Below, piece by piece: positions 1-64,000 of a stretch of 64,000 nucleotides of DNA. Source of the DNA: a virus. Its lineage: Duplodnaviria > Caudoviricetes. Each line of letters starts with the position of its first letter. Positions within the stretch are counted from its first letter, which is position 1. A program made the position numbers and the translations under genes. The notes under the pieces were generated by a model that made no database searches, was not told the DNA's origin, and saw only the letters and a list, made by a program, of their open reading frames with translations. The stretch lies in the IMG/VR virus record IMGVR_UViG_3300029288_000001, positions 128,001 to 192,000 of that record; one strand, given 5' to 3'.

Positions 1-167
1 GTGGTCGTTTGGTAGAACTCGGGCTTCTTATCAGTCTTTACTGCGGTGCCAAGCTTTTGGATTATCGCTTCGGTCTCTTTGATACACGCCGAGCCTTTAT
101 GTCCTTCCGTTTCAACGCTTATTACATCGCCCGTTTCTTCGTTAAAATTAACAATTATCTTTGGTAT
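1..167 (-). CDS. DUF2997-like protein; runs off the window edge; ATA start; missed by the ORF track
   Basis: Translates as (M)PKIIVNFNEETGDVISVETEGHKGSACIKETEAIIQKLG...KPEFY, matching the DUF2997 pattern. SD GAGGTG lies 7 nt upstream of ATA, with an in-frame TAA two codons upstream. The usual DUF1257 and AAA partners are adjacent. Confidence 0.7.
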   Translation of the reverse strand, partial: MPKIIVNFNEETGDVISVETEGHKGSACIKETEAIIQKLGTAVKTDKKPEFYQTT

Positions 168-178
168 AGTTTACCACC

Positions 179-553
179 TCAATATTTTATCATTACAAGT
201 TGTTTCTTTCCGTTCGATTGGAGCATATAGCCCTTCTTCTTCGCCTCGGTGATAATGAGCGTATTGTTATATTCCCGCTTAAACTGCGCGATTAACTCTC
301 TCGAGTTCCGCACTATGAACGGGTCGCACACAATATCGTAAGTGCCAGCTTCGTTCTTCACGAAACCAATATCGTAATTACCACCTACCTTCGATTTTAC
401 CGCAATATTGACCATTTGGGTTTGACCTCCGTAGCCTCGAATGGTAGTGTTGTAAGCTACCTCCATCTTCAAATTCGCAAGAGCTTTGTTAATATATTCC
501 AGACTCTTGAGCATACATTTTACGGTAGTCATGTGGCTCATATTATTCGTCAT
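179..553 (-). CDS. DUF1257 (Ycf35-like) protein
   Basis: Motifs MSHMTTVK...AL..L, RGYGGQ, YDIGF and YDIVCD; lies in an operon with the Ycf46-like ATPase. Confidence 0.75.
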   Translation of the reverse strand: MTNNMSHMTTVKCMLKSLEYINKALANLKMEVAYNTTIRGYGGQTQMVNIAVKSKVGGNYDIGFVKNEAGTYDIVCDPFIVRNSRELIAQFKREYNNTLIITEAKKKGYMLQSNGKKQLVMIKY

Positions 554-2216
554 CCCCCTCTACATTGATTTTTCTTCCTTTTTTGGGCATTTCGACGTTA
601 AAATAATCCTTTGTCTCTTCTATCTTGGAACTCGCGAACCGCGCTTTTTCCGTAGCATATTTGCGATTGAAGTCGATCTTATCCTTTGCCGTCACGCTTA
701 ACGGTCGGAACTCTCGCAAGGATTTAACGAGGTCTTCTTGTTCAAGCTCGTTCCTGCCATCCGCGTAGTACCTTCGTATAGCTTCGCAGATCCGTTTCTC
801 TACTTCTGAGCCGGAGAACTCCTTGCCCTTCTCTGAGCTATATTTTACCAGCTCTTCAATATCGAACTTCTTAGGATCGCATTTATACTTCCGCAATTGA
901 ATGTTCCAAATCTCTCTCAGCTCGTTGGCGTTTGGGAGATCGACAAACCAGATGTCGTCAAACCGTCTAAAAAGCTCGGGAAATTTCCTCTCGATTAGCT
1001 GGATGTCGTTCGCGGTTGCCGCCCAGTAGATCGGGTCGGGACATTCTTGCATAAAAGTGAGCTGTTCTCCGAGAAGTCTTTTAGAAGTTCCTCCGTCCAG
1101 CTCTCCTCCTTCGCCCATCGCCTTGTCGATCTCATCCACGAGCACGACTACGGGAGATATAGCTCGTATGGTCTTGAACGCGATTCGTTGGTTGCTTTCG
1201 GATTCCCCTACGATCCCTCCGAGGAGAGCGGCATAGTTAAGCCTCAACAAAGGAAGCCCTACCTCCGTCGCGATCACCTTCGCGGAGAGCGATTTACCAC
1301 ATCCCGTCTGACCGAAAATAAGAACTCCCTTCGGAGGGGGAATGTCGTGCTTCCGCGCATCAATACTGAACGCGCGTTTCATCCGTAGAATGCTCGTTTT
1401 AAGAAGATCGAGACCTCCAAGCGATTGTATGCTTAAACTCGATGTGTCGTAGAACTCTAACGCTTGGTGTGCCATTTTCTTGATCTCCTCTTCTTTCGCC
1501 TTGATAATGAACGAAGGATTGAACCCTTGAAAGGAGATGTAGCTCTCCATCAATTTGGTTCGCATTATCTCCTCGGGAAGACCAGATAACGACCGTATTA
1601 CGGCTTCTCTCTCTCCGTTCTTGAGCGTGACCACGAGATTACCTCTTTTGAGATTGGCGATCACACCATCAACTATAAACTCGGTCTCGGCGGTGTCAGG
1701 AAACGGATAGTCTACTACTGAAATATCGCTTCTCAAACTCGGAGGCACGACTAAATTTGGAGCTATCAAAATCGCGCTCGAACCAGACCGCCTCAGAAAG
1801 AACGCGAGTTCCCTCAAGGCGCGTTGAACTTGGTTGTCGTTCTGGAGAATCTGATCTAAATCGTTAAAGAAAAATATACAACGGTCTTCCGTCTTGATCG
1901 TCCGCACCTTCTCCATAGCATTGGTAGCGGTTAAAGTGTTCTCATCAAACTTATTGAAGCTCGAAGCTAACGCCATCTCCCAAGTCGTGATCTTGTCTTC
2001 TTTTATTATTTCACGTAATCCCCGCGTTTGGCTCCAGACAAAATACCTGCGGGGTTCAAACCCGTCTTCCTTGTCCAGAACTTCAAATCCTTTTATAACA
2101 TTAGTCATAACCCGCACTTCCTCGGGACTAATAATAAAGTTCAATGGAACTTTAGCTCGAACGCGAGTCCTGACCATTTTTACAGTAGGATTAATAAACT
2201 CGTTATTTGTTGCCAT
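543..2216 (-). CDS. Ycf46-like AAA+ ATPase
   Basis: Walker A GQTGCGKS, Walker B VVLVDEIDK, VGESE pore loop, ATAND and RRFD, plus a degenerate N-terminal AAA domain. Confidence 0.9.
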   Translation of the reverse strand: MATNNEFINPTVKMVRTRVRAKVPLNFIISPEEVRVMTNVIKGFEVLDKEDGFEPRRYFVWSQTRGLREIIKEDKITTWEMALASSFNKFDENTLTATNAMEKVRTIKTEDRCIFFFNDLDQILQNDNQVQRALRELAFFLRRSGSSAILIAPNLVVPPSLRSDISVVDYPFPDTAETEFIVDGVIANLKRGNLVVTLKNGEREAVIRSLSGLPEEIMRTKLMESYISFQGFNPSFIIKAKEEEIKKMAHQALEFYDTSSLSIQSLGGLDLLKTSILRMKRAFSIDARKHDIPPPKGVLIFGQTGCGKSLSAKVIATEVGLPLLRLNYAALLGGIVGESESNQRIAFKTIRAISPVVVLVDEIDKAMGEGGELDGGTSKRLLGEQLTFMQECPDPIYWAATANDIQLIERKFPELFRRFDDIWFVDLPNANELREIWNIQLRKYKCDPKKFDIEELVKYSSEKGKEFSGSEVEKRICEAIRRYYADGRNELEQEDLVKSLREFRPLSVTAKDKIDFNRKYATEKARFASSKIEETKDYFNVEMPKKGRKINVEGDDE

Positions 2217-2989
2217 ATATTTTATTACCTCTTTTGTTTTTTAAATTTTGTCCACTACGATTTGTAATGGCTCTTGCCGGAACGGATCGGATAGGGTGAG
2301 GTGCCAGATTGTTAAACAAAAGAGGTAAAACAAAAATGGTCTTGCGGGGTATCGGATACCGTTCTTTCGGCTTCATAATTAGTTTTTTAAACCTCTTTTG
2401 ATTTTAATTTAAACAATAGTATAATACTAATAAAAAAAATAGTTTATTAAATTTTTGTTTTTTATTCCTATATTGGATACTTCCTCGCGGGAGTAATGAC
2501 CACGCATTTTTCGTGATACCACTCTCGCTCCGTATTGGGATAAATTACTTCCACCGCGTCGTTAGCGTCTAGTTCCTCTTCACACGCATCGCACACGACC
2601 TTTTCAGACATTGGATTTCCCATATTAATCTATATCCTCCACATCTTCGTCGGTAATCTCAAAGACCGTGTTTAACTGCTCAAGGGCTTTATTCAATCTC
2701 TCTCTCGCAAAGTCTATACCCTCGTTTCCCATATCTTCGAGATCGGCTAGGGCGTTGGAAATATTGCCCCATATCTCTAAGATATTATCTCGATTTGCGC
2801 TCTCGAAGTCCATTAGAACGCATCCTCCGAAGTGTTATTCTCGCATTCGTCATTGTTGCAGTGGACACAATCGTTGTTGCAGAAGTTATCGCATTCTCCA
2901 CAATTATTATTGCACACATCATTTCTTCCAAAATTAAAACAAAAACATTCTATTCCATCCATAACATTTTACCTCTTTATTTTTTTATG

Positions 2990-3025
2990 TGCCTTCCGCA
3001 GGACTCGAACCCGCACAGGAAGGCA
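2990..3025 (-). ncRNA. tRNA minihelix-like element (acceptor stem plus T-arm only)
   Basis: Sequence (T)GCCTTCC-tgt-GCGGG TTCGAGT CCTGC-GGAAGGC-A, intergenic. Confidence 0.6.
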
Positions 3026-3497
3026 TAATAGAAAAAAAGGTAGTTATTGTTTGGTGTTAGACTCTTTTCCGAATTTGACTCCCGCGAGAAAGTTATTCGC
3101 AACGACCACCGCCTTGTCCTCGTTCTTATTCGCTAAGGCAATGGTGTGTAGTAAAGTTTCTTTATCCTTAATTCTTTCTTTTATTTGTTGGAATTTCGGT
3201 ATCTCTACCATAGTTCTCTTACGCCTCCTTTAATTGATTTACCTTCCCTAAGAACTCTTCGCGGGAAAGTCGTATCTTCTTGTCCGCGCACACCTCGTTA
3301 AGGTGCTTTCCCGTAGTCTTACTCCAATCGTTCTTGCACACTAAAAGATCGCTCTTAGTCCTGACCGCGATCAAAATATCGTAGCTGTAATAAAAAGTTA
3401 TACCGCTCACCTCGATCGTAGAGAAATGAGGTGCTAGTTGTTTATAAGTGGGAATTACTACCATATAGTTTTATTACCTCCTTTGTTTGTTGTATTA

Positions 3498-3568
3498 TGC
3501 CCCTTGGAGGAGTTGCACCCCCGTCTCCGCGGTGAGAACGCGGTATCCTTCTTCTAGACTAAAGAGGC
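3498..3568 (-). tRNA. tRNA-Glu(CUC) with atypical D and T loops
   Basis: Acceptor GCCTCTT/AAGGGGC; anticodon arm CCGCG TT CTC AC CGCGG; T-loop TGCAACT; D-loop lacks GG. Confidence 0.75.
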
Positions 3569-4031
3569 GGTATTATTAGAAAGAAAAAAAATTAGAGGGT
3601 TTTATCGTATAGCGAAAAAAACAAATGCCAAAACGATTCCCTCATTATTTCACGATTCCCGCGTGGACATTCCTTGCCCTTGCACCTCGTATTCGTCTTG
3701 TCGCACTTCCCTTTTACCTTGTGCGAACATAAACAGATCGGGCGAAACACGGGTATTCCATCAATATCTACATAGCTTGTTTCCATATTTTCTCTACCCA
3801 CTTAAAATAATGGTTCGTTGAATCGGTTAAAATCGTGAGTTTTTATTTCTCTTTGTTGGAAATTAAAATGAAGCTGTCCTATTTTGCTGGAAAATTTATG
3901 AGTTCTAGAACATTCCGTGCAATAATATTCTCCTTTTCTCATTTCATATTACCTCTTTTATTTTTATTGCGTGGCTTCCTCTTCTCGGTATAAACAGGAG
4001 GGGAAGCAACTTAATAAAAAGAAAAAAATGG

Positions 4032-5260
4032 TTAAATAAATAGTTTCAATAATTCCGTAATTTCAGTAGGCTTAAAATCGGGATATACATCAACCTCGTC
4101 TTCCTTGATCTTAAACGCTTGGTTTAGTCCGACCACGATCGCTTCTAAATGCTTACGCAATCCTTCTCTACGCGCGATAAGTTCGGAATCTTTTAATTCG
4201 TAGAGATCAATACATACCTCGCAGATACGATTCCACGCGGTTAATACCGCGATCCTTTCTTTCGTTAAACCTTTGCTTAACCGACTTAATAGATCGTAAA
4301 GCGTGTGTCGGTTACGTTCGTGGATTTGTCTTTTTGATTTCTTATAACATTCAGAACACATTACAAGACCGCTTCCGAACTTCTTTCCTCCTACGGATTC
4401 TGCATCGTTCATATCGACCATTCGGTCACATTTATAACACCATACTTTTTCAACCATATCATTACCTCATTTTGTCGTTATTATTGCTATTAGAACTAAA
4501 AGATAAAAGATTATTTAAGATTATGCTTTCTACTTATACGCACCGCTCCTATAAGGGACGGAATCGCTAAATACGGCTCACTTTAGCGGCTTACTTCGTC
4601 TCAAACGATCCACGCGCACGATCTCGTTGTATCGCTCTTCTAAATCTGCCATTTCAGCGTCAGTCGTTAGCTCACCATTAAGCATTGCTTCGGTTTCAGT
4701 CGTAAGCCTAGTGTAGCAGAGATAACATAGTTTTAAATCTTGCTTGGAAATATCTATATCTGAGCCTTTCTGTTTGCGCTTCGTTTTCTTTATCTGTCGA
4801 TCTAGGTACTCAGCCCACTTAGCGTCTATGGTATTCTTACAAATATCACAACGCTCTTCTTGCTGTTTTCCCAGCCCTTTTTTATAGTTCATAATTGCTC
4901 TAAGTCCTCTACCCTTATCTCTTTGCGCGGTTGTCTCTTCCTTTTCGAAGACGCCTTCTTTTTCGTGCCACAATCGTCGCACAAGATATATGCGTCCGGT
5001 TGCAACCACCGGTTCGCAAACCCTCTTAGCGTAGAAGGGCTATATTTCGGATGTCTCCGTCTATAACTTTTTTTAAATCCTATTTCGCTCCCGCATTTAC
5101 AACACTTACGGCGCAGAGAAAAGGATACCTCGATTATTTCCTCCATTGGCTTCGACCACGAGATTTCAAACCCGCGCGTGAAGTATTCTAACTTCACTAT
5201 TTCGATCGGAGTGGCAATCCGATTATTCTCTTCCTTTTTTTCTTCTATTTGAAACGTCAT
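4032..5260 (-). CDS. Three small hypothetical zinc-finger proteins (4032-4457, 4578-5009, 4889-5260)
   Basis: Paired CxxC motifs; co-oriented with neighbouring genes; GAGGT SD before 4457 and 5260. Confidence 0.55.
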
Positions 5261-5420
5261 AAATAAACCTCTTTTGTTCTATTACTCTTTATATAATTAT
5301 TAACTGCTTAATATAACTCTAAAACACGATTAGACTTTTAAGCTTTATGCTTTTCTACTTATACGCACACCGTTTAATAGAGGGAAATGGATAAATACTC
5401 CGTAGATTTAATTTGTCGAT

Positions 5421-6044
5421 TCATACCTTTTTATAAATGTCTAAACTATCGTGAACTCCGAAATACTGCGGAATCCTGACATTTTCTAACCATTCGAAAC
5501 GATCGTCAAGGTATTCGAAGAACTCATCCGTAGCACAACAACCACACTTTCCTTCTCCGACTACTGCGAAATACTCCCCTTGAAACAATTTTAAACAATC
5601 CGTGCCCAGATCGCTCTCGTATGGCACCCAGCACAGAAACAGCGTTCTATGTTGGTTCTCGGGCAAGAGCAACTGTTCAACCGATCCCACTTTCACTTCG
5701 AACCACTTGCGATCGTTTCCTTTACATTGGTTTTCGTAAGGCTTAGAATCGAACGCTACGCAGTCCACCCCTACCTTACTCAACAGATAACACCAATACC
5801 CCGTTCCTGCGCCTATTTCAATCAACCCGTTCTTCGCGTAGTTCTCGATCGTGCGAATCGCCTTCGCGTTCGGGATTGCCCAGCTATACTTCTTTATCAA
5901 ATTCTCCCGTAGATAGAACAACCCAGTGGTTAGCTCTAACTCGTACCAAGAAAAATCGTAAGAACCTCTTTTCAATAAAATACTCTTGAACTGCTCTGGT
6001 ACATCCTGCCAATACTCTATATCGTCATCTATCGTAGTATTCAA
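5421..6044 (-). CDS. Class I SAM-dependent methyltransferase-like protein
   Basis: Motif I LIEIGAGTGYW, plus YSWAIP and LFLCW motifs. Confidence 0.75.
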   Translation of the reverse strand: MNTTIDDDIEYWQDVPEQFKSILLKRGSYDFSWYELELTTGLFYLRENLIKKYSWAIPNAKAIRTIENYAKNGLIEIGAGTGYWCYLLSKVGVDCVAFDSKPYENQCKGNDRKWFEVKVGSVEQLLLPENQHRTLFLCWVPYESDLGTDCLKLFQGEYFAVVGEGKCGCCATDEFFEYLDDRFEWLENVRIPQYFGVHDSLDIYKKV

Positions 6045-6072
6045 TCATCCTCCTGATTGTGTCGGTTTTTCT

Positions 6073-6576
6073 CTACAATTGTTCTAAACATTCTACATCT
6101 AACTCCTGCTGGTGCGCCCTTACATAATAACAAAATCGCTCGTAATACGATCGTATCTTATAAAAATTCGGAAACTGAGACTCTAACGCTTTAAACCTAT
6201 ACTTATGGTTCGGCTCTTCTAAATGACAGATCTCGTGCCAAATCACCATATCCACACATTCTTCGATCGCATACCTCATCTGGCTACACATCACAATTCT
6301 AAGACCTTTCCAATAACACCTTCCATAATAGCTCAATTTCACCTTATCCCCCCATTCGATCGTAACTAAGGATAGTCTCTTTTTACCCTCTATCGAAAAA
6401 TACCTATCGATCGTATCCTTCATTACCTCCTTCACCACCTCTAACCTACCCCTCAGATACTCCGTGCATCCCATACCCTTCTCCACCCCCTCCGTTCTCA
6501 CCTCTATACCCTCAAACCTTACCGATACTTCCCCCTCCCTCCTTATCCTCATTACCCCCCTCTCCGCTATTTTCAT
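6073..6576 (-). CDS. YgjP/M48-like zinc metallohydrolase
   Basis: VIWHEICHLEEPNHKYRF fits HExxH-x5-H. Confidence 0.75.
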   Translation of the reverse strand: MKIAERGVMRIRREGEVSVRFEGIEVRTEGVEKGMGCTEYLRGRLEVVKEVMKDTIDRYFSIEGKKRLSLVTIEWGDKVKLSYYGRCYWKGLRIVMCSQMRYAIEECVDMVIWHEICHLEEPNHKYRFKALESQFPNFYKIRSYYERFCYYVRAHQQELDVECLEQL

Positions 6577-6653
6577 ACTTAACCCTCTTTTGTCCTTTAC
6601 TTTTTACCCACCTTACTCTTACTTACTCTTTACTCGCTCGCACGATAAAACCA

Positions 6654-6704
6654 CTTTCCTACTTATACGCATCCCAACACCATACCCCTAATCGCTAAAT
6701 AGGC
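6654..6704 (+). repeat. Left copy of a 51-bp perfect inverted repeat
   Basis: CTTTCCTACTTATACGCATCCCAACACCATACCCCTAATCGCTAAATAGGC; the exact reverse complement is at 7868-7918. Confidence 0.95.
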
Positions 6705-7031
6705 AGTATTCTTGGTGGATCTGATGATTTCGGTTATTAAGCAGTTAGCAGTAAAGTTATAGTATATCGAATAACTCGTTATTTTAAGATAAGCTAGGGT
6801 TTTACGCTTACAACTAACACATAATAACATAGAAAAAAATCGATAAAAACGCGCGAAAAAGGGCTTTAAATTGATTTGAGTTTTAAACGCGAGATAAGAC
6901 ATAGAATAAGAGTTTAAATCGTATAATGCTTTAAAATTAATCGAATTACAGCAAAAAATAGAACCGTAAAACGATAAAAAGAGTTAAAAAGAGTAGTATA
7001 AAATCAAAAAAAAAGAAAAGTTGAGCTACGA

Positions 7032-7736
7032 TTACAGCTCTTCGAGTTGTTCGGGCGTAGCAGTGGATTTAGCTTTCGCGGGTGCTTTCGCGTTAGGGTG
7101 CGCGATCTTGAATGCATCAGAATGCTCTTTGCTGACTAGGTTCAATTGAGTGAAGAACCCTCGAACGTCGGCTTCAACTTCGGGCGCGATTTTGGGAAGG
7201 TCTATTTTAAGAATAGAGCATAACCCTTTTGCAGTCTCAAGGATTGTCTCGTAGGAATCGTAATTGCGCGATCCGATCCCGCAAGTCAGTTTAGAAGCTT
7301 TCGTAGTCTCTGGGTACGATCGTAATACGACCTTTTGTCCGCTTAACGCTACTGGGTGCGATGATTCTTTCTCTGCTAGGTAATTCGTTAAGAACGTAGT
7401 CATTACGCGATGTCTTACTTCTGTTTTCGTAGGCTTTTTGACTTCCTCTGCTTTACCCTCAATAACGGGTGTTTTTACCATATCGTTTTTCACCTCTGAG
7501 GTGTTTTCCTGCTTAACTTCTTCCGCTTTGGGTGTTTCAGAAGTTAAGACTTTTTCTTCAGTCTCGAATTTCGCTTTTATGAACGCGAAACCCTCTTTAG
7601 TCAATACAATGTTATCCTTCCCTTCCTTACGAAAGAAAGGCTTCGTGTTTCCCGCTTCTTTAAACGCGGTGTTTAACGCTTCGCGTTCGCTAGGAATTAA
7701 AGCGTTAAATTTAGTCATAATCTCTTCTTTTTGCAT
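7032..7736 (-). CDS. Hypothetical protein enclosed by the inverted repeats
   Basis: 234-aa ORF with a GAGGT SD; no recognisable motif. Confidence 0.7.
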   Translation of the reverse strand: MQKEEIMTKFNALIPSEREALNTAFKEAGNTKPFFRKEGKDNIVLTKEGFAFIKAKFETEEKVLTSETPKAEEVKQENTSEVKNDMVKTPVIEGKAEEVKKPTKTEVRHRVMTTFLTNYLAEKESSHPVALSGQKVVLRSYPETTKASKLTCGIGSRNYDSYETILETAKGLCSILKIDLPKIAPEVEADVRGFFTQLNLVSKEHSDAFKIAHPNAKAPAKAKSTATPEQLEEL

Positions 7737-7867
7737 AACAGTTTTTTACCTCGATCGTTTTTTTCGTTTAAACACAATTTTTATTGATGTAGGATTAGAA
7801 TTTACCCGCGTATTTAACCTTTTTTATCGGGCTTTTCGCACGAACTTGATCTCCGACCAAGACCACC

Positions 7868-7918
7868 GCCTATTTAGCGATTAGGGGTATGGTGTTGGGA
7901 TGCGTATAAGTAGGAAAG
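7868..7918 (-). repeat. Right copy of the 51-bp perfect inverted repeat
   Basis: Reverse complement of 6654-6704. Confidence 0.95.
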
Positions 7919-8201
7919 GAGTTTTGAAAAAAAAGAGAGCGGAAAAAAAAGGGTGGAAAAAAAAGAGAAAATAGGGAGGGGTAAAAACATAAGGGTGGGA
8001 GGGAGGGGTATTTAGTAAAGGGGGTATAGTAGGGACTGGTGCGTATAAGTCTAATTTAGTCGTGAGTCTAGAGTAGGAATAGGGGTTGTATTAAAGAGAT
8101 ATTAAAGAGGTAATAAAAATGTTTATAAGACTAGAATGTATTATAAAGAGTATTAAAAGAAGTAATAAAGGAGAATAGAACAAATAATAAAGGGAATATA
8201 A

Positions 8202-8426
8202 ATGGAAGAAAAGAGCGAGAATAAGGACAAGGGAAAGAAAGATAAGAAGACGACATTGATTCAGGTGGATAAGGGAGTCGCGAGTAAGTTAGCGTCGATG
8301 AGACCGTTGCCGAGGGCGACCTACAACGACGTGATCGTAAGGTTGATAGACGAGGTGGTAAAGTCGCGAAAGAGAATAAAGGAACTGACGGACGAAATCA
8401 ACGATCTAAAGAAAGAAAAAAAATAG
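8202..8426 (+). CDS. Ribbon-helix-helix/antitoxin-like DNA-binding protein with coiled coil
   Basis: TTLIQVDKGVASKL...TYNDVIVRLI pattern, typical of archaeal RHH proteins. Confidence 0.55.
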   Translation: MEEKSENKDKGKKDKKTTLIQVDKGVASKLASMRPLPRATYNDVIVRLIDEVVKSRKRIKELTDEINDLKKEKK

Positions 8427-8441
8427 GAGACGATCTAATCA

Positions 8442-8843
8442 ATGGGTATAGAAATCGTTGTTTTTCTGGTATTGTTAATCGCGTGGATGTATGGGTGTTA
8501 TCTTCTATCGAAAAGTCCAAGCTCGAACCGTCCGTATCCCTATTACGGACCGACGCAATACCGACAATATTATATTCCCCCTCCGTTAACGCCGATCCCC
8601 GACCGAGGGGTATACAAAGACGGTAAAGGATATTTACGGTACAGAAATAGCGATCGTCTGGTCCACCGAGATGTAGCGTATAGAGAGATTTACTTACCGA
8701 ATCGTAGGTATTACTCGCTACCGTTTGGACAATATCACGTTCACCACAAGGATCGCAACAAACTTAACAACGATCCCAACAATTTATTAATCGTAACGGA
8801 ACAGGACCATTTAGCGCTCCACGGACGGAAGGACTGGAACTAA
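8442..8843 (+). CDS. HNH endonuclease-like protein with N-terminal transmembrane segment
   Basis: LVHRDVA...VHHKDRNKLNNDPNNLLIV...H; roughly the first 22 residues are hydrophobic. Confidence 0.8.
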   Translation: MGIEIVVFLVLLIAWMYGCYLLSKSPSSNRPYPYYGPTQYRQYYIPPPLTPIPDRGVYKDGKGYLRYRNSDRLVHRDVAYREIYLPNRRYYSLPFGQYHVHHKDRNKLNNDPNNLLIVTEQDHLALHGRKDWN

Positions 8844-8930
8844 AAAAAGATTTTTACGATCGTTATTATCGTTTTAATACTATTCTTTAAATGTAAAACA
8901 CGTTTTTTACCCTAGTAGAGACGAGTATAT

Positions 8931-11900
8931 ATGAACGAAAAGAAAGAAGAAAATAGTTTTGAAGACGCTTGTAGAGCCGCCTACAGAGCCAAACAAGAGA
9001 AAGAGCGCGTAGAAAAAGAGCAGGAACGCGAGGATCGGATAAAATGCACTCAAAAGAACTTCGTTGAGAAGATCATGAACCCTAATAAAGGCATTTTTTA
9101 CGAGCTTGTATTTAACATCTGGAAGGTGAAAGGATACGCGCACGCGCTTTATAATCACAATCATGTAGAAAAGATATGCGATCTTAATAACTACGAGGTT
9201 AAGAAGGAAGTTTTATGCGTTCGCGCGTCTCCAGAATTGGCTATCGGAATGGACGAAGACGACATTATTTTATTCGTGCGGAAGTGCGAGTCGTGTAAGG
9301 AGTTTTATGTGATGGAAACATGTTACATTACTAATTTACCTCTCTCTCTTATTGGCGAGATCTTAGACGATCATAAAGAAGACCATCGTTGTTTGTCCTG
9401 TAATAGTAGGGACGAGATAAAAGACATATTAGATAACGAAACGTGAGGTATATTATATGACAGAAGAAAAGAAAACGATCGCGAACAGCAACCGTAATTT
9501 TGTGTTATTACAAGTAATTGTAGGGTTTCTCGTAATAGGAGGGATCGATCTATGCCTCCTCGTGTATCTCGAAGGGGATTATCTCGTGCCCGCGCTCTTT
9601 ACTCTCTGCGCAGCGCCTGTCCCACCAATCGTAGCGTATTATGGCGTGCGCTCGTCGAGTTGGCTCGCCGCTAATGGCGTCTGCCCAGAGTGCCGCGCAC
9701 CTGGATTAGAAGCGTTCTCGGTTCAAGGATATACTGGTGTGACCGTGTATAAATGTAATAAATGCGGAATGGAAGGCAAAATGATCGTGCCCGCGCTACT
9801 TGGTCGAGTAAGAGAATAAAAGGTGAAAAATAACGAGCACGCACGGAGTATTTGTTTTAAAATTAGAGGATAAGATTATAGGATTCCACATGTGTCACGA
9901 CGGGTATAATGTGGTAGACTTTTACGAGTTAAACAAAGGAATAAAGGATCCCAAAGAACTTTTCTGGAAGGCGTTTTACTTCTTCGCCGAAGAGGAATAT
10001 TCGGACTGCCCTGGTATAAACATTTACTCCGAAAAGTTCGATCTCGAAGCGGACTATTCCTCCATTACTTCCTACACGATTTATTTCGACGGGAAAGAAT
10101 GGTCTGGAGATATAAACAAATAATTTTACGATCGTTATTATTGCTTTAGTAATCGGTTTTATAAGGTCTCTAACCCATACGATCTATATGACCGAAGAAA
10201 CCGTGTCTGCCGCGATTCGTAAGATCTACGAGTTTTGCAACGCCTTAAACGGACGCATGGACAATGTAGTGGAAATGATCCGCGTCATAAATATGAAGCT
10301 GACCACGATCGAACAATTTCTAGCGAGACAGTTCGCGCCAAAGACCTTCAAGGACTTCGTTAATACGGAGTAAAATATTATGGACGAGAATACCGATATT
10401 AAATGGACCGATCTTACGATCGAGAGTATGGACGACTTAAAAAAACAACTGAAGAACATGGGCGATCCCATCTTGGAGAAGTTAGTGCTGGACGAACTCG
10501 CTCGTGGGAACCCTTACAGCTTGATCGGACGGCTGCTCTACACCGTCAGCGAATGCCTGTATTTTGCCGACAAGTTCGGTCTTACGGAAGACCTGCTACA
10601 GTCCATGAAGGACAGCGAGTTACTCTAACGAACGAGGAGGTATTTCATGGTATCCGCGTGTAAGATATATTATACCGACAAAACTACGGGAACGATCACG
10701 GACTGCAAGTCCTACGAGATCGTAGACGAGACGGCGGCGTTATTTCATTGTTTCAACTACCATCAGGGTCGGTGGACCGAGATCGTGCCTCTAGAAGAAG
10801 TGTCTCGGATTACCTGGGAGAGGCAGAATAAAACTTTATGGGAACGCAAGGTAACTGTGCGGTCGGAATTTAATAAAACGCGGGGAAGGAAGGAATGATC
10901 GATTGTAAGAAATGTTGGAATTACGAGGTATACGAGGACTTTTTTTCGGGGAACGATCTTTGGAGATGTAACAAATATACATGCCGTTTTATGTCGCGAA
11001 AGCACCGCCTGAGAGCGCGTCGGAGAAAGTTTAGACGGTTTATGAAAGAGAATGGAGTCGTATAAACAATGGGTAGAACTTACTACGGTAAAAACGGTAA
11101 AGACTTCGACACAAATATAGAAGGGGGAAGGTTTCTCGACCAAATTACCTTTGGATTGTTCAAGAAAATAGGTTGTTATCCAAAAACGGACGAGGATTGC
11201 AAGATAGTCGCGCGAATTCTACGGAATAGAGTCAATTTAAACCAATATTGGAGTCCTTTCTTTCTCGAATACGGCGTGGAGAACGAAGGCGAAGGCGCTA
11301 TAAAATGGATGAAGGAAGCGGTCGAGTTCTTCGAGAATTGTGGGGGGTGTATGGAAGAGGAAGAGTGGTACGAGAAGTTTGGAGGAGGAGAACCGTGAGT
11401 TTTTCGATCGAGAAAATAGACATGAGAAATTTGGTAGCGATCGTAGGGTTCGACGACGGTAAATCGTGGGCGTATCACAACAAGGTATTATACGAGAACA
11501 ACCGCGACTTCATAAAATCGAACGCGGTATTTTTAAGTCATGTATCGCATGTAATTATAGATAAGGAGTTGGAGTGGTAAGTATGGTAGAACCGATCGAA
11601 ATAAAAAAATATAGAACGGTAATAGACTACGAGGCGAAGGTGTTACACTTTCCAATCAAAGAGTGTTTTAAAGACTTTCCGAAGTCGGACGAGATCACGC
11701 GCGAGTATATACGGCTAACCGAGGCGCTAAGACCGGAGTATTTCGAGTCCGTGGTAATCAAGAGCGTAGAACGCGTAGAGGAGGGAAAACAAACACATGA
11801 ATAGTTTAAAAGAAATATACGAGAAAAGTAAGGCTGGGTTAATAGAAGAGTTGAAAAAACGCGGGTTCCAGCGAGACGAGCGAATGGGATTATTCGCGAA

Positions 11901-14326
11901 TTGGTGGTTTAAGGACGGCATCGAAGTCTACATAAGCCGCGACTACGACGTCCACGGAATCGACCCCGATCTGAGCGATCGCGAGAACGAATATAACAAC
12001 CGTTACAACGCGCTCGAATACGACCTACTGATCGCGTGGGTGGATAGAACCTTACAACGGAAAAAAGAGGTAAAATAAATGAACAAAATGGAATTAATAT
12101 CGTGGTTGGAAGAACAAGGGTTTAAACCCTACGATCATAGCGATGGGATCGTGCGGTTGTGGAAGGGAGATCTATGTGTTTCTATCTTTAAAGATGGAAA
12201 AGCGCGAGCGTGCGATCTTGGATACGAACTCCCTTCTTTAACGGTAATCTATTGTAACGAATGGGAATACGAGCAGATCGAACGGTGGGTAAACCGGATA
12301 ACATATTACCGATCCCAAAATCAAGAAAAATCGGAGGGAAAATAACACGCATTACATGCTTGGACATTACTTCCCAACGGAGGAAGAGCAGCGGAAAAGG
12401 AACGAGTTCGAAAAAGCGTGTAAGGCGCATCGTAACACGAACCTTCCGTTTAACTACGACGGGAAGACTTTTAAATACTTCGAGCATACCCCACTGATGT
12501 TCCACCCGTTCCGTTTCAAGATACACCTTAAATCGCACGAGTCGATTAGTTTTATCCGCGAGAACGGTCAATGGGAAGAGTATCTAAGGAGCGAAACGTG
12601 GAAGGTGCGAAATTTAATAAAACTATACTGGACTATTAAGAAAAAGGTAAGAGGGAAAAATAAACGACCGAGTTAAACTATTTCGAGAGAAAAATCGAGG
12701 AGATCAAATGCACGATATCCACTTTAGAACGCGACATAAAGGACTACGAGGTAGAAGGTATTTACTTCGAAAGGATTAAGAAAGTTATTCCCGATGTAGT
12801 CGTGGAAGTTACGAAATACCACAAGGAGTGGTTCGAAGCCGAGTCCGTGAACAAGGACTGGGAAGAGCTCTATTTCAAGGAAGGAAGCACCTGCGGAGGG
12901 TATAGTTCTACGCCGATCAAAGTGGGCGGAATAAGAAAAATAGAAGGAAGGTGGGTCCACAGCACGAAAGACCTCGTGATCGCGTGGGAATGTCGTTACG
13001 GAGGGTGCGACGGAGAGTTCGGTATAAAAGAACACTGGGAAGGTTACGAACCGAAGAAAAGTTGGGAAGAACTGGTCAAGGAAGCGTTTGGAGAACGGGC
13101 GGTTCCGATCGTGCGTCAGAAACTAGACGAGCACCCGTATAAGATCGTAGAAGACTACGACGAGGAGGACGAATAGAATGGACGAAAAAGAGCGTGAGTT
13201 CTTAGAGATCGATAACGATCGCATGCCGATATGTAACGATCCTGGAACGCCAAAGCTTATGACCATTAAAAAAAGAATCTCCCGCTTAGAGGACGAGCTA
13301 GCGCGGTTAGAAGACGCAACGCTCGTTATGAACAACAATCTATTAGCGGTGTCGAAAACGCTCGTTCGTATGGGAAAAGCGTTCGAGAAATGCGTATGTC
13401 CCGACTGCGCCGACAAGCCACGGTGTTTACATTTTATACATAAATTTAAAAGGGATTAATAAAATGGATGTAATAGACTTAAACGAGATCGATAAGTTAA
13501 AGAAATGGTTTAAGCGAGGATTTAGAGCGGGAAACGCGTATTGGCATTTCATGAGCCAAGAAAAAGCGGACCGCGTTAGCGAGAACGAGTTTGTGGCAAT
13601 TATTGCCAATCTAAGAAAAATAAAGGAGGACGAGTAATACGACAGACCCGATCACGACAGACCATAAGGAACCGATCGTGGTAAAGAAGGAGTGGACTAC
13701 TGCGCGTAGTTATTCCGAGGAGCATCCGTTCCTAGGATACGCGATCTGCATGGAGTGCGGACAAGGCATTCCCGTGCATAAGGATATGTGGTGGTCGATC
13801 TTCTGTAGCGACAAATGCCACGACAGGTTCTTTAATAAAGCGTATAGAGAGAGCGATAAGAAATGACCGATTGTTTGTTCTCGCGCTACGACCTCGACGG
13901 GTTAGACGGCGATCAAAAAACCTACACTTACGGACAGTTGTTAAACAAATGTAAATGTCCCAATTGCCAGAAAGAAAAAGAGATATTAAAGAAAATAAAA
14001 GAGGAAAAGAAAAAATGAACCAAGAAGAGAGAGAGAAAAGAAAAGAAGAGTTTTTTACCCATTTAAACGATCGAATAAAAAAGAACTTTTTGAAGGTGGA
14101 TAAGATTACCGTGATCAATACCAGCGAGCCCTTCCAGACCCACGAAGAGAAAGAGCTCGTTAACAACGGCTACATTTCGATAGACGAAGGTGGTCTTAGC
14201 ATCATTAGCGTGGATAATGAGAATCCGTTCGATTTATCGATCTGTCCTTCCTATAAGGACGAGCACGAGATAGAGATCGTGATTAAATCCACATTTAAGA
14301 AGTCCAAGAACGAAGATGATAAGTAA
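8931..14326 (+). CDS. Run of about 18 short, co-oriented hypothetical genes resembling early viral genes
   Basis: Tightly packed ORFs with SD sites; several carry CxxC pairs; three appear to start at ACG (9833, 12664, 13639). Confidence 0.6.
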
Positions 14327-14936
14327 TACGATCGACCAGATAGTAAAGATCTACGAAATTATTAAGGAGATCGTCTTACAAGACGGTCACGGAAACGAGA
14401 TCGAGTGGTGTAAAAACATCTATTTAAACGCGCTCTCGGAAGAGAACTTCTACCGCGAGTATTCGTGGGTGGTGATCAACTCGGGAATGAAATACCAAGT
14501 CGCGAAGAGAATATACGACGCGTTCTGGAAAGATAATACCGTTAACTTCGACGCGGTAAGACATCCCAATAAAAATAAAGCGCTCCGGCAGGTCTATTCA
14601 AGATTGGATCAGATCTTCTACTTCTTAAAATCGAGTTATAATCCTTTAAAATACCTCGAAACATTACCGCAGATCGGACCCGTTACCAAATACCACTTAG
14701 CACGAAACATAGGAATCGACTGCGCGAAGCCAGACCGTCATCTGGTAAGAATTGCGAGTTTCTTTGGCTACGAGGACGTCCAGAAGTTCTGTCAAGAGAT
14801 CGCGGACAAGACTGGAGACCGAATCGGCGTGGTGGACATCGTGTGGTGGAGGTTCGCAGAGTCCTATCCCAATTATTTAGATCAGATTACCTACGCGAAA
14901 GAAAGGAGGAAAAATCGTGAAGAAAAAGAGCGATAA
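14316..14936 (+). CDS. HhH-GPD superfamily DNA glycosylase-like protein
   Basis: HhH motif LETLPQIGPVTKYHLARNIG followed by KPDRHLVR. Confidence 0.7.
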   Translation: MISNTIDQIVKIYEIIKEIVLQDGHGNEIEWCKNIYLNALSEENFYREYSWVVINSGMKYQVAKRIYDAFWKDNTVNFDAVRHPNKNKALRQVYSRLDQIFYFLKSSYNPLKYLETLPQIGPVTKYHLARNIGIDCAKPDRHLVRIASFFGYEDVQKFCQEIADKTGDRIGVVDIVWWRFAESYPNYLDQITYAKERRKNREEKER

Positions 14937-15272
14937 ACCAATGACAGAAGAAGAATTTCAACAAAGTCTAATTAACATGGTCAATAAAGGCACGCTTTAT
15001 TACGAAATGAAGAACGGCGAACCAGCCTTTCAATTAACGGAAGAAGGAATAAAAGAATACGAGAGATATAAATATTACGAGAAACATATAAAACCTCTAG
15101 GAGGATTGAAACATCTCATAGGAAAGAAATGCCCAATATGTAGTAGAGTCTCCACAGAAACTAACGATGGTATCTACGACGAAAAGACCGACGAGGTAAT
15201 CTGTTATGGTTGTTGGTTTGAATACAAAAAGAAAAAAGGGTATACAAAAAACTACGATTTTGAGGAAAGACT

Positions 15273-15827
15273 ATGATCGATAAGAAAAAAGAGCGATGGT
15301 TGTTTTGTTGCACCTCGGGCATGATCCGCAGTCCCACGGCGGCAAGAATGTTTGAGAACGAAGATTGCGACACGATGTTTATAGGCTTAGAGTACAACGG
15401 TATATGGAAGGTAAAAGAACAGTTAGATGGACATATATCGTGGGCGACCAAGATCTTCGTGATGGAAGACGAGCAGGAAACTTTTCTTTTATCGTTATTT
15501 CCCGATCTCGAAATCTTTAATTTAAATGTTCTCGATACATACGAGTGCGACTCTCCCGCGTTGAAGGAAATCCTCCAAGAGAGAATGCGTAACTGCGGCG
15601 TAGAGGAAAAATATCCAAAGGAGATGTTGGAAGAAGCTATGAAAGGAAAGAGCGCTCCGTATGTGCCTTTAAAGGTGTTGGAATCGAAGCGCGATCTCTG
15701 CGACTGGACAGACCGAATGGACGCGCTCGTGATTCCCTTGTTAAGATTTCCTAGCCCTACTTACGCCGCTTATATGAATTTAATGCGCGAACTAGAGAAA
15801 TTCTTATTAAAAAGAGATCTTATTTAA
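15273..15827 (+). CDS. Low-molecular-weight protein tyrosine phosphatase-like protein
   Basis: LFCCTSGMIRSPTA (Cx5RS loop) and WATKIFVME. Confidence 0.8.
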   Translation: MIDKKKERWLFCCTSGMIRSPTAARMFENEDCDTMFIGLEYNGIWKVKEQLDGHISWATKIFVMEDEQETFLLSLFPDLEIFNLNVLDTYECDSPALKEILQERMRNCGVEEKYPKEMLEEAMKGKSAPYVPLKVLESKRDLCDWTDRMDALVIPLLRFPSPTYAAYMNLMRELEKFLLKRDLI

Positions 15828-16515
15828 GAAAAAAACATCGTATTAGATCGTTAATAAACACGCATAAAAACAACTTTATTTTATTATTAGTTATGACTAA
15901 TACAACTAAAGAAGATTTAAAATTAAAAGAAATAAAAGAGTTTCTTGTCGTAGTAGATAAATACAAAAAAACATTAGAGAACTACGATCTCGCGGGATTA
16001 GAAGAGTTAGAGAAGAAATTGCAGATCTTAGAATCTATGCGGTGGAGTTTAAATAAACCTATCCATAGAGTCTTGGGAGGCGTGGGATTAGATGAGGACG
16101 ACGAACTACCAATTCCTATACCCGAGCCTGCGATCAGTAAGGTAGACCGCATAGTTGCGAATCTAATCAACCCCAACAGCATACGGCGCCTCGCCGAAGG
16201 ATTAACGGGCGTTGCCGATAACCTAGACAAGAAAAAAGAGCCTAAACAATGAGCGAGTACGAAAACCTAAAAAACGAGTTCGAGCGGAAGGTAAAGGAGC
16301 TCCAAGAGAAATGTCCACATACTACTACGAAGTGGTATATGCACATGTGGGCGCCAGGGCATTTTAGCGGCGAGGATATATTAGTGTGCGAGAACTGCGA
16401 TAAGCACCTTGGAAAACGCCCTACCCAACGAACGAATTAATTACCTTTTTTTTAGTATATAAAGACAATTGTTATCAATGAATCCAGATTCATTTCTATT
16501 TTTATAGTTCAACTA

Positions 16516-16587
16516 TGGGAATGGAGGGATTTGAACCCTCGACCTCTCGGTCCCAAACCGAGAATCCTACTTCTGGACGACATTCCC
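16516..16587 (-). tRNA. tRNA-Pro(UGG)
   Basis: Acceptor GGGAATG/CATTCCC; anticodon arm CTCGG TT TGG GA CCGAG; T-arm GAGGG TTCAAAT CCCTC. Confidence 0.9.
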
Positions 16588-16598
16588 GTTGAACTAAG

Positions 16599-16672
16599 TT
16601 GAGGTAGAGGGAGTTGAACCCTCGCTGACCGCGTTATAAGCACGGCGCTCTACCAAACTGAGCTACACCTCA
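16599..16672 (-). tRNA. tRNA-Ile(UAU)
   Basis: Acceptor TGAGGTG/TACCTCA; anticodon arm CCGTG CT TAT AA CGCGG; canonical D and T arms. Confidence 0.9.
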
Positions 16673-16680
16673 GTATTAAG

Positions 16681-16820
16681 CGCGGCGGGGAGGATTTGAA
16701 CCTCCGTGCCATTACGGCAAACTCGATTTCGGTTCTCGGAGCGAGAATAGCAATCTCGGATTCAATTGTCGGGAATTGACAATTCCAGTCGAGCTGAATA
16801 CCAGACTATCGTACCGCCGC
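16681..16820 (-). tRNA. tRNA-Ser(GGA) with a 55-nt anticodon-loop intron
   Basis: Acceptor GCGGCGG/CCGCCGC with G73; long variable arm; CTCGA CT GGA A [55 nt] A TCGAG. Confidence 0.85.
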
Positions 16821-16838
16821 ATTTTATCCTTGAAGTCA

Positions 16839-16908
16839 AGCCAGCGAGGAGAATTGAACTCCCGTGTAGAGGTCTGCAGCCTCCTGCTTACCGCTAAGCT
16901 ACGCCGGC
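16839..16908 (-). tRNA. tRNA-Cys(GCA)
   Basis: Acceptor GCCGGCG/CGCTGGC with U73; anticodon arm GGAGG CT GCA GA CCTCT. Confidence 0.9.
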
Positions 16909-16918
16909 ATAGTAGTAG

Positions 16919-17502
16919 TGCAGAGAGCAGGATTCGAACCTGCGGGTAGGACCTTGCCAACTAGATTTCTAACGGAACGCTTTGAGTTTCGCTTTCTTAG
17001 TTTCGCGTAAATATCGAATAGCAGAAAATAAAATCATAGGATTTTCGTATGCTCTCCCAATCATTTGATTACAACTATTACATAATAATCCTCTGAATCT
17101 TTTTGTTCTATGATCGTGATCGACATGGAAGTTTCCTTTTCCTTTAGGTGTTTTTGTTCCACAAATTGCACATCTACGGTTTTGTCCATCCAAAATTTTT
17201 TCAAATTGTTCGATTGTCATACCATAGCATTTTTTCAAATTATTTTTTCTATCTTTTTCTTTTTGATGATTCATAGGATTTTTTCTATAGTTTCTTTGAT
17301 ATTTTGAATGACACGATTTACAATCTCGTTGATAACCATCTTTTTCCCCTTTGTTCTTATGAAACTCCGAAATGCTTTTCATTTCTCCACATACGATACA
17401 TTTTTTTTCATTCATAATAATTCCTATTCAATATTTATTTCGCTCTTAACCATCCAGGTAAAGGATTTAAGTCTAGCGCGTTGACCGCTCCGCCATCTCT
17501 GC
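16919..17502 (-). tRNA. tRNA-Leu(UAA) split by a 499-nt intron (16967-17465)
   Basis: 5' exon GCAGAGA...CTAGA CT TAA A (17502-17466); 3' exon A TCTAG, long variable arm, GCAGG TTCGAAT CCTGC TCTCTGC A (16966-16919). Confidence 0.9.
16969..17415 (-). CDS. Intron-encoded endonuclease VII-family (His-Me finger) endonuclease, probably homing
   Basis: CxxC...CxxC N-terminal zinc motif, YGMTIEQF, CAICG, HVDHDH and RGLLCNSCN. Confidence 0.9.
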   Translation of the reverse strand: MNEKKCIVCGEMKSISEFHKNKGEKDGYQRDCKSCHSKYQRNYRKNPMNHQKEKDRKNNLKKCYGMTIEQFEKILDGQNRRCAICGTKTPKGKGNFHVDHDHRTKRFRGLLCNSCNQMIGRAYENPMILFSAIRYLRETKKAKLKAFR

Positions 17503-17689
17503 GTGGTATAATTAATAGGATAAAAATAAGAAGTAGTCTCTTAACCAATGCAACGCCATTACGGCAATGGCGACGAACAACTACTTATTGAGAGAGACAG
17601 CATGATTACACGATCAAATTATAATATATAATAATTGATTAGTTTCTATTTAAACTTTTTTATCAATCGTTTTATAAGAAAGAATCGGT

Positions 17690-17716
17690 GGGGCTCAGCC
17701 ATAGCTTCATTGCCCC
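17690..17716 (-). ncRNA. Kink-turn hairpin
   Basis: GGGGC AAU GA AGC UAUG GCU GA GCCCC fits the K-turn consensus. Confidence 0.55.
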
Positions 17717-17737
17717 TTTCAAAATAGGTTAATGTGA

Positions 17738-17844
17738 TGGTGCCAGGAGATGGATTTTAACCACCAATCTCCGCGATGCGCTTTTCGCGGGGTCTTATCT
17801 TCGTCGCCAAAGCCTTTGTACTTCGGGCGTTAAACGATCCCAGC
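17738..17844 (-). ncRNA. Aberrant tRNA-like RNA with encoded CCA
   Basis: Acceptor GCTGGGA/TCCTGGC-A-CCA; T-arm GGTGG TTAAAAT CCATC; 10-nt anticodon loop; about 30-nt hairpin inserted in the D-loop. Confidence 0.65.
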
Positions 17845-18116
17845 GTCAAGAATGGTCGGAGGGAACAGTCGATGAATCCGTTAACAGCTCTGTGTCTGCG
17901 TATCGCGACGAGCAGAGCCACACAAAACCCTTACTCGCCCAATCATTCTGAGAGCGTCTCCTCCGTTGATGGGCGTAGCAGAAGCGTAAGCCGTGGGCGC
18001 AACTCCACAGACTCGGCGCAATACCTTTCAGCCACAAGAGCCGTTAAGTCCTTACGCCATTTCCATTAGTCAACGATAGACGCTTCGTAACAGAAATGCT
18101 ACTCGGTAATTACCTA
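17845..18116 (-). ncRNA. Candidate structured non-coding RNA of about 270 nt
   Basis: GC-rich; long helix TTAACGGCTC..TGTG..CTG / CAG..CACA..GAGCTGTTAA encloses further hairpins; TTTAAATA box upstream. Confidence 0.45.
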
Positions 18117-18187
18117 GTATATAGTAAGATCGTAGGAATATTTAAATATTGTTGTTAAAAAAAGAATAAAAATTAGAAAAAAAGGTC

Positions 18188-18340
18188 TTATAGAACGCTC
18201 CACATAGGCTGCGGGTTCTGAATTACCACCGCACCGCACATAGGACACCGCACATCGGAAGATAGAACCAGAAACATGTAGTCTTCCTGATTACCGCAGA
18301 AGGTTCCGCATTTCGGGCAATAGATCGGGGTTCCGTTCAT
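18188..18340 (-). CDS. 50-aa zinc-ribbon protein
   Basis: MNGTPIYCPKCG...RCPMCGAVV, with its own TTTAAATA promoter. Confidence 0.7.
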   Translation of the reverse strand: MNGTPIYCPKCGTFCGNQEDYMFLVLSSDVRCPMCGAVVIQNPQPMWSVL

Positions 18341-18394
18341 AATCTATAGATCGGTTTTTTTCTATTTAAAGATTGTTATTATAGATAAAATAAG

Positions 18395-18592
18395 ATGCCG
18401 TTGTTCTACCAGCTTAAACTATACCCATTGATCGCGTGATATCTGGGTGATCAAGCCTGGACGGTGCGCGATTCAATCCAATACTACGATCCCACGCTTG
18501 TTATAGAGCGATCAACTCCATGGGGCGCAAGATCTAGCTCGTATCGTGCCAATTAAGGGGGTAGTTGGGTCTCGAACCCACTCCTCGCGGCT
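18395..18592 (-). ncRNA. Circularly permuted tRNA-like RNA
   Basis: The 3' half (GCCGC..GTGGG TTCGAGA CCCA..TACCC) precedes the 5' half (GGGTA TA GTTT AAGCTGGTA GAAC A ACGGC) by about 130 nt. A TATA box lies upstream and a T-run downstream. Confidence 0.7.
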
Positions 18593-19521
18593 AATCATTA
18601 GTAGATTCCTCTCTTTATAAATCTTCTTGTTAACCTTTTTATAATTGATTAACCCATTATACGGTGTAGATTAGAAAAAATAAATAAAAGTGATCAATAA
18701 AATGGAAATGGAAACGAAACCTGTATTTATAGAGTTTGCCGTGTTGTTTTGGACGGAGGAATGGAGCCAGAAGTGCCCGACCTGTAAGGGGGACATCAAG
18801 TACCACGACTGGTATGTGGAGGAATGGAATGACGACCGCGAAAGCGGCGAAGGAAGCGACGACTATTGTATTAAATGCGGATTAGAGTTAATCAAAAAAT
18901 CCTCGGAAGAACAGACCTTCGAGAGCCGCCCCCATATTATAAGCGAGAAAGTGGAGAAAGTCCAGAAAGCCGCCAAGGAAGCGATGGAAAAGATCTTGGA
19001 AAAAGGTAGAACCTTAGAAGGCTCGCTCGCGAACAGCGTAGGCGGCATATCCGACGAAGAGAGACCGCTCGTGTTGTTGATGGCACTAATGAACAATAAG
19101 AGCTCGCCAGAGCGGTTATCTAAGTTGTTCGAAGCGACTAAAAACATGAAAATAGACGTAGAAACGCTCGGAGAAGAGTTTGAAAAAGCGTTCTCTCAAG
19201 AATAAGAAAAGTAGGTGATTAAATTTGGAAAACGAGAAGGAAGCGAAGAAAATACTAAAACAATGTGGACTCACGCCAGACAACATCCAGCGGTTCGCGG
19301 AAGACATGGCAGCGAAAGCGTGCTCCACGGCGAGCGATGGTGCGTGGGCGCAATGTAAGGTCAATCCCAAGGAGTGTTATTCCGCGGTGTTGGAGGACGT
19401 GAAGCAGCGTATAGACCGCGAGCTAAAAGAAGTTAAAAAACTAATTAAATAATACTCTTTTTTTTAGAATTTCTATTTTACCCTTACTTTTTTATAGTCT
19501 AACGATCTATTATATAGTTAT

Positions 19522-21005
19522 ATGGAACAACCGACATCGTGGCATAAAATATTCGACGCCGATACGCGCGAAGCAAAGGAAGAAGCGCAGCAGTCGCAGC
19601 ATCCATATATAGATCGTATAAGAACTAACTGCGTTCCTTTACTTGCACCAGACGACGATAAAGCTAAAAGAGAACTCACGCGCAAAGAACGGGAAGATAA
19701 GTTCGATCAATGCGTTGGAAAAGAGAAGAGAAAAATAGCGATCTCCTATGGAAAGAAAGAAAGTAGCGCGTGGACCACATGCCACGATAAGGTCATGTTT
19801 ATTATGGACGAAAAGCATAGAACTAAGAGCCTCATGGATGTCTACGCTCAAGAAGTTAAGAATAAGGAATTCAACCAAGAGTTCTACGATCTATTACGAA
19901 CCGAAGCGTCAAAGGTTGAGCCTATGTCCGAATACCTCAGAAAGCAACAAACACTCACTCCCTTACCAAAGAAACCAGCGCCCAAGAAGGCACCAGAGAA
20001 ACTCTCCACGGAGGACTTCATAGAGGTAGCTCGCCCAAGCGTCAAACAAGAGCCAGTGGTGCTGAAGAAGCCCAAGAGTATACCAAAGAAAGTTCCAAAG
20101 TCGTTCGAGCAGAAACTACTAACGCCAGCAGAAGCCAAAGAAAGAATTAAGAAAATGAAGCGTAAAAGAGGTATAGATCTATGATAGTAGTCCAAGAATA
20201 TTTAGATAGAATAGATAACGAATGTTACCATCATTTACTATCGAGCGAGGACATTACTAAGAAGATGCTCACATGGAACGACCGCGTTAAGTCGTTCGAC
20301 CAGTGCGTGATCGCTGAGAAAGAAAAGATAGAACCCAACTATGTTCAGAAAGCAGATACTGTGTGGGAACAATGTAACGTTAATATCAGTACTATATTAG
20401 ACGATAAAAACAAATTCATGTCTATAATTGATCGGTATGCCGAAAATCTAAAAGGAAGGGAACTTGTCTACGAAATACCGTTTACTCCTCTTCCAGAAAG
20501 ACCTCCAATTCCTATTCTTCCTACTAGAAGATTCTTCACAAGAGAGGCTGCAGAAAGTGCCATAACAAGATATGTAGACCCTGCAGAGAGAAACCGTTAT
20601 TTAATGAGCCAGAAAGTGCTTGAAGCACAAGAACTAGAATTACTAAAGAAACGAGCTCTCCAAATACCAGAAGTTCAAGAAGAGGTACAACAAGTATTAC
20701 GAGAGTCATTTGGTGAAGTAAAAAAAGACATACAGTCGGATAAACCAGTGATAAGCGAACACTTAAAAGAGCCGCTTTATTGGAAGGACATCGGAGCACG
20801 TATGAGAGAACGCCTTGAGGAACAGAATCTGAGAACGATAACAGAGAATGAAAGAGTTATAGCTACGGAGGCTTTTGCAGCCTTAATAAAATATGTGAAA
20901 AAAGAACAATCTGGGAAGGAATTAAACGCCTTAGATAAATTTATGAAACAAAAGGCATTAGATAAACTAAGCCAGATACGATCTAATGAGGAAGGATATG
21001 ACTAA
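19522..21005 (+). CDS. Two tandem paralogous hypothetical proteins (19522-20184, 20181-21005)
   Basis: Shared Y[IL]DRI...C...FDQCV..EK...W..C N-terminal domain. Confidence 0.7.
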
Positions 21006-21822
21006 AAGTAGAACGCGATCTAAAACATGGTCTTTGGAACGGTTAAATGTTATGAAGACCACACACGAGCAAAAATTAGAAGAAGCCGAAGAGACTCTAA
21101 GGAAACTTCAAAACGAAGTAGCTAAGTATAATATAAAAGATCCAAACGATATAGACTATAAACTTGGAACTAAGCAATACCCCGAAGGTTTCTTAGAAGC
21201 GGATAGAAAAGTAAGAGACGCGAGGAGGCAAGTATTGCACTCCATTTCGTTGGTCAAGGGTATAGAAAAAGACATATTTAGAAAACTACAAGACGAAGCG
21301 TATCAAGAAAGAATATCGAAAGCTAGAGAAGAGCTCGCGACGCGTAGTAAGAAAGTAACGGGACCAGAAGCCCACGATCTAATGGCGTATAAACCAACTC
21401 TCGTTCTAATGAAGAAAAAGATCGCAGAGAGCGGTCTTCAAATCAACTTCCCAAGAGCCTCCGAAGCGTTAAACAAAATAGAAGCGTTTTATGGAGGGGC
21501 AAGGACTCCATCCGCGTTAATATCTGCCGCTATTTTCTTGTCCGATCCGTTGATCTCTCCAGAGAATACTCTTGCCTTGTCAGGCACTTCTTTTCCAACA
21601 ATGAGGCGTACCGTTGATGAGTTATTGGAGAGCGGCGCGTTCGAAGAGCCCGATAAGGATAAGGAGAGCGATTCCGATGAACGGTTAGCCGTAGTAGAAT
21701 GTCGCGCGTTCTGGAAAACATGTGGCGCGTTAACGAAAGACTTGGTGGAGGAAGACCTTCCCAAGGACGCAGAAAGGGTAGAGAAATGCGCGAGAGTATG
21801 TAAAATAAATCTAATAAAATAA
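20986..21822 (+). CDS. Coiled-coil protein with a C-terminal TFB/TFIIB-like cyclin-HTH repeat
   Basis: GARTPSALISAAIFLS...SGTSFPTMRRTVDEL resembles the TFB repeat G(K/R)xPxxLAAAAxY...GVTEVTxRNRYKEL. Confidence 0.5.
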   Translation: MRKDMTKSRTRSKTWSLERLNVMKTTHEQKLEEAEETLRKLQNEVAKYNIKDPNDIDYKLGTKQYPEGFLEADRKVRDARRQVLHSISLVKGIEKDIFRKLQDEAYQERISKAREELATRSKKVTGPEAHDLMAYKPTLVLMKKKIAESGLQINFPRASEALNKIEAFYGGARTPSALISAAIFLSDPLISPENTLALSGTSFPTMRRTVDELLESGAFEEPDKDKESDSDERLAVVECRAFWKTCGALTKDLVEEDLPKDAERVEKCARVCKINLIK

Positions 21823-21869
21823 TAGAAAAGGTATCTTATAGTTATAAAAATAAAAGAGAAGAAAATATA

Positions 21870-22934
21870 ATGTTGCAAAAAGATGTGCAATATTGGTTTA
21901 ATGGACTAAGCGTAGAGCAGAGAATGAAGTTAGAAGCAGAATACGATCAATATATAGGTAAAGGTAATAAAGGTGATCACCTTCAAATAATCACTCAAAC
22001 TGGTCCAGCATCAAAATCATACCGCCTTTCTAAGAAAGGAATAGCATTTCTAAACGATAAATGGGATTCGAATAAAAAAATACAGTTGCCATCAATATCG
22101 TTACAGGGTCAGAATTGGATATGCCCATATTGTAGGGGGGAACTAAAAAACCACGCGGATTTATGGGATCATATGAAACAATGTTTAAAAAATCCTGCTA
22201 ATATTCATGCTACTCCTACAGTGCCCAATATTACTCTTCCCGCAACCCCTCCTTCAATACCACCACTTCCTACGCCGTCTACGACCTACACGCCTCCAGC
22301 GAAGAAAGGACCAGTAAAGAAACCATCGACTATAGTTACTAATTCAAATAGTAAGATTCCTACTTCTAAATCGAGTCCTGTAGGAGCGGATGAACAACTA
22401 AATGGGCACGATCTCCAATGCGTGCTTAGAGTTACCTACGACAAGGTTAAAAATCTATACAAAACTCCCAAATGGGAGTGCCAGATCGATGTTGACGATA
22501 CAGATCTTACAAACAAAAAAGTCCAGTTGGAGATGCGCTTCCCAGACGCGGATGGTATAGACTTCAGAGAAGGTATTCCCTACGAGAGAATACACACAGA
22601 AGGGTTCTACCTCGAAGTCGAAGGCGACTTGCAGTGTGGAATGTGTCAAATAATGGAGAACGAAGATATATGCAGAGATGTTCTCACGGACAATACATTA
22701 GTTTGCCGTCCCATTCCCAAGGAGGAAGCAAAAGCGTATACTCCAAAAGGATCGTGGTCGGCGGGAGAGATCAAGGCGTTCGAGGATTGTAAGGAAGTGC
22801 GCGAACGGTATAGAACGCAGCCGTTTTCGAAGAAGATCTTTGACGAAATGGACGACAAGTGCAGGCGCGTGAGTAGCACGGCAATGCAAGAATGGGAAAA
22901 ATCCTTAAAAAAGGAGGAAAAGAAGAATGGATAG
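21870..22934 (+). CDS. Hypothetical protein with a zinc finger and proline-rich linker
   Basis: WICPYC..L......WDHMKQC motif. Confidence 0.7.
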   Translation: MLQKDVQYWFNGLSVEQRMKLEAEYDQYIGKGNKGDHLQIITQTGPASKSYRLSKKGIAFLNDKWDSNKKIQLPSISLQGQNWICPYCRGELKNHADLWDHMKQCLKNPANIHATPTVPNITLPATPPSIPPLPTPSTTYTPPAKKGPVKKPSTIVTNSNSKIPTSKSSPVGADEQLNGHDLQCVLRVTYDKVKNLYKTPKWECQIDVDDTDLTNKKVQLEMRFPDADGIDFREGIPYERIHTEGFYLEVEGDLQCGMCQIMENEDICRDVLTDNTLVCRPIPKEEAKAYTPKGSWSAGEIKAFEDCKEVRERYRTQPFSKKIFDEMDDKCRRVSSTAMQEWEKSLKKEEKKNG

Positions 22935-23048
22935 AGATCTATTGAAGAAACTCGGTATCGGTCTGGCGACCTTTAATATTATTGTCAGTGCCATAACGAT
23001 CGGAATTAACTACCACGATCTTAAAAAAGATAAAACTAGTGAGCAGAC

Positions 23049-23777
23049 ATACCAAAAAAGGAAGAAGTAGACGAAGAGGAACGAGAAGCATATCGGAGAT
23101 ATGTAGACTATAACTATCCCCAAGAGACATACGAGGGGGGTATCACAAGATACTCCGACGAAAAAAAACGGCAAGATAAGCTCATTAAGGATTGTTCTAA
23201 ATATAAAACGAATAAAACTACGAAGCAGATCGAATCTAACGAAGCGGACAAGAAAGAATACATAAAACAAACGAGCGACGCGCTAGACGCGTGTGACGCA
23301 CTACTAGGTGATGTGGAAGCCGTGGCGCGGTCGGAATATAATAAAATACATTCACAATTGTTAAAAGCGTCGTATATTAAACCAGAAGCAGAGTTCAACG
23401 CACTTGGTAAACACGAAGGCGGATATCAATATCTCGTAGATAAGGCGTGTAATAAGGTATTAAAAGACAAGAAAAACGAATTATACCATCAATGTAAGAT
23501 ATATTCAAACACGATGGACTACGCTAAAAGAGCTTGCAATGTATTGGGAGATATAGGTATGGACAAGAACATCTGGGGTGTATATAACTGGGATTGGGAC
23601 GCATCTAGTCGCCACATACATTTATATCATTCGTCCATTGAAATAGTATATAACGAAGTGTATGGCGTATGTCAAGTTGGTCTAGGATTTAAACTACCTT
23701 ACAAATATCCCCACCAGGCATTATCGGACGAAGAACGGGAAGAGAAATTTAACGAACTTCTTGACAAAATAAAATAA
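23049..23777 (+). CDS. Hypothetical protein, extended upstream to an ATA start
   Basis: The frame is open from TGA at 23040; (M)PKKEEVDEEE... adds 88 codons before the GTG at 23313. Confidence 0.6.
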   Translation: MPKKEEVDEEEREAYRRYVDYNYPQETYEGGITRYSDEKKRQDKLIKDCSKYKTNKTTKQIESNEADKKEYIKQTSDALDACDALLGDVEAVARSEYNKIHSQLLKASYIKPEAEFNALGKHEGGYQYLVDKACNKVLKDKKNELYHQCKIYSNTMDYAKRACNVLGDIGMDKNIWGVYNWDWDASSRHIHLYHSSIEIVYNEVYGVCQVGLGFKLPYKYPHQALSDEEREEKFNELLDKIK

Positions 23778-23880
23778 AAAAGATAAGGAGAGAGAAAAGA
23801 AATGACCGAGAAGAAATATCCGCATAAGATCAAGATTTCGCCGTTTATGAAAGAGCAACTATTATCGTTGGTAAAATCTA

Positions 23881-25968
23881 CTAAAACCGCCCCATAGGAA
23901 TTGAATTAACCGCAGTGGTGTTCGTAGGAAGTCTCTTCCACACTGAATAAGAGAGCTGTTTGTTTCTAATGTAGTTTTTAAGGCATTCTTGTTGGTAGTA
24001 ACTACTATATCGACCAAGGACAAAACATTTTCCATTATAATGCTTCCACTCGTTGCTCCCACCAATTTGGTCCATTAATTGGTTCTCTTCTTTAAACGAC
24101 ATTTTTCTCATTTGACCCAAGGTCGAGAACCTAAGCATTTTCGCCCAACGCTCCTGCTCCTCAATGCCCATTTCGTCCCATCTACGCTTTCGTTCCTCTT
24201 GGTCGGGTTGTATATTTTTTATTGGAACTTCGGACCCCTCAGGATACCAATAGTTTCCTTTATTATCTAATACAGTAACTACGACCGAGTCGTTAAGCTC
24301 CTTTAAATACACTCCTTCGTAGAGCGCGGCTTTCTCTAAGAAGTCGTTGTCTCCTCTCTCGCGATGTTTAGCGTTTATAAATTCTAATTCCCAGAAATCG
24401 TGCTCCGAGCCAGTGCCACCCCATCCATGACCTGGTCTACGCCCTCGTTTCGCAATGTCGTTTTCGCGCAATATATTCTTGATGTTTCTTTCAATGGGTT
24501 GCTTAATCGTTCTTATGTCTGAAGGAGTTACATAGTCCGTGTATTCAAATCCTCCAAAGTATTTGTCGTAGCGTTCTCTAACCCACGGTCTTCTCAAGAT
24601 CGTCGCTAAATCTCTCTCCTTCTTTATTGTTGTGTATAATGTTCTTGTGGTTTTTTCTAAAGCGTCGAATTTCTTCAACGTTAAATCTAAAAGATCGTCT
24701 CTCGATACCTCTCCTTTACCTTCGAAAAACCCAGTTCGAATACTAGCTTCGCGTAGTATCTCTGGATCTTCCAGCGTTTCCAGTAGATCGTTTACATGGT
24801 AATTCTTCTTTAATCCTAGTTGTTTATAATAGTCCATTAAATCCCGTAGATTGGGATACACTCTAACCTGTATTCCTGCCCGCGTTTCTACTTTTTCCAT
24901 GGACTCAACCATGCGATCTATTTGGTCAGAATCTAGTAATTGAAGAATGCTTTTTCCCGTTATATCTTTAATATGGCTCCAAAAAGCAAACGAGTCTTTA
25001 GTCATTGTCATTTCACCAAACATCGCGGTCCATTTCTCAATGGCGTTACTTAACTCGTCCTGCCTGCCCTCTTTTATATAATCTTCCACATAATTATAAA
25101 AATGCTTGTTTACTTCCTTCGGTGCTGCCTTGATTACATGTCGGCTTAGTTGAGCGTATAACTGGGGATCGTGCCCTGCTGTCGGACCGAATCCACTCTG
25201 AGCCCAGTCTTCAAAATCGTGTATAGAATGGTCAAATAAGGTCGTTCTCGGAATGTAGTCCAGCTTGCTTGCTATGGACTCGAAGCTCGAGTATTCTCCC
25301 TTTATATATTCGTTTAACTCTACTGTATTCATCCCTTTGGTCTCTAGCTCTCTTCGTTCCGATTCTTCTTCCAAGGCTTCCACGGACATCCTAGGCTGGG
25401 TGATCCACATACATGTCTCTCGTCCGATCTCGTTCTTGTTGTTATCGAGCACGGCGGCATACCCTACCTGTCCACGATCGCCTGGAGTTCTATTCACACC
25501 CACGCGTATCACGAACTGCTGGGTTCCCTTTTTGTCCTTGAAGGATATGTCCTTTTGTAATGGAAAGTCAAGACATAGGTTCTCGATCGCACGCACTCCC
25601 GAACCAGTGGGTTGATAATGGTCCACATTCTCTTTCTGCGAGGCTTCGGTATGCAAGACGAGACCATTATTCAACGCGATCTGGCACATTTCATTCTTTC
25701 GCTTGAGAAGATCGCGGTGCGTGTCCTCATCTATCCTACTAGCCATACTCGTGGCGGTATTGATGTTGGAAACGGCAGATGCACACGATGTGAGTTTATT
25801 GTAGAGTTCTGTCGTACTACTTCGTTCTATATACGAATCGTATGCGTCTCGGCTCGGGTGCTCGTAGCCTACCTCGTAAGGGTCTACTCCACGAACGATC
25901 TCGCATTGTTTTATCTGGTCTTCCGCATCCTTTATGGCTCTATTTACTTCTTGTTCTGACGAATTTAT
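23881..25968 (-). CDS. Large hypothetical protein, paralog of 34893-36464; ATA start
   Basis: The upstream extension DQIKQCEIVRGVDPYEVGY aligns with DLIKQCQISVGKDPWKVSY in the paralog; CL.FPL.K...RV.VN..P...G.VGY is shared. Confidence 0.75.
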   Translation of the reverse strand: MNSSEQEVNRAIKDAEDQIKQCEIVRGVDPYEVGYEHPSRDAYDSYIERSSTTELYNKLTSCASAVSNINTATSMASRIDEDTHRDLLKRKNEMCQIALNNGLVLHTEASQKENVDHYQPTGSGVRAIENLCLDFPLQKDISFKDKKGTQQFVIRVGVNRTPGDRGQVGYAAVLDNNKNEIGRETCMWITQPRMSVEALEEESERRELETKGMNTVELNEYIKGEYSSFESIASKLDYIPRTTLFDHSIHDFEDWAQSGFGPTAGHDPQLYAQLSRHVIKAAPKEVNKHFYNYVEDYIKEGRQDELSNAIEKWTAMFGEMTMTKDSFAFWSHIKDITGKSILQLLDSDQIDRMVESMEKVETRAGIQVRVYPNLRDLMDYYKQLGLKKNYHVNDLLETLEDPEILREASIRTGFFEGKGEVSRDDLLDLTLKKFDALEKTTRTLYTTIKKERDLATILRRPWVRERYDKYFGGFEYTDYVTPSDIRTIKQPIERNIKNILRENDIAKRGRRPGHGWGGTGSEHDFWELEFINAKHRERGDNDFLEKAALYEGVYLKELNDSVVVTVLDNKGNYWYPEGSEVPIKNIQPDQEERKRRWDEMGIEEQERWAKMLRFSTLGQMRKMSFKEENQLMDQIGGSNEWKHYNGKCFVLGRYSSYYQQECLKNYIRNKQLSYSVWKRLPTNTTAVNSIPMGRF

Positions 25969-26111
25969 AATACATCCTCTCCTCTTTCTCTTCGAGGACG
26001 GTCTTCCCCAGCGGCAGCACGCACTTTCATAGAGCTTTTATACCGCTTGAGCCTCTTGTCTTTCTGCGCGAGGAACTTTTCCGTAAAGTCGTCAGACGGT
26101 GGTTCTTCCAT
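25965..26111 (-). CDS. 48-aa protein, paralog of 36430-36585
   Basis: RLKR...AAGEDRPRRERGE versus RLKR...AAGEDKPKRSRGE. Confidence 0.65.
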   Translation of the reverse strand: MEEPPSDDFTEKFLAQKDKRLKRYKSSMKVRAAAGEDRPRRERGEDVL

Positions 26112-26247
26112 AGATCCTTATATACCTTTTATAGTTAAATAATTAGCGATCGCATTTTTTCATAGACTAAGTTTATAAAGTTTTTTAGCGTATTATACCT
26201 TTATTATAAGTTAAAATAAATTGAATTATTTATTTAATCGTTTATAT

Positions 26248-27006
26248 ATGCCTCGTAAAATAAAAAATGAGTCGCAGCGGTTTACCTCGCGTATAGGTAG
26301 CGCGATTACACAAGCAAGACATAGATATTTAGATCAATATTGGGATACAACCGAGTTTTCTAGGGATTCTCCTTTATGGATAGTTCACCAAGCTGCATAT
26401 TATATACACGATTGTGATCTTTACTTAAAAACGAATAAAATTGGTGCGTTCCTAAAATGCTCCGACGATAGGATCTCGAAGATGGTTCACGATTTCGACC
26501 TTGTTGTAGATCGGAACTTCGACCAATGCGTGGAAAGCAGATCCGTAGACGAATGCGTGGACGAAGTAAAGAAATCGTGGAAGGAACGAGACAAAGCAGT
26601 AAATAACATGAGTTGGTGGAAAGACTCATTAAAGCGCAAATATTTTGACTATCAACAAATGGCGCAAGAGGATCGGAAGAAGCAAGAAGCATGGGATCTA
26701 GAACTTAAAAAACAAGCGGAGAAGAGAAGGTTAGAAGCGTCCCGCGACGAGCTACGAAAAACGCGAGCGGAAAGAAAAGGTATTAACTACGAGAACCTCA
26801 AGAAATCGTTAGAAGAAAAGAAAAAGCACTACGAAGCTTCACTGGCGCGAAAGAAGAAAGACGAAGCAAGTAGAAAACAAATACAAGCCACATTCCAAAA
26901 AGAAACTAAAAAGATCTATGGCGAGCGCATACTAGCAGAGGAAAGACGCTATAACATATATGGTAGAAAGAAATTCTTTCCAATCGAAGAAGAGGAGGAA
27001 GAATAA
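26248..27006 (+). CDS. Hypothetical coiled-coil protein
   Basis: Long ORF with a charged C-terminal half. Confidence 0.65.
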   Translation: MPRKIKNESQRFTSRIGSAITQARHRYLDQYWDTTEFSRDSPLWIVHQAAYYIHDCDLYLKTNKIGAFLKCSDDRISKMVHDFDLVVDRNFDQCVESRSVDECVDEVKKSWKERDKAVNNMSWWKDSLKRKYFDYQQMAQEDRKKQEAWDLELKKQAEKRRLEASRDELRKTRAERKGINYENLKKSLEEKKKHYEASLARKKKDEASRKQIQATFQKETKKIYGERILAEERRYNIYGRKKFFPIEEEEEE

Positions 27007-27007
27007 C

Positions 27008-27478
27008 ATGTCCGACGACGAAGACTTTTGTGGTTGGGTAGATAATAAATGGAAGGAGTTCACTAAGGCAATACGACCTCTATTAGATCGCCATAGCGTT
27101 GGACTTCACGATTTTGCCATAAACTGTGATAAGAGCACTAATAAACAAATAATGAGAATTAATACCATTCGATGCGTGCCTCCCTCGAGTACATTGGCGG
27201 AAGCGTGGGCTACACCAAGGTTGGAATCAGCTCGTAAATGGATCACGCCACAAACAGCACAATCAACGGCATATTACTCGTGCGCCGATGGTCGAGCACG
27301 CTCAATAGGAGATATGCCATCGATATATAGAACCTTATCGTTAACTGATAAAGACGAAGATGTTAAATATAAAATAGGCGATGGAAATCACCGAATTATT
27401 GTAGCGAAGGAAAAAGGTATTCCTTGTATATTAGCCCAGACAGAAGAAAATTACGAAATAAGTGAAAGTGATCTCTAA
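27008..27478 (+). CDS. ParB/sulfiredoxin-like domain protein
   Basis: YKIGDGNHRIIVAKEKGIPCI motif. Confidence 0.6.
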   Translation: MSDDEDFCGWVDNKWKEFTKAIRPLLDRHSVGLHDFAINCDKSTNKQIMRINTIRCVPPSSTLAEAWATPRLESARKWITPQTAQSTAYYSCADGRARSIGDMPSIYRTLSLTDKDEDVKYKIGDGNHRIIVAKEKGIPCILAQTEENYEISESDL

Positions 27479-27987
27479 TGGACAAAGACGATCTAAAAGA
27501 ACTCATAAAGAATGCAAAGAAAACATTTGGATTAACAAATAGCTGTAGCCGAGCTGGGTATATCCTTCCCGATGGTTCTATGATTGACTTTGGCGATCCT
27601 TACGATAAGAATAGAGACGAACGGACATTTGAGCACTGGATGATTGGAAAAGCGCTCAAAGAAGACTATCCCACAACGGCAGAGGAAATGAACGACTTAA
27701 ATCTAGCAATAGGAGAATTCGTAGAACGCACGAACTCCATAAGAGCTATTGGGGGTGGAACCGTCTACGGCGTGGACTTGCCCTACGAGGAAGTAACGAG
27801 AGAGCAATGGAACCGCGTAGAAGATTGCTCGTGCCATCCACGAATAAAAGGATTGATCGTTGATTATTGGGGATTGGGGAACGAAGAGTATATTCACGAT
27901 CCCAACTGCTCTAACCGTATAACAGAGGCGAAGAAACTTTACGCAAGAAGACCAAAAATGAAAGATATTAAGAAAAGTGAGGGTTAA
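27478..27987 (+). CDS. Hypothetical protein with an AGYILPDG motif
   Basis: ORF coupled to both neighbours by TAATG overlaps. Confidence 0.65.
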   Translation: MDKDDLKELIKNAKKTFGLTNSCSRAGYILPDGSMIDFGDPYDKNRDERTFEHWMIGKALKEDYPTTAEEMNDLNLAIGEFVERTNSIRAIGGGTVYGVDLPYEEVTREQWNRVEDCSCHPRIKGLIVDYWGLGNEEYIHDPNCSNRITEAKKLYARRPKMKDIKKSEG

Positions 27988-28460
27988 TGAATAGCGACGA
28001 TCTAAAAGAACTTACCAACAAGGTTCAAGGCTTTATCGAGAAGAAAGGATGCGTGGTGCCGATCTCCGTGAAGGTAAAACCATTTCCCAAGAAGAACGAG
28101 AAGATCCTAGCTCTTTATAGGTCTATGTCCCAGTTTAAAGCGAAACCTATTTTCTGGATAAACGAGAACCTTCCCAAGCTCATGGAAGAATACGATGTAG
28201 AACCTTACCGCTACAATGATGTCGTGGAGGATAATATGATTCACGAATATGCCCATTCTATTGCCGAGTGGGCTAAGAAACGCGATCCTGACTTAGCCGA
28301 TGCGCTCCAATCTACCTTTATAGACGAAGAGGAGTTCGCGGAAGGGTTCATAGACTACGTGAAAGACAGGACCGTGAAATACACTACCAGTTCCTACGAT
28401 CGCGTAATGGACAAGTATTGTAAGAGTAGATTTCCAGAACAAGAACAAGAAGAGGAGTGA
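27987..28460 (+). CDS. Zincin-like metallopeptidase
   Basis: MIHEYAHS...EEEFAEGF. Confidence 0.6.
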   Translation: MNSDDLKELTNKVQGFIEKKGCVVPISVKVKPFPKKNEKILALYRSMSQFKAKPIFWINENLPKLMEEYDVEPYRYNDVVEDNMIHEYAHSIAEWAKKRDPDLADALQSTFIDEEEFAEGFIDYVKDRTVKYTTSSYDRVMDKYCKSRFPEQEQEEE

Positions 28461-28497
28461 GACAAGCACGAGCGAAAAGAAGCGACCCAACGAAGAC

Positions 28498-29226
28498 ATG
28501 CCTCAGATTTCCCAATACGGAGGGGCGTGTGGACTTACCAGCTTGTTAATGGCGTTAAAGCCCGAGGCTCGGGGTTTCGCTCCTTTACTAAACGAAGTCG
28601 CAAGACGGAAGAAGATCGTGAAGCCCACGACAGATAAAGGCAAGAACTGGCAACAATCCTTAGAAGTGCTCTTAACGGAAATTCCCAAGAAGAAACCCTT
28701 GCAAGAGATCGTGCGCGAAGACTACGGCGACGACTTTACCGACGGGATGCTTCCGTTACTGGAATACGACATAGAAGAAACGAGTAAGCACCACCGCACG
28801 CGCGATAACGCGTGGTTAATGGACCGAGTTAACGTGTGGAAAAAGAATAGCGAACTCTCCATGCTCGCGTCCTTGTTTGGATGTAAGATTAAACCTTATA
28901 CTCCTACGCCAGACGGCACGGGAAGCGTTTCGTTTAATTGGAAAGAACTACCAAACATCATAGAAGAAAAAAAGAAGTTCCTTGGCGATCGCGTTAACTA
29001 CGAAGACCCGGTAGTGTGCAACACAGGAGGACATTGGATCGCGATCAAGGAATTAGATAAGGACAAGATAAAATATCATAATACTGGGGGGTATGGCGTA
29101 TACACGCGCGATCTATCGGACTTTTCCGAGGACCAGCGGTTCTACGCGTTTAAATGCTCGCCAGAGAAATGGAAGCGTAACCAACGGATCATCCGTAAGG
29201 CGCTCTTCCCGCCCAAGAAACGGTAA
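28498..29226 (+). CDS. Papain-fold cysteine peptidase (C39-like)
   Basis: Q....CGLTSLLMAL, GGHWIAI and YHNT give a Cys/His/Asn triad. Confidence 0.65.
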   Translation: MPQISQYGGACGLTSLLMALKPEARGFAPLLNEVARRKKIVKPTTDKGKNWQQSLEVLLTEIPKKKPLQEIVREDYGDDFTDGMLPLLEYDIEETSKHHRTRDNAWLMDRVNVWKKNSELSMLASLFGCKIKPYTPTPDGTGSVSFNWKELPNIIEEKKKFLGDRVNYEDPVVCNTGGHWIAIKELDKDKIKYHNTGGYGVYTRDLSDFSEDQRFYAFKCSPEKWKRNQRIIRKALFPPKKR

Positions 29227-31548
29227 TTATGTTTTCTTTTGAAACGGAACTCTGTTTATCTGCTTGGCGATCTCGGCTAACGCTCGCGTAGCTTTATTGA
29301 TAGACTGCGTTTTATTAAAATCTATAATATTCTTAATTTCTCCTAATCCTCCCATTTCTTGAATCCTATCTCCCACTATCTGTTCTAATCGATCGTAGTT
29401 TATGATAATCGAATATGGATAATTAATATCGAAAGTGTGGGTTGTTTCGTCGTTGTCTACGAATATTTGTTGGATCTCCGTTTCCGTGATGAGCGGTCTT
29501 CCTTCTAATCCTTCTGGAACATCGTCTATGGTTCCTCTAAGTTCTTCGTCCATTATTTTGGCGGTATCTTTTAGATTGTCTGGCTCTAGCTCGTAGGTGT
29601 AATTCGCGTAATAAGTATTTTTATCCACGATCACATTATCTAACATTAGTTTTTCTCCCTCGTGTAATACATCTACATATTTAGCGATCGTATCAACTGG
29701 TATTTTAAGTTCTTTTATAATAAGTGCAAAAATGTTGTAACTTCCTTCTAGAAGTGACGAGGGATTCTGTAATAGATCTTTTTCGATGGTAATCCAATTC
29801 TCTATTAAATCTGCATCGTCAAATTCATTATCGACTATACTCTTGACATATGGCGTTAATAAATTCCATAGCGTAGCTAAGTCGTAATCTGCGAGAAATT
29901 TTATCCGACTTATCTGATCGTCGGTAAAAAACTTATGGTGCTCCATTTGTTGGACTTCCTTTTCGTTAAATGAACTTTCAATAAAATCTATGGTATGCTC
30001 GTCGGAGATAGGTTCGTAGAGCTTCTTATCGGGAGTAGATAAATTGTTATAATTAAACACGTAAGATGGGAAATAAATCTTGTATTGAAGAATGGAATCT
30101 ATGGCGGACTGAGAGAAGTGCATTCTATGGCGCATGGGCATATAGCTCGATTTCTGGACGAAATAGGGAGGAGGAGTCATAGGCGATTCCGTGGAAACCA
30201 CTTTCGCAATGTCGTTGAGCTTTTTAACTTCCGTTTCGTAGTATTCGTATTCTATTTCGCCTTTATTGAGGAGCTCGGTAAGATCCTCGATGCGCTTCTC
30301 TATGGCGGCTTCCGTGTAGAAATACTCGATCTGGTTGTGCCAGCACGGAAGGTCTCCACTTCGCGTCCAGTCGTATTGCGCGGGAAGGTCTTCTAAGGTT
30401 TTAAGGAGTTCCTCGGGCTTGTATTTCGTAAAGAGCGCGTGCCAGATGTCGTTTAAGGTAGTTATTGATACATTATCTAAATTTCCCGTTATTGCCTTTG
30501 CCTCGTCGCTTGGAGTAGCTATATTTATAATGCGCTTAACGATATATTCTCTCGTTTCTTTTGGAACATATTTCCATAGCTCCTGGAAGGTCATCGAGTT
30601 CGCGTGCTCCATGATTCTTGGCGCTAAATGAGCCATTTCTATTAGATTCTTTTTCTCGATCTTAATGGTCTGTTTGTTCGTGAAATCGGCTTCGGTGCAG
30701 TATCTATACTTCCCTGGTTCTACGAACGGATTATAATCTAACGGATCGCACTTCTTCTGGTTGAAGTCGTTATGGCTTGTTCCTACATAAAGATCGGAGT
30801 AATGTCGATTGGGATAGAGTTTATCGAGTTCTTTCCAATCGGTATTTTTGTTTAAATCATCTTGTATGAATGATATAACACTTTTATCGTCTATTTTATA
30901 TAAAGGTACTCGAACATTTAGTACCGATGGATCAACATTTGGTATTTTATCTAATATCTTTTGTTTTTTCTTGAAATCCATGTCGTCCCATAGTTTTCCA
31001 TAGTCGTGCGTCTCCGTGTATTCTATGTTTTCTTGGAATATTAACCTCTCCGCTTGTTCGATGTAATCGGCTTGTTTCTTGGGCTGCATGGGAGTATCGT
31101 TTATGATGTCGTAGTATTGGTTCTCGATTCCATACATTGCCAACGAACAATACCCGAACGGTTCTTTTTGTTTATCCTTGATATACCTCTCCGCGTCTGC
31201 GCCGTAGTCTAGAATAGTAGACTCTCGCACGGGCACTACGAACTTCTTTTTATCTATTTCCACTTCGGTAGGCGCAGTAGATCCTTCTTCTGGTTTCCTT
31301 GGAGACACATCGTGCTTGAACGCGGTTTCGTTAAGTATTCTCTGCCGGAGATCTTTTCTTTCCTCGGCGCTTAGCTCGGTCTTCATGTTCTTGTGGCACT
31401 CGTAGGCGAGATCGCGGCACGCTCTGGTGCGTTCGATGGATAACGATGGATCGTAGAGGCACTTCTTAATCAGATCGTAGGACGGTTGTTTATGGGCTCC
31501 CTCAAGCTCTAACTCTTCCGTTGATGGGGGTAATTCTTCTTCTACCAT
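29227..31548 (-). CDS. Large hypothetical protein, paralog of 53508-55571
   Basis: Shared blocks R[ED]STILD.G, KEPFG[YF]C.L..YG.E.Q, KCD.L..NP....GKY.YCTE and YMP.R.R...SQ. Confidence 0.85.
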   Translation of the reverse strand: MVEEELPPSTEELELEGAHKQPSYDLIKKCLYDPSLSIERTRACRDLAYECHKNMKTELSAEERKDLRQRILNETAFKHDVSPRKPEEGSTAPTEVEIDKKKFVVPVRESTILDYGADAERYIKDKQKEPFGYCSLAMYGIENQYYDIINDTPMQPKKQADYIEQAERLIFQENIEYTETHDYGKLWDDMDFKKKQKILDKIPNVDPSVLNVRVPLYKIDDKSVISFIQDDLNKNTDWKELDKLYPNRHYSDLYVGTSHNDFNQKKCDPLDYNPFVEPGKYRYCTEADFTNKQTIKIEKKNLIEMAHLAPRIMEHANSMTFQELWKYVPKETREYIVKRIINIATPSDEAKAITGNLDNVSITTLNDIWHALFTKYKPEELLKTLEDLPAQYDWTRSGDLPCWHNQIEYFYTEAAIEKRIEDLTELLNKGEIEYEYYETEVKKLNDIAKVVSTESPMTPPPYFVQKSSYMPMRHRMHFSQSAIDSILQYKIYFPSYVFNYNNLSTPDKKLYEPISDEHTIDFIESSFNEKEVQQMEHHKFFTDDQISRIKFLADYDLATLWNLLTPYVKSIVDNEFDDADLIENWITIEKDLLQNPSSLLEGSYNIFALIIKELKIPVDTIAKYVDVLHEGEKLMLDNVIVDKNTYYANYTYELEPDNLKDTAKIMDEELRGTIDDVPEGLEGRPLITETEIQQIFVDNDETTHTFDINYPYSIIINYDRLEQIVGDRIQEMGGLGEIKNIIDFNKTQSINKATRALAEIAKQINRVPFQKKT

Positions 31549-31550
31549 TT

Positions 31551-33012
31551 TTAGTTATCCTCTTTTAGTACTGATTTATGACATACTATATTAGCAACGG
31601 TATTTTTATCCCTTGAATGAGGGTTAATATCGCATTCGACATTCTCCTTAAAAACAATTAAAATATCTGGTGGTTCTATAGAACCAAATTCAATATGATC
31701 ATAAACTAAGCCTGATGTTTTGGGATAATTAATAATGGGTGGAATAGTAATGGTAGGTTTATAGGTTTCAATAATACAATTATAATAATTATCCTTAATC
31801 ATTTTACATTTAATTTTCCTAATATTTTTAATGTTTTTATATTCAACTTCTTCTTCGGTCATTTCTTTTCGTTCTCTGCCATATTACTTCTTACCTCATG
31901 AATCTCTGAAAGGTATCTACCTTTTCCTTTAACCCATCTCTCTCCTTCTGTAATTTATCGACCATTGCTTCTAACGATTCTTTTTCAATATTCTTTTCAT
32001 TCTTGTCTACGCATTCCATTTTATAATTATAACAACTAATTATTTTCTGATCGTCTATACGATTATCCACCTCGCACGAAAATACCACTTTACGTCCATA
32101 GGGAGTAACCATAAATTCGTTTTTATCCATTACGATGCTTGTTATAGAGCTTGAGGGAAAGTCTATCCACGCGATCTTATCAATATTGATTATAGGAGGT
32201 ATTGAAATAGTGGGTTTATCTATTTGAAACTCGCATTTAGCCCATTTATACTCCTTAGTTGGAGTCTGGCATTTAATCACGCCTATATTCTCTATAGTCT
32301 TTGTATCTACCACGGATCCCACTCCCTCAATTCGCATTTAACTTCGTTATTGTGGCACGTAACTCTAAAGCTTGGATCTCCCCACGCGTTGAATGAGTCC
32401 ACATTACACGAGAAGGTGGCTCCTTTCGCATCTAAATGAGGAGAGATGGTCACGGAGGCACCTTTCTTGTAAAAGAAGTCCACATTCGACGCGTCGGGGA
32501 AGGAAATCTTACTTACTTTACTTAACTCTACGATCGGAGGTATATTAATCGTAGACCGTTGAGTATATAACTTACACTTCGCAGGAACGTAATCCTTTAA
32601 CCCTTCGTTCGGAAACTCGCATTCTACTGCTGTAATATCGCGATAGATTTTCTCAGTCAGTTTTCTCTCCTTCTTGTTTTACTGGTTTTGGAATCCAACA
32701 ATCGAGTTTTTTCCCTAGCATTCCTTGTCCTACATTACATCTGAAGGTCTTGTTGTTGTATAATCTAAAACTAATATAAGCTTGACTGTGGAAGAACTGC
32801 GTGCTAATATCGCCGTCAACGATCACCTCTTGTAGGTCGTCTATTTCTATTATTGGAGGAGTAGAGATCGTAGGTTTCGCGTTCGCTAATTTACACGACG
32901 TGAAATGGCGCGTGAACCAATCGGTTTCCTTTTTTTCGTCGTTCTTACATTCTATTCCAGTAATATTATCGTAGAACACATTTTTGGGAGGTTCTATACT
33001 CTTCTCGGGCAC
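31551..33012 (-). CDS. Four tandem four-Cys family paralogs (31551-31862, 31891-32313, 32307-32660 with CTG start, 32653-33012)
   Basis: Shared TI.[IT]PPI[IV] motif and four conserved Cys; 32307-32660 is absent from the ORF track. Confidence 0.85.
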
Positions 33013-33283
33013 GAAGCGTCACCACGCATGTCTTTAATCACCTTTCGAAAGTCGATCTTACCACTCTGGTCTCGGTATTTCTCGATACTCTGGTCTCCCG
33101 TCTCTCGCACGGGGGTATCTTCGTGTTTTTCTTTTCTTTCCATGTAGTTTAGTATTGTTACCCGCTAATATAAACTATAAGTTAGAACGCGACAATCAAT
33201 TTTTAAGAACTATTTTTTTCATACCAATATTTATATATATTCTTAACTATTGGTATTATAACTACTTTAGAAAATAATTTATT

Positions 33284-33436
33284 ATGACATCATATAAAAA
33301 TGTAGTGCTCGGAGACGAGTGTGAGAAGATATTGAAAGATCTAAAAGAGAAGACCAATAAGAGCGTATCTAAGTTGGTCCGAGAAGCTATTATGGCAACC
33401 TATGGTCCTAAGAAAGAAGAGGTAGAAAAGAAATGA
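33284..33436 (+). CDS. CopG-like ribbon-helix-helix regulator
   Basis: MTSYKNVVLGDECEKILKDLKEKTNKSVSKLVREAI; ATGA overlap with the parB-like gene. Confidence 0.7.
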   Translation: MTSYKNVVLGDECEKILKDLKEKTNKSVSKLVREAIMATYGPKKEEVEKK

Positions 33437-34449
33437 AAGTAAGCGAGACGATCGTATATCGGAAAGTAAACGCGCTTAAGCCCGATCCAAACCAACCGCG
33501 TAAGAGCTTTGATGAAAAGGTTATTAATGATATGGCAGATTCCATGCAAAAGGGCGGCGTTATAGTTCCATTAGATATAGACAACAATGATATCATCGTA
33601 ATGGGAGAATATCGGTGGAGATCTGCAAAGAAGGCTGGGCTTATTAATGTACCCTGTAGAGTAATTACTGAGATCACGCCTATGGAACGATTAGAGCGTC
33701 AATTAGTAGAAAATATTCATCAACATCCTTTGAAAGACATAGAATTAGAGGATGCAATAAAAAGATTATGGATCAGTAATGAATATAAGTCGAAGGAAGA
33801 ACTCGCTAAGAGGATCGGATACAAGAGCTCAAGTACGGTCATACAATCCCTCGCTGCACAGGAAATACGAAGATCAGAGCCGACCCTTACAAAATCAGTT
33901 TCAACACAAACGGCGTATTCTATCAGTACCTTACCAAAGACCGATCAAAAGAAGGTGCTGGATAAGATGTCCAAGGGGGAAATAAAAACAAGCGAAGTTG
34001 GAAAAGTAGTCTCTACAATCAAAAAACTTCCCAAAGATGTAAAAATGAAAATATTAGCATCTAATAAACCTATCGACAAAAAAACACTAGAAACTGCTAA
34101 GAAAACTGCAGCGTTACCCCCAGAGGTAAAGAAGGAAATAATGAAGCCCAAATCCACTATTACCGTAGAGCAGGCGACTCAGATCGCGAACCTACCCAAG
34201 GAAACACAGCGAAAAGAAGCAGTTAAGACGATCAAGGAGGAAAAGAAGAAACAACCAATTGTGGTTAAGGAAATAAAAGAAGATCCTCAGCTCCAGCTCC
34301 ATGTTATAAAAATATACAACGACATCTACGATCGCGTGGTAATAAACTGCACGAAAAAGATGATCCACACCTACAACGAGCCCACAAGAAAACAAGTCAT
34401 GGAGATCGTTAAAAGAACTATAACTTTTCTAAACGATCAATTTCAATAA
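33433..34449 (+). CDS. parB: ParB/Spo0J-family protein
   Basis: PDPNQPRKSFD, GEYRWRSAKKAG, LVENIHQHPL and an HTH region. Confidence 0.85.
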   Translation: MKVSETIVYRKVNALKPDPNQPRKSFDEKVINDMADSMQKGGVIVPLDIDNNDIIVMGEYRWRSAKKAGLINVPCRVITEITPMERLERQLVENIHQHPLKDIELEDAIKRLWISNEYKSKEELAKRIGYKSSSTVIQSLAAQEIRRSEPTLTKSVSTQTAYSISTLPKTDQKKVLDKMSKGEIKTSEVGKVVSTIKKLPKDVKMKILASNKPIDKKTLETAKKTAALPPEVKKEIMKPKSTITVEQATQIANLPKETQRKEAVKTIKEEKKKQPIVVKEIKEDPQLQLHVIKIYNDIYDRVVINCTKKMIHTYNEPTRKQVMEIVKRTITFLNDQFQ

Positions 34450-34494
34450 AAAAAATAAGAAAGATTTAAATAGGTAAACGATAAAATAAAGCGT

Positions 34495-34896
34495 ATGGAA
34501 AAGAACGAGATTATAGAAGAGTTCCACCAAATTAAATACATAAAATGCACTCCATTAAAGGATCACCGCTACGAGTGTAGTCTAGATACGGACTACGCGG
34601 AAAATCCAAAACATAAGGTGATCGTAGACGATGTGCGCGTGATGGAAACGCTCTCGTGGTCGCTCTTAAGCGGTCTTTCTATAAAACATAAAGGACCTGT
34701 AATGAAGGTCGATAAAGTCCCTATGGACAATCCAGCTATACGGCAATTAGAAATCGGACACACGAGCGGTTCGCCAGAGCCAGAAATAAGCGCGACTTTC
34801 GCAGAGCCGCTTCATTGCGTGGTATACGACATAAACGGTCTCCATCTCAGTTGTAATGTGTCCGAGCGCGCCGACGAAGGGCTCCTACGGCTTTAG
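34495..34896 (+). CDS. Four-Cys family paralog
   Basis: QIKYIKC...YECSL...LHCVV...LSC. Confidence 0.65.
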   Translation: MEKNEIIEEFHQIKYIKCTPLKDHRYECSLDTDYAENPKHKVIVDDVRVMETLSWSLLSGLSIKHKGPVMKVDKVPMDNPAIRQLEIGHTSGSPEPEISATFAEPLHCVVYDINGLHLSCNVSERADEGLLRL

Positions 34897-36464
34897 TGTT
34901 GCAAGCCTTCCTCCTCTTCCCCTTCCCCTTTAACATATTTATCTAGTTTTTCGAGCCATTCTTCTTCTTTATTACTCCCAGCACAATCTAGATCCTTCGC
35001 ACGGTCCCATTGAGATTCAGCTAGACCTTTTCGCGTAGTACGAACCACGAACTCGTCGTTTGGCTCGATTACCACGATCTTCTTACCTTCTAAATTCTTT
35101 TGAATGTCAGTTCTCTTATTTCTTGCGTCGTATCTGTTAATTTGAATTACATCCTCGTTGTGGTCTTTTATATTCTCGTATTCTTTGATTAGTTTATTGT
35201 CTATAATAAACTCCTTTCCATAATCTCTCTTAAAATCTTCCATCGTGTAATTCTCGTCGAGCGTATCGATATAGTCTCCTGCATCGTTCCTCGTAGATTC
35301 GTAATAAAGATCATCTATTAAATTGTCAAAGTCTGTAGAATATTCTTCATTAAAAGCAACATAATTCTCCGCTATTTCAAGAAAATCCTTCTCTGTTATA
35401 AATAAAGGTATAATACTCTCAGTACCACAATAAATACCTCCTTCGTAGTCTTTTTCGTAGAAGTATACTTTCTTTCCCACATTGTCGCGTATTAAGTCTA
35501 TGAGATCTCTGGGTATATCTGGCACGGCTTTTTCGATCTTGTTTAATACCTTATCCCTATCGAAGTCTACGAGCTTTATTAAATACTCTAACTTGTTTTC
35601 ATCTTTCGATAAATCTTTTAGCGTCCCTGGGAATCTATGGAAATACTCTTGTATACCTCCTTTCTCTGTAGCCCACATCCTTGTGACCTCAGGGGACTTA
35701 CGCATAGATTCCTCTATCCTCTTAATAAAATAGCTTGATACGAGCCCTGGTGCCGCCTTGTTTATCAGTCCATACAATTGGTTCGTAAGCATTGGATCCA
35801 TAATCGATTCTGGGTCAAAATCGTTCTCGATATATCCTTCCATGCTTGAGTTAAACGACCAGAACGAGGTCCTCCTTGGGAAGAACTCCGTCATCTTTCC
35901 CTTTACGGATTCCGAGCTCTCAAATGCCTTGTGCATGAGATCGATTCTCTCTAGAGGAGACATAATCTGGTCGAGTTGTTGATCAAGCGACTTTGAAAAC
36001 TCTGCGGCGCTCTCTGAGGTAAGATTAAAACCTACATTTATGCACGCGTGTTTTCCGTAGGATTTTTTCTTGTCGGGACTAAGAATTTCGTAGTAGCCCA
36101 CATTACCAACATTATCTGGCTCTTTATTAACTACTACCCGTGCGACGAACTTGTCTTTATATGGATATTCTTTCTCTAACGGGAATTTAAGACACTCGTC
36201 CTCGATCTTTCTGGCAAGGAGACCTGTGGCAATGTTACCTACCGTGCCATAAATAGTAAGGGAATTATCTAGCGCTATAGGACATAATTTAACTTTCTCT
36301 TCCTTGGTAGCACCTTCTACGGCGTCCGCGCACGCTTTCGCTTTTAACCGTAGGTCCTTCTTAGAGAACTTCTCGTATTCTTGGTAAGAGACTTTCCACG
36401 GGTCTTTTCCAACGGAGATCTGGCACTGTTTAATCAGATCGTCTCGGTTCTTCTTGGTCTCTAT
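34893..36464 (-). CDS. Large hypothetical protein, paralog of 23881-25968; ATA start
   Basis: The frame is open 121 codons upstream of the GTG and is homologous to the paralog; GAGG lies 8 nt before ATA. Confidence 0.75.
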   Translation of the reverse strand: METKKNRDDLIKQCQISVGKDPWKVSYQEYEKFSKKDLRLKAKACADAVEGATKEEKVKLCPIALDNSLTIYGTVGNIATGLLARKIEDECLKFPLEKEYPYKDKFVARVVVNKEPDNVGNVGYYEILSPDKKKSYGKHACINVGFNLTSESAAEFSKSLDQQLDQIMSPLERIDLMHKAFESSESVKGKMTEFFPRRTSFWSFNSSMEGYIENDFDPESIMDPMLTNQLYGLINKAAPGLVSSYFIKRIEESMRKSPEVTRMWATEKGGIQEYFHRFPGTLKDLSKDENKLEYLIKLVDFDRDKVLNKIEKAVPDIPRDLIDLIRDNVGKKVYFYEKDYEGGIYCGTESIIPLFITEKDFLEIAENYVAFNEEYSTDFDNLIDDLYYESTRNDAGDYIDTLDENYTMEDFKRDYGKEFIIDNKLIKEYENIKDHNEDVIQINRYDARNKRTDIQKNLEGKKIVVIEPNDEFVVRTTRKGLAESQWDRAKDLDCAGSNKEEEWLEKLDKYVKGEGEEEEGLQH

Positions 36465-36585
36465 TTTCTTCGCCTCGCGATCTTTTTGGTTTATCTTCTC
36501 CCGCTGCCGTGTATAACACGCCAGGGAACGCCCGTTTCAAGCGTTCTTTCATTTCCTCGGGGGAAAGCTTTTCTTCGTAGCTCGT
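36430..36585 (-). CDS. Small protein, paralog of 25965-26111; probable ACG start
   Basis: AAGEDKPKRSRGE motif; SD GAGTGA. Confidence 0.55.
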   Translation of the reverse strand, partial: TSYEEKLSPEEMKERLKRAFPGVLYTAAGEDKPKRSRGEENRDQEEPRRSD

Positions 36586-36685
36586 ATAGATCACTCTTTA
36601 TATGGTATATACTACGCTTTATACTTTAATATACTTGATCCTAGGACATTTTTATATAGTTCTAAGGGTTAGTATTATTAATAAT

Positions 36686-38089
36686 ATGGACTTAAAGAAA
36701 TGCGATAGAACGCTCCAGCCGAGCCAGATTGGAACGCTACGCGCAATAGGAGAAGTAGCCTCAGAGCTAGGAGAAAGGTGCTATTTAGTGGGAGGAGCCG
36801 TAAGGGACTGTTTACTTGGAAAACCCAATAAAGACCTCGATATCGTGTGCTCGAACTCGGAACGCGTGGTTACGGAGCTCGCGTCTAGGTTAGAAAAACA
36901 AACGGGAAAGAAACCCACGGTTGCGACCTTCAAGAAGTTTGGCACGCACCAGATCAAAATGCTTGGAGAAGAGGTAGAGTTCGTAGACCCACGGAAGGAG
37001 ACCTACGCGTATCAGTCTATTAAACCAGAGGTATCGAAAGGAGACTTTACGGACGACGCGATGCGAAGGGATTTTACCGTAAACGCGTTATATCTTGGAA
37101 TACAGAAAGACGACTGGATGAAGGTCGTAGATTTAACGGGAAAAGGAATGGAAGACTTAAAAAGTAACTTACTTCGCACGCCGTTAGATCCTGAGGTGAC
37201 GTTCCGAGACGATCCTACGAGGCTATTAAGGTTATCTAGGTTTAACGCGTGTAAAGGGTTCGATATTGAACCTACTACGAAGGCAACTGCTAAGAAATCC
37301 TCTCCCGAGGTTAAACGCGTGCCGTTCGAAACGATCAAGCAGTTACTGGAAGACAGTATAACTTGTAACGGTTATGTGCGGTCGCTGGACGAGCTAGGGT
37401 TCTTGAAATTGATCGTTCCCGAGTTCGATCTCTTGAAAGGATTGAACCAAGGACCACACCACAGATACGACGCCGCAGAGCACACGCTTAAAGTTATAGA
37501 CGCTCTTCCAAAAGACTATAAGATGAGATTAGTAGGTCTATTACACGATCTCGGAAAATACGACGCGAATAAAGCGTTCTTTAACCTCCATGGACACGAG
37601 GAGTATTCTACCAATAAGGCTATTGAGATCGCCGACCGATTGAAACTCTCCAACGAAGACAAGAAGTATATAACGCACATGGTCCAGCACCACATGGACT
37701 TACTGCATTTAATGAACGAAGTTAAGCCAGAAATTAACAAGAAACCCAGCACGAAGGCTCTCCGCACTTTCATGAACAAGAACGAAGGTTACGAGAACGA
37801 TCTCATCGAGTTTGCCCACGCCGATATCGAAGCGACGGGCTATCCGAGACAAGACGATCATAGAAAGCTGGACATCATCCAGACGCTTATCCGCGACGAA
37901 AAAGCGAAGATGGGAGAGAAGCCGTTTAAGTTGCAGATCTCGGGAAAGGATGTAATGGACGCTCTTGGAATAAAAGAAGGTATGGAAGTCGGGAAGGCGC
38001 TTAGCGCGTTAAAGGATAAAGTGATCGAAGGGTCTATAGAGAATAAACGCGAGGATTTATTAAGATCGTTAAAAGATTTAAAGAAGTAA
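36686..38089 (+). CDS. cca: Class II CCA-adding tRNA nucleotidyltransferase with HD domain
   Basis: VGGAVRD..LG...DLDIV, RRDFTVNA, DDPTRLLR, flexible loop RKETY...P.V, and HD motif LLHDLGK. Confidence 0.9.
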   Translation: MDLKKCDRTLQPSQIGTLRAIGEVASELGERCYLVGGAVRDCLLGKPNKDLDIVCSNSERVVTELASRLEKQTGKKPTVATFKKFGTHQIKMLGEEVEFVDPRKETYAYQSIKPEVSKGDFTDDAMRRDFTVNALYLGIQKDDWMKVVDLTGKGMEDLKSNLLRTPLDPEVTFRDDPTRLLRLSRFNACKGFDIEPTTKATAKKSSPEVKRVPFETIKQLLEDSITCNGYVRSLDELGFLKLIVPEFDLLKGLNQGPHHRYDAAEHTLKVIDALPKDYKMRLVGLLHDLGKYDANKAFFNLHGHEEYSTNKAIEIADRLKLSNEDKKYITHMVQHHMDLLHLMNEVKPEINKKPSTKALRTFMNKNEGYENDLIEFAHADIEATGYPRQDDHRKLDIIQTLIRDEKAKMGEKPFKLQISGKDVMDALGIKEGMEVGKALSALKDKVIEGSIENKREDLLRSLKDLKK

Positions 38090-38093
38090 TATT

Positions 38094-38573
38094 ATGGACA
38101 AAGCTAAGATGATAATGTTTATCGGAGTTCCTGCAAGTGGCAAGTCCACGGAGCGAAAGAACTACCCAAAGGCAGAGGTAATCTCGCCAGATGACATACG
38201 GAAAGAAATATTCCACATTCAGTCCGACGAGAAGGTCGAGCCACAGGTCTGGTCTATAGTCATGGATAAAATGGAGAACTGTTTAAAGAAAAAGAAAGAG
38301 TGCCTCCTCGACGCTACGAACTTAAAAAGCGAATATCGCCAGCCGTTTATAGACCTCGCCAAGAAATACCACGCGGACACGGAAGCCGTGATCTTCGATA
38401 TTCCCTACGCGGAAGCGTTAAAGAGAGACGCCGCGCGACCCAAGGGAAAGGTCGTAGGAAAGGAAGTCCTAGAAAGGATGTATAGTAATTATAAGGAGTT
38501 TCTTAAAAACACCTCCATAAACGATCTAAGGAAGGAAGGGTTTAAGTCTATTAAAATAAAAACTACGGAATAG
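38094..38573 (+). CDS. Polynucleotide kinase-like P-loop protein (AAA_33)
   Basis: GVPASGKST, ISPDDIR, LLDATNL and R...R lid. Confidence 0.85.
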   Translation: MDKAKMIMFIGVPASGKSTERKNYPKAEVISPDDIRKEIFHIQSDEKVEPQVWSIVMDKMENCLKKKKECLLDATNLKSEYRQPFIDLAKKYHADTEAVIFDIPYAEALKRDAARPKGKVVGKEVLERMYSNYKEFLKNTSINDLRKEGFKSIKIKTTE

Positions 38574-39368
38574 GATATTGAAGAAATTATGCCAAAATTA
38601 ACGCCAGAAATGCGAGCTATGTTAAAGGAAACTAAAGAGAAAGAAAAGAAATACGAAGAAGAGCAAAGAAAGAAAATTCTAGCGCAGCGGGAAAAAGAAC
38701 ACCAAGAACGCATTGAAGCATACGAGCCACTAAACTTTAAGAAAGACGAGAAAGAGATCGACGAGTTATTGAACGCGTGTAGACTCCCTCCAACCCTCGC
38801 GCCCACGCGGAAGCTATCTTATAGTGCCCTTGATACACCAGATGTGTCGATCCATGTGGATGTTAAGGATAACGTAACTAAAGCCATAAATAATATGAAG
38901 AAACTATCCGATCAAATTTACATGTGCAACGAAGTAATAGAACTCGCTACTGGTCGCATGGACGATTTTATCCACTTATTCTCGCGGTATGTAAAGTCGC
39001 GGAATCAACAATATGTCCCAGACGACTATCCACGGTTCGATTGCAAGGAATTCTTCGATCGATACCCTACTGAGCTTACTAACGAAACTATGAAGACCCA
39101 ATGCAACGAATACGAAAAATACCTCTCGAAATTAAAGGAGGTGTTACCAGAGGCTCTTGGCTCTGCTACGAAGCATATGACTAAGCTCGTGGACGAAGAT
39201 AGAAAAGTAAGACCTGTCTCCTCTATGGATATAGATCGGGCAGACATGAATCGAGTATATACCGAAGCCACAAATCGGTGGAATAAAATAAAAAACGCGC
39301 CATATCATTACCTTGGAGTGCCTTAACCTTTAAATAACTATAAAATACTAGTAAGAATGTGATTAAAT

Positions 39369-39725
39369 ATGTTTAGTAAAACGAAAGTTGCCGAATACAA
39401 CAAGAATGTAATAGGCGTAAAATGTAAACGGTTTCAAGAGTTGAAAGAGTTTGAGTGCTTCGTAGAAACTATAGAGCGCGTTGGAGGAAAAGAGACTAAG
39501 ATTAAACACGAACTACCTACTCTTGTATCAATCATCTCTATAGACGATAATAACGCGGCAAAAGCTAAGGTTCGCGATAAGGATGGTGCGACTAAGCTAG
39601 AATACGATCTTAGTGGTAAGGATATGTCATGTAAAGTTCTTAGCTCGTCTTTTGAGAATAAGCTAGAGTGCGAGCCACAAGGTAAGCGGAAAATTATTCC
39701 CGTCACTTATAGTTTTAAGGAGTAA
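39369..39725 (+). CDS. Four-Cys family paralog
   Basis: KNVIGVKC...FECFV...VGGKE...MSCKV...KLEC. Confidence 0.65.
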   Translation: MFSKTKVAEYNKNVIGVKCKRFQELKEFECFVETIERVGGKETKIKHELPTLVSIISIDDNNAAKAKVRDKDGATKLEYDLSGKDMSCKVLSSSFENKLECEPQGKRKIIPVTYSFKE

Positions 39726-39727
39726 GC

Positions 39728-42700
39728 TTATTTTATTTTATTAAGGTTCTCTAATATCTTCTTTTTATAGCTCTCGAACGAGGTAGCTTGGGTCGCAGAT
39801 TCTACGCTTTTATCTACCGCTTGTAACGCTTGCATGGCTTTTGTTACGCTAGTCCGTATGTCTTTTAGTTTATCGTAGCCAATCTTGGTCGTGACTAACC
39901 TTAATACATCTTCCATCATCCGGTTGCCTGCGCTTACCATAGGAAATACCGACTCGTCCTTACTACATATATGGTATTCGTTAAGAAGCTTACTAAATCC
40001 AAATGTAGAGTGGAGGAGTCTTTCAACATTCATAGTGTCGAGCTTAGTTTGTTTGATCTCTCCTTCTAACCCTTGGAGGTATCGTTTATAGCCGTCCTGG
40101 AGCGCCTTACAATTATCCTTTTTTTCACTCATACTATTCTTATCCATTTACAGATTAAAAAAGGTTATGATCAAGAAATAAAAAAAAATAATATTATATA
40201 GATTATAAACCATCTAGATCGTGTCCATCGAATAGATCGTCTTTCTTGGGCTTGGGAGTCGCGTCTTTCGTTAGTTTATTACTATCCATGATCTCGTTAA
40301 TCTCTTTAAGTATACGCGCATTTTCCTCAAGGTCATGCTTGGTATCGTTAGAACGACTTAAAAGCTTTACCATAGTTTTTATGAAATCTTTATCGTTTGG
40401 TATCTTACCATCAGGCATTGATTTTATGAGATCCTTGAAAACCTCTAATGTTGGATCGGCAAGACCTTGCTCTTTTCTTTTCTTTACCATATCTGCGAAT
40501 ACATCATGCAACTGACAGATAGTTATTTTATCTTCTAAAGTCTTCCGCACGCCTTCTAATGGGCTTATATTCCTAGACCGTCCTTTCTTTTTCTCTTCGT
40601 GTGGTTTTGGTTTAAAACGAGGACGCAAAGTAAACTCCATTTTTACTCGGTCTTTCTCGTTATCGATATCGTAGCGCACTATTCTCCCACCACTGGCGAC
40701 TATAGCCTTTATGGCAGCCCCCAGGCACTCCGTCGTGCGGAGTTCTCTCTTTTCTTTTTCCTCTGGTGTAATTATTTCATGCATTATTTTCTTTTCCTCC
40801 ACATTGTAATTTTTAATAGTAACTAATACTAAGAATAAAACAATTAAAAATATAGTTATTAAAATAAGAATAATTAATCTAAGACTATGCCTTTGTTAGC
40901 CTCGTCTAAGTCCATACCAGAGTCTATCGCCGCGTGGCATCCACAGATAATACACCATACGATTAACGCGAGTATTCCAATTAGAACGTGGAGTCCTTCG
41001 ATCTCAATAGCTATAAAAATATAAATAAAAATAAGGAAAATACCGATACAGAAGATCGCGGAATGTTTCAAGGTAGTTTGTTGCCTTGGCATAGACTTTA
41101 GCTCTTCCCGTCTGCCTTCTCTTTCTTCTCTTTAAGTATGGCTTGTAACGCTTCTATCAGCTTAGATATCATCGTATCGCTCTCGTCCTTAGAGTTAGCG
41201 TTATTTCCCTTTAATGCGCCAAGCATTTGCATCATCAACATTGTTTGCATTATGTTATTACTGTTACTTCCTTCTCTTTCCTTTTTAATGTCTTCTATAC
41301 TATTCAACCTTCGATCGTCGATGTAGATAACTGGGAATTCGTCGCTATCGGAGTCCCATTCCACTTTTACATGCATCCATCTAGTGCCATCGTGTAAGAA
41401 CTGCTCTCCTTTCATCATGTATCTATGTCGCCTTTTTCGCTTTTGGTTTGGGAGCTTCTTCCTTCTTAGGTGCTTCTTCCTTTTCTACTTCCTCTTCTTT
41501 CTTCTCTTCCTGCTTTGAGAGCTTATTGAGAACGGGCTTTATCTGCTCTGCTATTCGTCCCCATAACTCTTTATCGTCGAATAAGTTTTGGATCCCATCG
41601 GCGAATACTCCGGCAAGTCTTAATACGCCTGCCATAAGCGCACCCGCATCGTCCTTCGATAATCTTAAAGTAAGGAAGTTGTCGTGGTGATGTCCGTGGT
41701 GGAACCCTCCTCGTAGTTGTCCTGGCATCATCGGTGGGAACGGACGTCTAATCGGCTCTGGTCTATCTGCTATTAACTTATACGTGGATTCTGCTAATCC
41801 TTTAATTTCGCGTAAGAATTCTACTATAGAAAGCTCTTTTTCCTTTTCTTCTTTCTTTTCGCTCATATTTTTTCTATTATAATTTAGTTTATTTTGTTAT
41901 TATAGTAATATAGGTTTAAACCATTTAAAAATGTGGTTATCAATCCTATAATAAAGGCACAGATCTAATTAAATATAAGGAACGCCTTCTATATTATATG
42001 GTAGATAACCTTGGTCCTTTGGAGAAATTAAGTAAGGAAGAGCTTGAAGCGCTAATTAAGAAAGCAGAGAACGACCCCCGTTTTTTGAAGAAAGATCCCT
42101 ACTTTACCTACGAGTGTTTAATCTGCAACCAGACCTTTGAAGGTATAATGTCCTACAACGAAGAGGATTGCACGCATTATTATATGTTGGAATGCGACGC
42201 GGGAAATTATTGTCTTCCCGTATGCGAAAGTTGTGGAGATGTTTTATTCCCTATATTACCTAATGGTAAGATGATCTATGTTTTAAACATTACAAAACCC
42301 GTTTTCCTCGACGCGGAGAAGTTAACCTTAAAGGATACATAAATCTTCTTATTCTTTTTCCCACGCGCGAGCCTCGTCGATCTCTTCTATAGAGAGCTTT
42401 CCGTCTAGCTCTATAGAGTCTTCTAAGTCCTGTAGGAGGTCGCGCTGCGTAGTCATTTCTTTAGTCATAACAGAGTAAAAATCCGTATCCTCATCGGAGA
42501 GTAGTATTGTAGGGAGCTTGTCTAGACACTCTTTTAACAATAAGACTCGTTGCTTCTCCCGCAGGGCGATGTTTTCGTGGAGCATATGGAGCTCAGTCTT
42601 AATATAATCTGAGTCTTTTAATCGATAGTTCGCGCGTAGACTTACTAAATCTTCTAAGTCCATTTTCCTTAGAGCGGTATAACCATCTATGGCAATGTTG

Positions 42701-42768
42701 CATAAAGGATTACCTTTCTTATTTCCAGACTCTTGGTCTGGCTCATCGGCGGGATATGGAACTACCAT
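39728..42768. CDS. Seven hypothetical genes, mostly on the minus strand; 40874-41092 is a membrane protein and 41998-42342 (+) is a zinc-finger protein
   Basis: Non-overlapping ORFs with no diagnostic motifs. Confidence 0.55.
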
Positions 42769-42868
42769 GCGATCATATCTTGTAACAGTTTATAAGTATA
42801 GTATAGAAGTTAATATTAATAAACTCGTAGATCCATTTATATATTTAAATAGAATAGAACTAGATCGT

Positions 42869-42943
42869 AATGGCGTGGGTTAGCATGGTAAGACCGCAAG
42901 GTTCATGCCCTTGAAATCGCTCGTTCAAATCGAGCCGCCATTA
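42869..42943 (+). tRNA. tRNA-Met(CAU), initiator-like (A1:U72)
   Basis: Acceptor AATGGCG/CGCCATT A; anticodon arm CAAGG TT CAT GC CCTTG; T-arm GCTCG TTCAAAT CGAGC; TATA box upstream. Confidence 0.9.
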
Positions 42944-43134
42944 TTATTAGATCGTATGGATAGACCACAGATTTGTTCGGAATGCGATAATTGGAGCTGG
43001 GAGTTCGAGACCGACAGCATGCTCATGGGATACTGCGTGGTTAAGAAAGAAACCGTAGACGGCTTACTACAACCGTATTTCAATCGCTGTAATCGATTCG
43101 AGCGCGAAGAGTTTCCATGGGAGGAGAAGATAGA

Positions 43135-44491
43135 ATGGTAGATAAAAAGACTCTCCGCGACGTGGACAGCGTGGTCTGCGAGAACAAGGAGGTATGGAGA
43201 GACACACCTGCGGGACCAGGTCTACGGTTAGAGAAACAATTCGTGGAATGTCGCATATCCCATACGACCGTAGATGTGGAAGGAAAGCCGATGAAGGCAA
43301 TAGAGACCGTGCGAGGCGATGTTGGAGTGGGTATCCACGATCACGCCGCCAGTGCCTATATCTTCGTTCCAAAGAATCCTCGTCAGCGGTATAAAATGGC
43401 GCAGGTTTCTTTTAATTTTCAAGAATCCGACCACATGTATTGCGAAATTAACTCGCCTGGTAACTCCGATCATAAACTCGTAGAGTGCAGTAAGGAGGCA
43501 CGATGACATGGTAAATATGGTAGATAAGAAAGTATATAAAAATGTAGCACATGTAGAATGCTGGCACGATACGAAAAGTAATCCTAGTCACTGTGAAATC
43601 TTTTACGCTATTATCAATATCGAAGGAAAAAAAGAAGAGGTCATTTCACAGATTCAAAACATTTGGCAGGCTAGTTTCGCCGATACACCTGTAAGCGTAA
43701 ATGCGTATGGAAGTTCTCGTGGGCATTTTGCTTTTGATCAGATTAGCGTTAATTTTGATGGAGGAACTGGCAAGTGCGAAGTAGAAGAAGCCATCCATGA
43801 GGGGGGTATAAAAGGTGCTTCAATAAGATGTTATAAGGAGGCACGATAATATGATAGAGAAGAGAACCTTTAACGATGTATCCGCGGTAGATTGTAGTAT
43901 AAATCCAGACGAGAAGAAACTCTACTGTAGTATAGACCATTCCGTGATCGATATAGAAGGAAAATCAATGGAAACGGTAACGCAGCTTCCTCCTTTATAT
44001 GGCGCGTATATGTTCGATCTAATGTATTCTATCGCTAACATGGAAAATTTTACGATCACCAATACTGAGTGGAAATTCAATACTAATGATCACATTCGCT
44101 GCGAATTACTGGATGTTGATAACGATGCTCGCGTAAAACTAAATTGCAGGAAGGTGCTTCGTTAACGGATAAAGTTTATAGAGACATCTACGACCTGCAA
44201 TGTTTTAACAAATACAACGCGTCGGGAGAGAACGAGAATGTGCGGTGTAGAATAGACTACCATATCGTAAATATAGATGGAAAGAAAGAGACTGCGACGG
44301 ATTATATAGAAGGTAAGATAGAAGTAGTCATGAACGCGGTTAACCCTGCCGCTATAAAAATAGATTCCTCTCAAAATAAGCTAGATTACGCGAGGTTTGT
44401 TTTTACCCCTCTCTTATATCAATGCACGCTCCACGAGAATGGTTCTCTCTTAAAATTAGAGTGCGAGAACGCGCCTGAGGAGGAGAAGTAG
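43135..44491 (+). CDS. Four tandem four-Cys family paralogs (43135-43506, 43508-43849, 43851-44165, 44165-44491 with ACG start)
   Basis: Shared [DN][VI][ED]GK motif and four Cys. Confidence 0.85.
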
Positions 44492-44498
44492 AAATATA

Positions 44499-44966
44499 TT
44501 ATAAATCCTTATATTTAATAAATTTAGTTTGTTTAATTTCTGATTCTAGACAATTCCATTTTTTTAATTTATCCTCGTCATTTTTAAGATAGATTGGTAA
44601 CTCAAGCTCCACATATTCTCGATCGTTTTCTTCGTTTTCTTCGTCTGTTTTATGTGGATCGTAATATTTTTGAATTTTTGTATTAAAACCGCATTTAGAA
44701 CCTATATTCATTAAAATCTGGTTGTTTCTTTCGCTATATGGAGTAAACGCTATATATCCTTCCATGCTCAATCCTTTTGGATGATCTTGTTGTAGACCAG
44801 AGCAGGAATGATCCGTATGAGTGCCAGTATAATTAATACGAGAAACTATATCTGCAATTCCTTTATCTACATTATCCCAAGCTACACATACTTCCTTTTC
44901 GTTATCTTTACGAGGATATATAATATACCACTTTTTCTTATTAAACGCACTTTTTTTCCATACTAT
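44499..44966 (-). CDS. Protein with a TYW3-like motif; ATA start
   Basis: The extension contains VDKGIADIVSRIN..G..T..SCSG; an in-frame TGA lies two codons above ATA. Confidence 0.5.
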   Translation of the reverse strand: MVWKKSAFNKKKWYIIYPRKDNEKEVCVAWDNVDKGIADIVSRINYTGTHTDHSCSGLQQDHPKGLSMEGYIAFTPYSERNNQILMNIGSKCGFNTKIQKYYDPHKTDEENEENDREYVELELPIYLKNDEDKLKKWNCLESEIKQTKFIKYKDL

Positions 44967-45484
44967 AGATCATAAGATCGTATTCGTTCTATAAAAAACT
45001 TAATATAAAAGAAAGGGTCTTTAACATCTATGAAAGATTGTACTCGAAGGTTAATACGAAACCTCGTGTCGGGAATCGGACTCGAAGTAATGGCTATTGC
45101 CGCGCACGAATGGACGAAGGACAGAGTGCCAAAAACTGAGTCGAATGTGATCGCGGGAATGTTCGCCGTTACGGGGGGACATTTCATCGGTGCGGGACTC
45201 AATAAATGGCGAAAGTGTAGGCGATAAACATGGCTAAGAACAAGTTTACAGAACTATTAATGGAATTACTCGCGAATCGGTCCACCCACGCGGGCGTGTC
45301 CGATCAATGGAAAATGGCAATGCACCAATGTAACGATCACAAGGACAAGAAGGCGTGCGAACGCGCAGAGAACTATGGTAATGAAGCGACTAAGCTCGAT
45401 AAAGAATACAAGGAAGAGATTGAAGAGCTTAAGAAGCTTGACCCAATGTTCTATAACAAATAAATATTATGGGAGTTAGAAATA

Positions 45485-46451
45485 ATGGACGATATACAGA
45501 CCTTCAAGAATGTAGCGTATGTGTCGTGCGAACTACTTATTCGTTCCCATCATTTTGCGGGACGATCTCCTCCAATTCCACTTAGATGGGATTGTTATAT
45601 TCGCTCCGAGATAGATACCATTGAAGGGGATAAAGAAGGAAGAATCGAGACACTAATAGATCTTGAAGATGTGTTTATAGAAAATGTCTCGCCCGTTAAC
45701 CTACACGAGAGAACGTTTATTATAGGTAATAGCGTGGCTTATCCTCCCAGATACTTTCAATGTAAGTATTATTCCAATCTCCATAAGCTAGACTGCGAGG
45801 TGGCGAAGTAACGACCGACGATAGAAAGAAGTTCAATAAAACAATAGTAATACAATGCGATCCACACCCATCAGAGTATAATGTAGCTACTTACCTATGC
45901 GATCTCCACCACGAGGTTGTCACGGTCGAGGGGAAAGAGGAATCATACCTAGAAAAACTGCCCGTAGATCACATCGCGGTTCAACCAAGAACTAATGTTG
46001 GTTTCTATGTTCATGGACGAATGATCCAGATAGGAAGTCGTTCCTTACCTCTATTGGGTCTCCCTCAAAAATACATGAAGTGCGAGTATATTCCGTCTAT
46101 CTACCAATTAAACTGCGAGGGGATTGACTAACGAACATAACCATTAAGAACGTGATTAACATAGGATGCGAGGAGGACCCTCAAAATCATTTAGACGACC
46201 TCTATGGATGCTTAATCTCGTATAGAGCCATGGATGTAGAAGGAAAGGAATCCATCTTCCACAAACATGTGCATAACGCGATCCATATAGATACGAATAG
46301 AGTAGGCTTCCATAGATCGTCGTGGGACGAGGACACTCCTACCATGGAGGTTTCCTTCCGCGAAGAGATGGACGGAAAAGTCTCGTGCTCCATTCGAGAG
46401 ACTGGTTTAAACGGAGCATATCACAATATCGAGTGCCACAAAGAAGAATAA
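45485..46451 (+). CDS. Three tandem four-Cys family paralogs (45485-45811, 45811-46131 with ACG start, 46131-46451 with ACG start)
   Basis: [IV]EG[KD] motif; TAACG stop/start overlaps; the middle gene is absent from the ORF track. Confidence 0.8.
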
Positions 46452-46515
46452 AAAAAGATTTAATATATTTTATCTAATTTTACCCAACTTGTTCTTATAC
46501 CACCGATCTACCAGA

Positions 46516-47445
46516 TCAACCATTATAAACATATATATACTCTAATAAAGTTCCCGTTTTTTTAGTTTTGATCATCTTCGCGATATTCTCCTTTGTTGGT
46601 TCTAGAACGAATTCCTTTCTTTTATTAGCTTTAGAATGCACCCATAAATGGCATCCGTGACACAATAAGATTAAATTACTTAACACGAGTCGTAGCGATT
46701 TGCATTCGTATCCAATAATGTGGTGCACATTTGGAAAGTGCTCGTCGTATTGATTTATTGATAGTATAGTAGGATTACCACAATGTTGGCACATACCATT
46801 GTAGCGTTGGTAGGTGATCCTCCACGCCTTCTTCCATTCTCGTCTATGCATAAAGATATCTCTTTCCTTACTTATTCCTCCTTTCCAATTATAATTTCTT
46901 GGACCACTTACAGATAGAGCGATCTTTTTTTTAGTTTCTTCTGTAGGGTGTTTTCCTTTATGAGCTTCAATTGCTTGTTGTGAAAGTCTTCTACCTTTAT
47001 TTGCTTTACTAATTTTTCGTTTTGTTTCTTCCGATAGTTTCTTTCCCTTAAGGCTTATACTATTTGCTTCACCAATTCTTCGTTTTGTTTCTTCCGAAGG
47101 ATGTCTTCCTTTATTACTTTCGCTTATCTTTCTTCTTGTTTCTTCAGATAAACGCTTACCCTTATGAACTTCTGACATTCTTTTCCTTATTTCCAATGAA
47201 GGGTGCTTTCCAGTATTTGCCTTAGCGATCTTTTTTTTATGTTCTTTAGATAAAATCTTACCAATATTTGCCTGTCTTAATTTTTCTCTTGTCTCTTTTG
47301 TAATCTCTCTTTTCTTTATATTCTCAGCCATTATTATTCTTTGTTTATCTTGTCTCTCTTTATTATTGGGGTCGCACCAGAATTTATGGACACCTAGATT
47401 ACTTGTTTTTCTAAACTCTCTTCCACAAAACTCACATTTAAACAT
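46516..47445 (-). mobile_element. Free-standing HNH homing endonuclease with zinc finger and NUMOD3 repeats
   Basis: FKCEFCG...H; repeated (H/L)SEETKRKIS..KG; NYNWKGG; CQHCG...VHHI...NLILLCHGCH. Confidence 0.9.
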
Positions 47446-47474
47446 CTATAATCAAGGAAGATAAAGGAGACTTT

Positions 47475-47789
47475 TTATTTAAGCATTCCTAGCTTATTTT
47501 TATACCAACGTGTACTAAGATCCACATTTAGCCAATCAATTTCTTTACAATAGGTGCACTTATCGTGGTTCTGGAGCTTGTCCAATGTCTTGAACACCTC
47601 CACTTTATTGCGAGTTCTACGAAGATCTAACCGGTCTATTCTATTTTTTAAGTCTGAGATCGCGAAACACGCGCTGGACTTAGAAGCGGCACAATTCTCG
47701 AATTTACTCGAGCTCATCGTGTCTAGAAACTGTTTTATATCCGATTTGGAAGATAAGGGTTTAGCTGGGGCTTTTTTCTTAGATGGCAT
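47475..47789 (-). CDS. Hypothetical protein, probable target of the homing endonuclease
   Basis: Its C-terminus VDLSTRWYKNKLGMLK has a divergent copy at 46470-46520. Confidence 0.7.
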   Translation of the reverse strand: MPSKKKAPAKPLSSKSDIKQFLDTMSSSKFENCAASKSSACFAISDLKNRIDRLDLRRTRNKVEVFKTLDKLQNHDKCTYCKEIDWLNVDLSTRWYKNKLGMLK

Positions 47790-47869
47790 GATCTTATAAT
47801 GGCTCTATTTTAATTAACTACTAATAAATATGGTAATTAGAGTTTATATATGTTTTTATTAATGTCGGA

Positions 47870-48891
47870 TTACTTTTTCTCGTCGCGCGAGCAGAATATT
47901 TCGTTGGTCTTGGAACGGTTTCCCTCCTCCGATCTAACTAAACACTTGCCATTCCCTTGACTATAATGGTAAGCTAACGCGCCATCGGATGTGTATTTAT
48001 GCATGAACGCGCTTGACGGATCGTATACGGATACATCCATGTCTCCTTGAAACTCTTGGGTGTGCGTGTCCTTCTTCCCTTCAATGTTAATATAAGTGCT
48101 CATGATAGAACATTCCGTAGTTATATTACCCCCGTGTCGCTCGCACCGTATGTAGATCACATCGTTAATAGTCTCGCTCTTGTCTACCATTCTCTACTTC
48201 TCCATTGGCTTGCATATAATAGCTATTGTGTCGTGATCGTCTGGCTCTCTTTTCTCTAAAGTGACTACTTCGCATTGTGCTCGTGCGCTTGGATAGTAGT
48301 TGAGGATTATTCCTCTCTTATGAATTCCTTCTCTTGAGTGTATTCCCGCACCAACTGTGTTTGTGGCGTGTAAATCAACAACACCGTTATACTCGTTTGT
48401 TTTTGGCATTGGTCTTCCTTCGACATCTATAACAAAGTATTGAACTTTACACTCGTAGTAATCCATAAAAGGAGTAGCCTTTTGCACATTACATCTTATT
48501 TGGCTTACTTCATTGAGCACTTCTTTTCCACTTGGCATTTATTTACCACCAATTATTCTTCCGTTTCCTCAAATCCTATTGTTTTTCCGTGCCAATCTAA
48601 TTTAAAGGTCTGACACTTTAATACTTCTCTGTTGGGCTCGTTATATTCCTTCGCGTCAAAGTCACACACGAAAAAGGATTTTTCTAAAGGCTTAAAATCT
48701 ATAGTGTCGTATTCTGGATAGCTCGTGGCGGTTGTTTCGTAGCCTCCCTTGATCTCTATCCTCTTAATACCGCGATAGGTTCTCCCAATATCGTTTGGCA
48801 TGTCAAACATGCAGGTATACTCGGTGTCTCCCTTCTTCTTGTTGCAACCGATGAAAGAAACCTCGTTCTTGAACTTAACCTCTTCTTCCGT
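47870..48891 (-). CDS. Three four-Cys family paralogs (47870-48190, 48194-48538, 48553-48891 with ACG start)
   Basis: N[DE]V..I.C...C pattern; INIEGK and IDVEGR motifs. Confidence 0.8.
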
Positions 48892-48897
48892 GTCCTA

Positions 48898-49755
48898 TCA
48901 ACACTCTACCTTTTTCTTATCGGGATTCCATTCGCACTTCGTTTCGTAGTTAGTTATGAGCAGCTCGCACACGGGCGCTCCTTCGTTGTTATTGGTAGTG
49001 TATTTGAAACATAACGGTATGAAATTCATTCCTTCGAAGGCTTTCCGCACGCGTGGGCTATCGTTAATGCTCACGATCGCTTTAGCGTTCTTTAAACCAC
49101 GCACGGTCTTGGCAACCTCTTCTGGCGTGACTGGTCCTTCGTCCACATTGTAGTCCTTCGCGTGGTCCTCGTAGGGAGGGTCCATATATAGGAGCATCCC
49201 TGGAGCGTCGTGCTGCCTTACCACATCTCGATAATCGGCGTTTAAGACATCTGTATTTTCCATTCTTTTTTCGTAGTTTTTAATGCTCTCGGGAGTAAGT
49301 CTAGTAATAAAACACCTAGAAGGATCGTCTCTAGCGTTGCACTTCTTGTCGTGGTTGCCGTAGCCTCCTTTATCTGGGTCGAACGAGAACTTATTACCAT
49401 AAGAATGTTTGTTTAAATATAATAGCTTGCAAGGGTCTATGTCAATACCCTCTGTGACCAAATCTTTTTTATACTGCTTCCAGCGTTCCCGACTTGGCGT
49501 CATGTCGCACTGATCGTATTTAAACCCCGCTTTTAATTGTCGGAAAAACCGCGTGACGAATGGATTGATATCGTTAATGAAGTCTTTCCCTCTGGGCTTC
49601 GTCTTAAAATAAACGCTCGCACCGCACGAGAACGGCTCCCCATAGTCTGTATGCTCGGTCTTATCGATCATCTCGCCTATTTGGTCGGAGGTTCTTCCCT
49701 TACCTCCAAAACAAGTCATGATCGGGTCGAGCGCGTCGGGGTTAGTCTTAGTCAT
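48898..49755 (-). CDS. Dam-like (D12 class) N6-adenine DNA methyltransferase
   Basis: GGKGR, EPFSCGASV, INDIN, YMDPPY and ELLITNY. Confidence 0.9.
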   Translation of the reverse strand: MTKTNPDALDPIMTCFGGKGRTSDQIGEMIDKTEHTDYGEPFSCGASVYFKTKPRGKDFINDINPFVTRFFRQLKAGFKYDQCDMTPSRERWKQYKKDLVTEGIDIDPCKLLYLNKHSYGNKFSFDPDKGGYGNHDKKCNARDDPSRCFITRLTPESIKNYEKRMENTDVLNADYRDVVRQHDAPGMLLYMDPPYEDHAKDYNVDEGPVTPEEVAKTVRGLKNAKAIVSINDSPRVRKAFEGMNFIPLCFKYTTNNNEGAPVCELLITNYETKCEWNPDKKKVEC

Positions 49756-49970
49756 ATATACTATTATACCTTATGGTTATTTAATAATTTATAGGTTGAT
49801 AATAACATTTATATACGGTTTCTACTATAATAATACTCAGAGCAGTGGTGGTGTGGTTTTAGCGATCTATACTTTAAAACACTCGATTTCCATAGGTCGC
49901 GACTCGATATCATAACTATATTCCTTGCAAATAAACCTCTTTTGTTTTTTTCCCACCCACCTTGCTCGCC

Positions 49971-50702
49971 TTATCCTTTTTTTCTCCTTAAACGATTCTT
50001 GCATAATGCTGCCATTTCCTTGTCGCTACTAAATTCGTGACATAAATCCTCGACTTTTACCTCGCGTATGTTGTATATGCGCTTGGGGTCGGTTGTGATA
50101 AGTTCGTTCATCGTGCTTTCTTGTCCCATATGTGAGCCAGTGTAGCCATCGGCGGCGTCGTAGCCAAGCTCGTTCATAACATCGCCTATGTCTGGGCGTA
50201 TTACATCAATTATCTTATTATCCTTGTCGTATATAACGCGAGCAGATTCTACCGCTACTTTTCGCATATAGGAAAACGGGTCTTTATAATAAGTTTTGAG
50301 CCCATAAGGACCTCCTCCTTCGTGCTCGGCTAGCCATTTAATGTTGTCCTCTTCGTTTAATGTCTTAGCTATAAATTTTATACTCTTTTCGAAGATCGCA
50401 TCATTCTCGCGCTGGAGAGTTCTCTTGTCTAGATAATTACAGGAACACACTTTCGCTTCTACGATACCGTCCGTTTCTTTCGATCGCGATAACGAAGGCA
50501 TCCATTGAAGTATATTTTTAGCGCCATCTTTGTTATACCTCTCGAAGAAGAAGATGTTTTCTTCCCCTGAGCCTCTTCCGTGGCTAATCCGCTCGGGGTG
50601 GAACTTAGAATACTCGAACCCTTTTTCAATTATGTTTGGTATTCTCTCTCTTGGTGTAGCATGTAATACTCGTATTTCATTACAATTAGATGGACATTTC
50701 AT
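49971..50702 (-). CDS. ADP-ribosyltransferase-fold protein
   Basis: VLHATP...IIEKGF...G.G...IFF, with late NELI; paralog of the neighbouring gene (both have LGYDA.DG). Confidence 0.6.
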   Translation of the reverse strand: MKCPSNCNEIRVLHATPRERIPNIIEKGFEYSKFHPERISHGRGSGEENIFFFERYNKDGAKNILQWMPSLSRSKETDGIVEAKVCSCNYLDKRTLQRENDAIFEKSIKFIAKTLNEEDNIKWLAEHEGGGPYGLKTYYKDPFSYMRKVAVESARVIYDKDNKIIDVIRPDIGDVMNELGYDAADGYTGSHMGQESTMNELITTDPKRIYNIREVKVEDLCHEFSSDKEMAALCKNRLRRKKG

Positions 50703-51413
50703 TTATCGTTCTCCTAGCTCTTTTCCTTCGTCTTCTTTCTTAAGTGGTATGATCTCCATATCCATGATCGGTTTATTGGAAGCTAAGATCGTAGACAATG
50801 CTTTACTTATTTTATACTTTCGCCATAGATCTATATCCTGTTCGCCACCATCCATTGCATCGTAACCTAAGTGGTTTATTATATCTATTAGACCTACATT
50901 ATAGTCTGGCATTACACCACCCTCGAGTTCCTCGAAGGCATCGTTCTCCTTAAATCTAGCACCATAGGTAAACCTATGTAATAGAGAATATGAGGGATTT
51001 TTTGGTAATGGGTGCGTTTTTTCTTTGTCTTCTTTTTCCGCTCGATCTACTAACTTCTTATGGAAGTTCTCCGTGATCATATCGTTCGTAAGCTCGTTAC
51101 ATATACACGCTTTTACCTTAATTAATGCGGGCTCATCTGAGAATTGCCTTCCCGCCCTATAAGCATGTCGCTCTGCCAGTTCCTTTCCTTTGGAATTGTC
51201 TATTCCAAAAAAGAACAATCCTCCTTCATGGTGGGCGCTACTCATTCCTTCACCCATATGCTCCCCTTCCATTAATATTAAAGGTTTGAACCCTTCCTTC
51301 GCAATATTCTTGGCTCTACCAAGAGTAGTTCCATGCCATAGTGTGCGCATATCGCATTTAAGGTTACACTCATCGTATTTCTTATATTTTGTCTGTTCTA
51401 TTTTTAATGGCAT
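50703..51413 (-). CDS. ADP-ribosyltransferase-fold protein
   Basis: LWHGTT..AKNIAKEGF...GGLFFF...A..HA. Confidence 0.65.
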   Translation of the reverse strand: MPLKIEQTKYKKYDECNLKCDMRTLWHGTTLGRAKNIAKEGFKPLILMEGEHMGEGMSSAHHEGGLFFFGIDNSKGKELAERHAYRAGRQFSDEPALIKVKACICNELTNDMITENFHKKLVDRAEKEDKEKTHPLPKNPSYSLLHRFTYGARFKENDAFEELEGGVMPDYNVGLIDIINHLGYDAMDGGEQDIDLWRKYKISKALSTILASNKPIMDMEIIPLKKEDEGKELGER

Positions 51414-51928
51414 TTATTCTTCCTCCTCCTTTATAATCTATCCTCTAATTTCTTAATAAATTTCTTAAAGATCTTTTTAAGTCCTTGAACGCCAGTTAGA
51501 TATCCTTCCGATTTTACTATTTCCTGCATTATTTCTGGTATTTCAAGTAGGATTTCCTTTCTACACGAGTCCTTCATTTTGGTATCCTTAACCACTTTCT
51601 TAAACTCCTCGAGTTTTGGATACCACTCGTTGATTCCCTTATTGATCGTGGCTTTGTTCTTAGTATAATAATTACATTTCTCCAACGCGTCCATTCCAGA
51701 CTCGTGACCATACATCTTTAGAATATTGATCTTGGAATTTATGTACTCTTTATCCACGAAACACACGGACTTCGTTAGATCGCGAAATATATCGCCTATA
51801 GCTTCGATAGCAGCTTGCCCAAATGGGTCTCTATGCTCTATAATCGTGTCTTGGTATTTAAATAACTTATCTAACGCGGCTTTATCACAGGTATGTGTAT
51901 CTATCTTACATTGTTTTGGTTCTACCAT

Positions 51929-52342
51929 TTATCTTCCTTCTTTCTTGCAATTGATCTCCATTGGAGGGAGGTTACTCTGCGAGCTTGACACCGCGCATTT
52001 GGTGCGGGCATCGAAAGTGATCTTATAGGTGTTCTTTCCCTTATTGTTCTTACCCAGTTCCGTAGAGACCGTGTTCCCATAGGTTCTTAGATCCTTAACA
52101 TCCTCTACAGTAGCTATTATCTTGTCCTGATGTTTATCCCAATCGTAGACCGACGATGGTGGTGCTTTTAGGTCGCACTTCCATAAGGTGGTCTGGACTT
52201 CGCATTCGATAGAGCTAATAAACTTATTTTTAAGAAGAGCCTGCCAATCCCTCTCTCTATTCTCCTTTTTTCTTTCTTTATTTTCCTCTATAAGTTCTCT
52301 TTGTTTTTGCCAGAACGATTTTTCCTTTTCTTCTTCCGTCGT
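51929..52342 (-). CDS. Four-Cys family paralog with a charged N-terminus; ACG start; missed by the ORF track
   Basis: GGAGG-7 nt-ACG; (M)TEEEKEK...ISSIEC...WKCDL...TKCAV...EINC. Confidence 0.75.
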   Translation of the reverse strand, partial: TTEEEKEKSFWQKQRELIEENKERKKENRERDWQALLKNKFISSIECEVQTTLWKCDLKAPPSSVYDWDKHQDKIIATVEDVKDLRTYGNTVSTELGKNNKGKNTYKITFDARTKCAVSSSQSNLPPMEINCKKEGR

Positions 52343-52363
52343 AACTATGCCTCCTTCTTTATT

Positions 52364-52720
52364 CTACTCTTCTTTAATTTCTACATTCTTACATATGATA
52401 TTCTTAGAGTCCTTAAAAGTGCAGTTCTTTCCCTGTAGTGCGGTTCGTTTATTTGTTTTTTCGTCGAGGATCGTTAGATTAAGATTCCCTTTTAAAAGTT
52501 CCTCCGCGAGGTCGAGACCATCGTAGTAGTTGTGGAACTCGATAATGTGGTGCTTAGTTATAATCTTCGCTATTATATCACTACGCGTGTGCTCGCGCTC
52601 TACGGTAATTCCCCGCTCTAATTGAACGGAGTCGTAGTCTGCGTCGGGCTTGGTGTCTAAGAGCATGCATTTTTCTATTAAACTCTCTTCGTATTTTCTT
52701 TCTTTTTCTTTTTCTTCCAT
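52364..52720 (-). CDS. DUF5661-like protein
   Basis: QLERGITVEREHT...AKII..HH..EF..YY..L. Confidence 0.6.
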   Translation of the reverse strand: MEEKEKERKYEESLIEKCMLLDTKPDADYDSVQLERGITVEREHTRSDIIAKIITKHHIIEFHNYYDGLDLAEELLKGNLNLTILDEKTNKRTALQGKNCTFKDSKNIICKNVEIKEE

Positions 52721-52723
52721 ATT

Positions 52724-53182
52724 TTATTTTCCTCTCTTTCTCCATTTATATATTTGTTTAAGTGGATCTCCCGACCAGAGGTTGTAAGTAACAACGGTAT
52801 TCGCTAAAGGACATCCTATCTTCATTTCGTCCATAACATTACGATCCGCGTAGGCAAAATCGCTCTCCGATGCTTTACAATGATATGGATCTGTCGTTGA
52901 TGGATGCGTGTGGAAATAACTAAGGATCTGATCTTCGGCATAATCGGGGCTAAAACTCTCGTCATTCCACTCTTCTTCTTCTACTTCTCTAGTTTCCGCC
53001 GTATGTACAGATGTACAATTCCCTTCGTAAATATGAAAAACGGGCGTATCATCCTCCTCGTAGATAAACGAGTGCTCGTTTCCCGTCTTCTTCGTTTCTT
53101 CCATGCAATAGTTGATAGCTTCTTTAAGAGACATACCATACGCTGTTCTTTTGATCTTACAACTATCTTCGTCGATCATCAT
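52724..53182 (-). CDS. JAB/MPN-domain metalloprotease-like protein
   Basis: TGNEHSF...FHTHPS......SESD. Confidence 0.7.
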   Translation of the reverse strand: MMIDEDSCKIKRTAYGMSLKEAINYCMEETKKTGNEHSFIYEEDDTPVFHIYEGNCTSVHTAETREVEEEEWNDESFSPDYAEDQILSYFHTHPSTTDPYHCKASESDFAYADRNVMDEMKIGCPLANTVVTYNLWSGDPLKQIYKWRKRGK

Positions 53183-53507
53183 TTTAGATCACTCTTTATT
53201 TATCTTACATTGAACCTGCTCATAGTCTTGACACTTCTCTCTCGCGCGAACTACCATTTGAACGAGCTGGGGTATACCGTAATATAACCGATCTTTATTA
53301 TCGTCGATCCAACCCTTTACTACCTCGGGATCGTGTCCTTTAAGGATCTTGTCCACAGATAATTCGCATAAGTTCTTCATTTTTTCGCACGCGCCTTCCT
53401 TCGTCTTCGCGTCTTGCCAAGCCTTCTCGTAGGTAAACGGAAACTCTTCTAAGTCCTTTGGATCTACTGGTCCTGTAAGGATCGTAGTCAATAAATCGTC
53501 GATCGTA

Positions 53508-55571
53508 TTAATCCTCCTCTTCGTTTAGATAATCCTCGGGACTTCCCTTCTCCACGATGTCTGCGCTCTTGGGGGCTTTTAGTTTCGTCCACTCTTCTGG
53601 AGAGAATGTCCTATGATATAGGTCATAAAACGCTGGGTCTCCTCCCGATAAGACTTCTCGTAGGTTCTCCCTTCCTTCTTCCGGTCTCACGATCGCCCTA
53701 GAAAGTCCTTGGATCGAATGAAATAGCGTGTAATATTGAAGGAGTAAGTCCATGTTCGCCTGCGACAAGTATACGCGGTCTCGCACGGGCATGTAAGTCA
53801 CTTTTGGCGTAACGCCTCCACCACGCTTGCCCGAGGGCATCGCTCCTGGGAGAGACTGAATTTGGTTCAGTTCTTCCCCTCTTGGTAATTGTCTTCCTAC
53901 CTTTTTCGCAATCTTGGCTAGCGTCGCTTCCCGCTTTTCGAGTTCCTTCTTTTCGCGCATGTAATCTGTAAACGACATGTCTTTTTTATCAAATAACACT
54001 TTTAACTCTCTAAGAGTCACTTCCTCTGCCATGAGCGCATTTATCGTCGTTGCGTAATCCGCGTCGGTAAGATCGCCTCGTTCCTTCGCTTCTTTAATCG
54101 CTTCTAGATAAGAGCTCACTACATCGTGGTGGAAGATTAAATTCCAAAACAAATGATAGCACTCTTGGCGCATATCGTCTCCCGTCACGAAACTAATCCT
54201 CTCAGAGTTGTCCACATTGTCGAGCTGTTTCTTATGGATCACATTTAGCTTCTCCGCTTCCGACAAACCTTCCGTAGGCGTGGTGCGGTCTTCTAAAGAC
54301 ACCCAAGCTTTTATGATAGAAGGTAGTTCTCTAGGATCAAAGTTATCGTAGGGAGTATTCACAGGTTTATCTACGCCAAACTTTTTCATAATCTCTTTTT
54401 TTAAGGTTGGATTTAACCGATCCCACATAAACGATAACTCTTTCGTTTTCGAGTTTGGTTTATTGATTTCTATCCAGTCTTTTTTAAAGCCTATACCTCT
54501 CTCGGTAACCATGGCTTTATATATGACGGCGTGTTGGTCTCCTCTAAGGTTCACTTCCGTGCAGTATTTATATTTTCCCTTTCCAAAAATTGGGTTCAAA
54601 TATAGATCGTCGCATTTCGTTGCGCCTTTTCCTTCGCTTGTGCCTTTTATATACTCTAAGGGTTGACTTTTATTGTATTGAAGAGAGATCTGTGGCTCGG
54701 GCTCTACGATTCCACGCGAGATCACCGTATCTATTGCCTTAGCTACGGTGGAAGTTTGAAGGTAATCGTTTAAATGCGTTAGATACTTATCTACGGTAAT
54801 TCCTTTAAGCATAGCTTCGTTATCTACATCAAGAATACCCACATCCTTAAGGACTAACCTCTTATCGACCTCGTTTCCTGGAGAGTTTAACCATTTTATA
54901 GCTCTATTGTGCACGGAACGAGGATCTTCTTCGATTTCGCCTACTTTTACCTCCTTTCCAAAAACAAGCGCGTCTACATTATTGGCAACATGTGCGTGCG
55001 TAAGGTCTTGAAGGGGATATTTCATCTGATCGAAAAACTGCGTTTCCATTCCATATAATGATAAGGCACAAAACCCAAACGGTTCTTTCTTTTTCTGGGC
55101 GACATACGCTTCGGTATCAAATCCTTCGTCTAGGATTGTGCTATCCCGCTTATATATTTCCGTTTTCGTTCCCAGCACATCTACATATTGACCCGTAGGG
55201 CTATGCGATATTTTAATTTCGTCAATTAAACTCTTGCGGAACTGTTCCTTTCCATCTTCGTCCAGTTCCTTGTCCATCTTTTCTTTACACATCAACGCGA
55301 GCTGTTGACACGCTTTCGCCCGTTCGTCGTCGAAAGTAACTAACGGCTCGTTTCTATAATACGGTTCTAATTCCCGTTCCCATCGTTTTAGATCGGCGTA
55401 CCATCGCTGTTTCTTTTTCCAGTATTCGTCTTGCTGCGCAGGCGTAGCGTTCGGCTTGAACATTTCTGGCTCGATAGGAGCATCTGGGGACACTAATGGC
55501 TTACCATATTTACCGTAAAGGCATGTATTAATGAGCTTCTCGGAGGGTTTAGCCTCTTCTAACTTTACCAT
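53508..55571 (-). CDS. Large hypothetical protein, paralog of 29227-31548
   Basis: Shares the conserved blocks listed for 29227-31548. Confidence 0.85.
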   Translation of the reverse strand: MVKLEEAKPSEKLINTCLYGKYGKPLVSPDAPIEPEMFKPNATPAQQDEYWKKKQRWYADLKRWERELEPYYRNEPLVTFDDERAKACQQLALMCKEKMDKELDEDGKEQFRKSLIDEIKISHSPTGQYVDVLGTKTEIYKRDSTILDEGFDTEAYVAQKKKEPFGFCALSLYGMETQFFDQMKYPLQDLTHAHVANNVDALVFGKEVKVGEIEEDPRSVHNRAIKWLNSPGNEVDKRLVLKDVGILDVDNEAMLKGITVDKYLTHLNDYLQTSTVAKAIDTVISRGIVEPEPQISLQYNKSQPLEYIKGTSEGKGATKCDDLYLNPIFGKGKYKYCTEVNLRGDQHAVIYKAMVTERGIGFKKDWIEINKPNSKTKELSFMWDRLNPTLKKEIMKKFGVDKPVNTPYDNFDPRELPSIIKAWVSLEDRTTPTEGLSEAEKLNVIHKKQLDNVDNSERISFVTGDDMRQECYHLFWNLIFHHDVVSSYLEAIKEAKERGDLTDADYATTINALMAEEVTLRELKVLFDKKDMSFTDYMREKKELEKREATLAKIAKKVGRQLPRGEELNQIQSLPGAMPSGKRGGGVTPKVTYMPVRDRVYLSQANMDLLLQYYTLFHSIQGLSRAIVRPEEGRENLREVLSGGDPAFYDLYHRTFSPEEWTKLKAPKSADIVEKGSPEDYLNEEED

Positions 55572-55692
55572 TTATCTCAGTCTAGTCTATTCTAAGTAAT
55601 AATATGACCATAGAGGTTAATAAACTATATTATGGACATAATAAAAAAAGCTTATATAGATTGGAACCTATAGATCTAATTATAATAAATAA

Positions 55693-56040
55693 ATGCGTTT
55701 TTTCATGAATAAGCCATATTTTGTATATATTCTTCGTTGCACCGATAGTCAAGAAAAACGCACTCGAACATGTTATTACGTCGGAATAACTAACGACCTA
55801 CGACGACGCGAATTTGATCACAAAAACAAACGCGATAAAAAAACAAAGCGTTTTAAAGGACATGTGCAAATGGTTTATATAGAGAAAGTAGAAGCGTCAA
55901 GCACGAGAGAAGCGAACATAAGAGCGTGGCAACGAGAAAAACAGATGCGACAATGGACAAGCGAGAAAATCGAGTCTTTAGTACGATCGAGGCAGCGAAA
56001 AACAAACACATTCGCTAAAAACGATACGGAAGAGTGGTAG
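55693..56040 (+). CDS. GIY-YIG nuclease (YhbQ/SLX1-like)
   Basis: YFVYILRC...YYVGITNDLRRREFDH...A..RE. Confidence 0.85.
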   Translation: MRFFMNKPYFVYILRCTDSQEKRTRTCYYVGITNDLRRREFDHKNKRDKKTKRFKGHVQMVYIEKVEASSTREANIRAWQREKQMRQWTSEKIESLVRSRQRKTNTFAKNDTEEW

Positions 56041-56381
56041 GAATTATACCAAAAAACGATCCATTAAAACCTTATTTTGTGTATATTCTAGAATGTTATA
56101 GTGGTTTTTCTTCTACGATCTATTATACCGGTCTGACTAATAATATAAAAAGGCGCCTACGAGAGCACAAGAACGGTCGGTCTAGATACACGCATAGGTT
56201 TAACGGTAATATCGTGTTAATATACCTCGAAACAGGATATGGAACTCCCACCAAAAAAGCGTCCACATGGGCGTATCACCGCGAACGCGAAATAAAATCG
56301 TTTTCTAGAAAGAAAAAAGAGCAGTTAGTAGAAGATAATCAAGAAAGAACGAAACAATTGTGTAACGAATTTTTAATCTAA
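56034..56381 (+). CDS. GIY-YIG nuclease (YhbQ/SLX1-like), tandem paralog
   Basis: YFVYILEC...YYTGLTNNIKRRLREHKNG.SRYT...REREIK. Confidence 0.9.
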   Translation: MVGIIPKNDPLKPYFVYILECYSGFSSTIYYTGLTNNIKRRLREHKNGRSRYTHRFNGNIVLIYLETGYGTPTKKASTWAYHREREIKSFSRKKKEQLVEDNQERTKQLCNEFLI

Positions 56382-56486
56382 TTATTTAAAAAAAGAAAAG
56401 AAAAGAATAGGGAGGGGCTCGGCGACGGATAGTAAAAATTATTGGAGGAATAATTTTATATAAGCACAGAGCCATTGTTTGTGTTT

Positions 56487-59400
56487 TTACCGTCGCTTCG
56501 CCCTATGGATTAAATACACCATTATACCCAGCCCTGCGGCAGTGGAGCCTAGTATTCCAAGATAGCCCCACGGATATAATGGGTTGTATAAATTAACTGA
56601 AGCCGTGTATCGTTGGTCTTCTTTAATACCTTTATTTCTTAAATCGCGTATAGAAGACTCGCTGGAGGTGCAATTTAAAGACAATATCCGCCCAAGGACC
56701 GTAGCCTTGTTAACTTCGGCGTCTACTCCGCACCCTGCGTCCTTGAAATAGACGTATATCTTTTTACCTTTAAACTCGTTTACCATGTCCTGCGTAGGGG
56801 TCGCATCCTTGTTGGGAGACGGATTGAACATGATCGATACCGTAGTCCCCTTGAATTTCGCGAATCCAACGCTTGAGACCAGATATTTTGATAAACCCAT
56901 TACTTTTTCTCTCCTTCTTCTTCTTGTTTGTGACGCTCGCGTTCGCGTTCGGTCTTGAAATGTTTTAAGCCTTTATCGAGCTCCCATTTCTTTCGCACTA
57001 CGCCTCCTCTACGCTCGCTTTCCGCTCCTATACCTCTTGGAAACTCGAACTCAAGCCCAGATTCCCCTTCTCCTAGCGGCGAAGGAAAGCGCGCTTCGGG
57101 AGGAAGACCAATAACTCCTTTGGGTCCTGCCTCGCGTCTATGAAGCTCGGGAACGAATGTTCTTACCAGAATGTTAGAACAGACTAAGTTTTTCTCGTTG
57201 GGAGTATTTCCTTCGGATACCACGCACTTCGCGTGGTCGTCCACGGCGTAGGTGGTCTTGACCATGTTATATTTGTTCTTGTGATACACGCTCGTGAGCC
57301 CGCCTTCGAACTCGATCTCGTTGATACCTATAATGTGCTTCGTAGCACCAACTGGCGTTTTCTCGTCGCCATAACTGGCAATATCGCACATCCACACGTT
57401 CTTGTTCTCGATGCACTTAATCCGGCTCACATTCTCGAACTCGTCCATTCTTTCTTACACTCCTTGTAATAGAGCTTTTACCTTCTCTTGATCGATAAAC
57501 TCCGTGCGCTCGGTCCTACTGTAGGATATCCACGCGTTCTTTACCTTGGTTTTCTCGATAGTGGATAACGCGCTCCACGCTTTACTGGGATCGACGGTCG
57601 CTTTCTGAGCTACTTTTACCTTCTCGGGCTCTTTTAAGCAGCCGTATAACGCTCCAAAATTAATATATTTCTTGTTCGCAGAGTCTTTCCACGCTTGTGC
57701 CATAGTATTTTTACCTCGTTTTATTTGTTACATAATAATTTTCTAACTAATAATTTCTTATAAAAAAAATCAGAATTAAATTCTTTATTTCTTTTTCTGT
57801 TCTTTAAGAAACTTCTTCATCTTTTCCTGCGTTTCCTTCCCTTGAAAACATTGCGTGGTGGAATACCCATAATACGCGGCGATCGGAATATTAATGGACA
57901 TTACTACGCCAGAAAGCGTTTTAGCCCAAGTTTGTTTCGAAAGGGCTATTCCTAGGGCGCCTAATGCTGCCCATCCGCTAAACCACGTTGTTTGTATAAT
58001 TTTTTTCGTACAAGCCATATTTTTTCTACCTCTTATTTTATTTATTTTATTTTCCTCCTTTCATGATCGTAGCTAACATCTTACCTTTCTCGTATAAACT
58101 TACACCCATATCTTTGCACTGCTTGGCGGATTTATAGACCTTTATGCTCTTATAAGCTCCATAACCAAGCACTCCCGTGCCTCCTCCCGCCATAACTAAT
58201 CCTACGGTTCTCGTTTTCTTAAAATACGCGAGCACTAATCCCGCTATGGTCGTTGCTGCTCCTGCGATGTCCCATATACCTGCGCTTCGGGCGTGCATTG
58301 GAACCTGCACGCAATCTACCACTTTCTGCCTTACTTCCGCTACTTTCGTGCCTACTGCGCTTTTCAAACTTTCCGTGATCGCCATATTTATTGAACCTCT
58401 AGATAGTTCTCATGGGTCGTTCCCCTAATTGACATCCATCTTGCAAACCCATAATATAGTCTCGAATATATTCAAACGATCCCGTGCGATAATTAGAATC
58501 GATAAGACTCTCTTTGTCTCCTTCGTGGAGAATTAAAGTATGTTTCCATGGCGTTATATCTTTGGTGTATGTTTGTATGAAGAAAATCTCATCCAAAGGG
58601 ATGTTTATCTCTTCCGATTTAACACTCATTTTTTCTATCTCTGGTAGGTCGTCGTAAGTCCCTATTTTAATATATTCGCCTAGCTCTTTGTTAATATTAC
58701 ATTTCTCTTCGGCAACTTCTTTTAAGCTTTTTAGAATTTCTTTTTTATCGCGCATTTTATTTACCTCTTAGTAGCTAAAGATAGCCATCTTTCTCGTGGA
58801 CTGCGGATTTGGTTTAGGCATCGCTTTTCTTTCTTCCTCGGTGTGTAAGGAACTCATGATCCGTTCCTCTCCGCGGTGCAGTATAGCTTCCTCGCCTCGG
58901 TGGTAACTTACCATATCCTTGTTGGTGATGGGCGATCCAAGTGCGGGTGCTTCGAATGATGTGATCGACGCAGGTATAACTTCCGTGGTGTCCTTATTAA
59001 CGCCAATCGGATAGTTTAGTCCCATTACTGGTTCCTTGGGCACTTTTTCCCAGCTCTTGATCGGCGTGTGTATTTCCCACGCGGTTCCTCCAGAAACGGG
59101 ACGCTTTGATATCGATATACCAAGGTTCTTGTTCAATCTATAACCTAGACTCGAGTAAGTCGTAGTATTAACATCCTTAGTTCTTATTACCGGCGCGAAA
59201 AGAGCCGTTACTGCGGCGGCGCCTACTCCAATTCCTATTTTTGTTTTTTTATTCATATTTTCACTTCTTTTAATTCTTCTAACATTTATTTTATTCCATG
59301 TGATCTTTTAATTTGATTCCATTTTTCGCTAGGTTCATCTTCAAATAATTTATCGTATTCTTGAGCCCCTTGACAGAGTGCTCCTTGAATAGACTCTCGC

Positions 59401-61613
59401 GTTATTTTCAATCCTTTTATTATTCTCATTCCTCGGTTTAATCTATCTACGATAGCGTGCTCTATTGTTCTTCTATCCTTACCTATTGATTCGTGTCCAA
59501 GATATTCAATATCTCTTACACACGCATCGAACGCATCTAATGATTCCTTTCCAACAACTTGTTTACAGATAGAATCTGCGGCTACCTCTATGAAACCTTG
59601 AGCGTCGGATTGAATTGCCGAATAAATAAGACCATCGCAATAATCTTCTGTTTTTGTGGAGAGAACCTTACTCTCAGTATCTGATACTGGCTGCGCTTGG
59701 CATTTATTACAATCGATCAATAACTTATCTGGCATTTTATTTACCTCTTATTTATTATAATCCATATGACCGTTTTAATTTTTCCCATTCTCTTCTCATC
59801 TCAGCATCTCCTGTAGTTGCAGTCTTTTCAAACGCTTTTGCACCATTGCATAACGCTTGGTTAATAAGATCGTCTTCGATTGGTTTATAGGTCGTCTTAA
59901 AACGATCTGCCATCTTTGTTATATGATCCTTTATTTGTTTTACACTTCTATTTGGTCCACTAATTTCTTGTCCCGATCGCTCTACTGCGTGCCAACAATC
60001 ATTAAACTTAATAGGTGTTAAAAATCCATTGTTTTGTAGAAGCTCACACAATGGTTCGCCTATGTGCTCGACATACGCCATAGGATCGAAGTCTGTAGCT
60101 ACTTGAATTAACTTACTACATTCTTCTTTAGAATCGGCTAAACGACATTTTTCGCAGATATACTTTTCTTCTGCCATTGTTCTTACCCCTGTTTAGCTAA
60201 TTCTATTTTTACTTGATCGGTAGGCGTGGCTGTTGCAGTTGCTGTAGTTGCTACTGGTGCGGTAGCTGCGGTTGTTGCAGGCGCTGGAGTAGTCGTAGCT
60301 GCCGTTTGTGCGTTTATCGCGGCTAATTGTTTTTCTAACTCCGCTTTCTGAGCTTGGAGTCTCGCTTGTTCTTCTGCGGATGCACCGTAGTCGTAATTCG
60401 CGTCGCCATATTTCTTTAATTTATAATCGGCTAAGCTCATGTGCTTTTTCTCGGCTTCTATAGAGTCCTTCCCTTGAACATCGTTTGAGGCGTTTCTTGT
60501 TTCGTTTAATAGTTTGTTGTTTTGAGCAACGGTCTCGTTTACTTTGGCAAAGTCTGCGGCTCCTAGAGTTCCAAAGCATATTATAATGAAGAATTGTAGT
60601 GCCATAGCTGCTGCCGAATATAATTTATCGAAGAAGTTGATCCACGAGATCGTGTATCCAGACTCGAAGATAAGCCATTCTCTAAACGGATCTCCAAAAC
60701 CAGAGACGGCGGTAATTAGAATCGTGCCTATGGCAGCAAGGAAAACTTTTTTCTTGTCCACTTTCATGTATCCATTATTTTCTGTACTTTGATTTGATGA
60801 CATTTTTTAGTACCTTATAATTATTAACTTAATAACAATAGTATATACTCTTTATCTATAAAAAGTATATGGTAAGAAAAAAAGAAATAAAAAAAATTAT
60901 TTTTTGTTGTTGTTGGTAGGAAGATCCATTCTCTCTTGTCGGAGCGCGATCATATAATAGTCTCGCATAGCGTCGCTGAGGATACCTTCTAAAGTGTCCA
61001 GATACGCGCGGATCTCTTTCTCTGAGGTGGGCATTAACGCCTTCATGAACACTGCCATCGTCTCCCCCATACCCGATACGCTTCCCGACGCGAACAACAC
61101 GATCCCAAAGATCATGAGCATGATCACGAAGTCTAGCGGTGCCGGCACGTCAATAATGTCGCTCGTGGCAACTACGGTGTAAATGAAATTTAAGATAATC
61201 CACACGAACTGTCCGACGGTGATGTTGCCTTTAACAATTCGCTTTGGCATGTCGATAAAGAAACCAAGACGGGAATGGGGTTTCGCTTGCGAGATTTCTT
61301 CCCATAATCTGAAATATTTTACCCACTGCGAGGTGACTCTCCCTACGAACGATTTTATCTGGTTAAGCTTCTCCGCGTCGTTTAATGGGGTTTTCCAAAT
61401 GTCGTAGGAATGGGAAAATAACAATTTCATCTCGTTTAGCTTATCGGACGCGAGTCCTATCACGAAATAGAGATCTGTTAGTAGTCCTGCTCTGACGAAT
61501 AAGTCCCACTCGTTTATGGGAATATAATACCAATAACAGAAGGTAGTAATAGAGATCATGAACGATAAGGCAGACATGAACTTTAAACGCTTAAAATGTA
61601 AACTTTCTAGCAT
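56487..61613 (-). CDS. Block of about 11 genes rich in small membrane proteins (56487, 57785, 58047, 58768, 60183, 60897); includes a four-Cys paralog (56900-57448) and a paralog pair (59286, 59755)
   Basis: Gly/Ala-rich hydrophobic segments; the pair shares I..ALC.GA....W..[IL]KRS.G. Confidence 0.65.
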
Positions 61614-62552
61614 GAATGTATATAGGATATACGGATATTAAAACGATATAGATTAAACGCTTAATAAAAAAAGAATTAAAAAAAAGAAAAAAAAGAATAG
61701 TTATAAACTTAGCTTATTTCTTATATGGTTTTGCACAATCTTTCGCGATATCGTGGATTTGTTTACCGGTCATACCCTTAGTAACTTTGCTTTTAACACA
61801 TTGTCCTACAGGCTTACCAATGTTTTTGGCAAATTCCTTTTGGGCTTTTCCGTCACGAACCACACGAGAAACGAAAGGCTTTAAATTTTTAGATAATTTT
61901 ATTTTGCGTTGAGCGCCTTTTCCCATATTTTTTCACTTTTTATTTTATTTTTTTTTTTAAACTAATAAAAATAATTTTTTATTGTTAAACTAAGAAGAGT
62001 TAATTTCCTATATAAAGGTTGATTAAAGTTAATTTAACTAAAACTATTTTTTTTTATATATCGTCTAAAAGTCCTATTACAATATGGGTTATGGCTTTAC
62101 TGGCACATTTTGCATTTTTATTATCAATGCATTTCTCTAAGTTTTGATACTCCTGATTAAGGCTTCCTAGTCCATGTGGTAGTGTGCGACATCCATATCC
62201 TTCCATAATAACACACGCGTTTTTTAATTCTTCCATAGAGCTTTTCATAGCTTCTAACCTTTCCTTATCCCAATCTTCTTCGTCTATAGTATGTTGGATA
62301 CCTCCAACATTTCCTATAAGTCTTCTTATTTCTTCTTTATTTAATCCGCAAATATCTTTCATATTATTTTATTCCATCTCCTTCTTAATAAAGGTTATTT
62401 CCTTTTATTCTCGTCTTCGTCGTATTCGCAATCGTCCGCAAAGTCCACTATATCGCACAGAAGGGTTTCAAACTCCGTTTTTCCTTGTTTCTTCTGGCAG
62501 ACCGTAGTAATTTTCTCCCGCGCTTCCTTATCCGCACAATTTAACTTTACTT

Positions 62553-63248
62553 TCATCCTTTATACATGCACTTCCGCATTGTCGATACAATTATTGGAAA
62601 GTTCTTATCTACCTTATCCACATCTACTGCTTCTCGTATTACATTAACTATGACTCTATTTCCTAGCGTATCGTTATTTAATCGTAGATCGAAATACGCA
62701 GATTCTATACCAGACGGTCTTATACAGTCAATTACATTCTTTTTTCCCAGTCCATTTACTACATCTTGAGGGCTTGGTATACATGCCATATCCTCGCGCT
62801 TCAAAGGATGGGTATGGTAAATTGTATCCTTCTCAAGCCATTCTACATGCTCTACACATTCTTTCCCTCCTACAAAAATAATATCTACTGTTTCTCGTTT
62901 AGGAGATCTAGAATCGTCTATAAAAGCGTGTTCGTATCCAGTTTGTCTTGTTTTCTCTCTAGCTATTTCTCTTGCTTCGTTAAATGTAACTGGCTTTGGA
63001 AGTTTTATAAAACTACATTTTTGTTTTACTAGTTGCTTTTCGTATTTTTCTTTCTTTATTTGTTCTTTTGTTTCTTCTACCAACTTGTTAAAAGTTCTTT
63101 CGATCTCTTGTCTATAATATCTATTTGCTTCCTCATTAGTGCGTGGTTTCTTTATTCTAACTCTTTCTATGATCTCTTGTTTTTGTTTATCCGAGATTTC
63201 TATGTCAATACATTTTTCTGGCGTTTGTAATGTTCCTATCTTTGGCAT
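62553..63248 (-). CDS. JAB/MPN-domain protein
   Basis: TGYEHAF...YHTHPL......PSPQD. Confidence 0.7.
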   Translation of the reverse strand: MPKIGTLQTPEKCIDIEISDKQKQEIIERVRIKKPRTNEEANRYYRQEIERTFNKLVEETKEQIKKEKYEKQLVKQKCSFIKLPKPVTFNEAREIAREKTRQTGYEHAFIDDSRSPKRETVDIIFVGGKECVEHVEWLEKDTIYHTHPLKREDMACIPSPQDVVNGLGKKNVIDCIRPSGIESAYFDLRLNNDTLGNRVIVNVIREAVDVDKVDKNFPIIVSTMRKCMYKG

Positions 63249-63610
63249 TATTCCACCTCGATCGTAGAAATCGCTAACATAAACGAAGCGAGTATGTTTA
63301 AGTCTTCTATATCTAAGTCTGGATTATCGTCCGCAATAGATTGAAAAAAAGGCACTAACTTTTCTAAGTGTAGATTTATGTGCTTAAAGCATACATTTAA
63401 TTCGAACCCATCTTCACACTTAACGATCACATTATTTTTCACTAACGAATTAAAATGGTAAAATATCTGGGCTGTTGACATATCGTGATCTTTTGCGAAT
63501 CTATACATTGAGATAGGCTCTTTATATTTTACCATACTCTGGATTATAAAGAGCTTAGTATCTAACCCATTCTTATCTTTAACTTTAACTCTTATACGAT
63601 CGGATTCCAT
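63248..63610 (-). CDS. Winged-helix DNA-binding protein
   Basis: ISMYRFAKDHDMSTAQIFYHFNSLVKNNVI. Confidence 0.65.
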   Translation of the reverse strand: MESDRIRVKVKDKNGLDTKLFIIQSMVKYKEPISMYRFAKDHDMSTAQIFYHFNSLVKNNVIVKCEDGFELNVCFKHINLHLEKLVPFFQSIADDNPDLDIEDLNILASFMLAISTIEVE

Positions 63611-63612
63611 AT

Positions 63613-63912
63613 TTATGCTTTTTGTTTTTTATATTCCGCGGCACACGCAGTAAAGACCTCAGTGTGTTGCATATTTGGAGATTCCTTTTTCTTTTTTGGG
63701 ATACAGTCTTTCATATGGAGGTTATATGCGCTAGGGGCACGCTTAGTCTTCTGTTTTCCTCCATTTCTATTTCCCTCGCTAGGACACGAAGTATTGATCT
63801 TTTGGCATTTATCTATCCACGCTGGCACGAACGCTTTTAGAATTAGTAAATTGGGAGCGTTCTCTATCTTTTCCTTAAATTCTGATACATTACATTCTAT
63901 TGGCATTTTCAT
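63613..63912 (-). CDS. HMG-box/YABBY-like DNA-binding protein
   Basis: KRAPSAYNLHMKDCIPKKKKESPNMQHTEVFTACAAEYKK. Confidence 0.7.
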   Translation of the reverse strand: MKMPIECNVSEFKEKIENAPNLLILKAFVPAWIDKCQKINTSCPSEGNRNGGKQKTKRAPSAYNLHMKDCIPKKKKESPNMQHTEVFTACAAEYKKQKA

Positions 63913-64000
63913 ATTGATCTACCTCTATAATGGGCATTTTTTATGTTGTTCAAACGCTTTCTTAGCTTGATCTCCCCAATACTTTTTCTTCTCTTCTGGC

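Follow-up and report, generated by a model that had tools for sequence, protein, structure and literature searches.

Genes of the virus described here are probably translated from near-cognate codons, overwhelmingly ACG, that lie at Shine-Dalgarno (SD) spacing and that the host's ordinary initiator Met-tRNA would read; ACG seems to be in routine use. The virus is a complete archaeal virus record, an IMG/VR contig of 224,826 bp (225 kb), and the window analysed is a stretch of 64,000 nucleotides of it (positions 128,001 to 192,000). Viral RadA is 71-75% identical to Asgard RadA; the virus is provisionally assigned to Asgard archaea, with a Lokiarchaeia-type lineage as the presumed host; against this, the virus has 41% GC and the closest RadA donors 24-35%. 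To our knowledge, ACG figures as a start codon in no prokaryotic genetic-code table. Because it is not listed, gene finders truncate or drop the genes that use it: this window alone has four that were missed, and the database call of one protein has lost part of a conserved domain. Should ACG initiation prove routine among Asgard archaea and the viruses that infect them, N-termini would be systematically misannotated across the lineage. With about 25 SD-led ACG genes on one 225-kb molecule, this virus is the densest natural test set so far.

An earlier note on this DNA had proposed pervasive non-AUG initiation and named 16 codons, all of which are present at the positions and on the strands given there. 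The proposal holds for ten ACG codons, for the CTG and for ATA 167; ATA 25968 is possible, and for ATA 23049, 44966 and 36464 a homopolymer frame junction or an overlap with an upstream ORF is the better explanation. The four genes that the note found missing from a list of ATG, GTG and TTG ORFs are indeed absent from it. The ten putative ACG-started genes of the window are as follows.

9833..10123 (+): 96 aa; SD AGGTGA, spacing 9; stop in frame 2 codons before ACG; 19 codons to the first canonical one
12664..13176 (+): 170 aa; in-frame TAA directly before ACG; no ATG in the ORF, first GTG 46 codons in; coding potential from codon 1
13639..13866 (+): 75 aa; SD AAAGGAGG, spacing 9; weak treble-clef zinc-finger match
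44165..44491 (+): Cys-rich paralog family, 108 aa; SD AGGTG, spacing 10; TAACG overlap with upstream gene
45811..46131 (+): paralog, 106 aa; SD GAGGTG, spacing 10; first canonical codon 70 codons in; TAACG overlap; paralog alignment
46131..46451 (+): paralog, 106 aa; SD GAGGGG; in-frame stop 1 codon upstream; TAACG overlap; paralog alignment
36430..36585 (-): small ORF, 51 aa; precedes the large ORF 34893-36464 and overlaps it
48553..48891 (-): paralog, 112 aa; SD the weakest among the ten; in-frame stop 1 codon before ACG; 27 codons to the first ATG
51929..52342 (-): ACG-ACG gene, 137 aa; SD AAGGAGG, spacing 7 and 10 to the two ACG codons; first canonical codon 117 codons in
53189..53506 (-): 105 aa; SD AGGAGG, spacing 6

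All ten stand behind an SD at the same spacing as ATG. For 53189..53506, the next codon, ATC at spacing 9, is an alternative start, and a TTG lies 5 codons in without an SD. The small ORF 36430..36585 is homologous to an ATG-started small ORF at 25965-26111, with which it has the motif AAGED.P.R.RGE in common, and the latter lies upstream of a large gene paralogous to 34893-36464. The three TAACG overlaps (44165, 45811, 46131) and the ATAA overlap (25968) reported earlier are real. Three ACG codons stand immediately 3' of an in-frame stop, so that no upstream start is possible for those genes. Proximity to the upstream gene (5 nt or less) is found for 14 of 27 ACG genes and 75 of 155 ATG genes; since the two distributions are the same, ACG is not confined to coupled overlaps, and stop-start coupling is not a general explanation of ACG starts.

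A further line of evidence is what is lost when translation is taken from the first canonical codon. The claim that the added N-termini restore homology is borne out in three cases: the MPNWC motif of a DUF1281-type protein, the GS motif of an RlaP nucleotidyltransferase and the Cys block of the Cys-rich family would each be absent from a protein begun at the first ATG, GTG or TTG. Read from ACG, the DUF1281-type protein begins TPNWCECNLSVVG, which aligns to MPNWC.N.L..G in seven homologs, whereas the database call (P0122) starts at a GTG 10 codons in and loses the motif. The RlaP GS motif precedes the first ATG. In the Cys-rich family (19 members), the ACG codons and a CTG fall, in several different subgroups, at the Met of the nearest paralogs that start with ATG. 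Thus the ACG at 44165 aligns with that Met, just before the conserved N-terminal Cys, and in 48553..48891 the family's N-terminal Cys block precedes the first ATG. These alignments suggest that ATG-to-ACG switches occurred repeatedly within the family.

The same signal is seen across the genome. The whole 224,826 bp gave about 408 coding ORFs by self-training; in their start zones ACG is the second commonest codon at SD spacing 6-12 (31, against 131 for ATG and 15 for GTG), and its spacing profile has its maximum at 9 nt, as does that of ATG. In the 136 ORFs that have no canonical start led by an SD, 19 ACG codons fall 7-11 nt from the SD and 2 outside (binomial P 8.7e-9). No other non-canonical codon is enriched at SD spacing, none exceeding about 3-fold; ATA, with 10 inside and 12 outside (P 0.08), is not significant. 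The viral ACG starts would number some 25-27 of 408 ORFs (6-8% of genes), about the frequency of GTG starts; the list of credible ACG starts was chosen partly by SD strength, so that the total of about 25 and the seemingly greater strength of the SDs are both biased. At a few sites (6035, 9830/9833, 53503) a neighbouring ATA, ATC or TTG could be the true start. The stretch from ACG to the first canonical codon, with a median of 20 codons and 749 codons in total, scores as coding in frame, at +0.22 bits/codon, the shifted frames giving -0.63 and -0.89; this pattern is found in 24 of 27 genes.

These data bear on the reading that ACG marks a recent loss of the start codon, the genes either dying or being made as shortened proteins from downstream canonical codons. 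The ACG genes are mostly small accessory ones from expanded paralog families, largely without assigned function, on which selection is likely weak, and T-to-C changes are to be expected where a genome exceeds its host in GC content. Such decay is nevertheless decidedly unlikely: no reading frame is broken, the N-terminal stretches have coding scores, and conserved catalytic or structural motifs precede the first canonical codon. Moreover, under random decay ATA (G-to-A) should be about as frequent as ACG and the SD would not be retained, whereas only ACG is enriched.

That the sites might prove to be ATG in the reads, an outcome the earlier note had allowed for, was addressed with a Logan assembly of the same landfill-metagenome run. 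Over positions 44000-53600 of the window (9.6 kb, six of the ACG sites), it shows 0 differences at the ACG bases at about 17x word depth, and the genomic base at the compared sites is C in this contig also; as the run is probably the source sample of the virus record, and so not an independent one, only an assembly artefact is excluded. The genome is known from one sample only, and no run of RNA was listed as containing the sequence. Even so, the chance that ACG is a sequencing or assembly error for ATG is negligible, since a second assembler gives the same bases, errors would need to strike position 2 of start codons specifically, and atpC has the same ACG in 18 Asgard assemblies independent of one another.

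The host lineage has starts of the same kind. In 18 of 24 Lokiarchaeia-type class-level genomes, atpC begins with ACG AGY behind GGTGA, once directly after a stop. At the start position of atpD stands ATT, ATA or ATC. The gene for aIF1 is without a canonical start in 21 of 30 genomes and has ATT, ATC or ATA behind an SD. ACG in host atpC together with AUH in aIF1 indicates that near-cognate initiation is an ability of the host lineage. The earlier note had set a viral trait against a host trait, and both have a part: the ability would rest with the host initiation machinery, only the frequency being special to the virus. In 784 kb of Asgard chromosomal DNA there is at most 1 credible ACG start in 407 ORFs, against about 27 in 408 viral ORFs, so that host tolerance alone does not explain the roughly 25-fold higher viral frequency.

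A viral factor that could raise this frequency is a tRNA encoded in the window.

42869..42943 (+): virus-encoded initiator-type tRNA(CAU); Rfam tRNA 57.8 bits; A1:U72 pair; anticodon loop UUCAUGC

With its altered loop, in which G37 cannot carry t6A, this tRNA might relax start recognition during infection and so allow ACG. It is a real tRNA by its Rfam score and has the archaeal initiator hallmark A1:U72; Asgard initiator tRNAs are its best matches in 5 host genomes (73% identity), and the differences (U32, G37, C38 and A29:U41) lie exactly in the anticodon arm. Support also comes from yeast, where loss of t6A37 approximately doubled the genes with detected non-AUG starts, ACG included, from 98 to 169 (PMC4717488). 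Yet the anticodon remains CAU, and host atpC starts at ACG with no viral tRNA to help. Initiator-like tRNAs with the identical UUCAUGC loop occur on more than 109 IMG/VR phage contigs, and in about 970 kb around them there is no ACG enrichment at SD spacing (10 versus 34 overall), nor among ORFs without a canonical start (1 versus 10). Anticodon-loop mutations in phage tRNAs are, furthermore, already explained as evasion of host anticodon nucleases (PMC10264068). The viral tRNA resembles those phage tRNAs in differing from that of the host mainly in the anticodon loop; the parallel is limited to the tRNA, the cross-phage test giving no link to ACG starts. On balance, a causal role for this tRNA is very unlikely. 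A tRNA with a CGU anticodon was not found in the virus by ARAGORN with and without introns, by Rfam over the whole genome or by pattern search. The only low-threshold 'Thr(cgt)' match has poor stems, lies antisense within a predicted coding ORF and was rejected.

C-to-U editing would make AUG from ACG in the mRNA, and an ordinary AUG start would follow. Plant organelles edit start codons from ACG to AUG in this manner, and as in those transcripts the genomic ACG stands at the initiator-Met position of otherwise intact genes; ACG is one transition from ATG, and CTG from TTG by the same logic. Unlike in plant organelles, the virus yielded no editing factor, a search of its genome for the CDA-type deaminase family PF00383 being negative, and AUH starts, beyond repair by C-to-U editing, co-occur in the host lineage. 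We know of no mRNA C-to-U editing system in archaea. Editing would also need to recognize some 25 unrelated contexts of which the SD is the sole common feature. It is highly improbable, and it is not needed to explain ACG starts.

Initiation by the host's own Met-tRNA at SD-positioned ACG would proceed as follows. Strong GGAGGTGA-type SD pairing would position the small ribosomal subunit, the P site would take ACG, mismatched at codon position 2, at reduced efficiency, and relaxed or tunable start-codon proofreading in the Lokiarchaeia-type Asgard host lineage would permit it. We infer that Met-tRNAi reads ACG with an output below that of ATG, which either sets low expression or is merely tolerated. 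The gene for aIF1, the host proofreading factor, itself starts at AUU-type codons. A more elaborate scheme, in which ACG is a deliberately used second start class with its output tied to aIF1 stringency, and infection-induced changes in aIF1, possibly together with the viral t6A-less initiator tRNA, switch on about 25 genes together, is unlikely; start-codon drift in small accessory genes on tolerant host machinery fits the data as well as the expression control proposed in the earlier note.

Known systems offer partial precedents. Eukaryotic viruses use ACG starts for AAV VP2 and the Sendai virus C' protein. There the initiator tRNA reads ACG at reduced efficiency, as may be the case here, and eukaryotic ACG starts yield low-abundance or alternative products. 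Yeast ALA1 has an ACG pair as its start (PMC4717488), and a tandem ACG-ACG likewise occurs in the window (52342/52339). In eukaryotes selection of the codon goes by scanning and Kozak context, whereas here the SD would select it on polycistronic archaeal-virus mRNAs, and ACG is the gene's sole start, with no alternative isoform start, in 6-8% of genes. Bacterial infC, which encodes IF3, starts at AUU and is autoregulated via IF3 proofreading. The viral genes resemble it in their SD-led near-cognate starts, and the mostly ATT, ATC or ATA starts of host-lineage aIF1 mirror infC. Bacteria, unlike the virus, have a handful of such starts per genome, with ACG among the weakest codons, and we know of no bacterial genome or phage in which ACG is about as frequent as GTG. 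Ribosome profiling of Haloferax volcanii, likewise an archaeon, placed approximately 30% of putative alternative start sites on near-cognate codons; its authors set these sites aside as possible false positives and, unlike those of the virus, they are not tied to SD motifs or whole genes (PMC7261190). In the literature searched, nothing comparable was found for Asgard archaea or their viruses. If ACG initiation is indeed routine throughout Asgard archaea and their viruses, near-cognate tolerance and a proofreading-factor gene with a weak start would predate eukaryotes, with a direct bearing on the evolution of eukaryotic start-codon selection.

The CTG and ATA sites named earlier are a mixed group.

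32307..32660 (-): CTG paralog, 117 aa; SD AAGGAG some 6 nt before CTG; 59 codons to the first canonical one
1..167 (-): DUF2997 gene, 63 aa from ATA; SD GAGGTGG, spacing 9; 3' end and stop codon outside the window, 22-25 nt ahead of its start
23881..25968 (-): large gene, 695 aa from ATA; 74 codons to the first ATG; SD-like AGAGGAGAGG 7 nt before ATA
34893..36464 (-): large paralog; no SD; ATA within the stretch shared with the ACG-started small ORF
22927..23777 (+): probably one gene with -1 frame change; A6 run 23054-23059
44499..44973 (-): gene with +1 frame change; A7 run 44951-44957

The single CTG start at 32660, which aligns with the Met of paralogs, is plausible. The case for an ATA start at 167 is convincing on the sequence: the 64-codon open frame holds no ATG, GTG or TTG, and Pfam DUF2997 matches at 36.8 bits (cutoff 24.1), with profile position 11 at residue 16. 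At 25968, where the ATAA overlap is with the small upstream ORF 25965-26111, an ATA or ATT start is possible; coupling or a frameshift from this conserved upstream ORF is equally possible. An ATA start at 36464 is doubtful: there is no SD, the codon lies inside the small-ORF overlap, and the paralog alignment indicates another codon. At 44966 it is likewise doubtful, as there is no SD and ATGs at 44973 and 44961 stand in the neighbouring frame behind a TATA-like box. A start at ATA 23049 is improbable, the long frame opening 3 codons before the A6 run without an SD; ATG 22927, with a perfect SD (GGAGG plus 9 nt), opens a 47-codon frame that has a membrane-like segment and ends at 23070. At both 23049 and 44966 the frames abut at a slippery homopolymer (A6 and A7, respectively), for which frameshifting or slippage would be a better explanation than an ATA start, an indel or a pseudogene also being possible.

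Every codon listed in the earlier note, which had claimed ACG, ATA and CTG initiation in at least 15 genes, lies at the position given, and the four genes that it said an ATG/GTG/TTG ORF list would miss are in fact not in that list. The ACG part of the claim appears to be real, statistically strong and backed by homology. Chance was assessed by a census in which a three-periodic Markov coding model, trained on the whole genome, was used to choose about 408 non-overlapping coding frames, stop to stop, and codon identity was tabulated against the distance to the Shine-Dalgarno (SD) match across the opening 20 codons of every frame. The ATG count is highest at a spacing of 8-9 nt, and ACG follows the same profile; at spacings of 6-12 nt ACG is second (31) to ATG (131), with GTG (15) and then TTG rarer still. 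Among the 136 frames that lack an SD-led canonical start (ATG, GTG or TTG), ACG was found 19 times at spacings of 7-11 nt versus twice at twelve flanking spacings (binomial P 8.7e-9), and no other codon exceeded about 3-fold (ATA, 10 versus 12; P 0.08). An initial count of trinucleotides behind every SD-like site proved too noisy, ACG being the most frequent Thr codon of the genome as well, and these start-zone analyses took its place.

The manual list of credible ACG starts holds about 27 genome-wide; an ACG at window position 6035, with an in-frame TTG three codons upstream, was later removed from it. Further possible ACG starts, beyond those noted earlier, are at window 12347 (+) and 28468 (+), where 9 nt separate the SD from the ACG and at least 18 nt separate it from the annotated ATG (3 and 10 codons downstream, respectively). 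Tight coupling to the upstream gene is as frequent for ACG genes as for ATG genes, and median lengths are similar (106 versus 120 aa). The SDs of ACG genes appear stronger, a comparison that is not clean because SD strength was partly used in selecting the list.

Four lines of evidence argue firmly, at the level of sequence, that the N-termini upstream of the canonical codons are real. The stretches from ACG to the first canonical codon (median 20 codons, 749 in total) have a coding score of +0.22 bits per codon in frame, against -0.63 and -0.89 in the other frames, and the in-frame score is the highest in 24 of the 27 ACG genes. An in-frame stop immediately precedes the ACG in three cases. 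For a DUF1281/Api92-type ACG gene the translation, TPNWCECNLSVVG, matches residue for residue the motif MPNWC.N.L..G at the extreme N-terminus of seven homologs, a motif that is lost from the database call of the viral protein, which begins at a GTG ten codons in. A GS motif is likewise located upstream of the first ATG in the following gene:

Genome 58630-59370, minus strand: RlaP-type RNA-repair nucleotidyltransferase

The small Cys-rich family, with 19 members in the genome, provides an internal comparison. Its ACG codons (44165, 45811, 46131, 48891) and its CTG codon (32660) fall in the alignment at the Met of paralogs that start with ATG, and they precede a conserved Cys that would be lost if translation began further downstream. 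The claimed CTG start is thus plausible, given both its SD and the paralog alignment. The ACG members are spread over different BLAST subgroups, beside ATG-started members, a scatter that makes several separate switches to ACG in this family probable. The small ORF that opens with ACG at 36585 likewise has an ATG-started homolog, at 26111-25965, which is located before the paralogous large gene.

The sequence originates from one landfill metagenome; of the runs listed as containing it, one is of DNA and none of RNA. In the independent Logan assembly of that DNA run, window 44000-53600, which includes six ACG starts, is reproduced with zero differences at about 17x word depth; because the run is probably the source sample, this excludes assembly error and does not amount to independent biological confirmation.

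The record is a single contig of 224,826 bp, with the window at bases 128001-192000 and a GC content of 41%, for which IMG/VR gives direct terminal repeats and an estimated completeness of 100%. Among the viral genes are those for an MCM helicase and for a RadA/Rad51 recombinase whose core shares 71-75% identity with the RadA proteins in Promethearchaeota (Asgard) MAGs (Lokiarchaeia, Hermod-, Hod-, Thor- and Odinarchaeota); the most similar RadA is encoded on a cellular contig that also has genes of the Arf/Ras GTPase, Roadblock and RING types. The tRNA-Leu(UAA) and tRNA-Ser(GGA) genes of the virus contain introns, and a strong GGAGGTGA-type SD is found upstream of nearly all viral genes. Together, the Asgard-like RadA, the intron-bearing tRNAs and the strong SDs mark the source, by its sequence, as a large virus or virus-like element of an Asgard archaeon. 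No relative was found when a phage collection was searched by DNA and protein; a 773-aa protein and the MCM are without relatives in IMG/VR, and the sole match of the former among 5.8 billion proteins was itself. The viral RadA (genome 64497-65897; viral locus L004:4497-5897, minus strand) is extended at its N-terminus by about 140 residues, and its Asgard homologs are likewise long (400-433 aa). Other features of the genome are:

Window 16598-17502, minus strand: tRNA cluster (ARAGORN) of Pro(UGG), Ile(UAU), Cys(GCA), Ser(GGA) with a 55-nt intron and Leu(UAA) with a 499-nt ORF-holding intron
Window 36602-38089, plus strand: CCA-adding enzyme
Window 42869-42943, plus strand: initiator-type tRNA(CAU), 57.8 bits, A1:U72, no intron
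Genome 65985-68321 (L004:5988-8315), minus strand: N6/N4 DNA methylase with an inserted, intein-like LAGLIDADG homing-endonuclease domain and a C-terminal Mrr-type nuclease domain

The CCA-adding enzyme, the RlaP-type enzyme and the tRNA set suggest tRNA maintenance or repair by the virus during infection. In the methylase gene the first canonical start is 40 codons inside the open frame.

Virus-specific routes to ACG initiation were also considered. The viral genome has no tRNA with a CGU anticodon, a low-threshold ARAGORN hit at genome 203813-204174 having been dismissed as spurious, and SUI1/aIF1, eIF-1A (aIF1A) and a CDA-type deaminase were not found in the virus. An altered initiator-type tRNA looked promising as the cause. 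The tRNA(CAU) at 42869-42943, which went undetected when Rfam was run on the whole window at default settings, has host initiator tRNAs as its best matches (73% identity) but differs from them in its anticodon loop, UUCAUGC (U32, G37, C38) versus CUCAUAA, and in its A29:U41 pair versus G29:C41. G37 is incompatible with t6A, and yeast that lacks t6A shows increased non-AUG initiation, ACG included (PMC4717488). However, more than 109 phage contigs of IMG/VR (L146-L254) encode initiator-like tRNAs with the same GG-UUCAUGC-CC anticodon arm, and ACG is not enriched in the approximately 970 kb around these genes, so that a link from loop to ACG starts is not supported by the 109 phage contigs tested. 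The phage tRNAs with this loop look like a widespread class of initiator variants which, to our knowledge, has been undiscussed to date. Evasion of anticodon nucleases (PMC10264068) is the more economical reading of the loop. Within the phage tRNA loci, ORFs that lack a canonical start show a 14- to 18-fold excess of CAA and CAG at SD spacing; contig redundancy or recoding of stops may be the reason. Host initiator tRNAs carry an intron of about 30-36 nt in the anticodon loop, and because the genes are interrupted there, a pattern search with a canonical anticodon arm yielded nothing useful; they were recovered by BLAST with the viral tRNA as query.

As to whether such starts are a trait of the host, a refuting condition set by the earlier note, core genes of the host lineage do use near-cognate starts, but ACG starts are far less frequent in the Asgard chromosomal DNA surveyed than in the virus. 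Among class-level relatives of one RadA-donor genome (atpC loci L255-L284), 24 have a conserved N-terminal atpC motif, and the start position reads ACG AGY in 18, ATG in four, TTG in one and ATA then ATG in one; the ACG is preceded by GGTGA and in one genome directly follows an in-frame stop. In low-GC Lokiarchaeia-type genomes atpD (L121-L127) has ATT, ATA, ATC or ATG at the equivalent position. It is in this group that near-cognate atpD starts occur: across 30 phylum-wide Asgard genomes atpD has no SD-positioned ACG, and near the start only TTG, ATG and GTG are candidates. In 21 of 30 genomes the gene for the start-codon proofreading factor aIF1 (L285-L314) is devoid of ATG, GTG and TTG from the preceding stop to the zinc-knuckle motif, and ATT, ATC or ATA stands behind a AAAGGTTGTGA-type motif. 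These three genes imply that the initiation machinery of the host lineage accepts near-cognate codons, and indicate that near-cognate starts in core genes are lineage-wide in Lokiarchaeia-type genomes.

When the viral procedure was applied to the chromosomal surroundings of radA in about 47 Asgard genomes (784 kb in total), ACG was not enriched; credible ACG starts number about 27 of 408 in the virus versus at most one of 407 ORFs in this DNA (Fisher P 1.4e-7). Near-cognate starts tend towards ATA and ATT in the AT-rich hosts and are ACG in the more GC-rich virus, as though start codons drifted with base composition on tolerant machinery, a scheme that fits this pattern and is not proved by it. 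SD-guided near-cognate initiation on such host machinery would best explain the ACG genes. Their density in the virus is, as judged from sequence, unprecedented; full-text literature searches turned up no account of ACG initiation for archaea, Asgard archaea or their viruses. In ribosome profiling of Haloferax, near-cognate codons made up about 30% of the putative alternative start sites and were set aside by the authors (PMC7261190).

The ATA starts mostly fell away. The convincing one is at 167, 9 nt behind GAGGTGG in a 64-codon frame devoid of ATG, GTG and TTG; its product is a DUF2997 domain scoring above the Pfam cutoff. The ATA at 36464 lacks an SD, and paralog alignment indicates another codon. 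That at 23049 is two codons before an A6 run where a 47-codon frame, with ATG 22927 behind a perfect SD, shifts -1 into the long frame, and frameshift, slippage or indel is the simpler reading. The ATA at 44966, which adjoins an A7 run, also lacks an SD, and the neighbouring frame contains ATGs. At both runs, 23054-23059 (+) and 44951-44957 (-), a short, properly initiated frame hands over exactly to a long startless one, making these candidate sites of frameshifting or slippage, or indels. A genome-wide scan of homopolymer frame junctions was uninformative because A-runs belong to most SD regions.

The ATA at 25968 is possible: a purine run resembling an SD lies 7 nt ahead of it, and it forms an ATAA overlap with the small ORF that precedes it. 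A start at the neighbouring ATT, coupling, or frameshifting out of this conserved small ORF would fit equally well. The small ORFs of about 50 aa at 25965-26111 (-) and 36430-36585 (-) are homologous, with the motif AAGED.P.R.RGE common to both, and each overlaps the 5' part of a large paralog that has no canonical start. The frame offsets between small ORF and large gene differ (-1 and +1), and a programmed frameshift common to both is therefore unlikely.

What the first reader, a model, noticed from the sequence alone, without database searches (positions are those of the whole stretch)
16919..17502. Protein-coding tRNA intron: endonuclease VII gene inside a non-ribozyme intron of tRNA-Leu(UAA)
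Seen: a 499-nt insertion at position 37/38, of which 447 nt is the ORF, leaving no room for a group I or II core. The stop codon TAG (16969-16971) is part of the segment pairing with C32-U33, followed by the 3-nt AA|A bulge, so the stop doubles as a splice signal. Established: endonuclease-spliced tRNA introns are normally short and non-coding, and the classic coding archaeal introns are in rRNA and carry LAGLIDADG enzymes. Inference: a mobile tRNA intron spliced by host EndA, possibly translated from the excised circle and homing to intronless Leu alleles.
Basis: partly seen in the sequence, partly recalled or inferred. Interest (0 to 1): 0.85.

Follow-up and report, generated by a model that had tools for sequence, protein, structure and literature searches.

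The report
Nuclease gene inside viral tRNA-Leu intron
A 225-kb virus of Asgard archaea carries a leucine tRNA gene cleanly split, at the classic intron position, by a 499-base insert that is almost entirely an intact DNA-cutting enzyme gene; it most likely is a protein-spliced, possibly mobile tRNA intron of a kind not described in print, but splicing is not shown and the splice motif is weak.

Summary
On the minus strand, 17502-16919 is a well-formed tRNA-Leu(UAA) interrupted at 37/38 by 499 nt. Of these, 447 nt are an intact endonuclease VII-family ORF.

No group I or II ribozyme signal appears, even at E<=10. The genome is a complete 224.8-kb IMG/VR virus with MCM, Cdc6-like and RadA genes. 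Its RadA is 55-73% identical to Asgard RadA, so the host should supply a broad-specificity (alpha-beta)2 splicing endonuclease.

- The splice motif is relaxed (HBh'). It has a 5+1-bp exon helix, an AA|A bulge, a central helix with 3 of 4 pairs (U-U mismatch) and essentially no inner helix.
- This fold costs +4.9 kcal/mol against the best fold.
- No RNA data, no intronless allele and no second copy were found.
- All 165 homologue loci checked hold free-standing genes, mostly in bacterial phages.
- The insert is compositionally foreign (GC3 23% vs 46%), so intact exons do not prove splicing.

I rate EndA splicing at about 0.55, a dead tRNA at about 0.3, and homing lower still.

This scan has already noted nuclease-bearing BHB tRNA introns (LAGLIDADG, PD-(D/E)XK) on other DNA. 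This one would be a new variant: a beta-beta-alpha-Me nuclease, in a virus.

The parts
17466..17502 (-). tRNA-Leu(UAA) 5' exon, nt 1-37 (acceptor, D arm, anticodon stem 5' strand, loop C32 U33 U34 A35 A36 A37)
   Evidence: Direct reading; ARAGORN -i
16967..17465 (-). 499-nt insert at 37/38, the putative endonuclease-spliced (BHB-type) intron
   Evidence: No Rfam ribozyme hit. GC 31% against 41% for the genome.
17416..17465 (-). 50-nt intron leader. Its first ~25 nt have GC like the tRNA and the rest is AT-rich. AGGA lies 6 nt before the ATG. The segment GGUUAAG (intron nt 15-21) is fully complementary to loop nt 32-36.
   Evidence: Direct reading; folds
16969..17415 (-). Endonuclease VII-family (beta-beta-alpha-Me) nuclease gene, 148 aa. 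It has an N-terminal CxxC...CxxC zinc ribbon and the HVDH...N catalytic core.
   Evidence: PF02945 E 9.6e-22; PHROG 2633 E 1e-37. Conserved residues in alignment A1. Hpy99I 3fc3 E 1.2e-16 and T4 endo VII E 5e-12 by sequence. AlphaFold pLDDT 91.8; best fold matches Hpy99I, then T4 endo VII.
16919..16966 (-). tRNA-Leu(UAA) 3' exon, nt 38-73 (anticodon stem 3' strand, long variable arm, T arm, acceptor, A73). No encoded CCA.
16966..16972 (-). 3' splice-site motif. UUAG (16972-16969, including the TAG stop) pairs with A35, U34 (mismatch), U33 and C32. It is followed by the bulge A A | A38.
   Evidence: Direct reading; BHB scoring
17465..17471 (-). 5' splice-site region. C32-A35 is the 5' strand of the central helix, followed by A36 A37 | U. 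No adjacent inner helix follows (1 bp only).
   Evidence: forced-BHB fold +4.9 kcal/mol
17008..17021 (-). 3' arm of a 14-bp long-range helix, inside the AIRYL codons of the ORF. It pairs with 17424-17437 in the intron leader and so encloses the ORF.
   Evidence: Only weakly above chance: 22 of 1000 shuffles reach 14 bp, and the duplex energy is not significant.
17521..17530 (-). TATA-like TTATTTTTAT, about 19-28 nt upstream of tRNA nt 1. It is a candidate promoter of the Leu-Cys-Ser-Ile-Pro cluster.
   Evidence: Direct reading; inference only
16516..16908 (-). Downstream tRNA genes, 7-17 nt apart on the same strand: Cys(GCA) 16839-16908, a candidate Ser(GGA) with a 55-nt insert 16680-16820, Ile(UAU) 16598-16672 and Pro(UGG) 16516-16587

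Best explanation
This is an archaeal-type, protein-spliced tRNA intron carried by a virus of Asgard archaea. A nuclease gene that is usually free-standing and selfish has settled in it.

Proposed course of events:
- The tRNA cluster is transcribed from the TATA-like box upstream of tRNA-Leu.
- The host's (alpha-beta)2 splicing endonuclease cuts the precursor after A37 and before A38. The cut uses a relaxed bulge-helix-bulge (HBh') built from the anticodon stem, the AA|A bulge and the pairing of loop nt 32-35 with the last UUAG of the intron.
- The exons are then joined by host RtcB, or possibly by the virus's own kinase plus Rnl1-like ligase. The product is a tRNA-Leu(UAA) that reads the virus's commonest leucine codon.
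- The intron RNA, or the precursor, serves as mRNA for a sequence-specific beta-beta-alpha-Me DNA endonuclease.
- By analogy with intron homing, that enzyme would cut intronless tRNA-Leu(UAA) genes in co-infecting relatives, or in the host, and so spread the insert.

Shown here: the anatomy, the lack of a ribozyme, the archaeal (Asgard-like) setting, the integrity of the nuclease, and the demand for the tRNA. Inferred: cleavage, ligation, translation and homing.
For: 1. The insertion is clean and sits at 37/38, and the joined tRNA is flawless.
2. Only 52 nt are non-coding, and no group I or II match appears at E<=10.
3. The virus is archaeal. It has MCM (E 1e-84), RadA (E 3.5e-89) and a Cdc6-like gene. 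Every named RadA hit is Asgard, at 55-73% identity and with the same N-terminal zinc finger. The best full-length hit lies in a cellular contig beside Arf, Roadblock and RING genes.
4. The virus encodes no EndA or RtcB of its own, so it must rely on the host. Asgard EndA is reported as (alpha-beta)2 with the L1 loop that allows HBh', hBH and BHL substrates (PMC5829648).
5. The HBh' elements are present: a 5 bp + G-U exon helix, a 3-nt bulge and 3 of 4 central pairs.
6. The same virus has a DNA methylase gene split after DPPFFT by a 31-nt frame-shifting insert. That insert has a BHB of similar imperfection (H 3/4 with an A-C mismatch, a 6-bp exon helix), and removing it restores the frame.
7. 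UUA is the virus's most used Leu codon (36%). AUA and CCA, read by the neighbouring viral tRNAs, are likewise the top codons for Ile and Pro.
8. The ORF keeps all zinc and catalytic residues and folds confidently. It resembles the restriction enzyme Hpy99I over its full length, more than the junction resolvase T4 endo VII.
Against: 1. The strict hBHBh' motif is not met. There is a U-U mismatch in the 4-bp helix and a 1-bp inner helix. The BHB conformer is 4.9 kcal/mol worse than the best cloverleaf-constrained fold, which buries the 5' splice site in a local hairpin (CUUAA/UUAAG plus AUCC/GGAU).
2. BHB-like scores of this level are common by chance in this AU-rich RNA. The case therefore rests on position, not on the motif.
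3. The insert is compositionally foreign (GC3 23% vs 46%). It may be recent, so intact exons do not prove selection for splicing.
4. None of the 165 homologue loci has the gene inside a tRNA. The closest homologue (49% identity) is free-standing.
5. No intronless allele or second copy was found, so mobility has no direct support.
Confidence: 0.55

Rival explanations
1. Dead tRNA. A free-standing endonuclease VII-type selfish gene cassette recently landed in the anticodon loop of a dispensable viral tRNA-Leu gene. The RNA is not spliced, and the halves look perfect only because there has been no time to decay.
For: - The insert is compositionally foreign: GC 31% and GC3 23%, against 41% and 46% for the genome.
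- The family is free-standing in all 165 loci inspected and lives mostly in bacterial phages and prophages.
- The BHB is weak and is not the best fold.
- A syntenic relative (L187) has no tRNA cluster after the matching 63-aa gene within the ~800 nt left before its contig ends. That hints, weakly, that the cluster is dispensable.
Against: - The insertion is base-exact at the one position where archaeal introns normally sit (about 3.6% by chance).
- It also supplies the 3-nt bulge and the C32-G and U33-A pairs.
- Free-standing homing genes normally land between genes, not inside them.
- UUA is the virus's top leucine codon.
- The host class is reported to cut relaxed motifs (PMC5829648).
Confidence: 0.3
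2. A spliced intron, but the nuclease is not a homing enzyme. The gene merely resides in a safe harbour and serves the virus, for example in branch resolution before packaging or in host DNA degradation. Alternatively, it entered a pre-existing short intron of about 22 nt.
For: - T4 endonuclease VII, the founding family member, is a resolvase.
- Only one other, very divergent PF02945-like gene exists in the genome.
- The first ~25 nt and last ~40 nt of the intron have higher GC than the ORF.
- GUUA flanks the AT-rich cassette on both sides.
- A hypothetical 22-nt intron without the cassette would have a 2-bp inner helix, CC/GG (direct reading).
Against: - The closest solved relative over both domains is a sequence-specific restriction enzyme, not the resolvase.
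- Relatives behave as accessory 'extra' genes in phages (PMC8861465).
- The 4-nt flanking repeat is within chance.
Confidence: 0.25
3. A self-splicing (group I or II) intron, or an intron processed by virus-encoded enzymes rather than by host EndA.
For: - tRNA-Leu(UAA) is the classic host of a bacterial and plastid group I intron (established knowledge).
- The virus encodes a T4 Rnl1-like RNA ligase and an AAA_33 kinase next to a CCA-adding enzyme, which together form a heal-and-seal toolkit.
Against: - No Rfam group I or II hit appears even at E<=10.
- Only 52 nt are non-coding.
- The classic Leu(UAA) group I intron sits at 34/35, not at 37/38.
- No viral RNA endonuclease for the cut was identified, and no EndA is encoded.
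Confidence: 0.04

Closest known systems
Homing-endonuclease-bearing BHB introns of archaeal rRNA genes (LAGLIDADG enzymes such as I-DmoI, I-PorI; see PMC6125680, PMC4496867)
   Same: Both are long, ORF-filled introns with no ribozyme. [quoted passage not shown]
   Different: The host gene here is a tRNA, not rRNA. The nuclease is beta-beta-alpha-Me / endonuclease VII type, not LAGLIDADG. The carrier is a virus. The BHB is relaxed (HBh') rather than strict. Mobility and splicing have not been shown.
Canonical archaeal tRNA introns at 37/38 (review PMC4090602; relaxed HBh'/hBH motifs, PMC5829648)
   Same: The position is the same. So are the anticodon-stem exon helix, the 3-nt bulge at the 3' site and the pairing of loop nt 32-35 with the intron's 3' end.
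   Different: Those introns are tens of nucleotides long and non-coding. The review I searched mentions no ORF or homing for tRNA introns. This one is 499 nt and 90% coding.
I-Ssp6803I in the group I intron of Synechocystis tRNA-fMet; group I intron of tRNA-Leu(UAA) in cyanobacteria and plastids (own knowledge; PMC3984707 for bacterial group I introns)
   Same: A tRNA anticodon-loop intron that carries a homing nuclease gene, and the same tRNA species (Leu-UAA).
   Different: Those introns are self-splicing ribozymes in bacteria, and the Leu intron lies at 34/35. Here there is no ribozyme, the position is 37/38 and the setting is archaeal.
Free-standing endonuclease VII-like accessory genes of phages (e.g. 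gene 13.5 of T7-like phages, PMC8861465) and restriction enzyme Hpy99I (3fc3)
   Same: The protein family and fold are the same: a zinc ribbon plus a beta-beta-alpha-Me core. Identity is 33-49% to many phage and prophage genes.
   Different: All of those sit between genes, and 165 of 165 loci checked are not in a tRNA. Only this copy lies within an intron.
Earlier unpublished notes of this scan: LAGLIDADG or PD-(D/E)XK genes inside BHB introns of archaeal tRNA genes (e1-4506719, e1-4496392, e1-4819230, e1-2556437, e1-2559402, e1-4431290)
   Same: The design is the same: an archaeal tRNA gene split by a 350-700-nt ORF-filled, ribozyme-free intron.
   Different: The nuclease family is different, those are cellular (mostly DPANN) genomes, and several had relatives showing presence or absence of the intron. 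I did not re-test those notes.

Membership tests
tRNA-Leu(UAA) | Cloverleaf with UAA anticodon, long variable arm, A73 and universal tertiary nucleotides after removal of the insert | tested here: met
   ARAGORN -i and direct reading. Stems are 7/7, 5/5 and 5/5. T loop UUCGAAU, GG in the D loop, U8, U33, A37 and A73 are present.
Archaeal endonuclease-spliced (BHB) intron | Host is an archaeon, or an archaeal virus, with access to EndA and an RNA ligase | tested here: met
   The virus has MCM, Cdc6-like and RadA genes. RadA is nearest to Asgard. The virus itself lacks EndA and RtcB. Asgard EndA type is taken from PMC5829648.
Archaeal endonuclease-spliced (BHB) intron | Strict hBHBh': two 3-nt bulges separated by a 4-bp helix and flanked by two helices | tested here: not met
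   The central helix has 3 of 4 pairs (U34-U mismatch). The inner helix is 1 bp and the exon helix is 5 bp + G-U. The forced BHB is +4.9 kcal/mol against the constrained MFE.
Archaeal endonuclease-spliced (BHB) intron | Relaxed motif (HBh'): exon helix, intact 3-nt bulge at one site, central helix, with the other site in a loop | tested here: met
   The anticodon stem, the AA|A bulge and the C32-G, U33-A and A35-U pairs are present. The 5' site AA|U lies directly 3' of the central helix. Definition from PMC5829648.
Archaeal endonuclease-spliced (BHB) intron | Spliced RNA or excised (circular) intron observed | not testable with these tools
   The only run listed is a DNA run, the probable source sample. 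Laying its contigs gave nothing useful.
Mobile (homing) intron | Intron ORF encodes a site-specific DNA endonuclease | tested here: inconclusive
   The nuclease family and its intact active site are shown. It is closest to the sequence-specific Hpy99I. Its specificity is unknown.
Mobile (homing) intron | Sporadic distribution: intron-plus and intron-minus alleles of the same gene in relatives, or the same intron at the same site elsewhere | tested here: inconclusive
   No homologous tRNA-Leu was found in IMG/VR or JGI metagenomes. The one syntenic relative contig has no tRNA genes. 165 nuclease homologue loci hold no tRNA intron.
Endonuclease VII / beta-beta-alpha-Me family (PF02945) | Profile match above the curated cut-off, with conserved CxxC zinc ligands and the H-x-D-H...N catalytic motif | tested here: met
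   77.1 bits against a cut-off of 23.6. C82, C85, H97, D99, H100, H102, C112, C115 and N116 are conserved in A1. The fold matches 3fc3 and 2qnf.
Group I / group II self-splicing intron | Match to ribozyme covariance models, and enough non-coding RNA for a catalytic core | tested here: not met
   No RF00028, RF00029 or related hit at E<=1 (15000-19500) or at E<=10 (16900-17530). Only 52 nt are non-coding.

The most novel reading that the evidence does not exclude
A virus of Asgard archaea carries a truly mobile, protein-coding tRNA intron. Host EndA excises it through a relaxed BHB, restoring a tRNA the virus needs. The intron-encoded endonuclease VII/Hpy99I-like enzyme cuts intronless tRNA-Leu(UAA) genes of competing viruses, or of the host, to copy the intron in.

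This would be the first beta-beta-alpha-Me homing enzyme in an archaeal-type intron and the first such intron in a virus. It would give a DNA-level route for tRNA introns to spread in the lineage closest to eukaryotes.
Probability: 0.25. Interest if true: 0.8.

Novelty: new variant of a known kind. Interest (0 to 1): 0.62.

Why it matters
How archaeal and eukaryotic tRNA introns are gained is an old open question. Nuclease-driven homing is documented for rRNA BHB introns, but I found no paper describing it for tRNA introns.

A tRNA intron that is almost entirely a nuclease gene would make that question directly testable. It sits at the canonical site, in a virus of Asgard archaea, whose splicing enzyme is the closest prokaryotic relative of the eukaryotic one. 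Three tests would settle it: one transcript, one recombinant EndA and one nuclease assay.

It would also show that a nuclease family typical of bacterial phages can colonise archaeal-type introns. And it would show that archaeal viruses lean on host RNA splicing for both tRNA and mRNA, as the split methylase gene in the same genome suggests.

Tried and rejected
- **RNA evidence.** No RNA holder was listed. The only run is a landfill DNA metagenome that is probably the source. Laying its contigs showed only unrelated tRNA fragments and no joint.
- **Exon searches.** The intronless junction and the 3' exon gave 0 hits in IMG/VR. The T-arm plus acceptor pattern in JGI metagenomes gave 3 unrelated tRNA-Leu(CAG/UAG) genes.
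- **Relatives through neighbouring proteins.** There were none in IMG/VR. One Logan contig (L187) is syntenic to genome 134173-144457 but has no tRNA genes. The representative search with the right-flank protein returned only the query itself and one 274-aa protein at 37% identity that I did not look up.
- **Host genome.** The Asgard contig L176 is not held for genome searches.
- **Long-range helix.** The 14-bp helix enclosing the ORF looked striking, but 2.2% of shuffles reach that length and the duplex energy is ordinary. I give it little weight.
- **Second intron as a control.** The candidate tRNA-Ser(GGA) with a 55-nt insert was meant as a control for this virus's BHB style. Its central helix has only 2 of 4 pairs, its D stem is weak, and no better splice register was found. 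It was therefore not usable.
- **ARAGORN 'introns' in homologue loci.** Those in three Streptomyces and Sphingomonas loci are false positives with mismatched stems.
- **Flanking repeats.** UAAGA..GCGAAA and GUUA were considered as a target-site duplication. They are too short to count.

Full report
**What is there**

Read on the minus strand, window 17502-16919 is a tRNA-Leu(UAA) gene in two exact halves.
- Nucleotides 1-37 (17502-17466) end with the anticodon stem strand CUAGA and loop CU-UAA-A.
- Nucleotides 38-73 (16966-16919) start with A-UCUAG.
- They continue through a long variable arm, a GCAGG/UUCGAAU/CCUGC T arm, the acceptor strand and A73.

Between the halves lie 499 nt (17465-16967). 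ARAGORN with introns allowed reports exactly this gene, while plain ARAGORN and Rfam miss it. Because the loop ends AAA and the intron ends GAA, three registers give the same product. Only 37/38 gives bulge-helix-bulge geometry.

The joined 85-nt RNA has perfect stems and the usual invariant nucleotides. The gene is first in a same-strand cluster, spaced 7-17 nt apart: Leu, Cys(GCA), a candidate Ser(GGA) with a 55-nt insert, Ile(UAU) and Pro(UGG). A TATA-like TTATTTTTAT lies about 19-28 nt upstream of nt 1 (direct reading; its role is inferred).

**The insert**

The ORF 17415-16969 fills 447 of the 499 nt, on the tRNA strand.
- It matches Pfam Endonuclease_7 at E 9.6e-22 and PHROG 2633 'endonuclease VII' at E 1e-37.
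- Aligned with 21 homologues, it keeps the N-terminal CxxC...CxxC zinc ribbon. That fixes the first ATG as the start, not the M12 used by an automatic gene call.
- It also keeps the C82/C85, H97-V-D99-H100-x-H102 and C112/C115-N116 core.
- A profile search of solved structures puts the restriction enzyme Hpy99I first (E 1.2e-16, both domains) and T4 endonuclease VII second (E 5e-12).
- An AlphaFold model (pLDDT 91.8) gives the same order by fold.

The protein therefore looks like an intact enzyme that cuts duplex DNA and may be sequence-specific.

**Not a ribozyme**

Only 50 nt precede the ORF and 2 nt follow it. Rfam with permissive thresholds shows no group I or II match. This holds at E<=1 over 15000-19500 and at E<=10 over 16900-17530.

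**Whose genome**

The window is 128001-192000 of a 224,826-bp IMG/VR virus record with direct terminal repeats, rated complete.
- It encodes MCM (E 1e-84), a Cdc6-like AAA protein and RadA (E 3.5e-89).
- Every named RadA hit is Asgard, at 55-73% identity and sharing the N-terminal zinc finger.
- The best full-length hit sits in a cellular contig beside Arf, Roadblock and RING genes.

An Asgard host is the reasonable inference. The virus has no EndA or RtcB of its own. Kaneta et al. report that Asgard archaea carry the (alpha-beta)2 EndA with the L1 loop. In Crenarchaeota this loop allows cleavage of relaxed motifs (HBh', hBH, BHL) (PMC5829648).

**The splice motif**

With cuts after A37 and before A38, the elements are:
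- an exon helix of the 5-bp anticodon stem plus G26-U44
- a 3' bulge A-A|A38
- a central helix of C32-G16969, U33-A16970, U34 against U16971 (mismatch) and A35-U16972
- a 5' site of A36-A37|U
- an inner helix of a single C-G pair

This is not the strict hBHBh'. It fits the relaxed HBh' class. Forcing it costs 4.9 kcal/mol relative to the best cloverleaf-constrained fold.

That best fold contains two local hairpins. The 5' one pairs loop nt 32-36 with intron GGUUAAG and buries the 5' site. The 3' one pairs CUAA with the terminal UUAG. Motifs of equal score are common by chance in this AU-rich RNA. The argument for an intron therefore rests mainly on the exact canonical position and clean boundaries (about 3.6% by chance), not on the motif.

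One alternative reading is that each site is presented in its own half-motif, with CC/GG plus CUUA/UAAG around AA|U at the 5' site. This is inference only.

**Context that helps**

The same virus has a DNA methylase gene whose N-terminus (…VDLVYIDPPFFT) is cut off by a 31-nt frame-shifting insert.
- Removing genome 68341-68311 restores one frame into the N6_N4_Mtase domain.
- The insert is flanked by a 6-bp exon helix, bulges AA|A and AU|C, and a central helix with 3 of 4 pairs.
- It also has an inner helix of 1 pair, 2 mismatches, then 6 pairs.

This was first noted by another reader (e1-5496324). It suggests that this virus already depends on host BHB splicing and that imperfect central helices are tolerated.

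Codon use also argues that the tRNA is wanted. UUA is the commonest Leu codon in viral ORFs (36%). AUA and CCA, served by the neighbouring tRNAs, are likewise the commonest for Ile and Pro.

**Context that hurts**

The insert is compositionally foreign: GC 31% and GC3 23%, against 41% and 46%. It may be a recent arrival, so intact exons are weak evidence of selection.

The nuclease family is otherwise free-standing.
- None of the loci I scanned has the gene inside a real tRNA. These were the 80 best IMG/VR loci, the 80 best loci in GTDB species genomes (all bacterial) and 5 Logan/ENA/NCBI loci.
- The three ARAGORN 'introns' among them are false.
- The closest homologue (49% identity) stands alone in an unrelated AT-rich contig.

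I found no intronless or intron-bearing homologue of this tRNA-Leu anywhere. The only syntenic relative (L187) has no tRNA genes on its contig. No RNA data exist.

**Verdict**

The best explanation is a host-EndA-spliced, relaxed-BHB tRNA intron that houses a selfish beta-beta-alpha-Me nuclease gene (about 0.55). A recently disrupted, unspliced tRNA gene is the main rival (about 0.3). Homing is plausible but unsupported, and a ribozyme is essentially excluded.

In the literature I could search, nuclease genes in BHB introns are described for rRNA, not tRNA. This scan's own earlier, unpublished notes already list LAGLIDADG and PD-(D/E)XK examples in tRNA genes of other archaea. I therefore class this as a new variant of a known kind, with a new nuclease family and a viral carrier.

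Noticed in passing
window 36602-38573 (+) and genome 35550-36617 (-) (L005:15550-16617): A possible tRNA repair or 'heal-and-seal' toolkit. A class II CCA-adding enzyme (PolyA_pol head, E 9e-25) is followed directly by an AAA_33 / polynucleotide-kinase-like P-loop protein (E 2e-22). A T4 Rnl1-like RNA ligase (PF09511, E 1.7e-16) lies elsewhere. No tRNA_lig_CPD match was found. The toolkit could repair anticodon-nuclease damage or join EndA-cut exons.
   Followed up: partly
genome 68311-68341 (-) = L007:8311-8341: A 31-nt BHB-type insert splits a DNA methylase gene after DPPFFT, and removing it restores the frame. The same gene also holds a LAGLIDADG/Hom_end segment (a likely intein) and an Mrr-like domain.
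   Followed up: partly
window 16680-16820 (-): A candidate tRNA-Ser(GGA) with a 55-nt insert at 37/38. The acceptor, T arm and variable arm are good, but the D stem is weak and the BHB central helix has only 2 of 4 pairs. As in tRNA-Leu, the 5' splice site lies inside a local 7-bp hairpin. Rfam does not call it.
   Followed up: partly
L025:1444-2043; L098, L099, L106 around 1900-2020: In bacterial phage and prophage loci, endonuclease VII homologues end 10-25 nt before an intact tRNA gene on the same strand. This is tRNA-Leu(UAA) in a T7-like phage contig and tRNA-Ser(UGA) in three Acidobacteriota loci. It may hint that this nuclease family targets tRNA genes.
   Followed up: no
window 17741-17844 (-), genome 75115-75213 (-), genome 19049-19131 (-): Sub-threshold tRNA-like elements (Rfam tRNA 24.5, 23.9 and 16.1 bits) with large insertions. 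The one at 75115-75213 sits inside a long flanking helix. Other readers noted some of these.
   Followed up: no
window 46516-47445 (-); genome 41191-41322 (-): More selfish-type nucleases: a free-standing HNH plus NUMOD3 protein (309 aa), and a second, very divergent endonuclease VII-like ORF (155 aa).
   Followed up: no
genome 64497-65894 (-) = L007:4497-5894: The viral RadA carries the Asgard-specific N-terminal zinc-finger extension and is 60% identical over its full length to a cellular Asgard RadA. This suggests a fairly recent capture from the host lineage.
   Followed up: partly

What the first reader, a model, noticed from the sequence alone, without database searches (positions are those of the whole stretch)
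42869..46451. Atypical initiator-like tRNA-Met directly upstream of a gene run with ACG starts
Seen: A1:U72, only two of the three consecutive G:C pairs in the anticodon stem (A29:U41), and U32, G37, C38. The gene sits apart from the tRNA cluster, under its own TATA box, ahead of paralogs with three TAACG junctions. Established: A1:U72 and the three G:C pairs are archaeal/eukaryotic initiator determinants, and anticodon-stem changes can alter start fidelity. Inference (speculative): a virus-supplied low-stringency initiator licenses near-cognate starts and works as a translational switch.
Basis: inference. Interest (0 to 1): 0.7.

Follow-up and report, generated by a model that had tools for sequence, protein, structure and literature searches.

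The report
Viral initiator tRNA, altered anticodon arm
A 225-kb virus of Loki-type Asgard archaea carries its own fast-evolving copy of the host's start-of-translation tRNA with an unusual anticodon arm, and it really does begin about 7% of its genes at ACG, but the evidence does not tie that habit to this tRNA.

Summary
Window 42869-42943 (+) is a real 75-nt tRNA(CAU) with A1:U72, A29:U41, U32, G37 and C38. It has its own TATA-like box, and there are three TAACG stop/start junctions downstream.

The tRNA derives from the host-lineage initiator. Its best match in the closest Promethearchaeota genomes is their initiator tRNA (73.7% identity). It tops an Asgard-initiator covariance model at 75.8 bits, against 64 for elongator-type tRNA(CAU).

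A related virus from another metagenome has the orthologous tRNA in the same place. Every stem difference between the two is compensatory, so the cloverleaf is under selection.

ACG starts are real and genome-wide: 27-28 genes, about as many as GTG. Two ACG starts align with ATG in the relative.

The proposed link, a low-stringency initiator that licenses ACG, is not supported:
- The relative has the same start usage but a different anticodon arm (A31:U39, C33, A37, A38).
- At least 112 phage contigs carry initiator-like tRNAs with the identical loop, and the sampled DNA of 119 contigs with it (1.15 Mb) shows no ACG-start signal.
- The equivalent yeast stem mutations do not raise ACG initiation.
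- Both viruses share a CpG excess and TpG deficit, which gives a simpler origin for ATG-to-ACG.

Earlier scan notes had already reported the ACG starts in this genome.

The parts
42837..42853 (+). TATA-like promoter box (TTTATATATTTAAATAG) 16-32 nt upstream of the tRNA 5' end
   Evidence: Sequence. The core TATTTAAATA also precedes the stand-alone tRNA-His, with 9 copies in the genome. A 13-nt identical motif precedes a host initiator-tRNA 3' half (L087). Promoter function is inferred.
42869..42943 (+). Virus-encoded initiator-derived tRNA(CAU): A1:U72, A2:U71, U3:A70, G11:C24, A29:U41, U32, G37, C38, A73
   Evidence: 57.8 bits Rfam; 75.8 bits on the Asgard-initiator model R1; 73.7% identity to the spliced initiator of the closest host-lineage MAG; orthologue in the related virus, differing only by compensatory stem changes.
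42956..43141 (+). 61-aa four-Cys zinc-ribbon-like ORF starting 12 nt after the tRNA, with no Shine-Dalgarno motif
   Evidence: Conserved in the related virus (81% nt, 77% aa) with the same tRNA-then-ORF arrangement. No Pfam or PHROG match.
43135..43506 (+). Paralogue 1 of the small four-Cys beta-rich family, ATG start (ATGGTAG overlap with the upstream stop)
   Evidence: AlphaFold model is all-beta, pLDDT 82. No PDB fold match.
43517..43849 (+). Paralogue 2, ATG start behind AAGGAGG
43851..44165 (+). Paralogue 3, ATG start behind AGGAGG
44165..44491 (+). Paralogue 4, ACG start overlapping the upstream TAA (TAACG); AGGTG 8 nt upstream; first in-frame ATG is 55 codons downstream, past the first conserved Cys
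   Evidence: The orthologue in the related virus also lacks any canonical start before the conserved Cys.
45485..45811 (+). Paralogue, ATG start; head of the second run
45811..46131 (+). Paralogue, ACG start (TAACG), GAGGTG 8 nt upstream
   Evidence: No orthologue in the held fragments of the related virus.
46131..46451 (+). Paralogue, ACG start (TAACG), GAGGGG 8 nt upstream
   Evidence: The orthologous junction in the related virus reads ATGA, an ATG start overlapping a TGA stop (L310:234).
36602..38573 (+). Context: class II CCA-adding enzyme with HD domain (36602-38089) followed by an AAA_33 P-loop kinase (38094-38573). With a T4 Rnl1-like RNA ligase elsewhere in the genome (G000 35550-36617), this is a possible tRNA-repair set
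   Evidence: Pfam hits. The same gene pair occurs in the related virus. The repair role is inferred.

Best explanation
This is a functional initiator tRNA gene that the virus captured from its Promethearchaeota (Loki-type Asgard) host lineage.

How it is made. It is transcribed from its own TATA box as the first element of a conserved unit: tRNA, a small zinc-ribbon ORF, then a run of four-Cys paralogues. tRNA end-processing would release it from that transcript.

What it does. It keeps the parts that mark an archaeal initiator for aIF2 and MetRS: A1:U72, A73, the CAU anticodon, R11:Y24 and the initiator-type D- and T-arms. It therefore most likely supplies Met-tRNAi during infection.

Why the anticodon arm is odd. 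The arm evolves unusually fast in this viral lineage while base pairing is kept. It has lost features that cellular initiators hold invariant (C3:G70, one of the three G:C pairs, C32/A37/A38). The same loop variants are common in phage-encoded bacterial-type initiator tRNAs. I infer that the arm is being remodelled in a virus-host conflict over the initiator tRNA, most plausibly escape from host nucleases or modifiers that act on the anticodon loop.

ACG starts. These are a separate, genome-wide feature. They are near-cognate starts that arose from ATG under the virus's TG-to-CG compositional drive, and are read by whichever initiator is present.

Shown: it is a tRNA, it descends from an initiator, it has an orthologue with compensatory changes, the ACG starts are real, and the ACG signal is absent in phages with the same loop.

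Inferred: aIF2 use, the conflict or nuclease-escape role, and co-transcription with the operon.
For: Host lineage. The viral RadA is 56-65% and the MCM 54-57% identical to Promethearchaeota/Lokiarchaeia proteins.

Initiator descent.
- The tRNA's best hits in the three closest genomes are their intron-containing initiator tRNAs.
- Identity is 73.7% to the spliced G003 initiator, 62-70% to 13 Asgard initiators, and 59-60% to two Asgard elongator-type tRNA(CAU).
- On the initiator covariance model it scores 75.8 bits, against 64.6/64.3 for elongator tRNA(CAU) and 27-60 for other tRNAs.

Selection on the fold. The related virus (SRR12486999 contigs, 67-91% nt identity) has the orthologous tRNA in the same synteny, scoring 76.8 bits. 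The differences at 2:71, 6:67, 52:62, 29:41 and 31:39, and at 3:70 and 50:64 against the host initiator, are all compensatory, and none breaks a pair. The two tRNAs are only 67% identical while the adjacent ORF is 81% identical.

Loop variants in other viruses.
- The loop UUCAUGC flanked by two G:C pairs occurs in at least 112 IMG/VR contigs.
- Their tRNA bodies look like bacterial initiators: 1:72 is non-Watson-Crick in about 79%, A73 in 54/63, and A11:U24 in 38/63.
- The variants CUCAUGC and UUCAUAA are equally common.
- None of 400 Asgard genomes has a tRNA with this arm.

Possible tRNA-repair genes: an Rnl1-like ligase, a CCA/HD enzyme and an AAA_33 kinase.

ACG starts are independent of the flagged features.
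- They are genome-wide: 27-28 genes against 27 GTG and 3 TTG.
- They are not confined to stop/start overlaps: 9/28 against 119/337 for ATG.
- Orthologous starts pair ACG with ATG.
- CpG O/E is 1.44 and TpG 0.71 in the virus, and 1.20-1.29 and about 0.8 in the relative, against 0.69-0.73 and 0.97 in host-lineage genomes.
Against: - There are no RNA data, so expression, processing, aminoacylation and modification are unknown.
- Three features invariant in 13 Asgard initiators are missing: G2:C71, C3:G70 and G29:C41. Full initiator competence is therefore not guaranteed.
- The nuclease-escape idea has no direct support here. No host nuclease was identified, and whether bacterial chromosomes also carry these loop variants was not tested.
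- Both related viruses combine an atypical initiator with ACG starts. This is what the rival switch hypothesis also predicts, and the two genomes are not independent.
Confidence: 0.55

Rival explanations
1. First reader's hypothesis. The viral tRNA is a low-stringency initiator. Its weakened G:C stack, and a loop that cannot carry t6A37, relax start-codon proofreading. This lets ACG (and perhaps other near-cognate) starts of viral genes be used, and acts as a translational switch.
For: - Both related viruses carry an initiator-derived tRNA with one of the three G:C pairs replaced by A:U (29:41 here, 31:39 in the relative), and both have U3:A70 in place of the invariant C3:G70.
- Both also show SD-positioned ACG starts.
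- In yeast, Watson-Crick replacements of the G:C pairs and loss of t6A37 lower start fidelity (PMC3950347). G37 cannot be t6A-modified.
- In about 790 kb of two host-lineage genomes there was little or no ACG-start signal.
Against:
- 1.15 Mb from 119 phage contigs with the identical loop show ACG below the median of other codons (31 against 45.5). In the AT-rich subset the SD association is 9/195.
- In yeast, G29A:C41U is nearly neutral, G31A:C39U raises only first-position mismatches and explicitly not ACG or AUA, and C3U:G70A largely restores accuracy.
- Only about 7% of genes use ACG, and they are scattered, so there is no obvious regulon.
- The CpG excess and TpG deficit explain ATG-to-ACG changes without a special tRNA.
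- The host tests had low power, because few host genes use SD motifs.
Confidence: 0.12
2. The tRNA serves mainly as an RNA-processing signal. RNase P and RNase Z cleavage would define the 5' end of the downstream short-leader mRNA, and decoding would be secondary or lost.
For: - The next ORF starts 12 nt (21 nt in the relative) after the tRNA and has no SD. The arrangement is conserved.
- Selection acts on the fold, while the anticodon arm sequence changes freely.
- An earlier first-reader note describes tRNA-minihelix elements between genes of this genome (e1-5496333, not checked here).
Against: - The CAU anticodon, A1:U72, A73, G18G19 and the T-loop are all kept in both viruses. A mere processing signal does not need them.
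Confidence: 0.12
3. It is an elongator tRNA-Met, or a tRNA-Ile2 whose C34 becomes agmatidine to read AUA.
For: - The CAU anticodon is shared by all three classes.
- The G:C stack is incomplete, as in elongators.
- The virus is richer in AUA than expected for the host (ATA is frequent).
Against: - The two Asgard elongator-type tRNA(CAU) found have G1:C72 and C11:G24. They are only 59-60% identical and score 11 bits lower on the initiator model.
- The virus already encodes tRNA-Ile(UAU) for AUA.
- G37 is not expected next to U36 in any ANN-reading elongator (general knowledge; not tabulated here).
Confidence: 0.08
4. It is a decaying pseudo-tRNA with no function.
For: - Several invariant initiator positions are lost.
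- It evolves faster than the neighbouring protein gene.
Against: - Two lineages show five compensatory pair changes between them, seven when the host initiator is included, and no broken pair.
- Loop sizes are intact, the T-loop is conserved, and the promoter box and synteny are conserved.
Confidence: 0.03

Closest known systems
Archaeal (Asgard) chromosomal initiator tRNA-Met
   Same: A1:U72, A73, the CAU anticodon, G10 with R11:Y24, D-loop AGCxUGG, G30:C40 and G31:C39, and T-loop UUCAAAU. The highest identity and the highest covariance-model score are to this class.
   Different: A2:U71 and U3:A70 replace the invariant G2:C71 and C3:G70. A29:U41 replaces G29:C41. The loop is UUCAUGC instead of CUCAUAA. 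It has no intron, unlike the initiators of the closest MAGs. It is encoded by a virus.
Phage-encoded tRNAs with anticodon-loop changes, proposed to evade host anticodon nucleases (van den Berg et al. 2023, eLife, PMC10264068)
   Same: A virus-encoded copy of a host tRNA species differs from the host version in the anticodon loop. The genome also carries RNA ligase, CCA and kinase genes.
   Different: That paper reports that phages generally avoid encoding tRNA-fMet where VapC-LT2 targets it, and it concerns bacteria. Here the tRNA is an initiator in an archaeal virus, and no nuclease is identified.
Phage-encoded bacterial-type initiator-like tRNAs with loops UUCAUGC, CUCAUGC or UUCAUAA (IMG/VR contigs found here). 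Named phages such as Serratia phage BF carry CAAGG-CUCAUAA-CCUUG
   Same: The 17-nt anticodon arm is identical to several of them, and A:U at 29:41 is frequent (26/63).
   Different: Their bodies are bacterial: 1:72 mismatch, A11:U24 and often an encoded CCA. The window tRNA has an archaeal body and is closer to the host initiator (73.7%) than to any of them (at most 70.7%, and that figure includes the shared arm). I found no paper describing this class.
Yeast initiator-tRNA fidelity mutants (Dong et al. 2014, PMC3950347)
   Same: The same positions are altered: 29:41 and 3:70 here, 31:39 in the relative.
   Different: In yeast these Watson-Crick replacements give weak effects or effects specific to first-position mismatches. 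They do not raise ACG initiation.
Near-cognate ACG initiation in eukaryotes and their viruses (AAV VP2, Sendai virus C'; from my own knowledge), and the scan's earlier notes on ACG starts in archaeal genomes and on a prophage initiator tRNA with a CGU anticodon
   Same: ACG is used as a start codon. Here it sits behind Shine-Dalgarno motifs at normal spacing.
   Different: The tRNA here keeps the CAU anticodon, so ACG would be read with a C-A mismatch at the middle position. The earlier notes were not verified here, except those on this genome.

Membership tests
Archaeal initiator tRNA-Met | A1:U72 with A73 discriminator | tested here: met
   for the window tRNA. All 13 aligned Asgard initiators have A1, U72 and A73. 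The two elongator-type tRNA(CAU) have G1:C72.
Archaeal initiator tRNA-Met | Three consecutive G:C pairs 29-31:39-41 | tested here: not met
   A29:U41, G30:C40, G31:C39. All 13 reference initiators have the three pairs, but that set was collected with a pattern containing them. The intron-containing initiators of G001 and G003, found independently, also have them.
Archaeal initiator tRNA-Met | Purine11:pyrimidine24 in the D-stem (elongators have Y11:R24) | tested here: met
   G11:C24. The Asgard initiators have G11 or A11. The G002 elongators and both elongator tRNA(CAU) have C11 or U11.
Archaeal initiator tRNA-Met | G2:C71 and C3:G70 in the acceptor stem | tested here: not met
   A2:U71 and U3:A70. 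These pairs are invariant in 13/13 Asgard initiators. C3:G70 is described as conserved in all kingdoms in PMC3950347.
Archaeal initiator tRNA-Met | Anticodon loop C32-U33-CAU-A37-A38 | tested here: not met
   The loop is U32-U33-CAU-G37-C38.
Archaeal initiator tRNA-Met | Higher score on an initiator-specific covariance model than other tRNA classes | tested here: met
   Model R1: 75.8 bits against 64.6/64.3 for elongator tRNA(CAU) and at most 60 for the others. Only one isotype model could be built. tRNAscan-SE was not available.
Archaeal initiator tRNA-Met | Binding by aIF2-GTP and exclusion from aEF1A; Met charging | not testable with these tools
   Needs biochemistry.
Virus-encoded initiator-like tRNAs with a variant anticodon loop (class seen in IMG/VR) | Loop UUCAUGC closed by G30:C40 and G31:C39, on an initiator-type body | tested here: met
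   The loop and stem top are identical, and the 17-mer is identical to at least 4 phage tRNA backbones. The body is archaeal, not bacterial.
tRNA-Ile2 (agmatidine) | Elongator body (G1:C72, Y11:R24) with CAU and A37; TiaS recognition | tested here: not met
   A1:U72, G11:C24 and G37. TiaS determinants are not testable here.
ACG as a genuine start codon in this virus | SD at normal spacing, homology reaching the ACG, no canonical start upstream of conserved residues, and ATG at the orthologous position in a relative | tested here: met
   There is no protein or ribosome evidence.

The most novel reading that the evidence does not exclude
Viruses of both bacteria and archaea carry their own initiator tRNAs with deliberately remodelled anticodon arms (positions 29:41, 31:39, 32, 33, 37, 38). 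These act as a general tool to keep, or to re-tune, translation initiation in infected cells. In this Asgard-virus lineage the remodelled initiator, which lacks t6A37 and the C3:G70 signature, would be what makes the roughly 7% of genes with ACG starts translatable. That would be a virus-specific start-codon rule.
Probability: 0.12. Interest if true: 0.85.

Novelty: new variant of a known kind. Interest (0 to 1): 0.45.

Why it matters
Asgard archaea have the most eukaryote-like initiation machinery among prokaryotes, and very few of their viruses are known. A host-derived viral initiator tRNA under selection for fold, but with a fast-changing anticodon arm, marks the initiator tRNA as a point of virus-host conflict in this lineage.

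The same loop variants recur in at least a hundred phage contigs, which suggests a wider and apparently undescribed class of viral initiator tRNAs.

For annotation, gene callers truncate or miss about 7% of this virus's genes because they start at ACG.

If the minority reading were right, this would be a natural system in which a virus changes start-codon rules. It could be tested directly with Promethearchaeal aIF2 and ribosomes.

Tried and rejected
- Single-protein searches for related viral loci found nothing (773-aa protein and the 146-aa neighbour).
- The paralogue alignment was too divergent for pattern scanning. Relatives were finally reached through a full HMMER profile search.
- Pfam and PHROGs gave nothing for the tRNA's neighbours or the paralogues. 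Terminase_6C was not found.
- The paralogue model had no PDB fold match.
- No RNA holder was listed for the region. The one DNA run is probably the source sample and is held only as contigs.
- A pattern search for intron-less CAU tRNAs in the three closest host genomes returned nothing, because their tRNAs carry introns. Only two elongator-type tRNA(CAU) were recovered from other Asgard genomes, so no elongator-Met or Ile2 model could be built.
- The host-genome ACG tests had low power, since only about 10-12% of first ATGs have an SD there.
- I tested whether U32, G37 and C38 are a coupled triple.
- Literature searches for phage or viral initiator tRNAs with such loops found nothing. A search for ACG start codons in archaea found nothing relevant.
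- Frameshift or readthrough fusion at the TAACG junctions was rejected. There is no slippery site. Each junction has its own SD at 8 nt. The relative has ATGA at one orthologous junction.
- One of my automatic ACG calls (genome 181524, minus strand) is probably false. The relative has GCG there and an SD follows it.
Full report
**What the window is.** The window is bases 128001-192000 of a complete 224,826-bp virus record with direct terminal repeats. The genome encodes MCM, a RadA with a helix-hairpin-helix domain, and a Cdc6-like ATPase. The RadA is 56-65% identical to Promethearchaeia/Promethearchaeota MAG proteins over its full length. The MCM's best hits, at 54-57%, are all Lokiarchaeia, Promethearchaeota, Thor- or Hermod-type proteins. 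This agrees with the earlier scan notes that it is a virus of Asgard archaea. The only public run holding the region is a landfill metagenome. Its independent Logan assembly is identical over 42800-46500 at about 17x, so neither the tRNA nor the ACG codons are assembly errors.

**The observation.** ARAGORN and Rfam (57.8 bits) find a tRNA(CAU) at 42869-42943. The parsed cloverleaf has every stem paired. The gene lies far from the tRNA cluster at 16.5-17.5 kb. A TATTTAAATA box lies 20-29 nt upstream and is shared with the other stand-alone tRNA, His. The three TAACG junctions are at 44163-67, 45809-13 and 46129-33. Each has a GAGG(U/G)G or AGGUG motif exactly 8 nt before the ACG. In the paralogue alignment each ACG falls within two residues of the initiator Met of the ATG-started copies.

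**Are the ACG starts real?** I called about 400 ORFs by codon usage. For each of the 61 sense codons I then counted ORFs in which that codon has a Shine-Dalgarno motif at the spacing seen for ATG (6-11 nt) and lies at least 10 codons upstream of any canonical start.
- ACG gives 27 ORFs. The much more abundant AAA gives 15, and the median is 4.
- Many contexts look like textbook starts, for example AAGGAGG, an A-rich spacer, then ACG. Some ORFs of 137-170 codons have no ATG at all.
- By my calls, starts are ATG 339, ACG 28, GTG 27 and TTG 3. ACG starts are no more often at stop/start overlaps than ATG starts are.
- Orthologous comparisons settle it (see the related virus below). The window's TAACG at 46131 corresponds to ATGA in the relative, and the ACG at genome 197777 corresponds to ATG.

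Earlier notes of this scan (e1-5496305, e1-5496318) had already reported ACG starts in this genome. My tests agree with them.

**What kind of tRNA is it?**
- Searching the three closest host-lineage genomes with the tRNA returns their intron-containing initiator tRNAs as best hits.
- I collected Asgard initiators by their canonical anticodon arm (41 of 121 genomes) and aligned 13 of them. They are invariant for A1-G2-C3-G4 and C69-G70-C71-U72-A73, and have R11.
- The viral tRNA is 73.7% identical to the spliced initiator of the MAG with the most similar RadA. It is 62-70% identical to the other initiators and 59-60% to the two elongator-type tRNA(CAU) I could recover, which have G1:C72 and C11:G24.
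- On a covariance model built from the 13 initiators it scores 75.8 bits. That is the top score, against 64.6 and 64.3 for the elongator tRNA(CAU) and 27-60 for other tRNAs.

So the body is an initiator body. It nevertheless fails three features that are invariant in the reference set (G2:C71, C3:G70, G29:C41) and has a non-canonical loop.

**A related virus.** A profile of the four-Cys paralogues, searched against 1.84 billion protein representatives, found proteins outside this genome. Their contigs all come from run SRR12486999. They are 67-91% identical to the virus at the DNA level and share its gene order.
- One contig carries an orthologous tRNA(CAU) in the same place: TATA-like box, tRNA, 21 nt, the same 61-aa zinc-ribbon ORF, then paralogues. 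It scores 76.8 bits on the initiator model.
- Its anticodon arm is different: CAGGA-CCCAUAA-UCCUG. That gives G29:C41 and G30:C40 but A31:U39, with C32, C33, A37 and A38.
- Between the two viral tRNAs and the host initiator, the pairs 2:71, 3:70, 6:67, 50:64, 52:62, 29:41 and 31:39 all differ by compensatory double changes. No pair is broken.
- The two tRNAs are only 67% identical, while the adjacent ORF is 81% identical. Each viral tRNA is closer to the host initiator (74-78%) than to the other.

This is the signature of a functional RNA whose fold is selected while its sequence, especially the anticodon arm, changes quickly.

**The same loop in other viruses.**
- The exact 17-nt arm occurs in 23 IMG/VR stretches, at least 14 of them in tRNA genes on four or more unrelated backbones.
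- The 63 distinct tRNAs are bacterial-initiator-like. Position 1:72 is non-Watson-Crick in about 79%, A73 occurs in 54, A11:U24 in 38, and 29:41 is A:U in 26, G:C in 24 and U:A in 10.
- One large group sits in 100-165-kb phages with bacterial-type tRNA clusters.
- The partial variants CUCAUGC and UUCAUAA are equally abundant on similar bodies. Variation at 32/37/38 is therefore a general property of virus-encoded initiator-like tRNAs, not a coupled triple.
- Named jumbo phages checked have the canonical loop. Serratia phage BF has the same CAAGG/CCUUG stem.
- None of 400 Asgard genomes has a tRNA with this arm within one mismatch.
- I found no paper describing the class.
- Whether some bacterial chromosomes carry these loops was not tested.

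**Testing the proposed link to ACG starts.**
1. The relative has SD-positioned ACG candidates at about the expected density (2-3 in 34 kb). It also has the same compositional bias, yet lacks all four flagged features.
2. In 1.15 Mb from 119 phage contigs with the identical loop, ACG ranks below the median of other codons. In the AT-rich subset (707 kb, 302 SD-preceded first ATGs) its SD association is 9/195. No non-canonical codon stands out.
3. Yeast genetics (PMC3950347) gives three relevant results. G29A:C41U has little effect. G31A:C39U raises UUG/CUG/GUG but explicitly not ACG or AUA. C3U:G70A, the viral state, largely suppresses the fidelity defect of G70A.
4. The virus has CpG O/E 1.44, TpG 0.71 and CpA 0.79. 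The relative has 1.20-1.29 and about 0.8. Host-lineage genomes have CpG 0.69-0.73 and TpG 0.97.

Points in favour of the link remain. G37 cannot carry t6A, whose loss lowers AUG selectivity in yeast. Both viruses combine an atypical initiator with ACG starts. My low-power tests found little ACG signal in 790 kb of two candidate host-lineage genomes. No relative lacking the tRNA was found, so the decisive co-occurrence test is still open.

**Most likely mechanism.** The gene is a host-derived initiator tRNA. It is expressed from its own promoter at the head of a conserved small operon and used to supply Met-tRNAi in infected cells. Four things point to a virus-host conflict centred on the initiator's anticodon arm, with escape from host anticodon-loop nucleases or modifiers the most plausible form:
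- the rapid change of the arm while pairing is kept;
- the loss of positions that, in the E. coli initiator structure, form the special A37/G29:C41 and C32:A38 contacts (as summarised in PMC3950347);
- the recurrence of the same variants in phage initiator-like tRNAs;
- the presence of an Rnl1-type RNA ligase, a CCA/HD enzyme and an AAA_33 kinase.

That last step is inference. VapC-type toxins that cleave initiator tRNA are known in bacteria (cited in PMC10264068), but nothing comparable was identified here. A secondary role of the tRNA as a processing signal is also possible. It would create a short-leader mRNA for the SD-less zinc-ribbon ORF 12 nt downstream.

**Verdict.** 'Initiator-like' is supported. 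'Licenses ACG starts' is not supported, though not excluded (about 0.12). It is a new variant of a known kind, namely virus-encoded tRNAs. The notable points are the archaeal (Asgard) host, the initiator identity, the compensatory but fast evolution, and the cross-domain recurrence of the loop.

Noticed in passing
L087 (G002:C46:400-700, minus strand): A Promethearchaeia MAG has a stand-alone 3' half of an initiator tRNA, running from UCAUAACCC to the CCUCGCU-A end. It is preceded by unrelated sequence and, about 45 nt upstream, the motif TATATTTAAATAG, which is identical over 13 nt to the box upstream of the viral tRNA. It looks like a split tRNA gene, or one with an intron at an unusual position. 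The same MAG also has an initiator with an insert after the anticodon arm (L133).
   Followed up: partly
L051 and L052 (G003:C141, G001:C1): The initiator tRNAs of the two closest host-lineage MAGs carry introns of about 26 and 50 nt in or just after the anticodon loop. The viral copies have none.
   Followed up: partly
window 16680-16820 and 16918-17502 (minus strand): With introns allowed, ARAGORN calls a tRNA-Ser(GGA) with a 55-nt intron and a tRNA-Leu(UAA) with a 499-nt intron in the tRNA cluster. A weak 104-nt tRNA-like match lies at 17741-17844.
   Followed up: no
whole genome; L309-L313: There is a strong CpG excess (O/E 1.44) with TpG and CpA deficits (0.71, 0.79). The related virus shares this (1.20-1.29), but candidate host genomes show the opposite (CpG 0.69-0.73). 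The cause is unknown.
   Followed up: partly
L309:3166-3241: The related virus's initiator-like tRNA has C33 instead of the near-universal U33, giving the loop CCCAUAA. From memory, that loop is the one found in vertebrate cytoplasmic initiator tRNAs. It also has A31:U39.
   Followed up: partly
L309:4132-4477: In the related virus the orthologue of the ACG-started paralogue (window 44165) has no ATG, GTG, TTG or ACG before its first conserved Cys. It lies in the same frame directly after the upstream gene's TGA. The gene caller left it uncalled. It could be an AUA start or TGA readthrough.
   Followed up: no
window 36602-38573; G000 35550-36617: A CCA-adding enzyme with an HD domain is followed by an AAA_33 P-loop kinase, and a T4 Rnl1-like RNA ligase lies elsewhere in the genome. 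Together they could form a tRNA-repair set. The CCA enzyme and kinase pair is conserved in the related virus.
   Followed up: partly
P0128: A 1,977-residue protein from another source matches the four-Cys paralogue profile in 13 separate stretches. The small viral domain therefore also exists as a long tandem-repeat protein.
   Followed up: no
window 46516-47445 (minus strand): An HNH homing endonuclease with several NUMOD3 repeats lies directly after the second paralogue run. The related virus has GIY-YIG genes nearby instead.
   Followed up: no
window 42869-42943: The whole-window Rfam gathering run and the first look of the genome search both missed this tRNA, although it scores 57.8 bits when the region is searched alone. 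Filtered scans can lose atypical tRNAs.
   Followed up: yes
L287 (Aeromonas phage ZPAH1 188056-188123): An unannotated initiator-like tRNA in a cultured T4-like phage has the loop CUCAUUA (U37). This is another position-37 variant.
   Followed up: no
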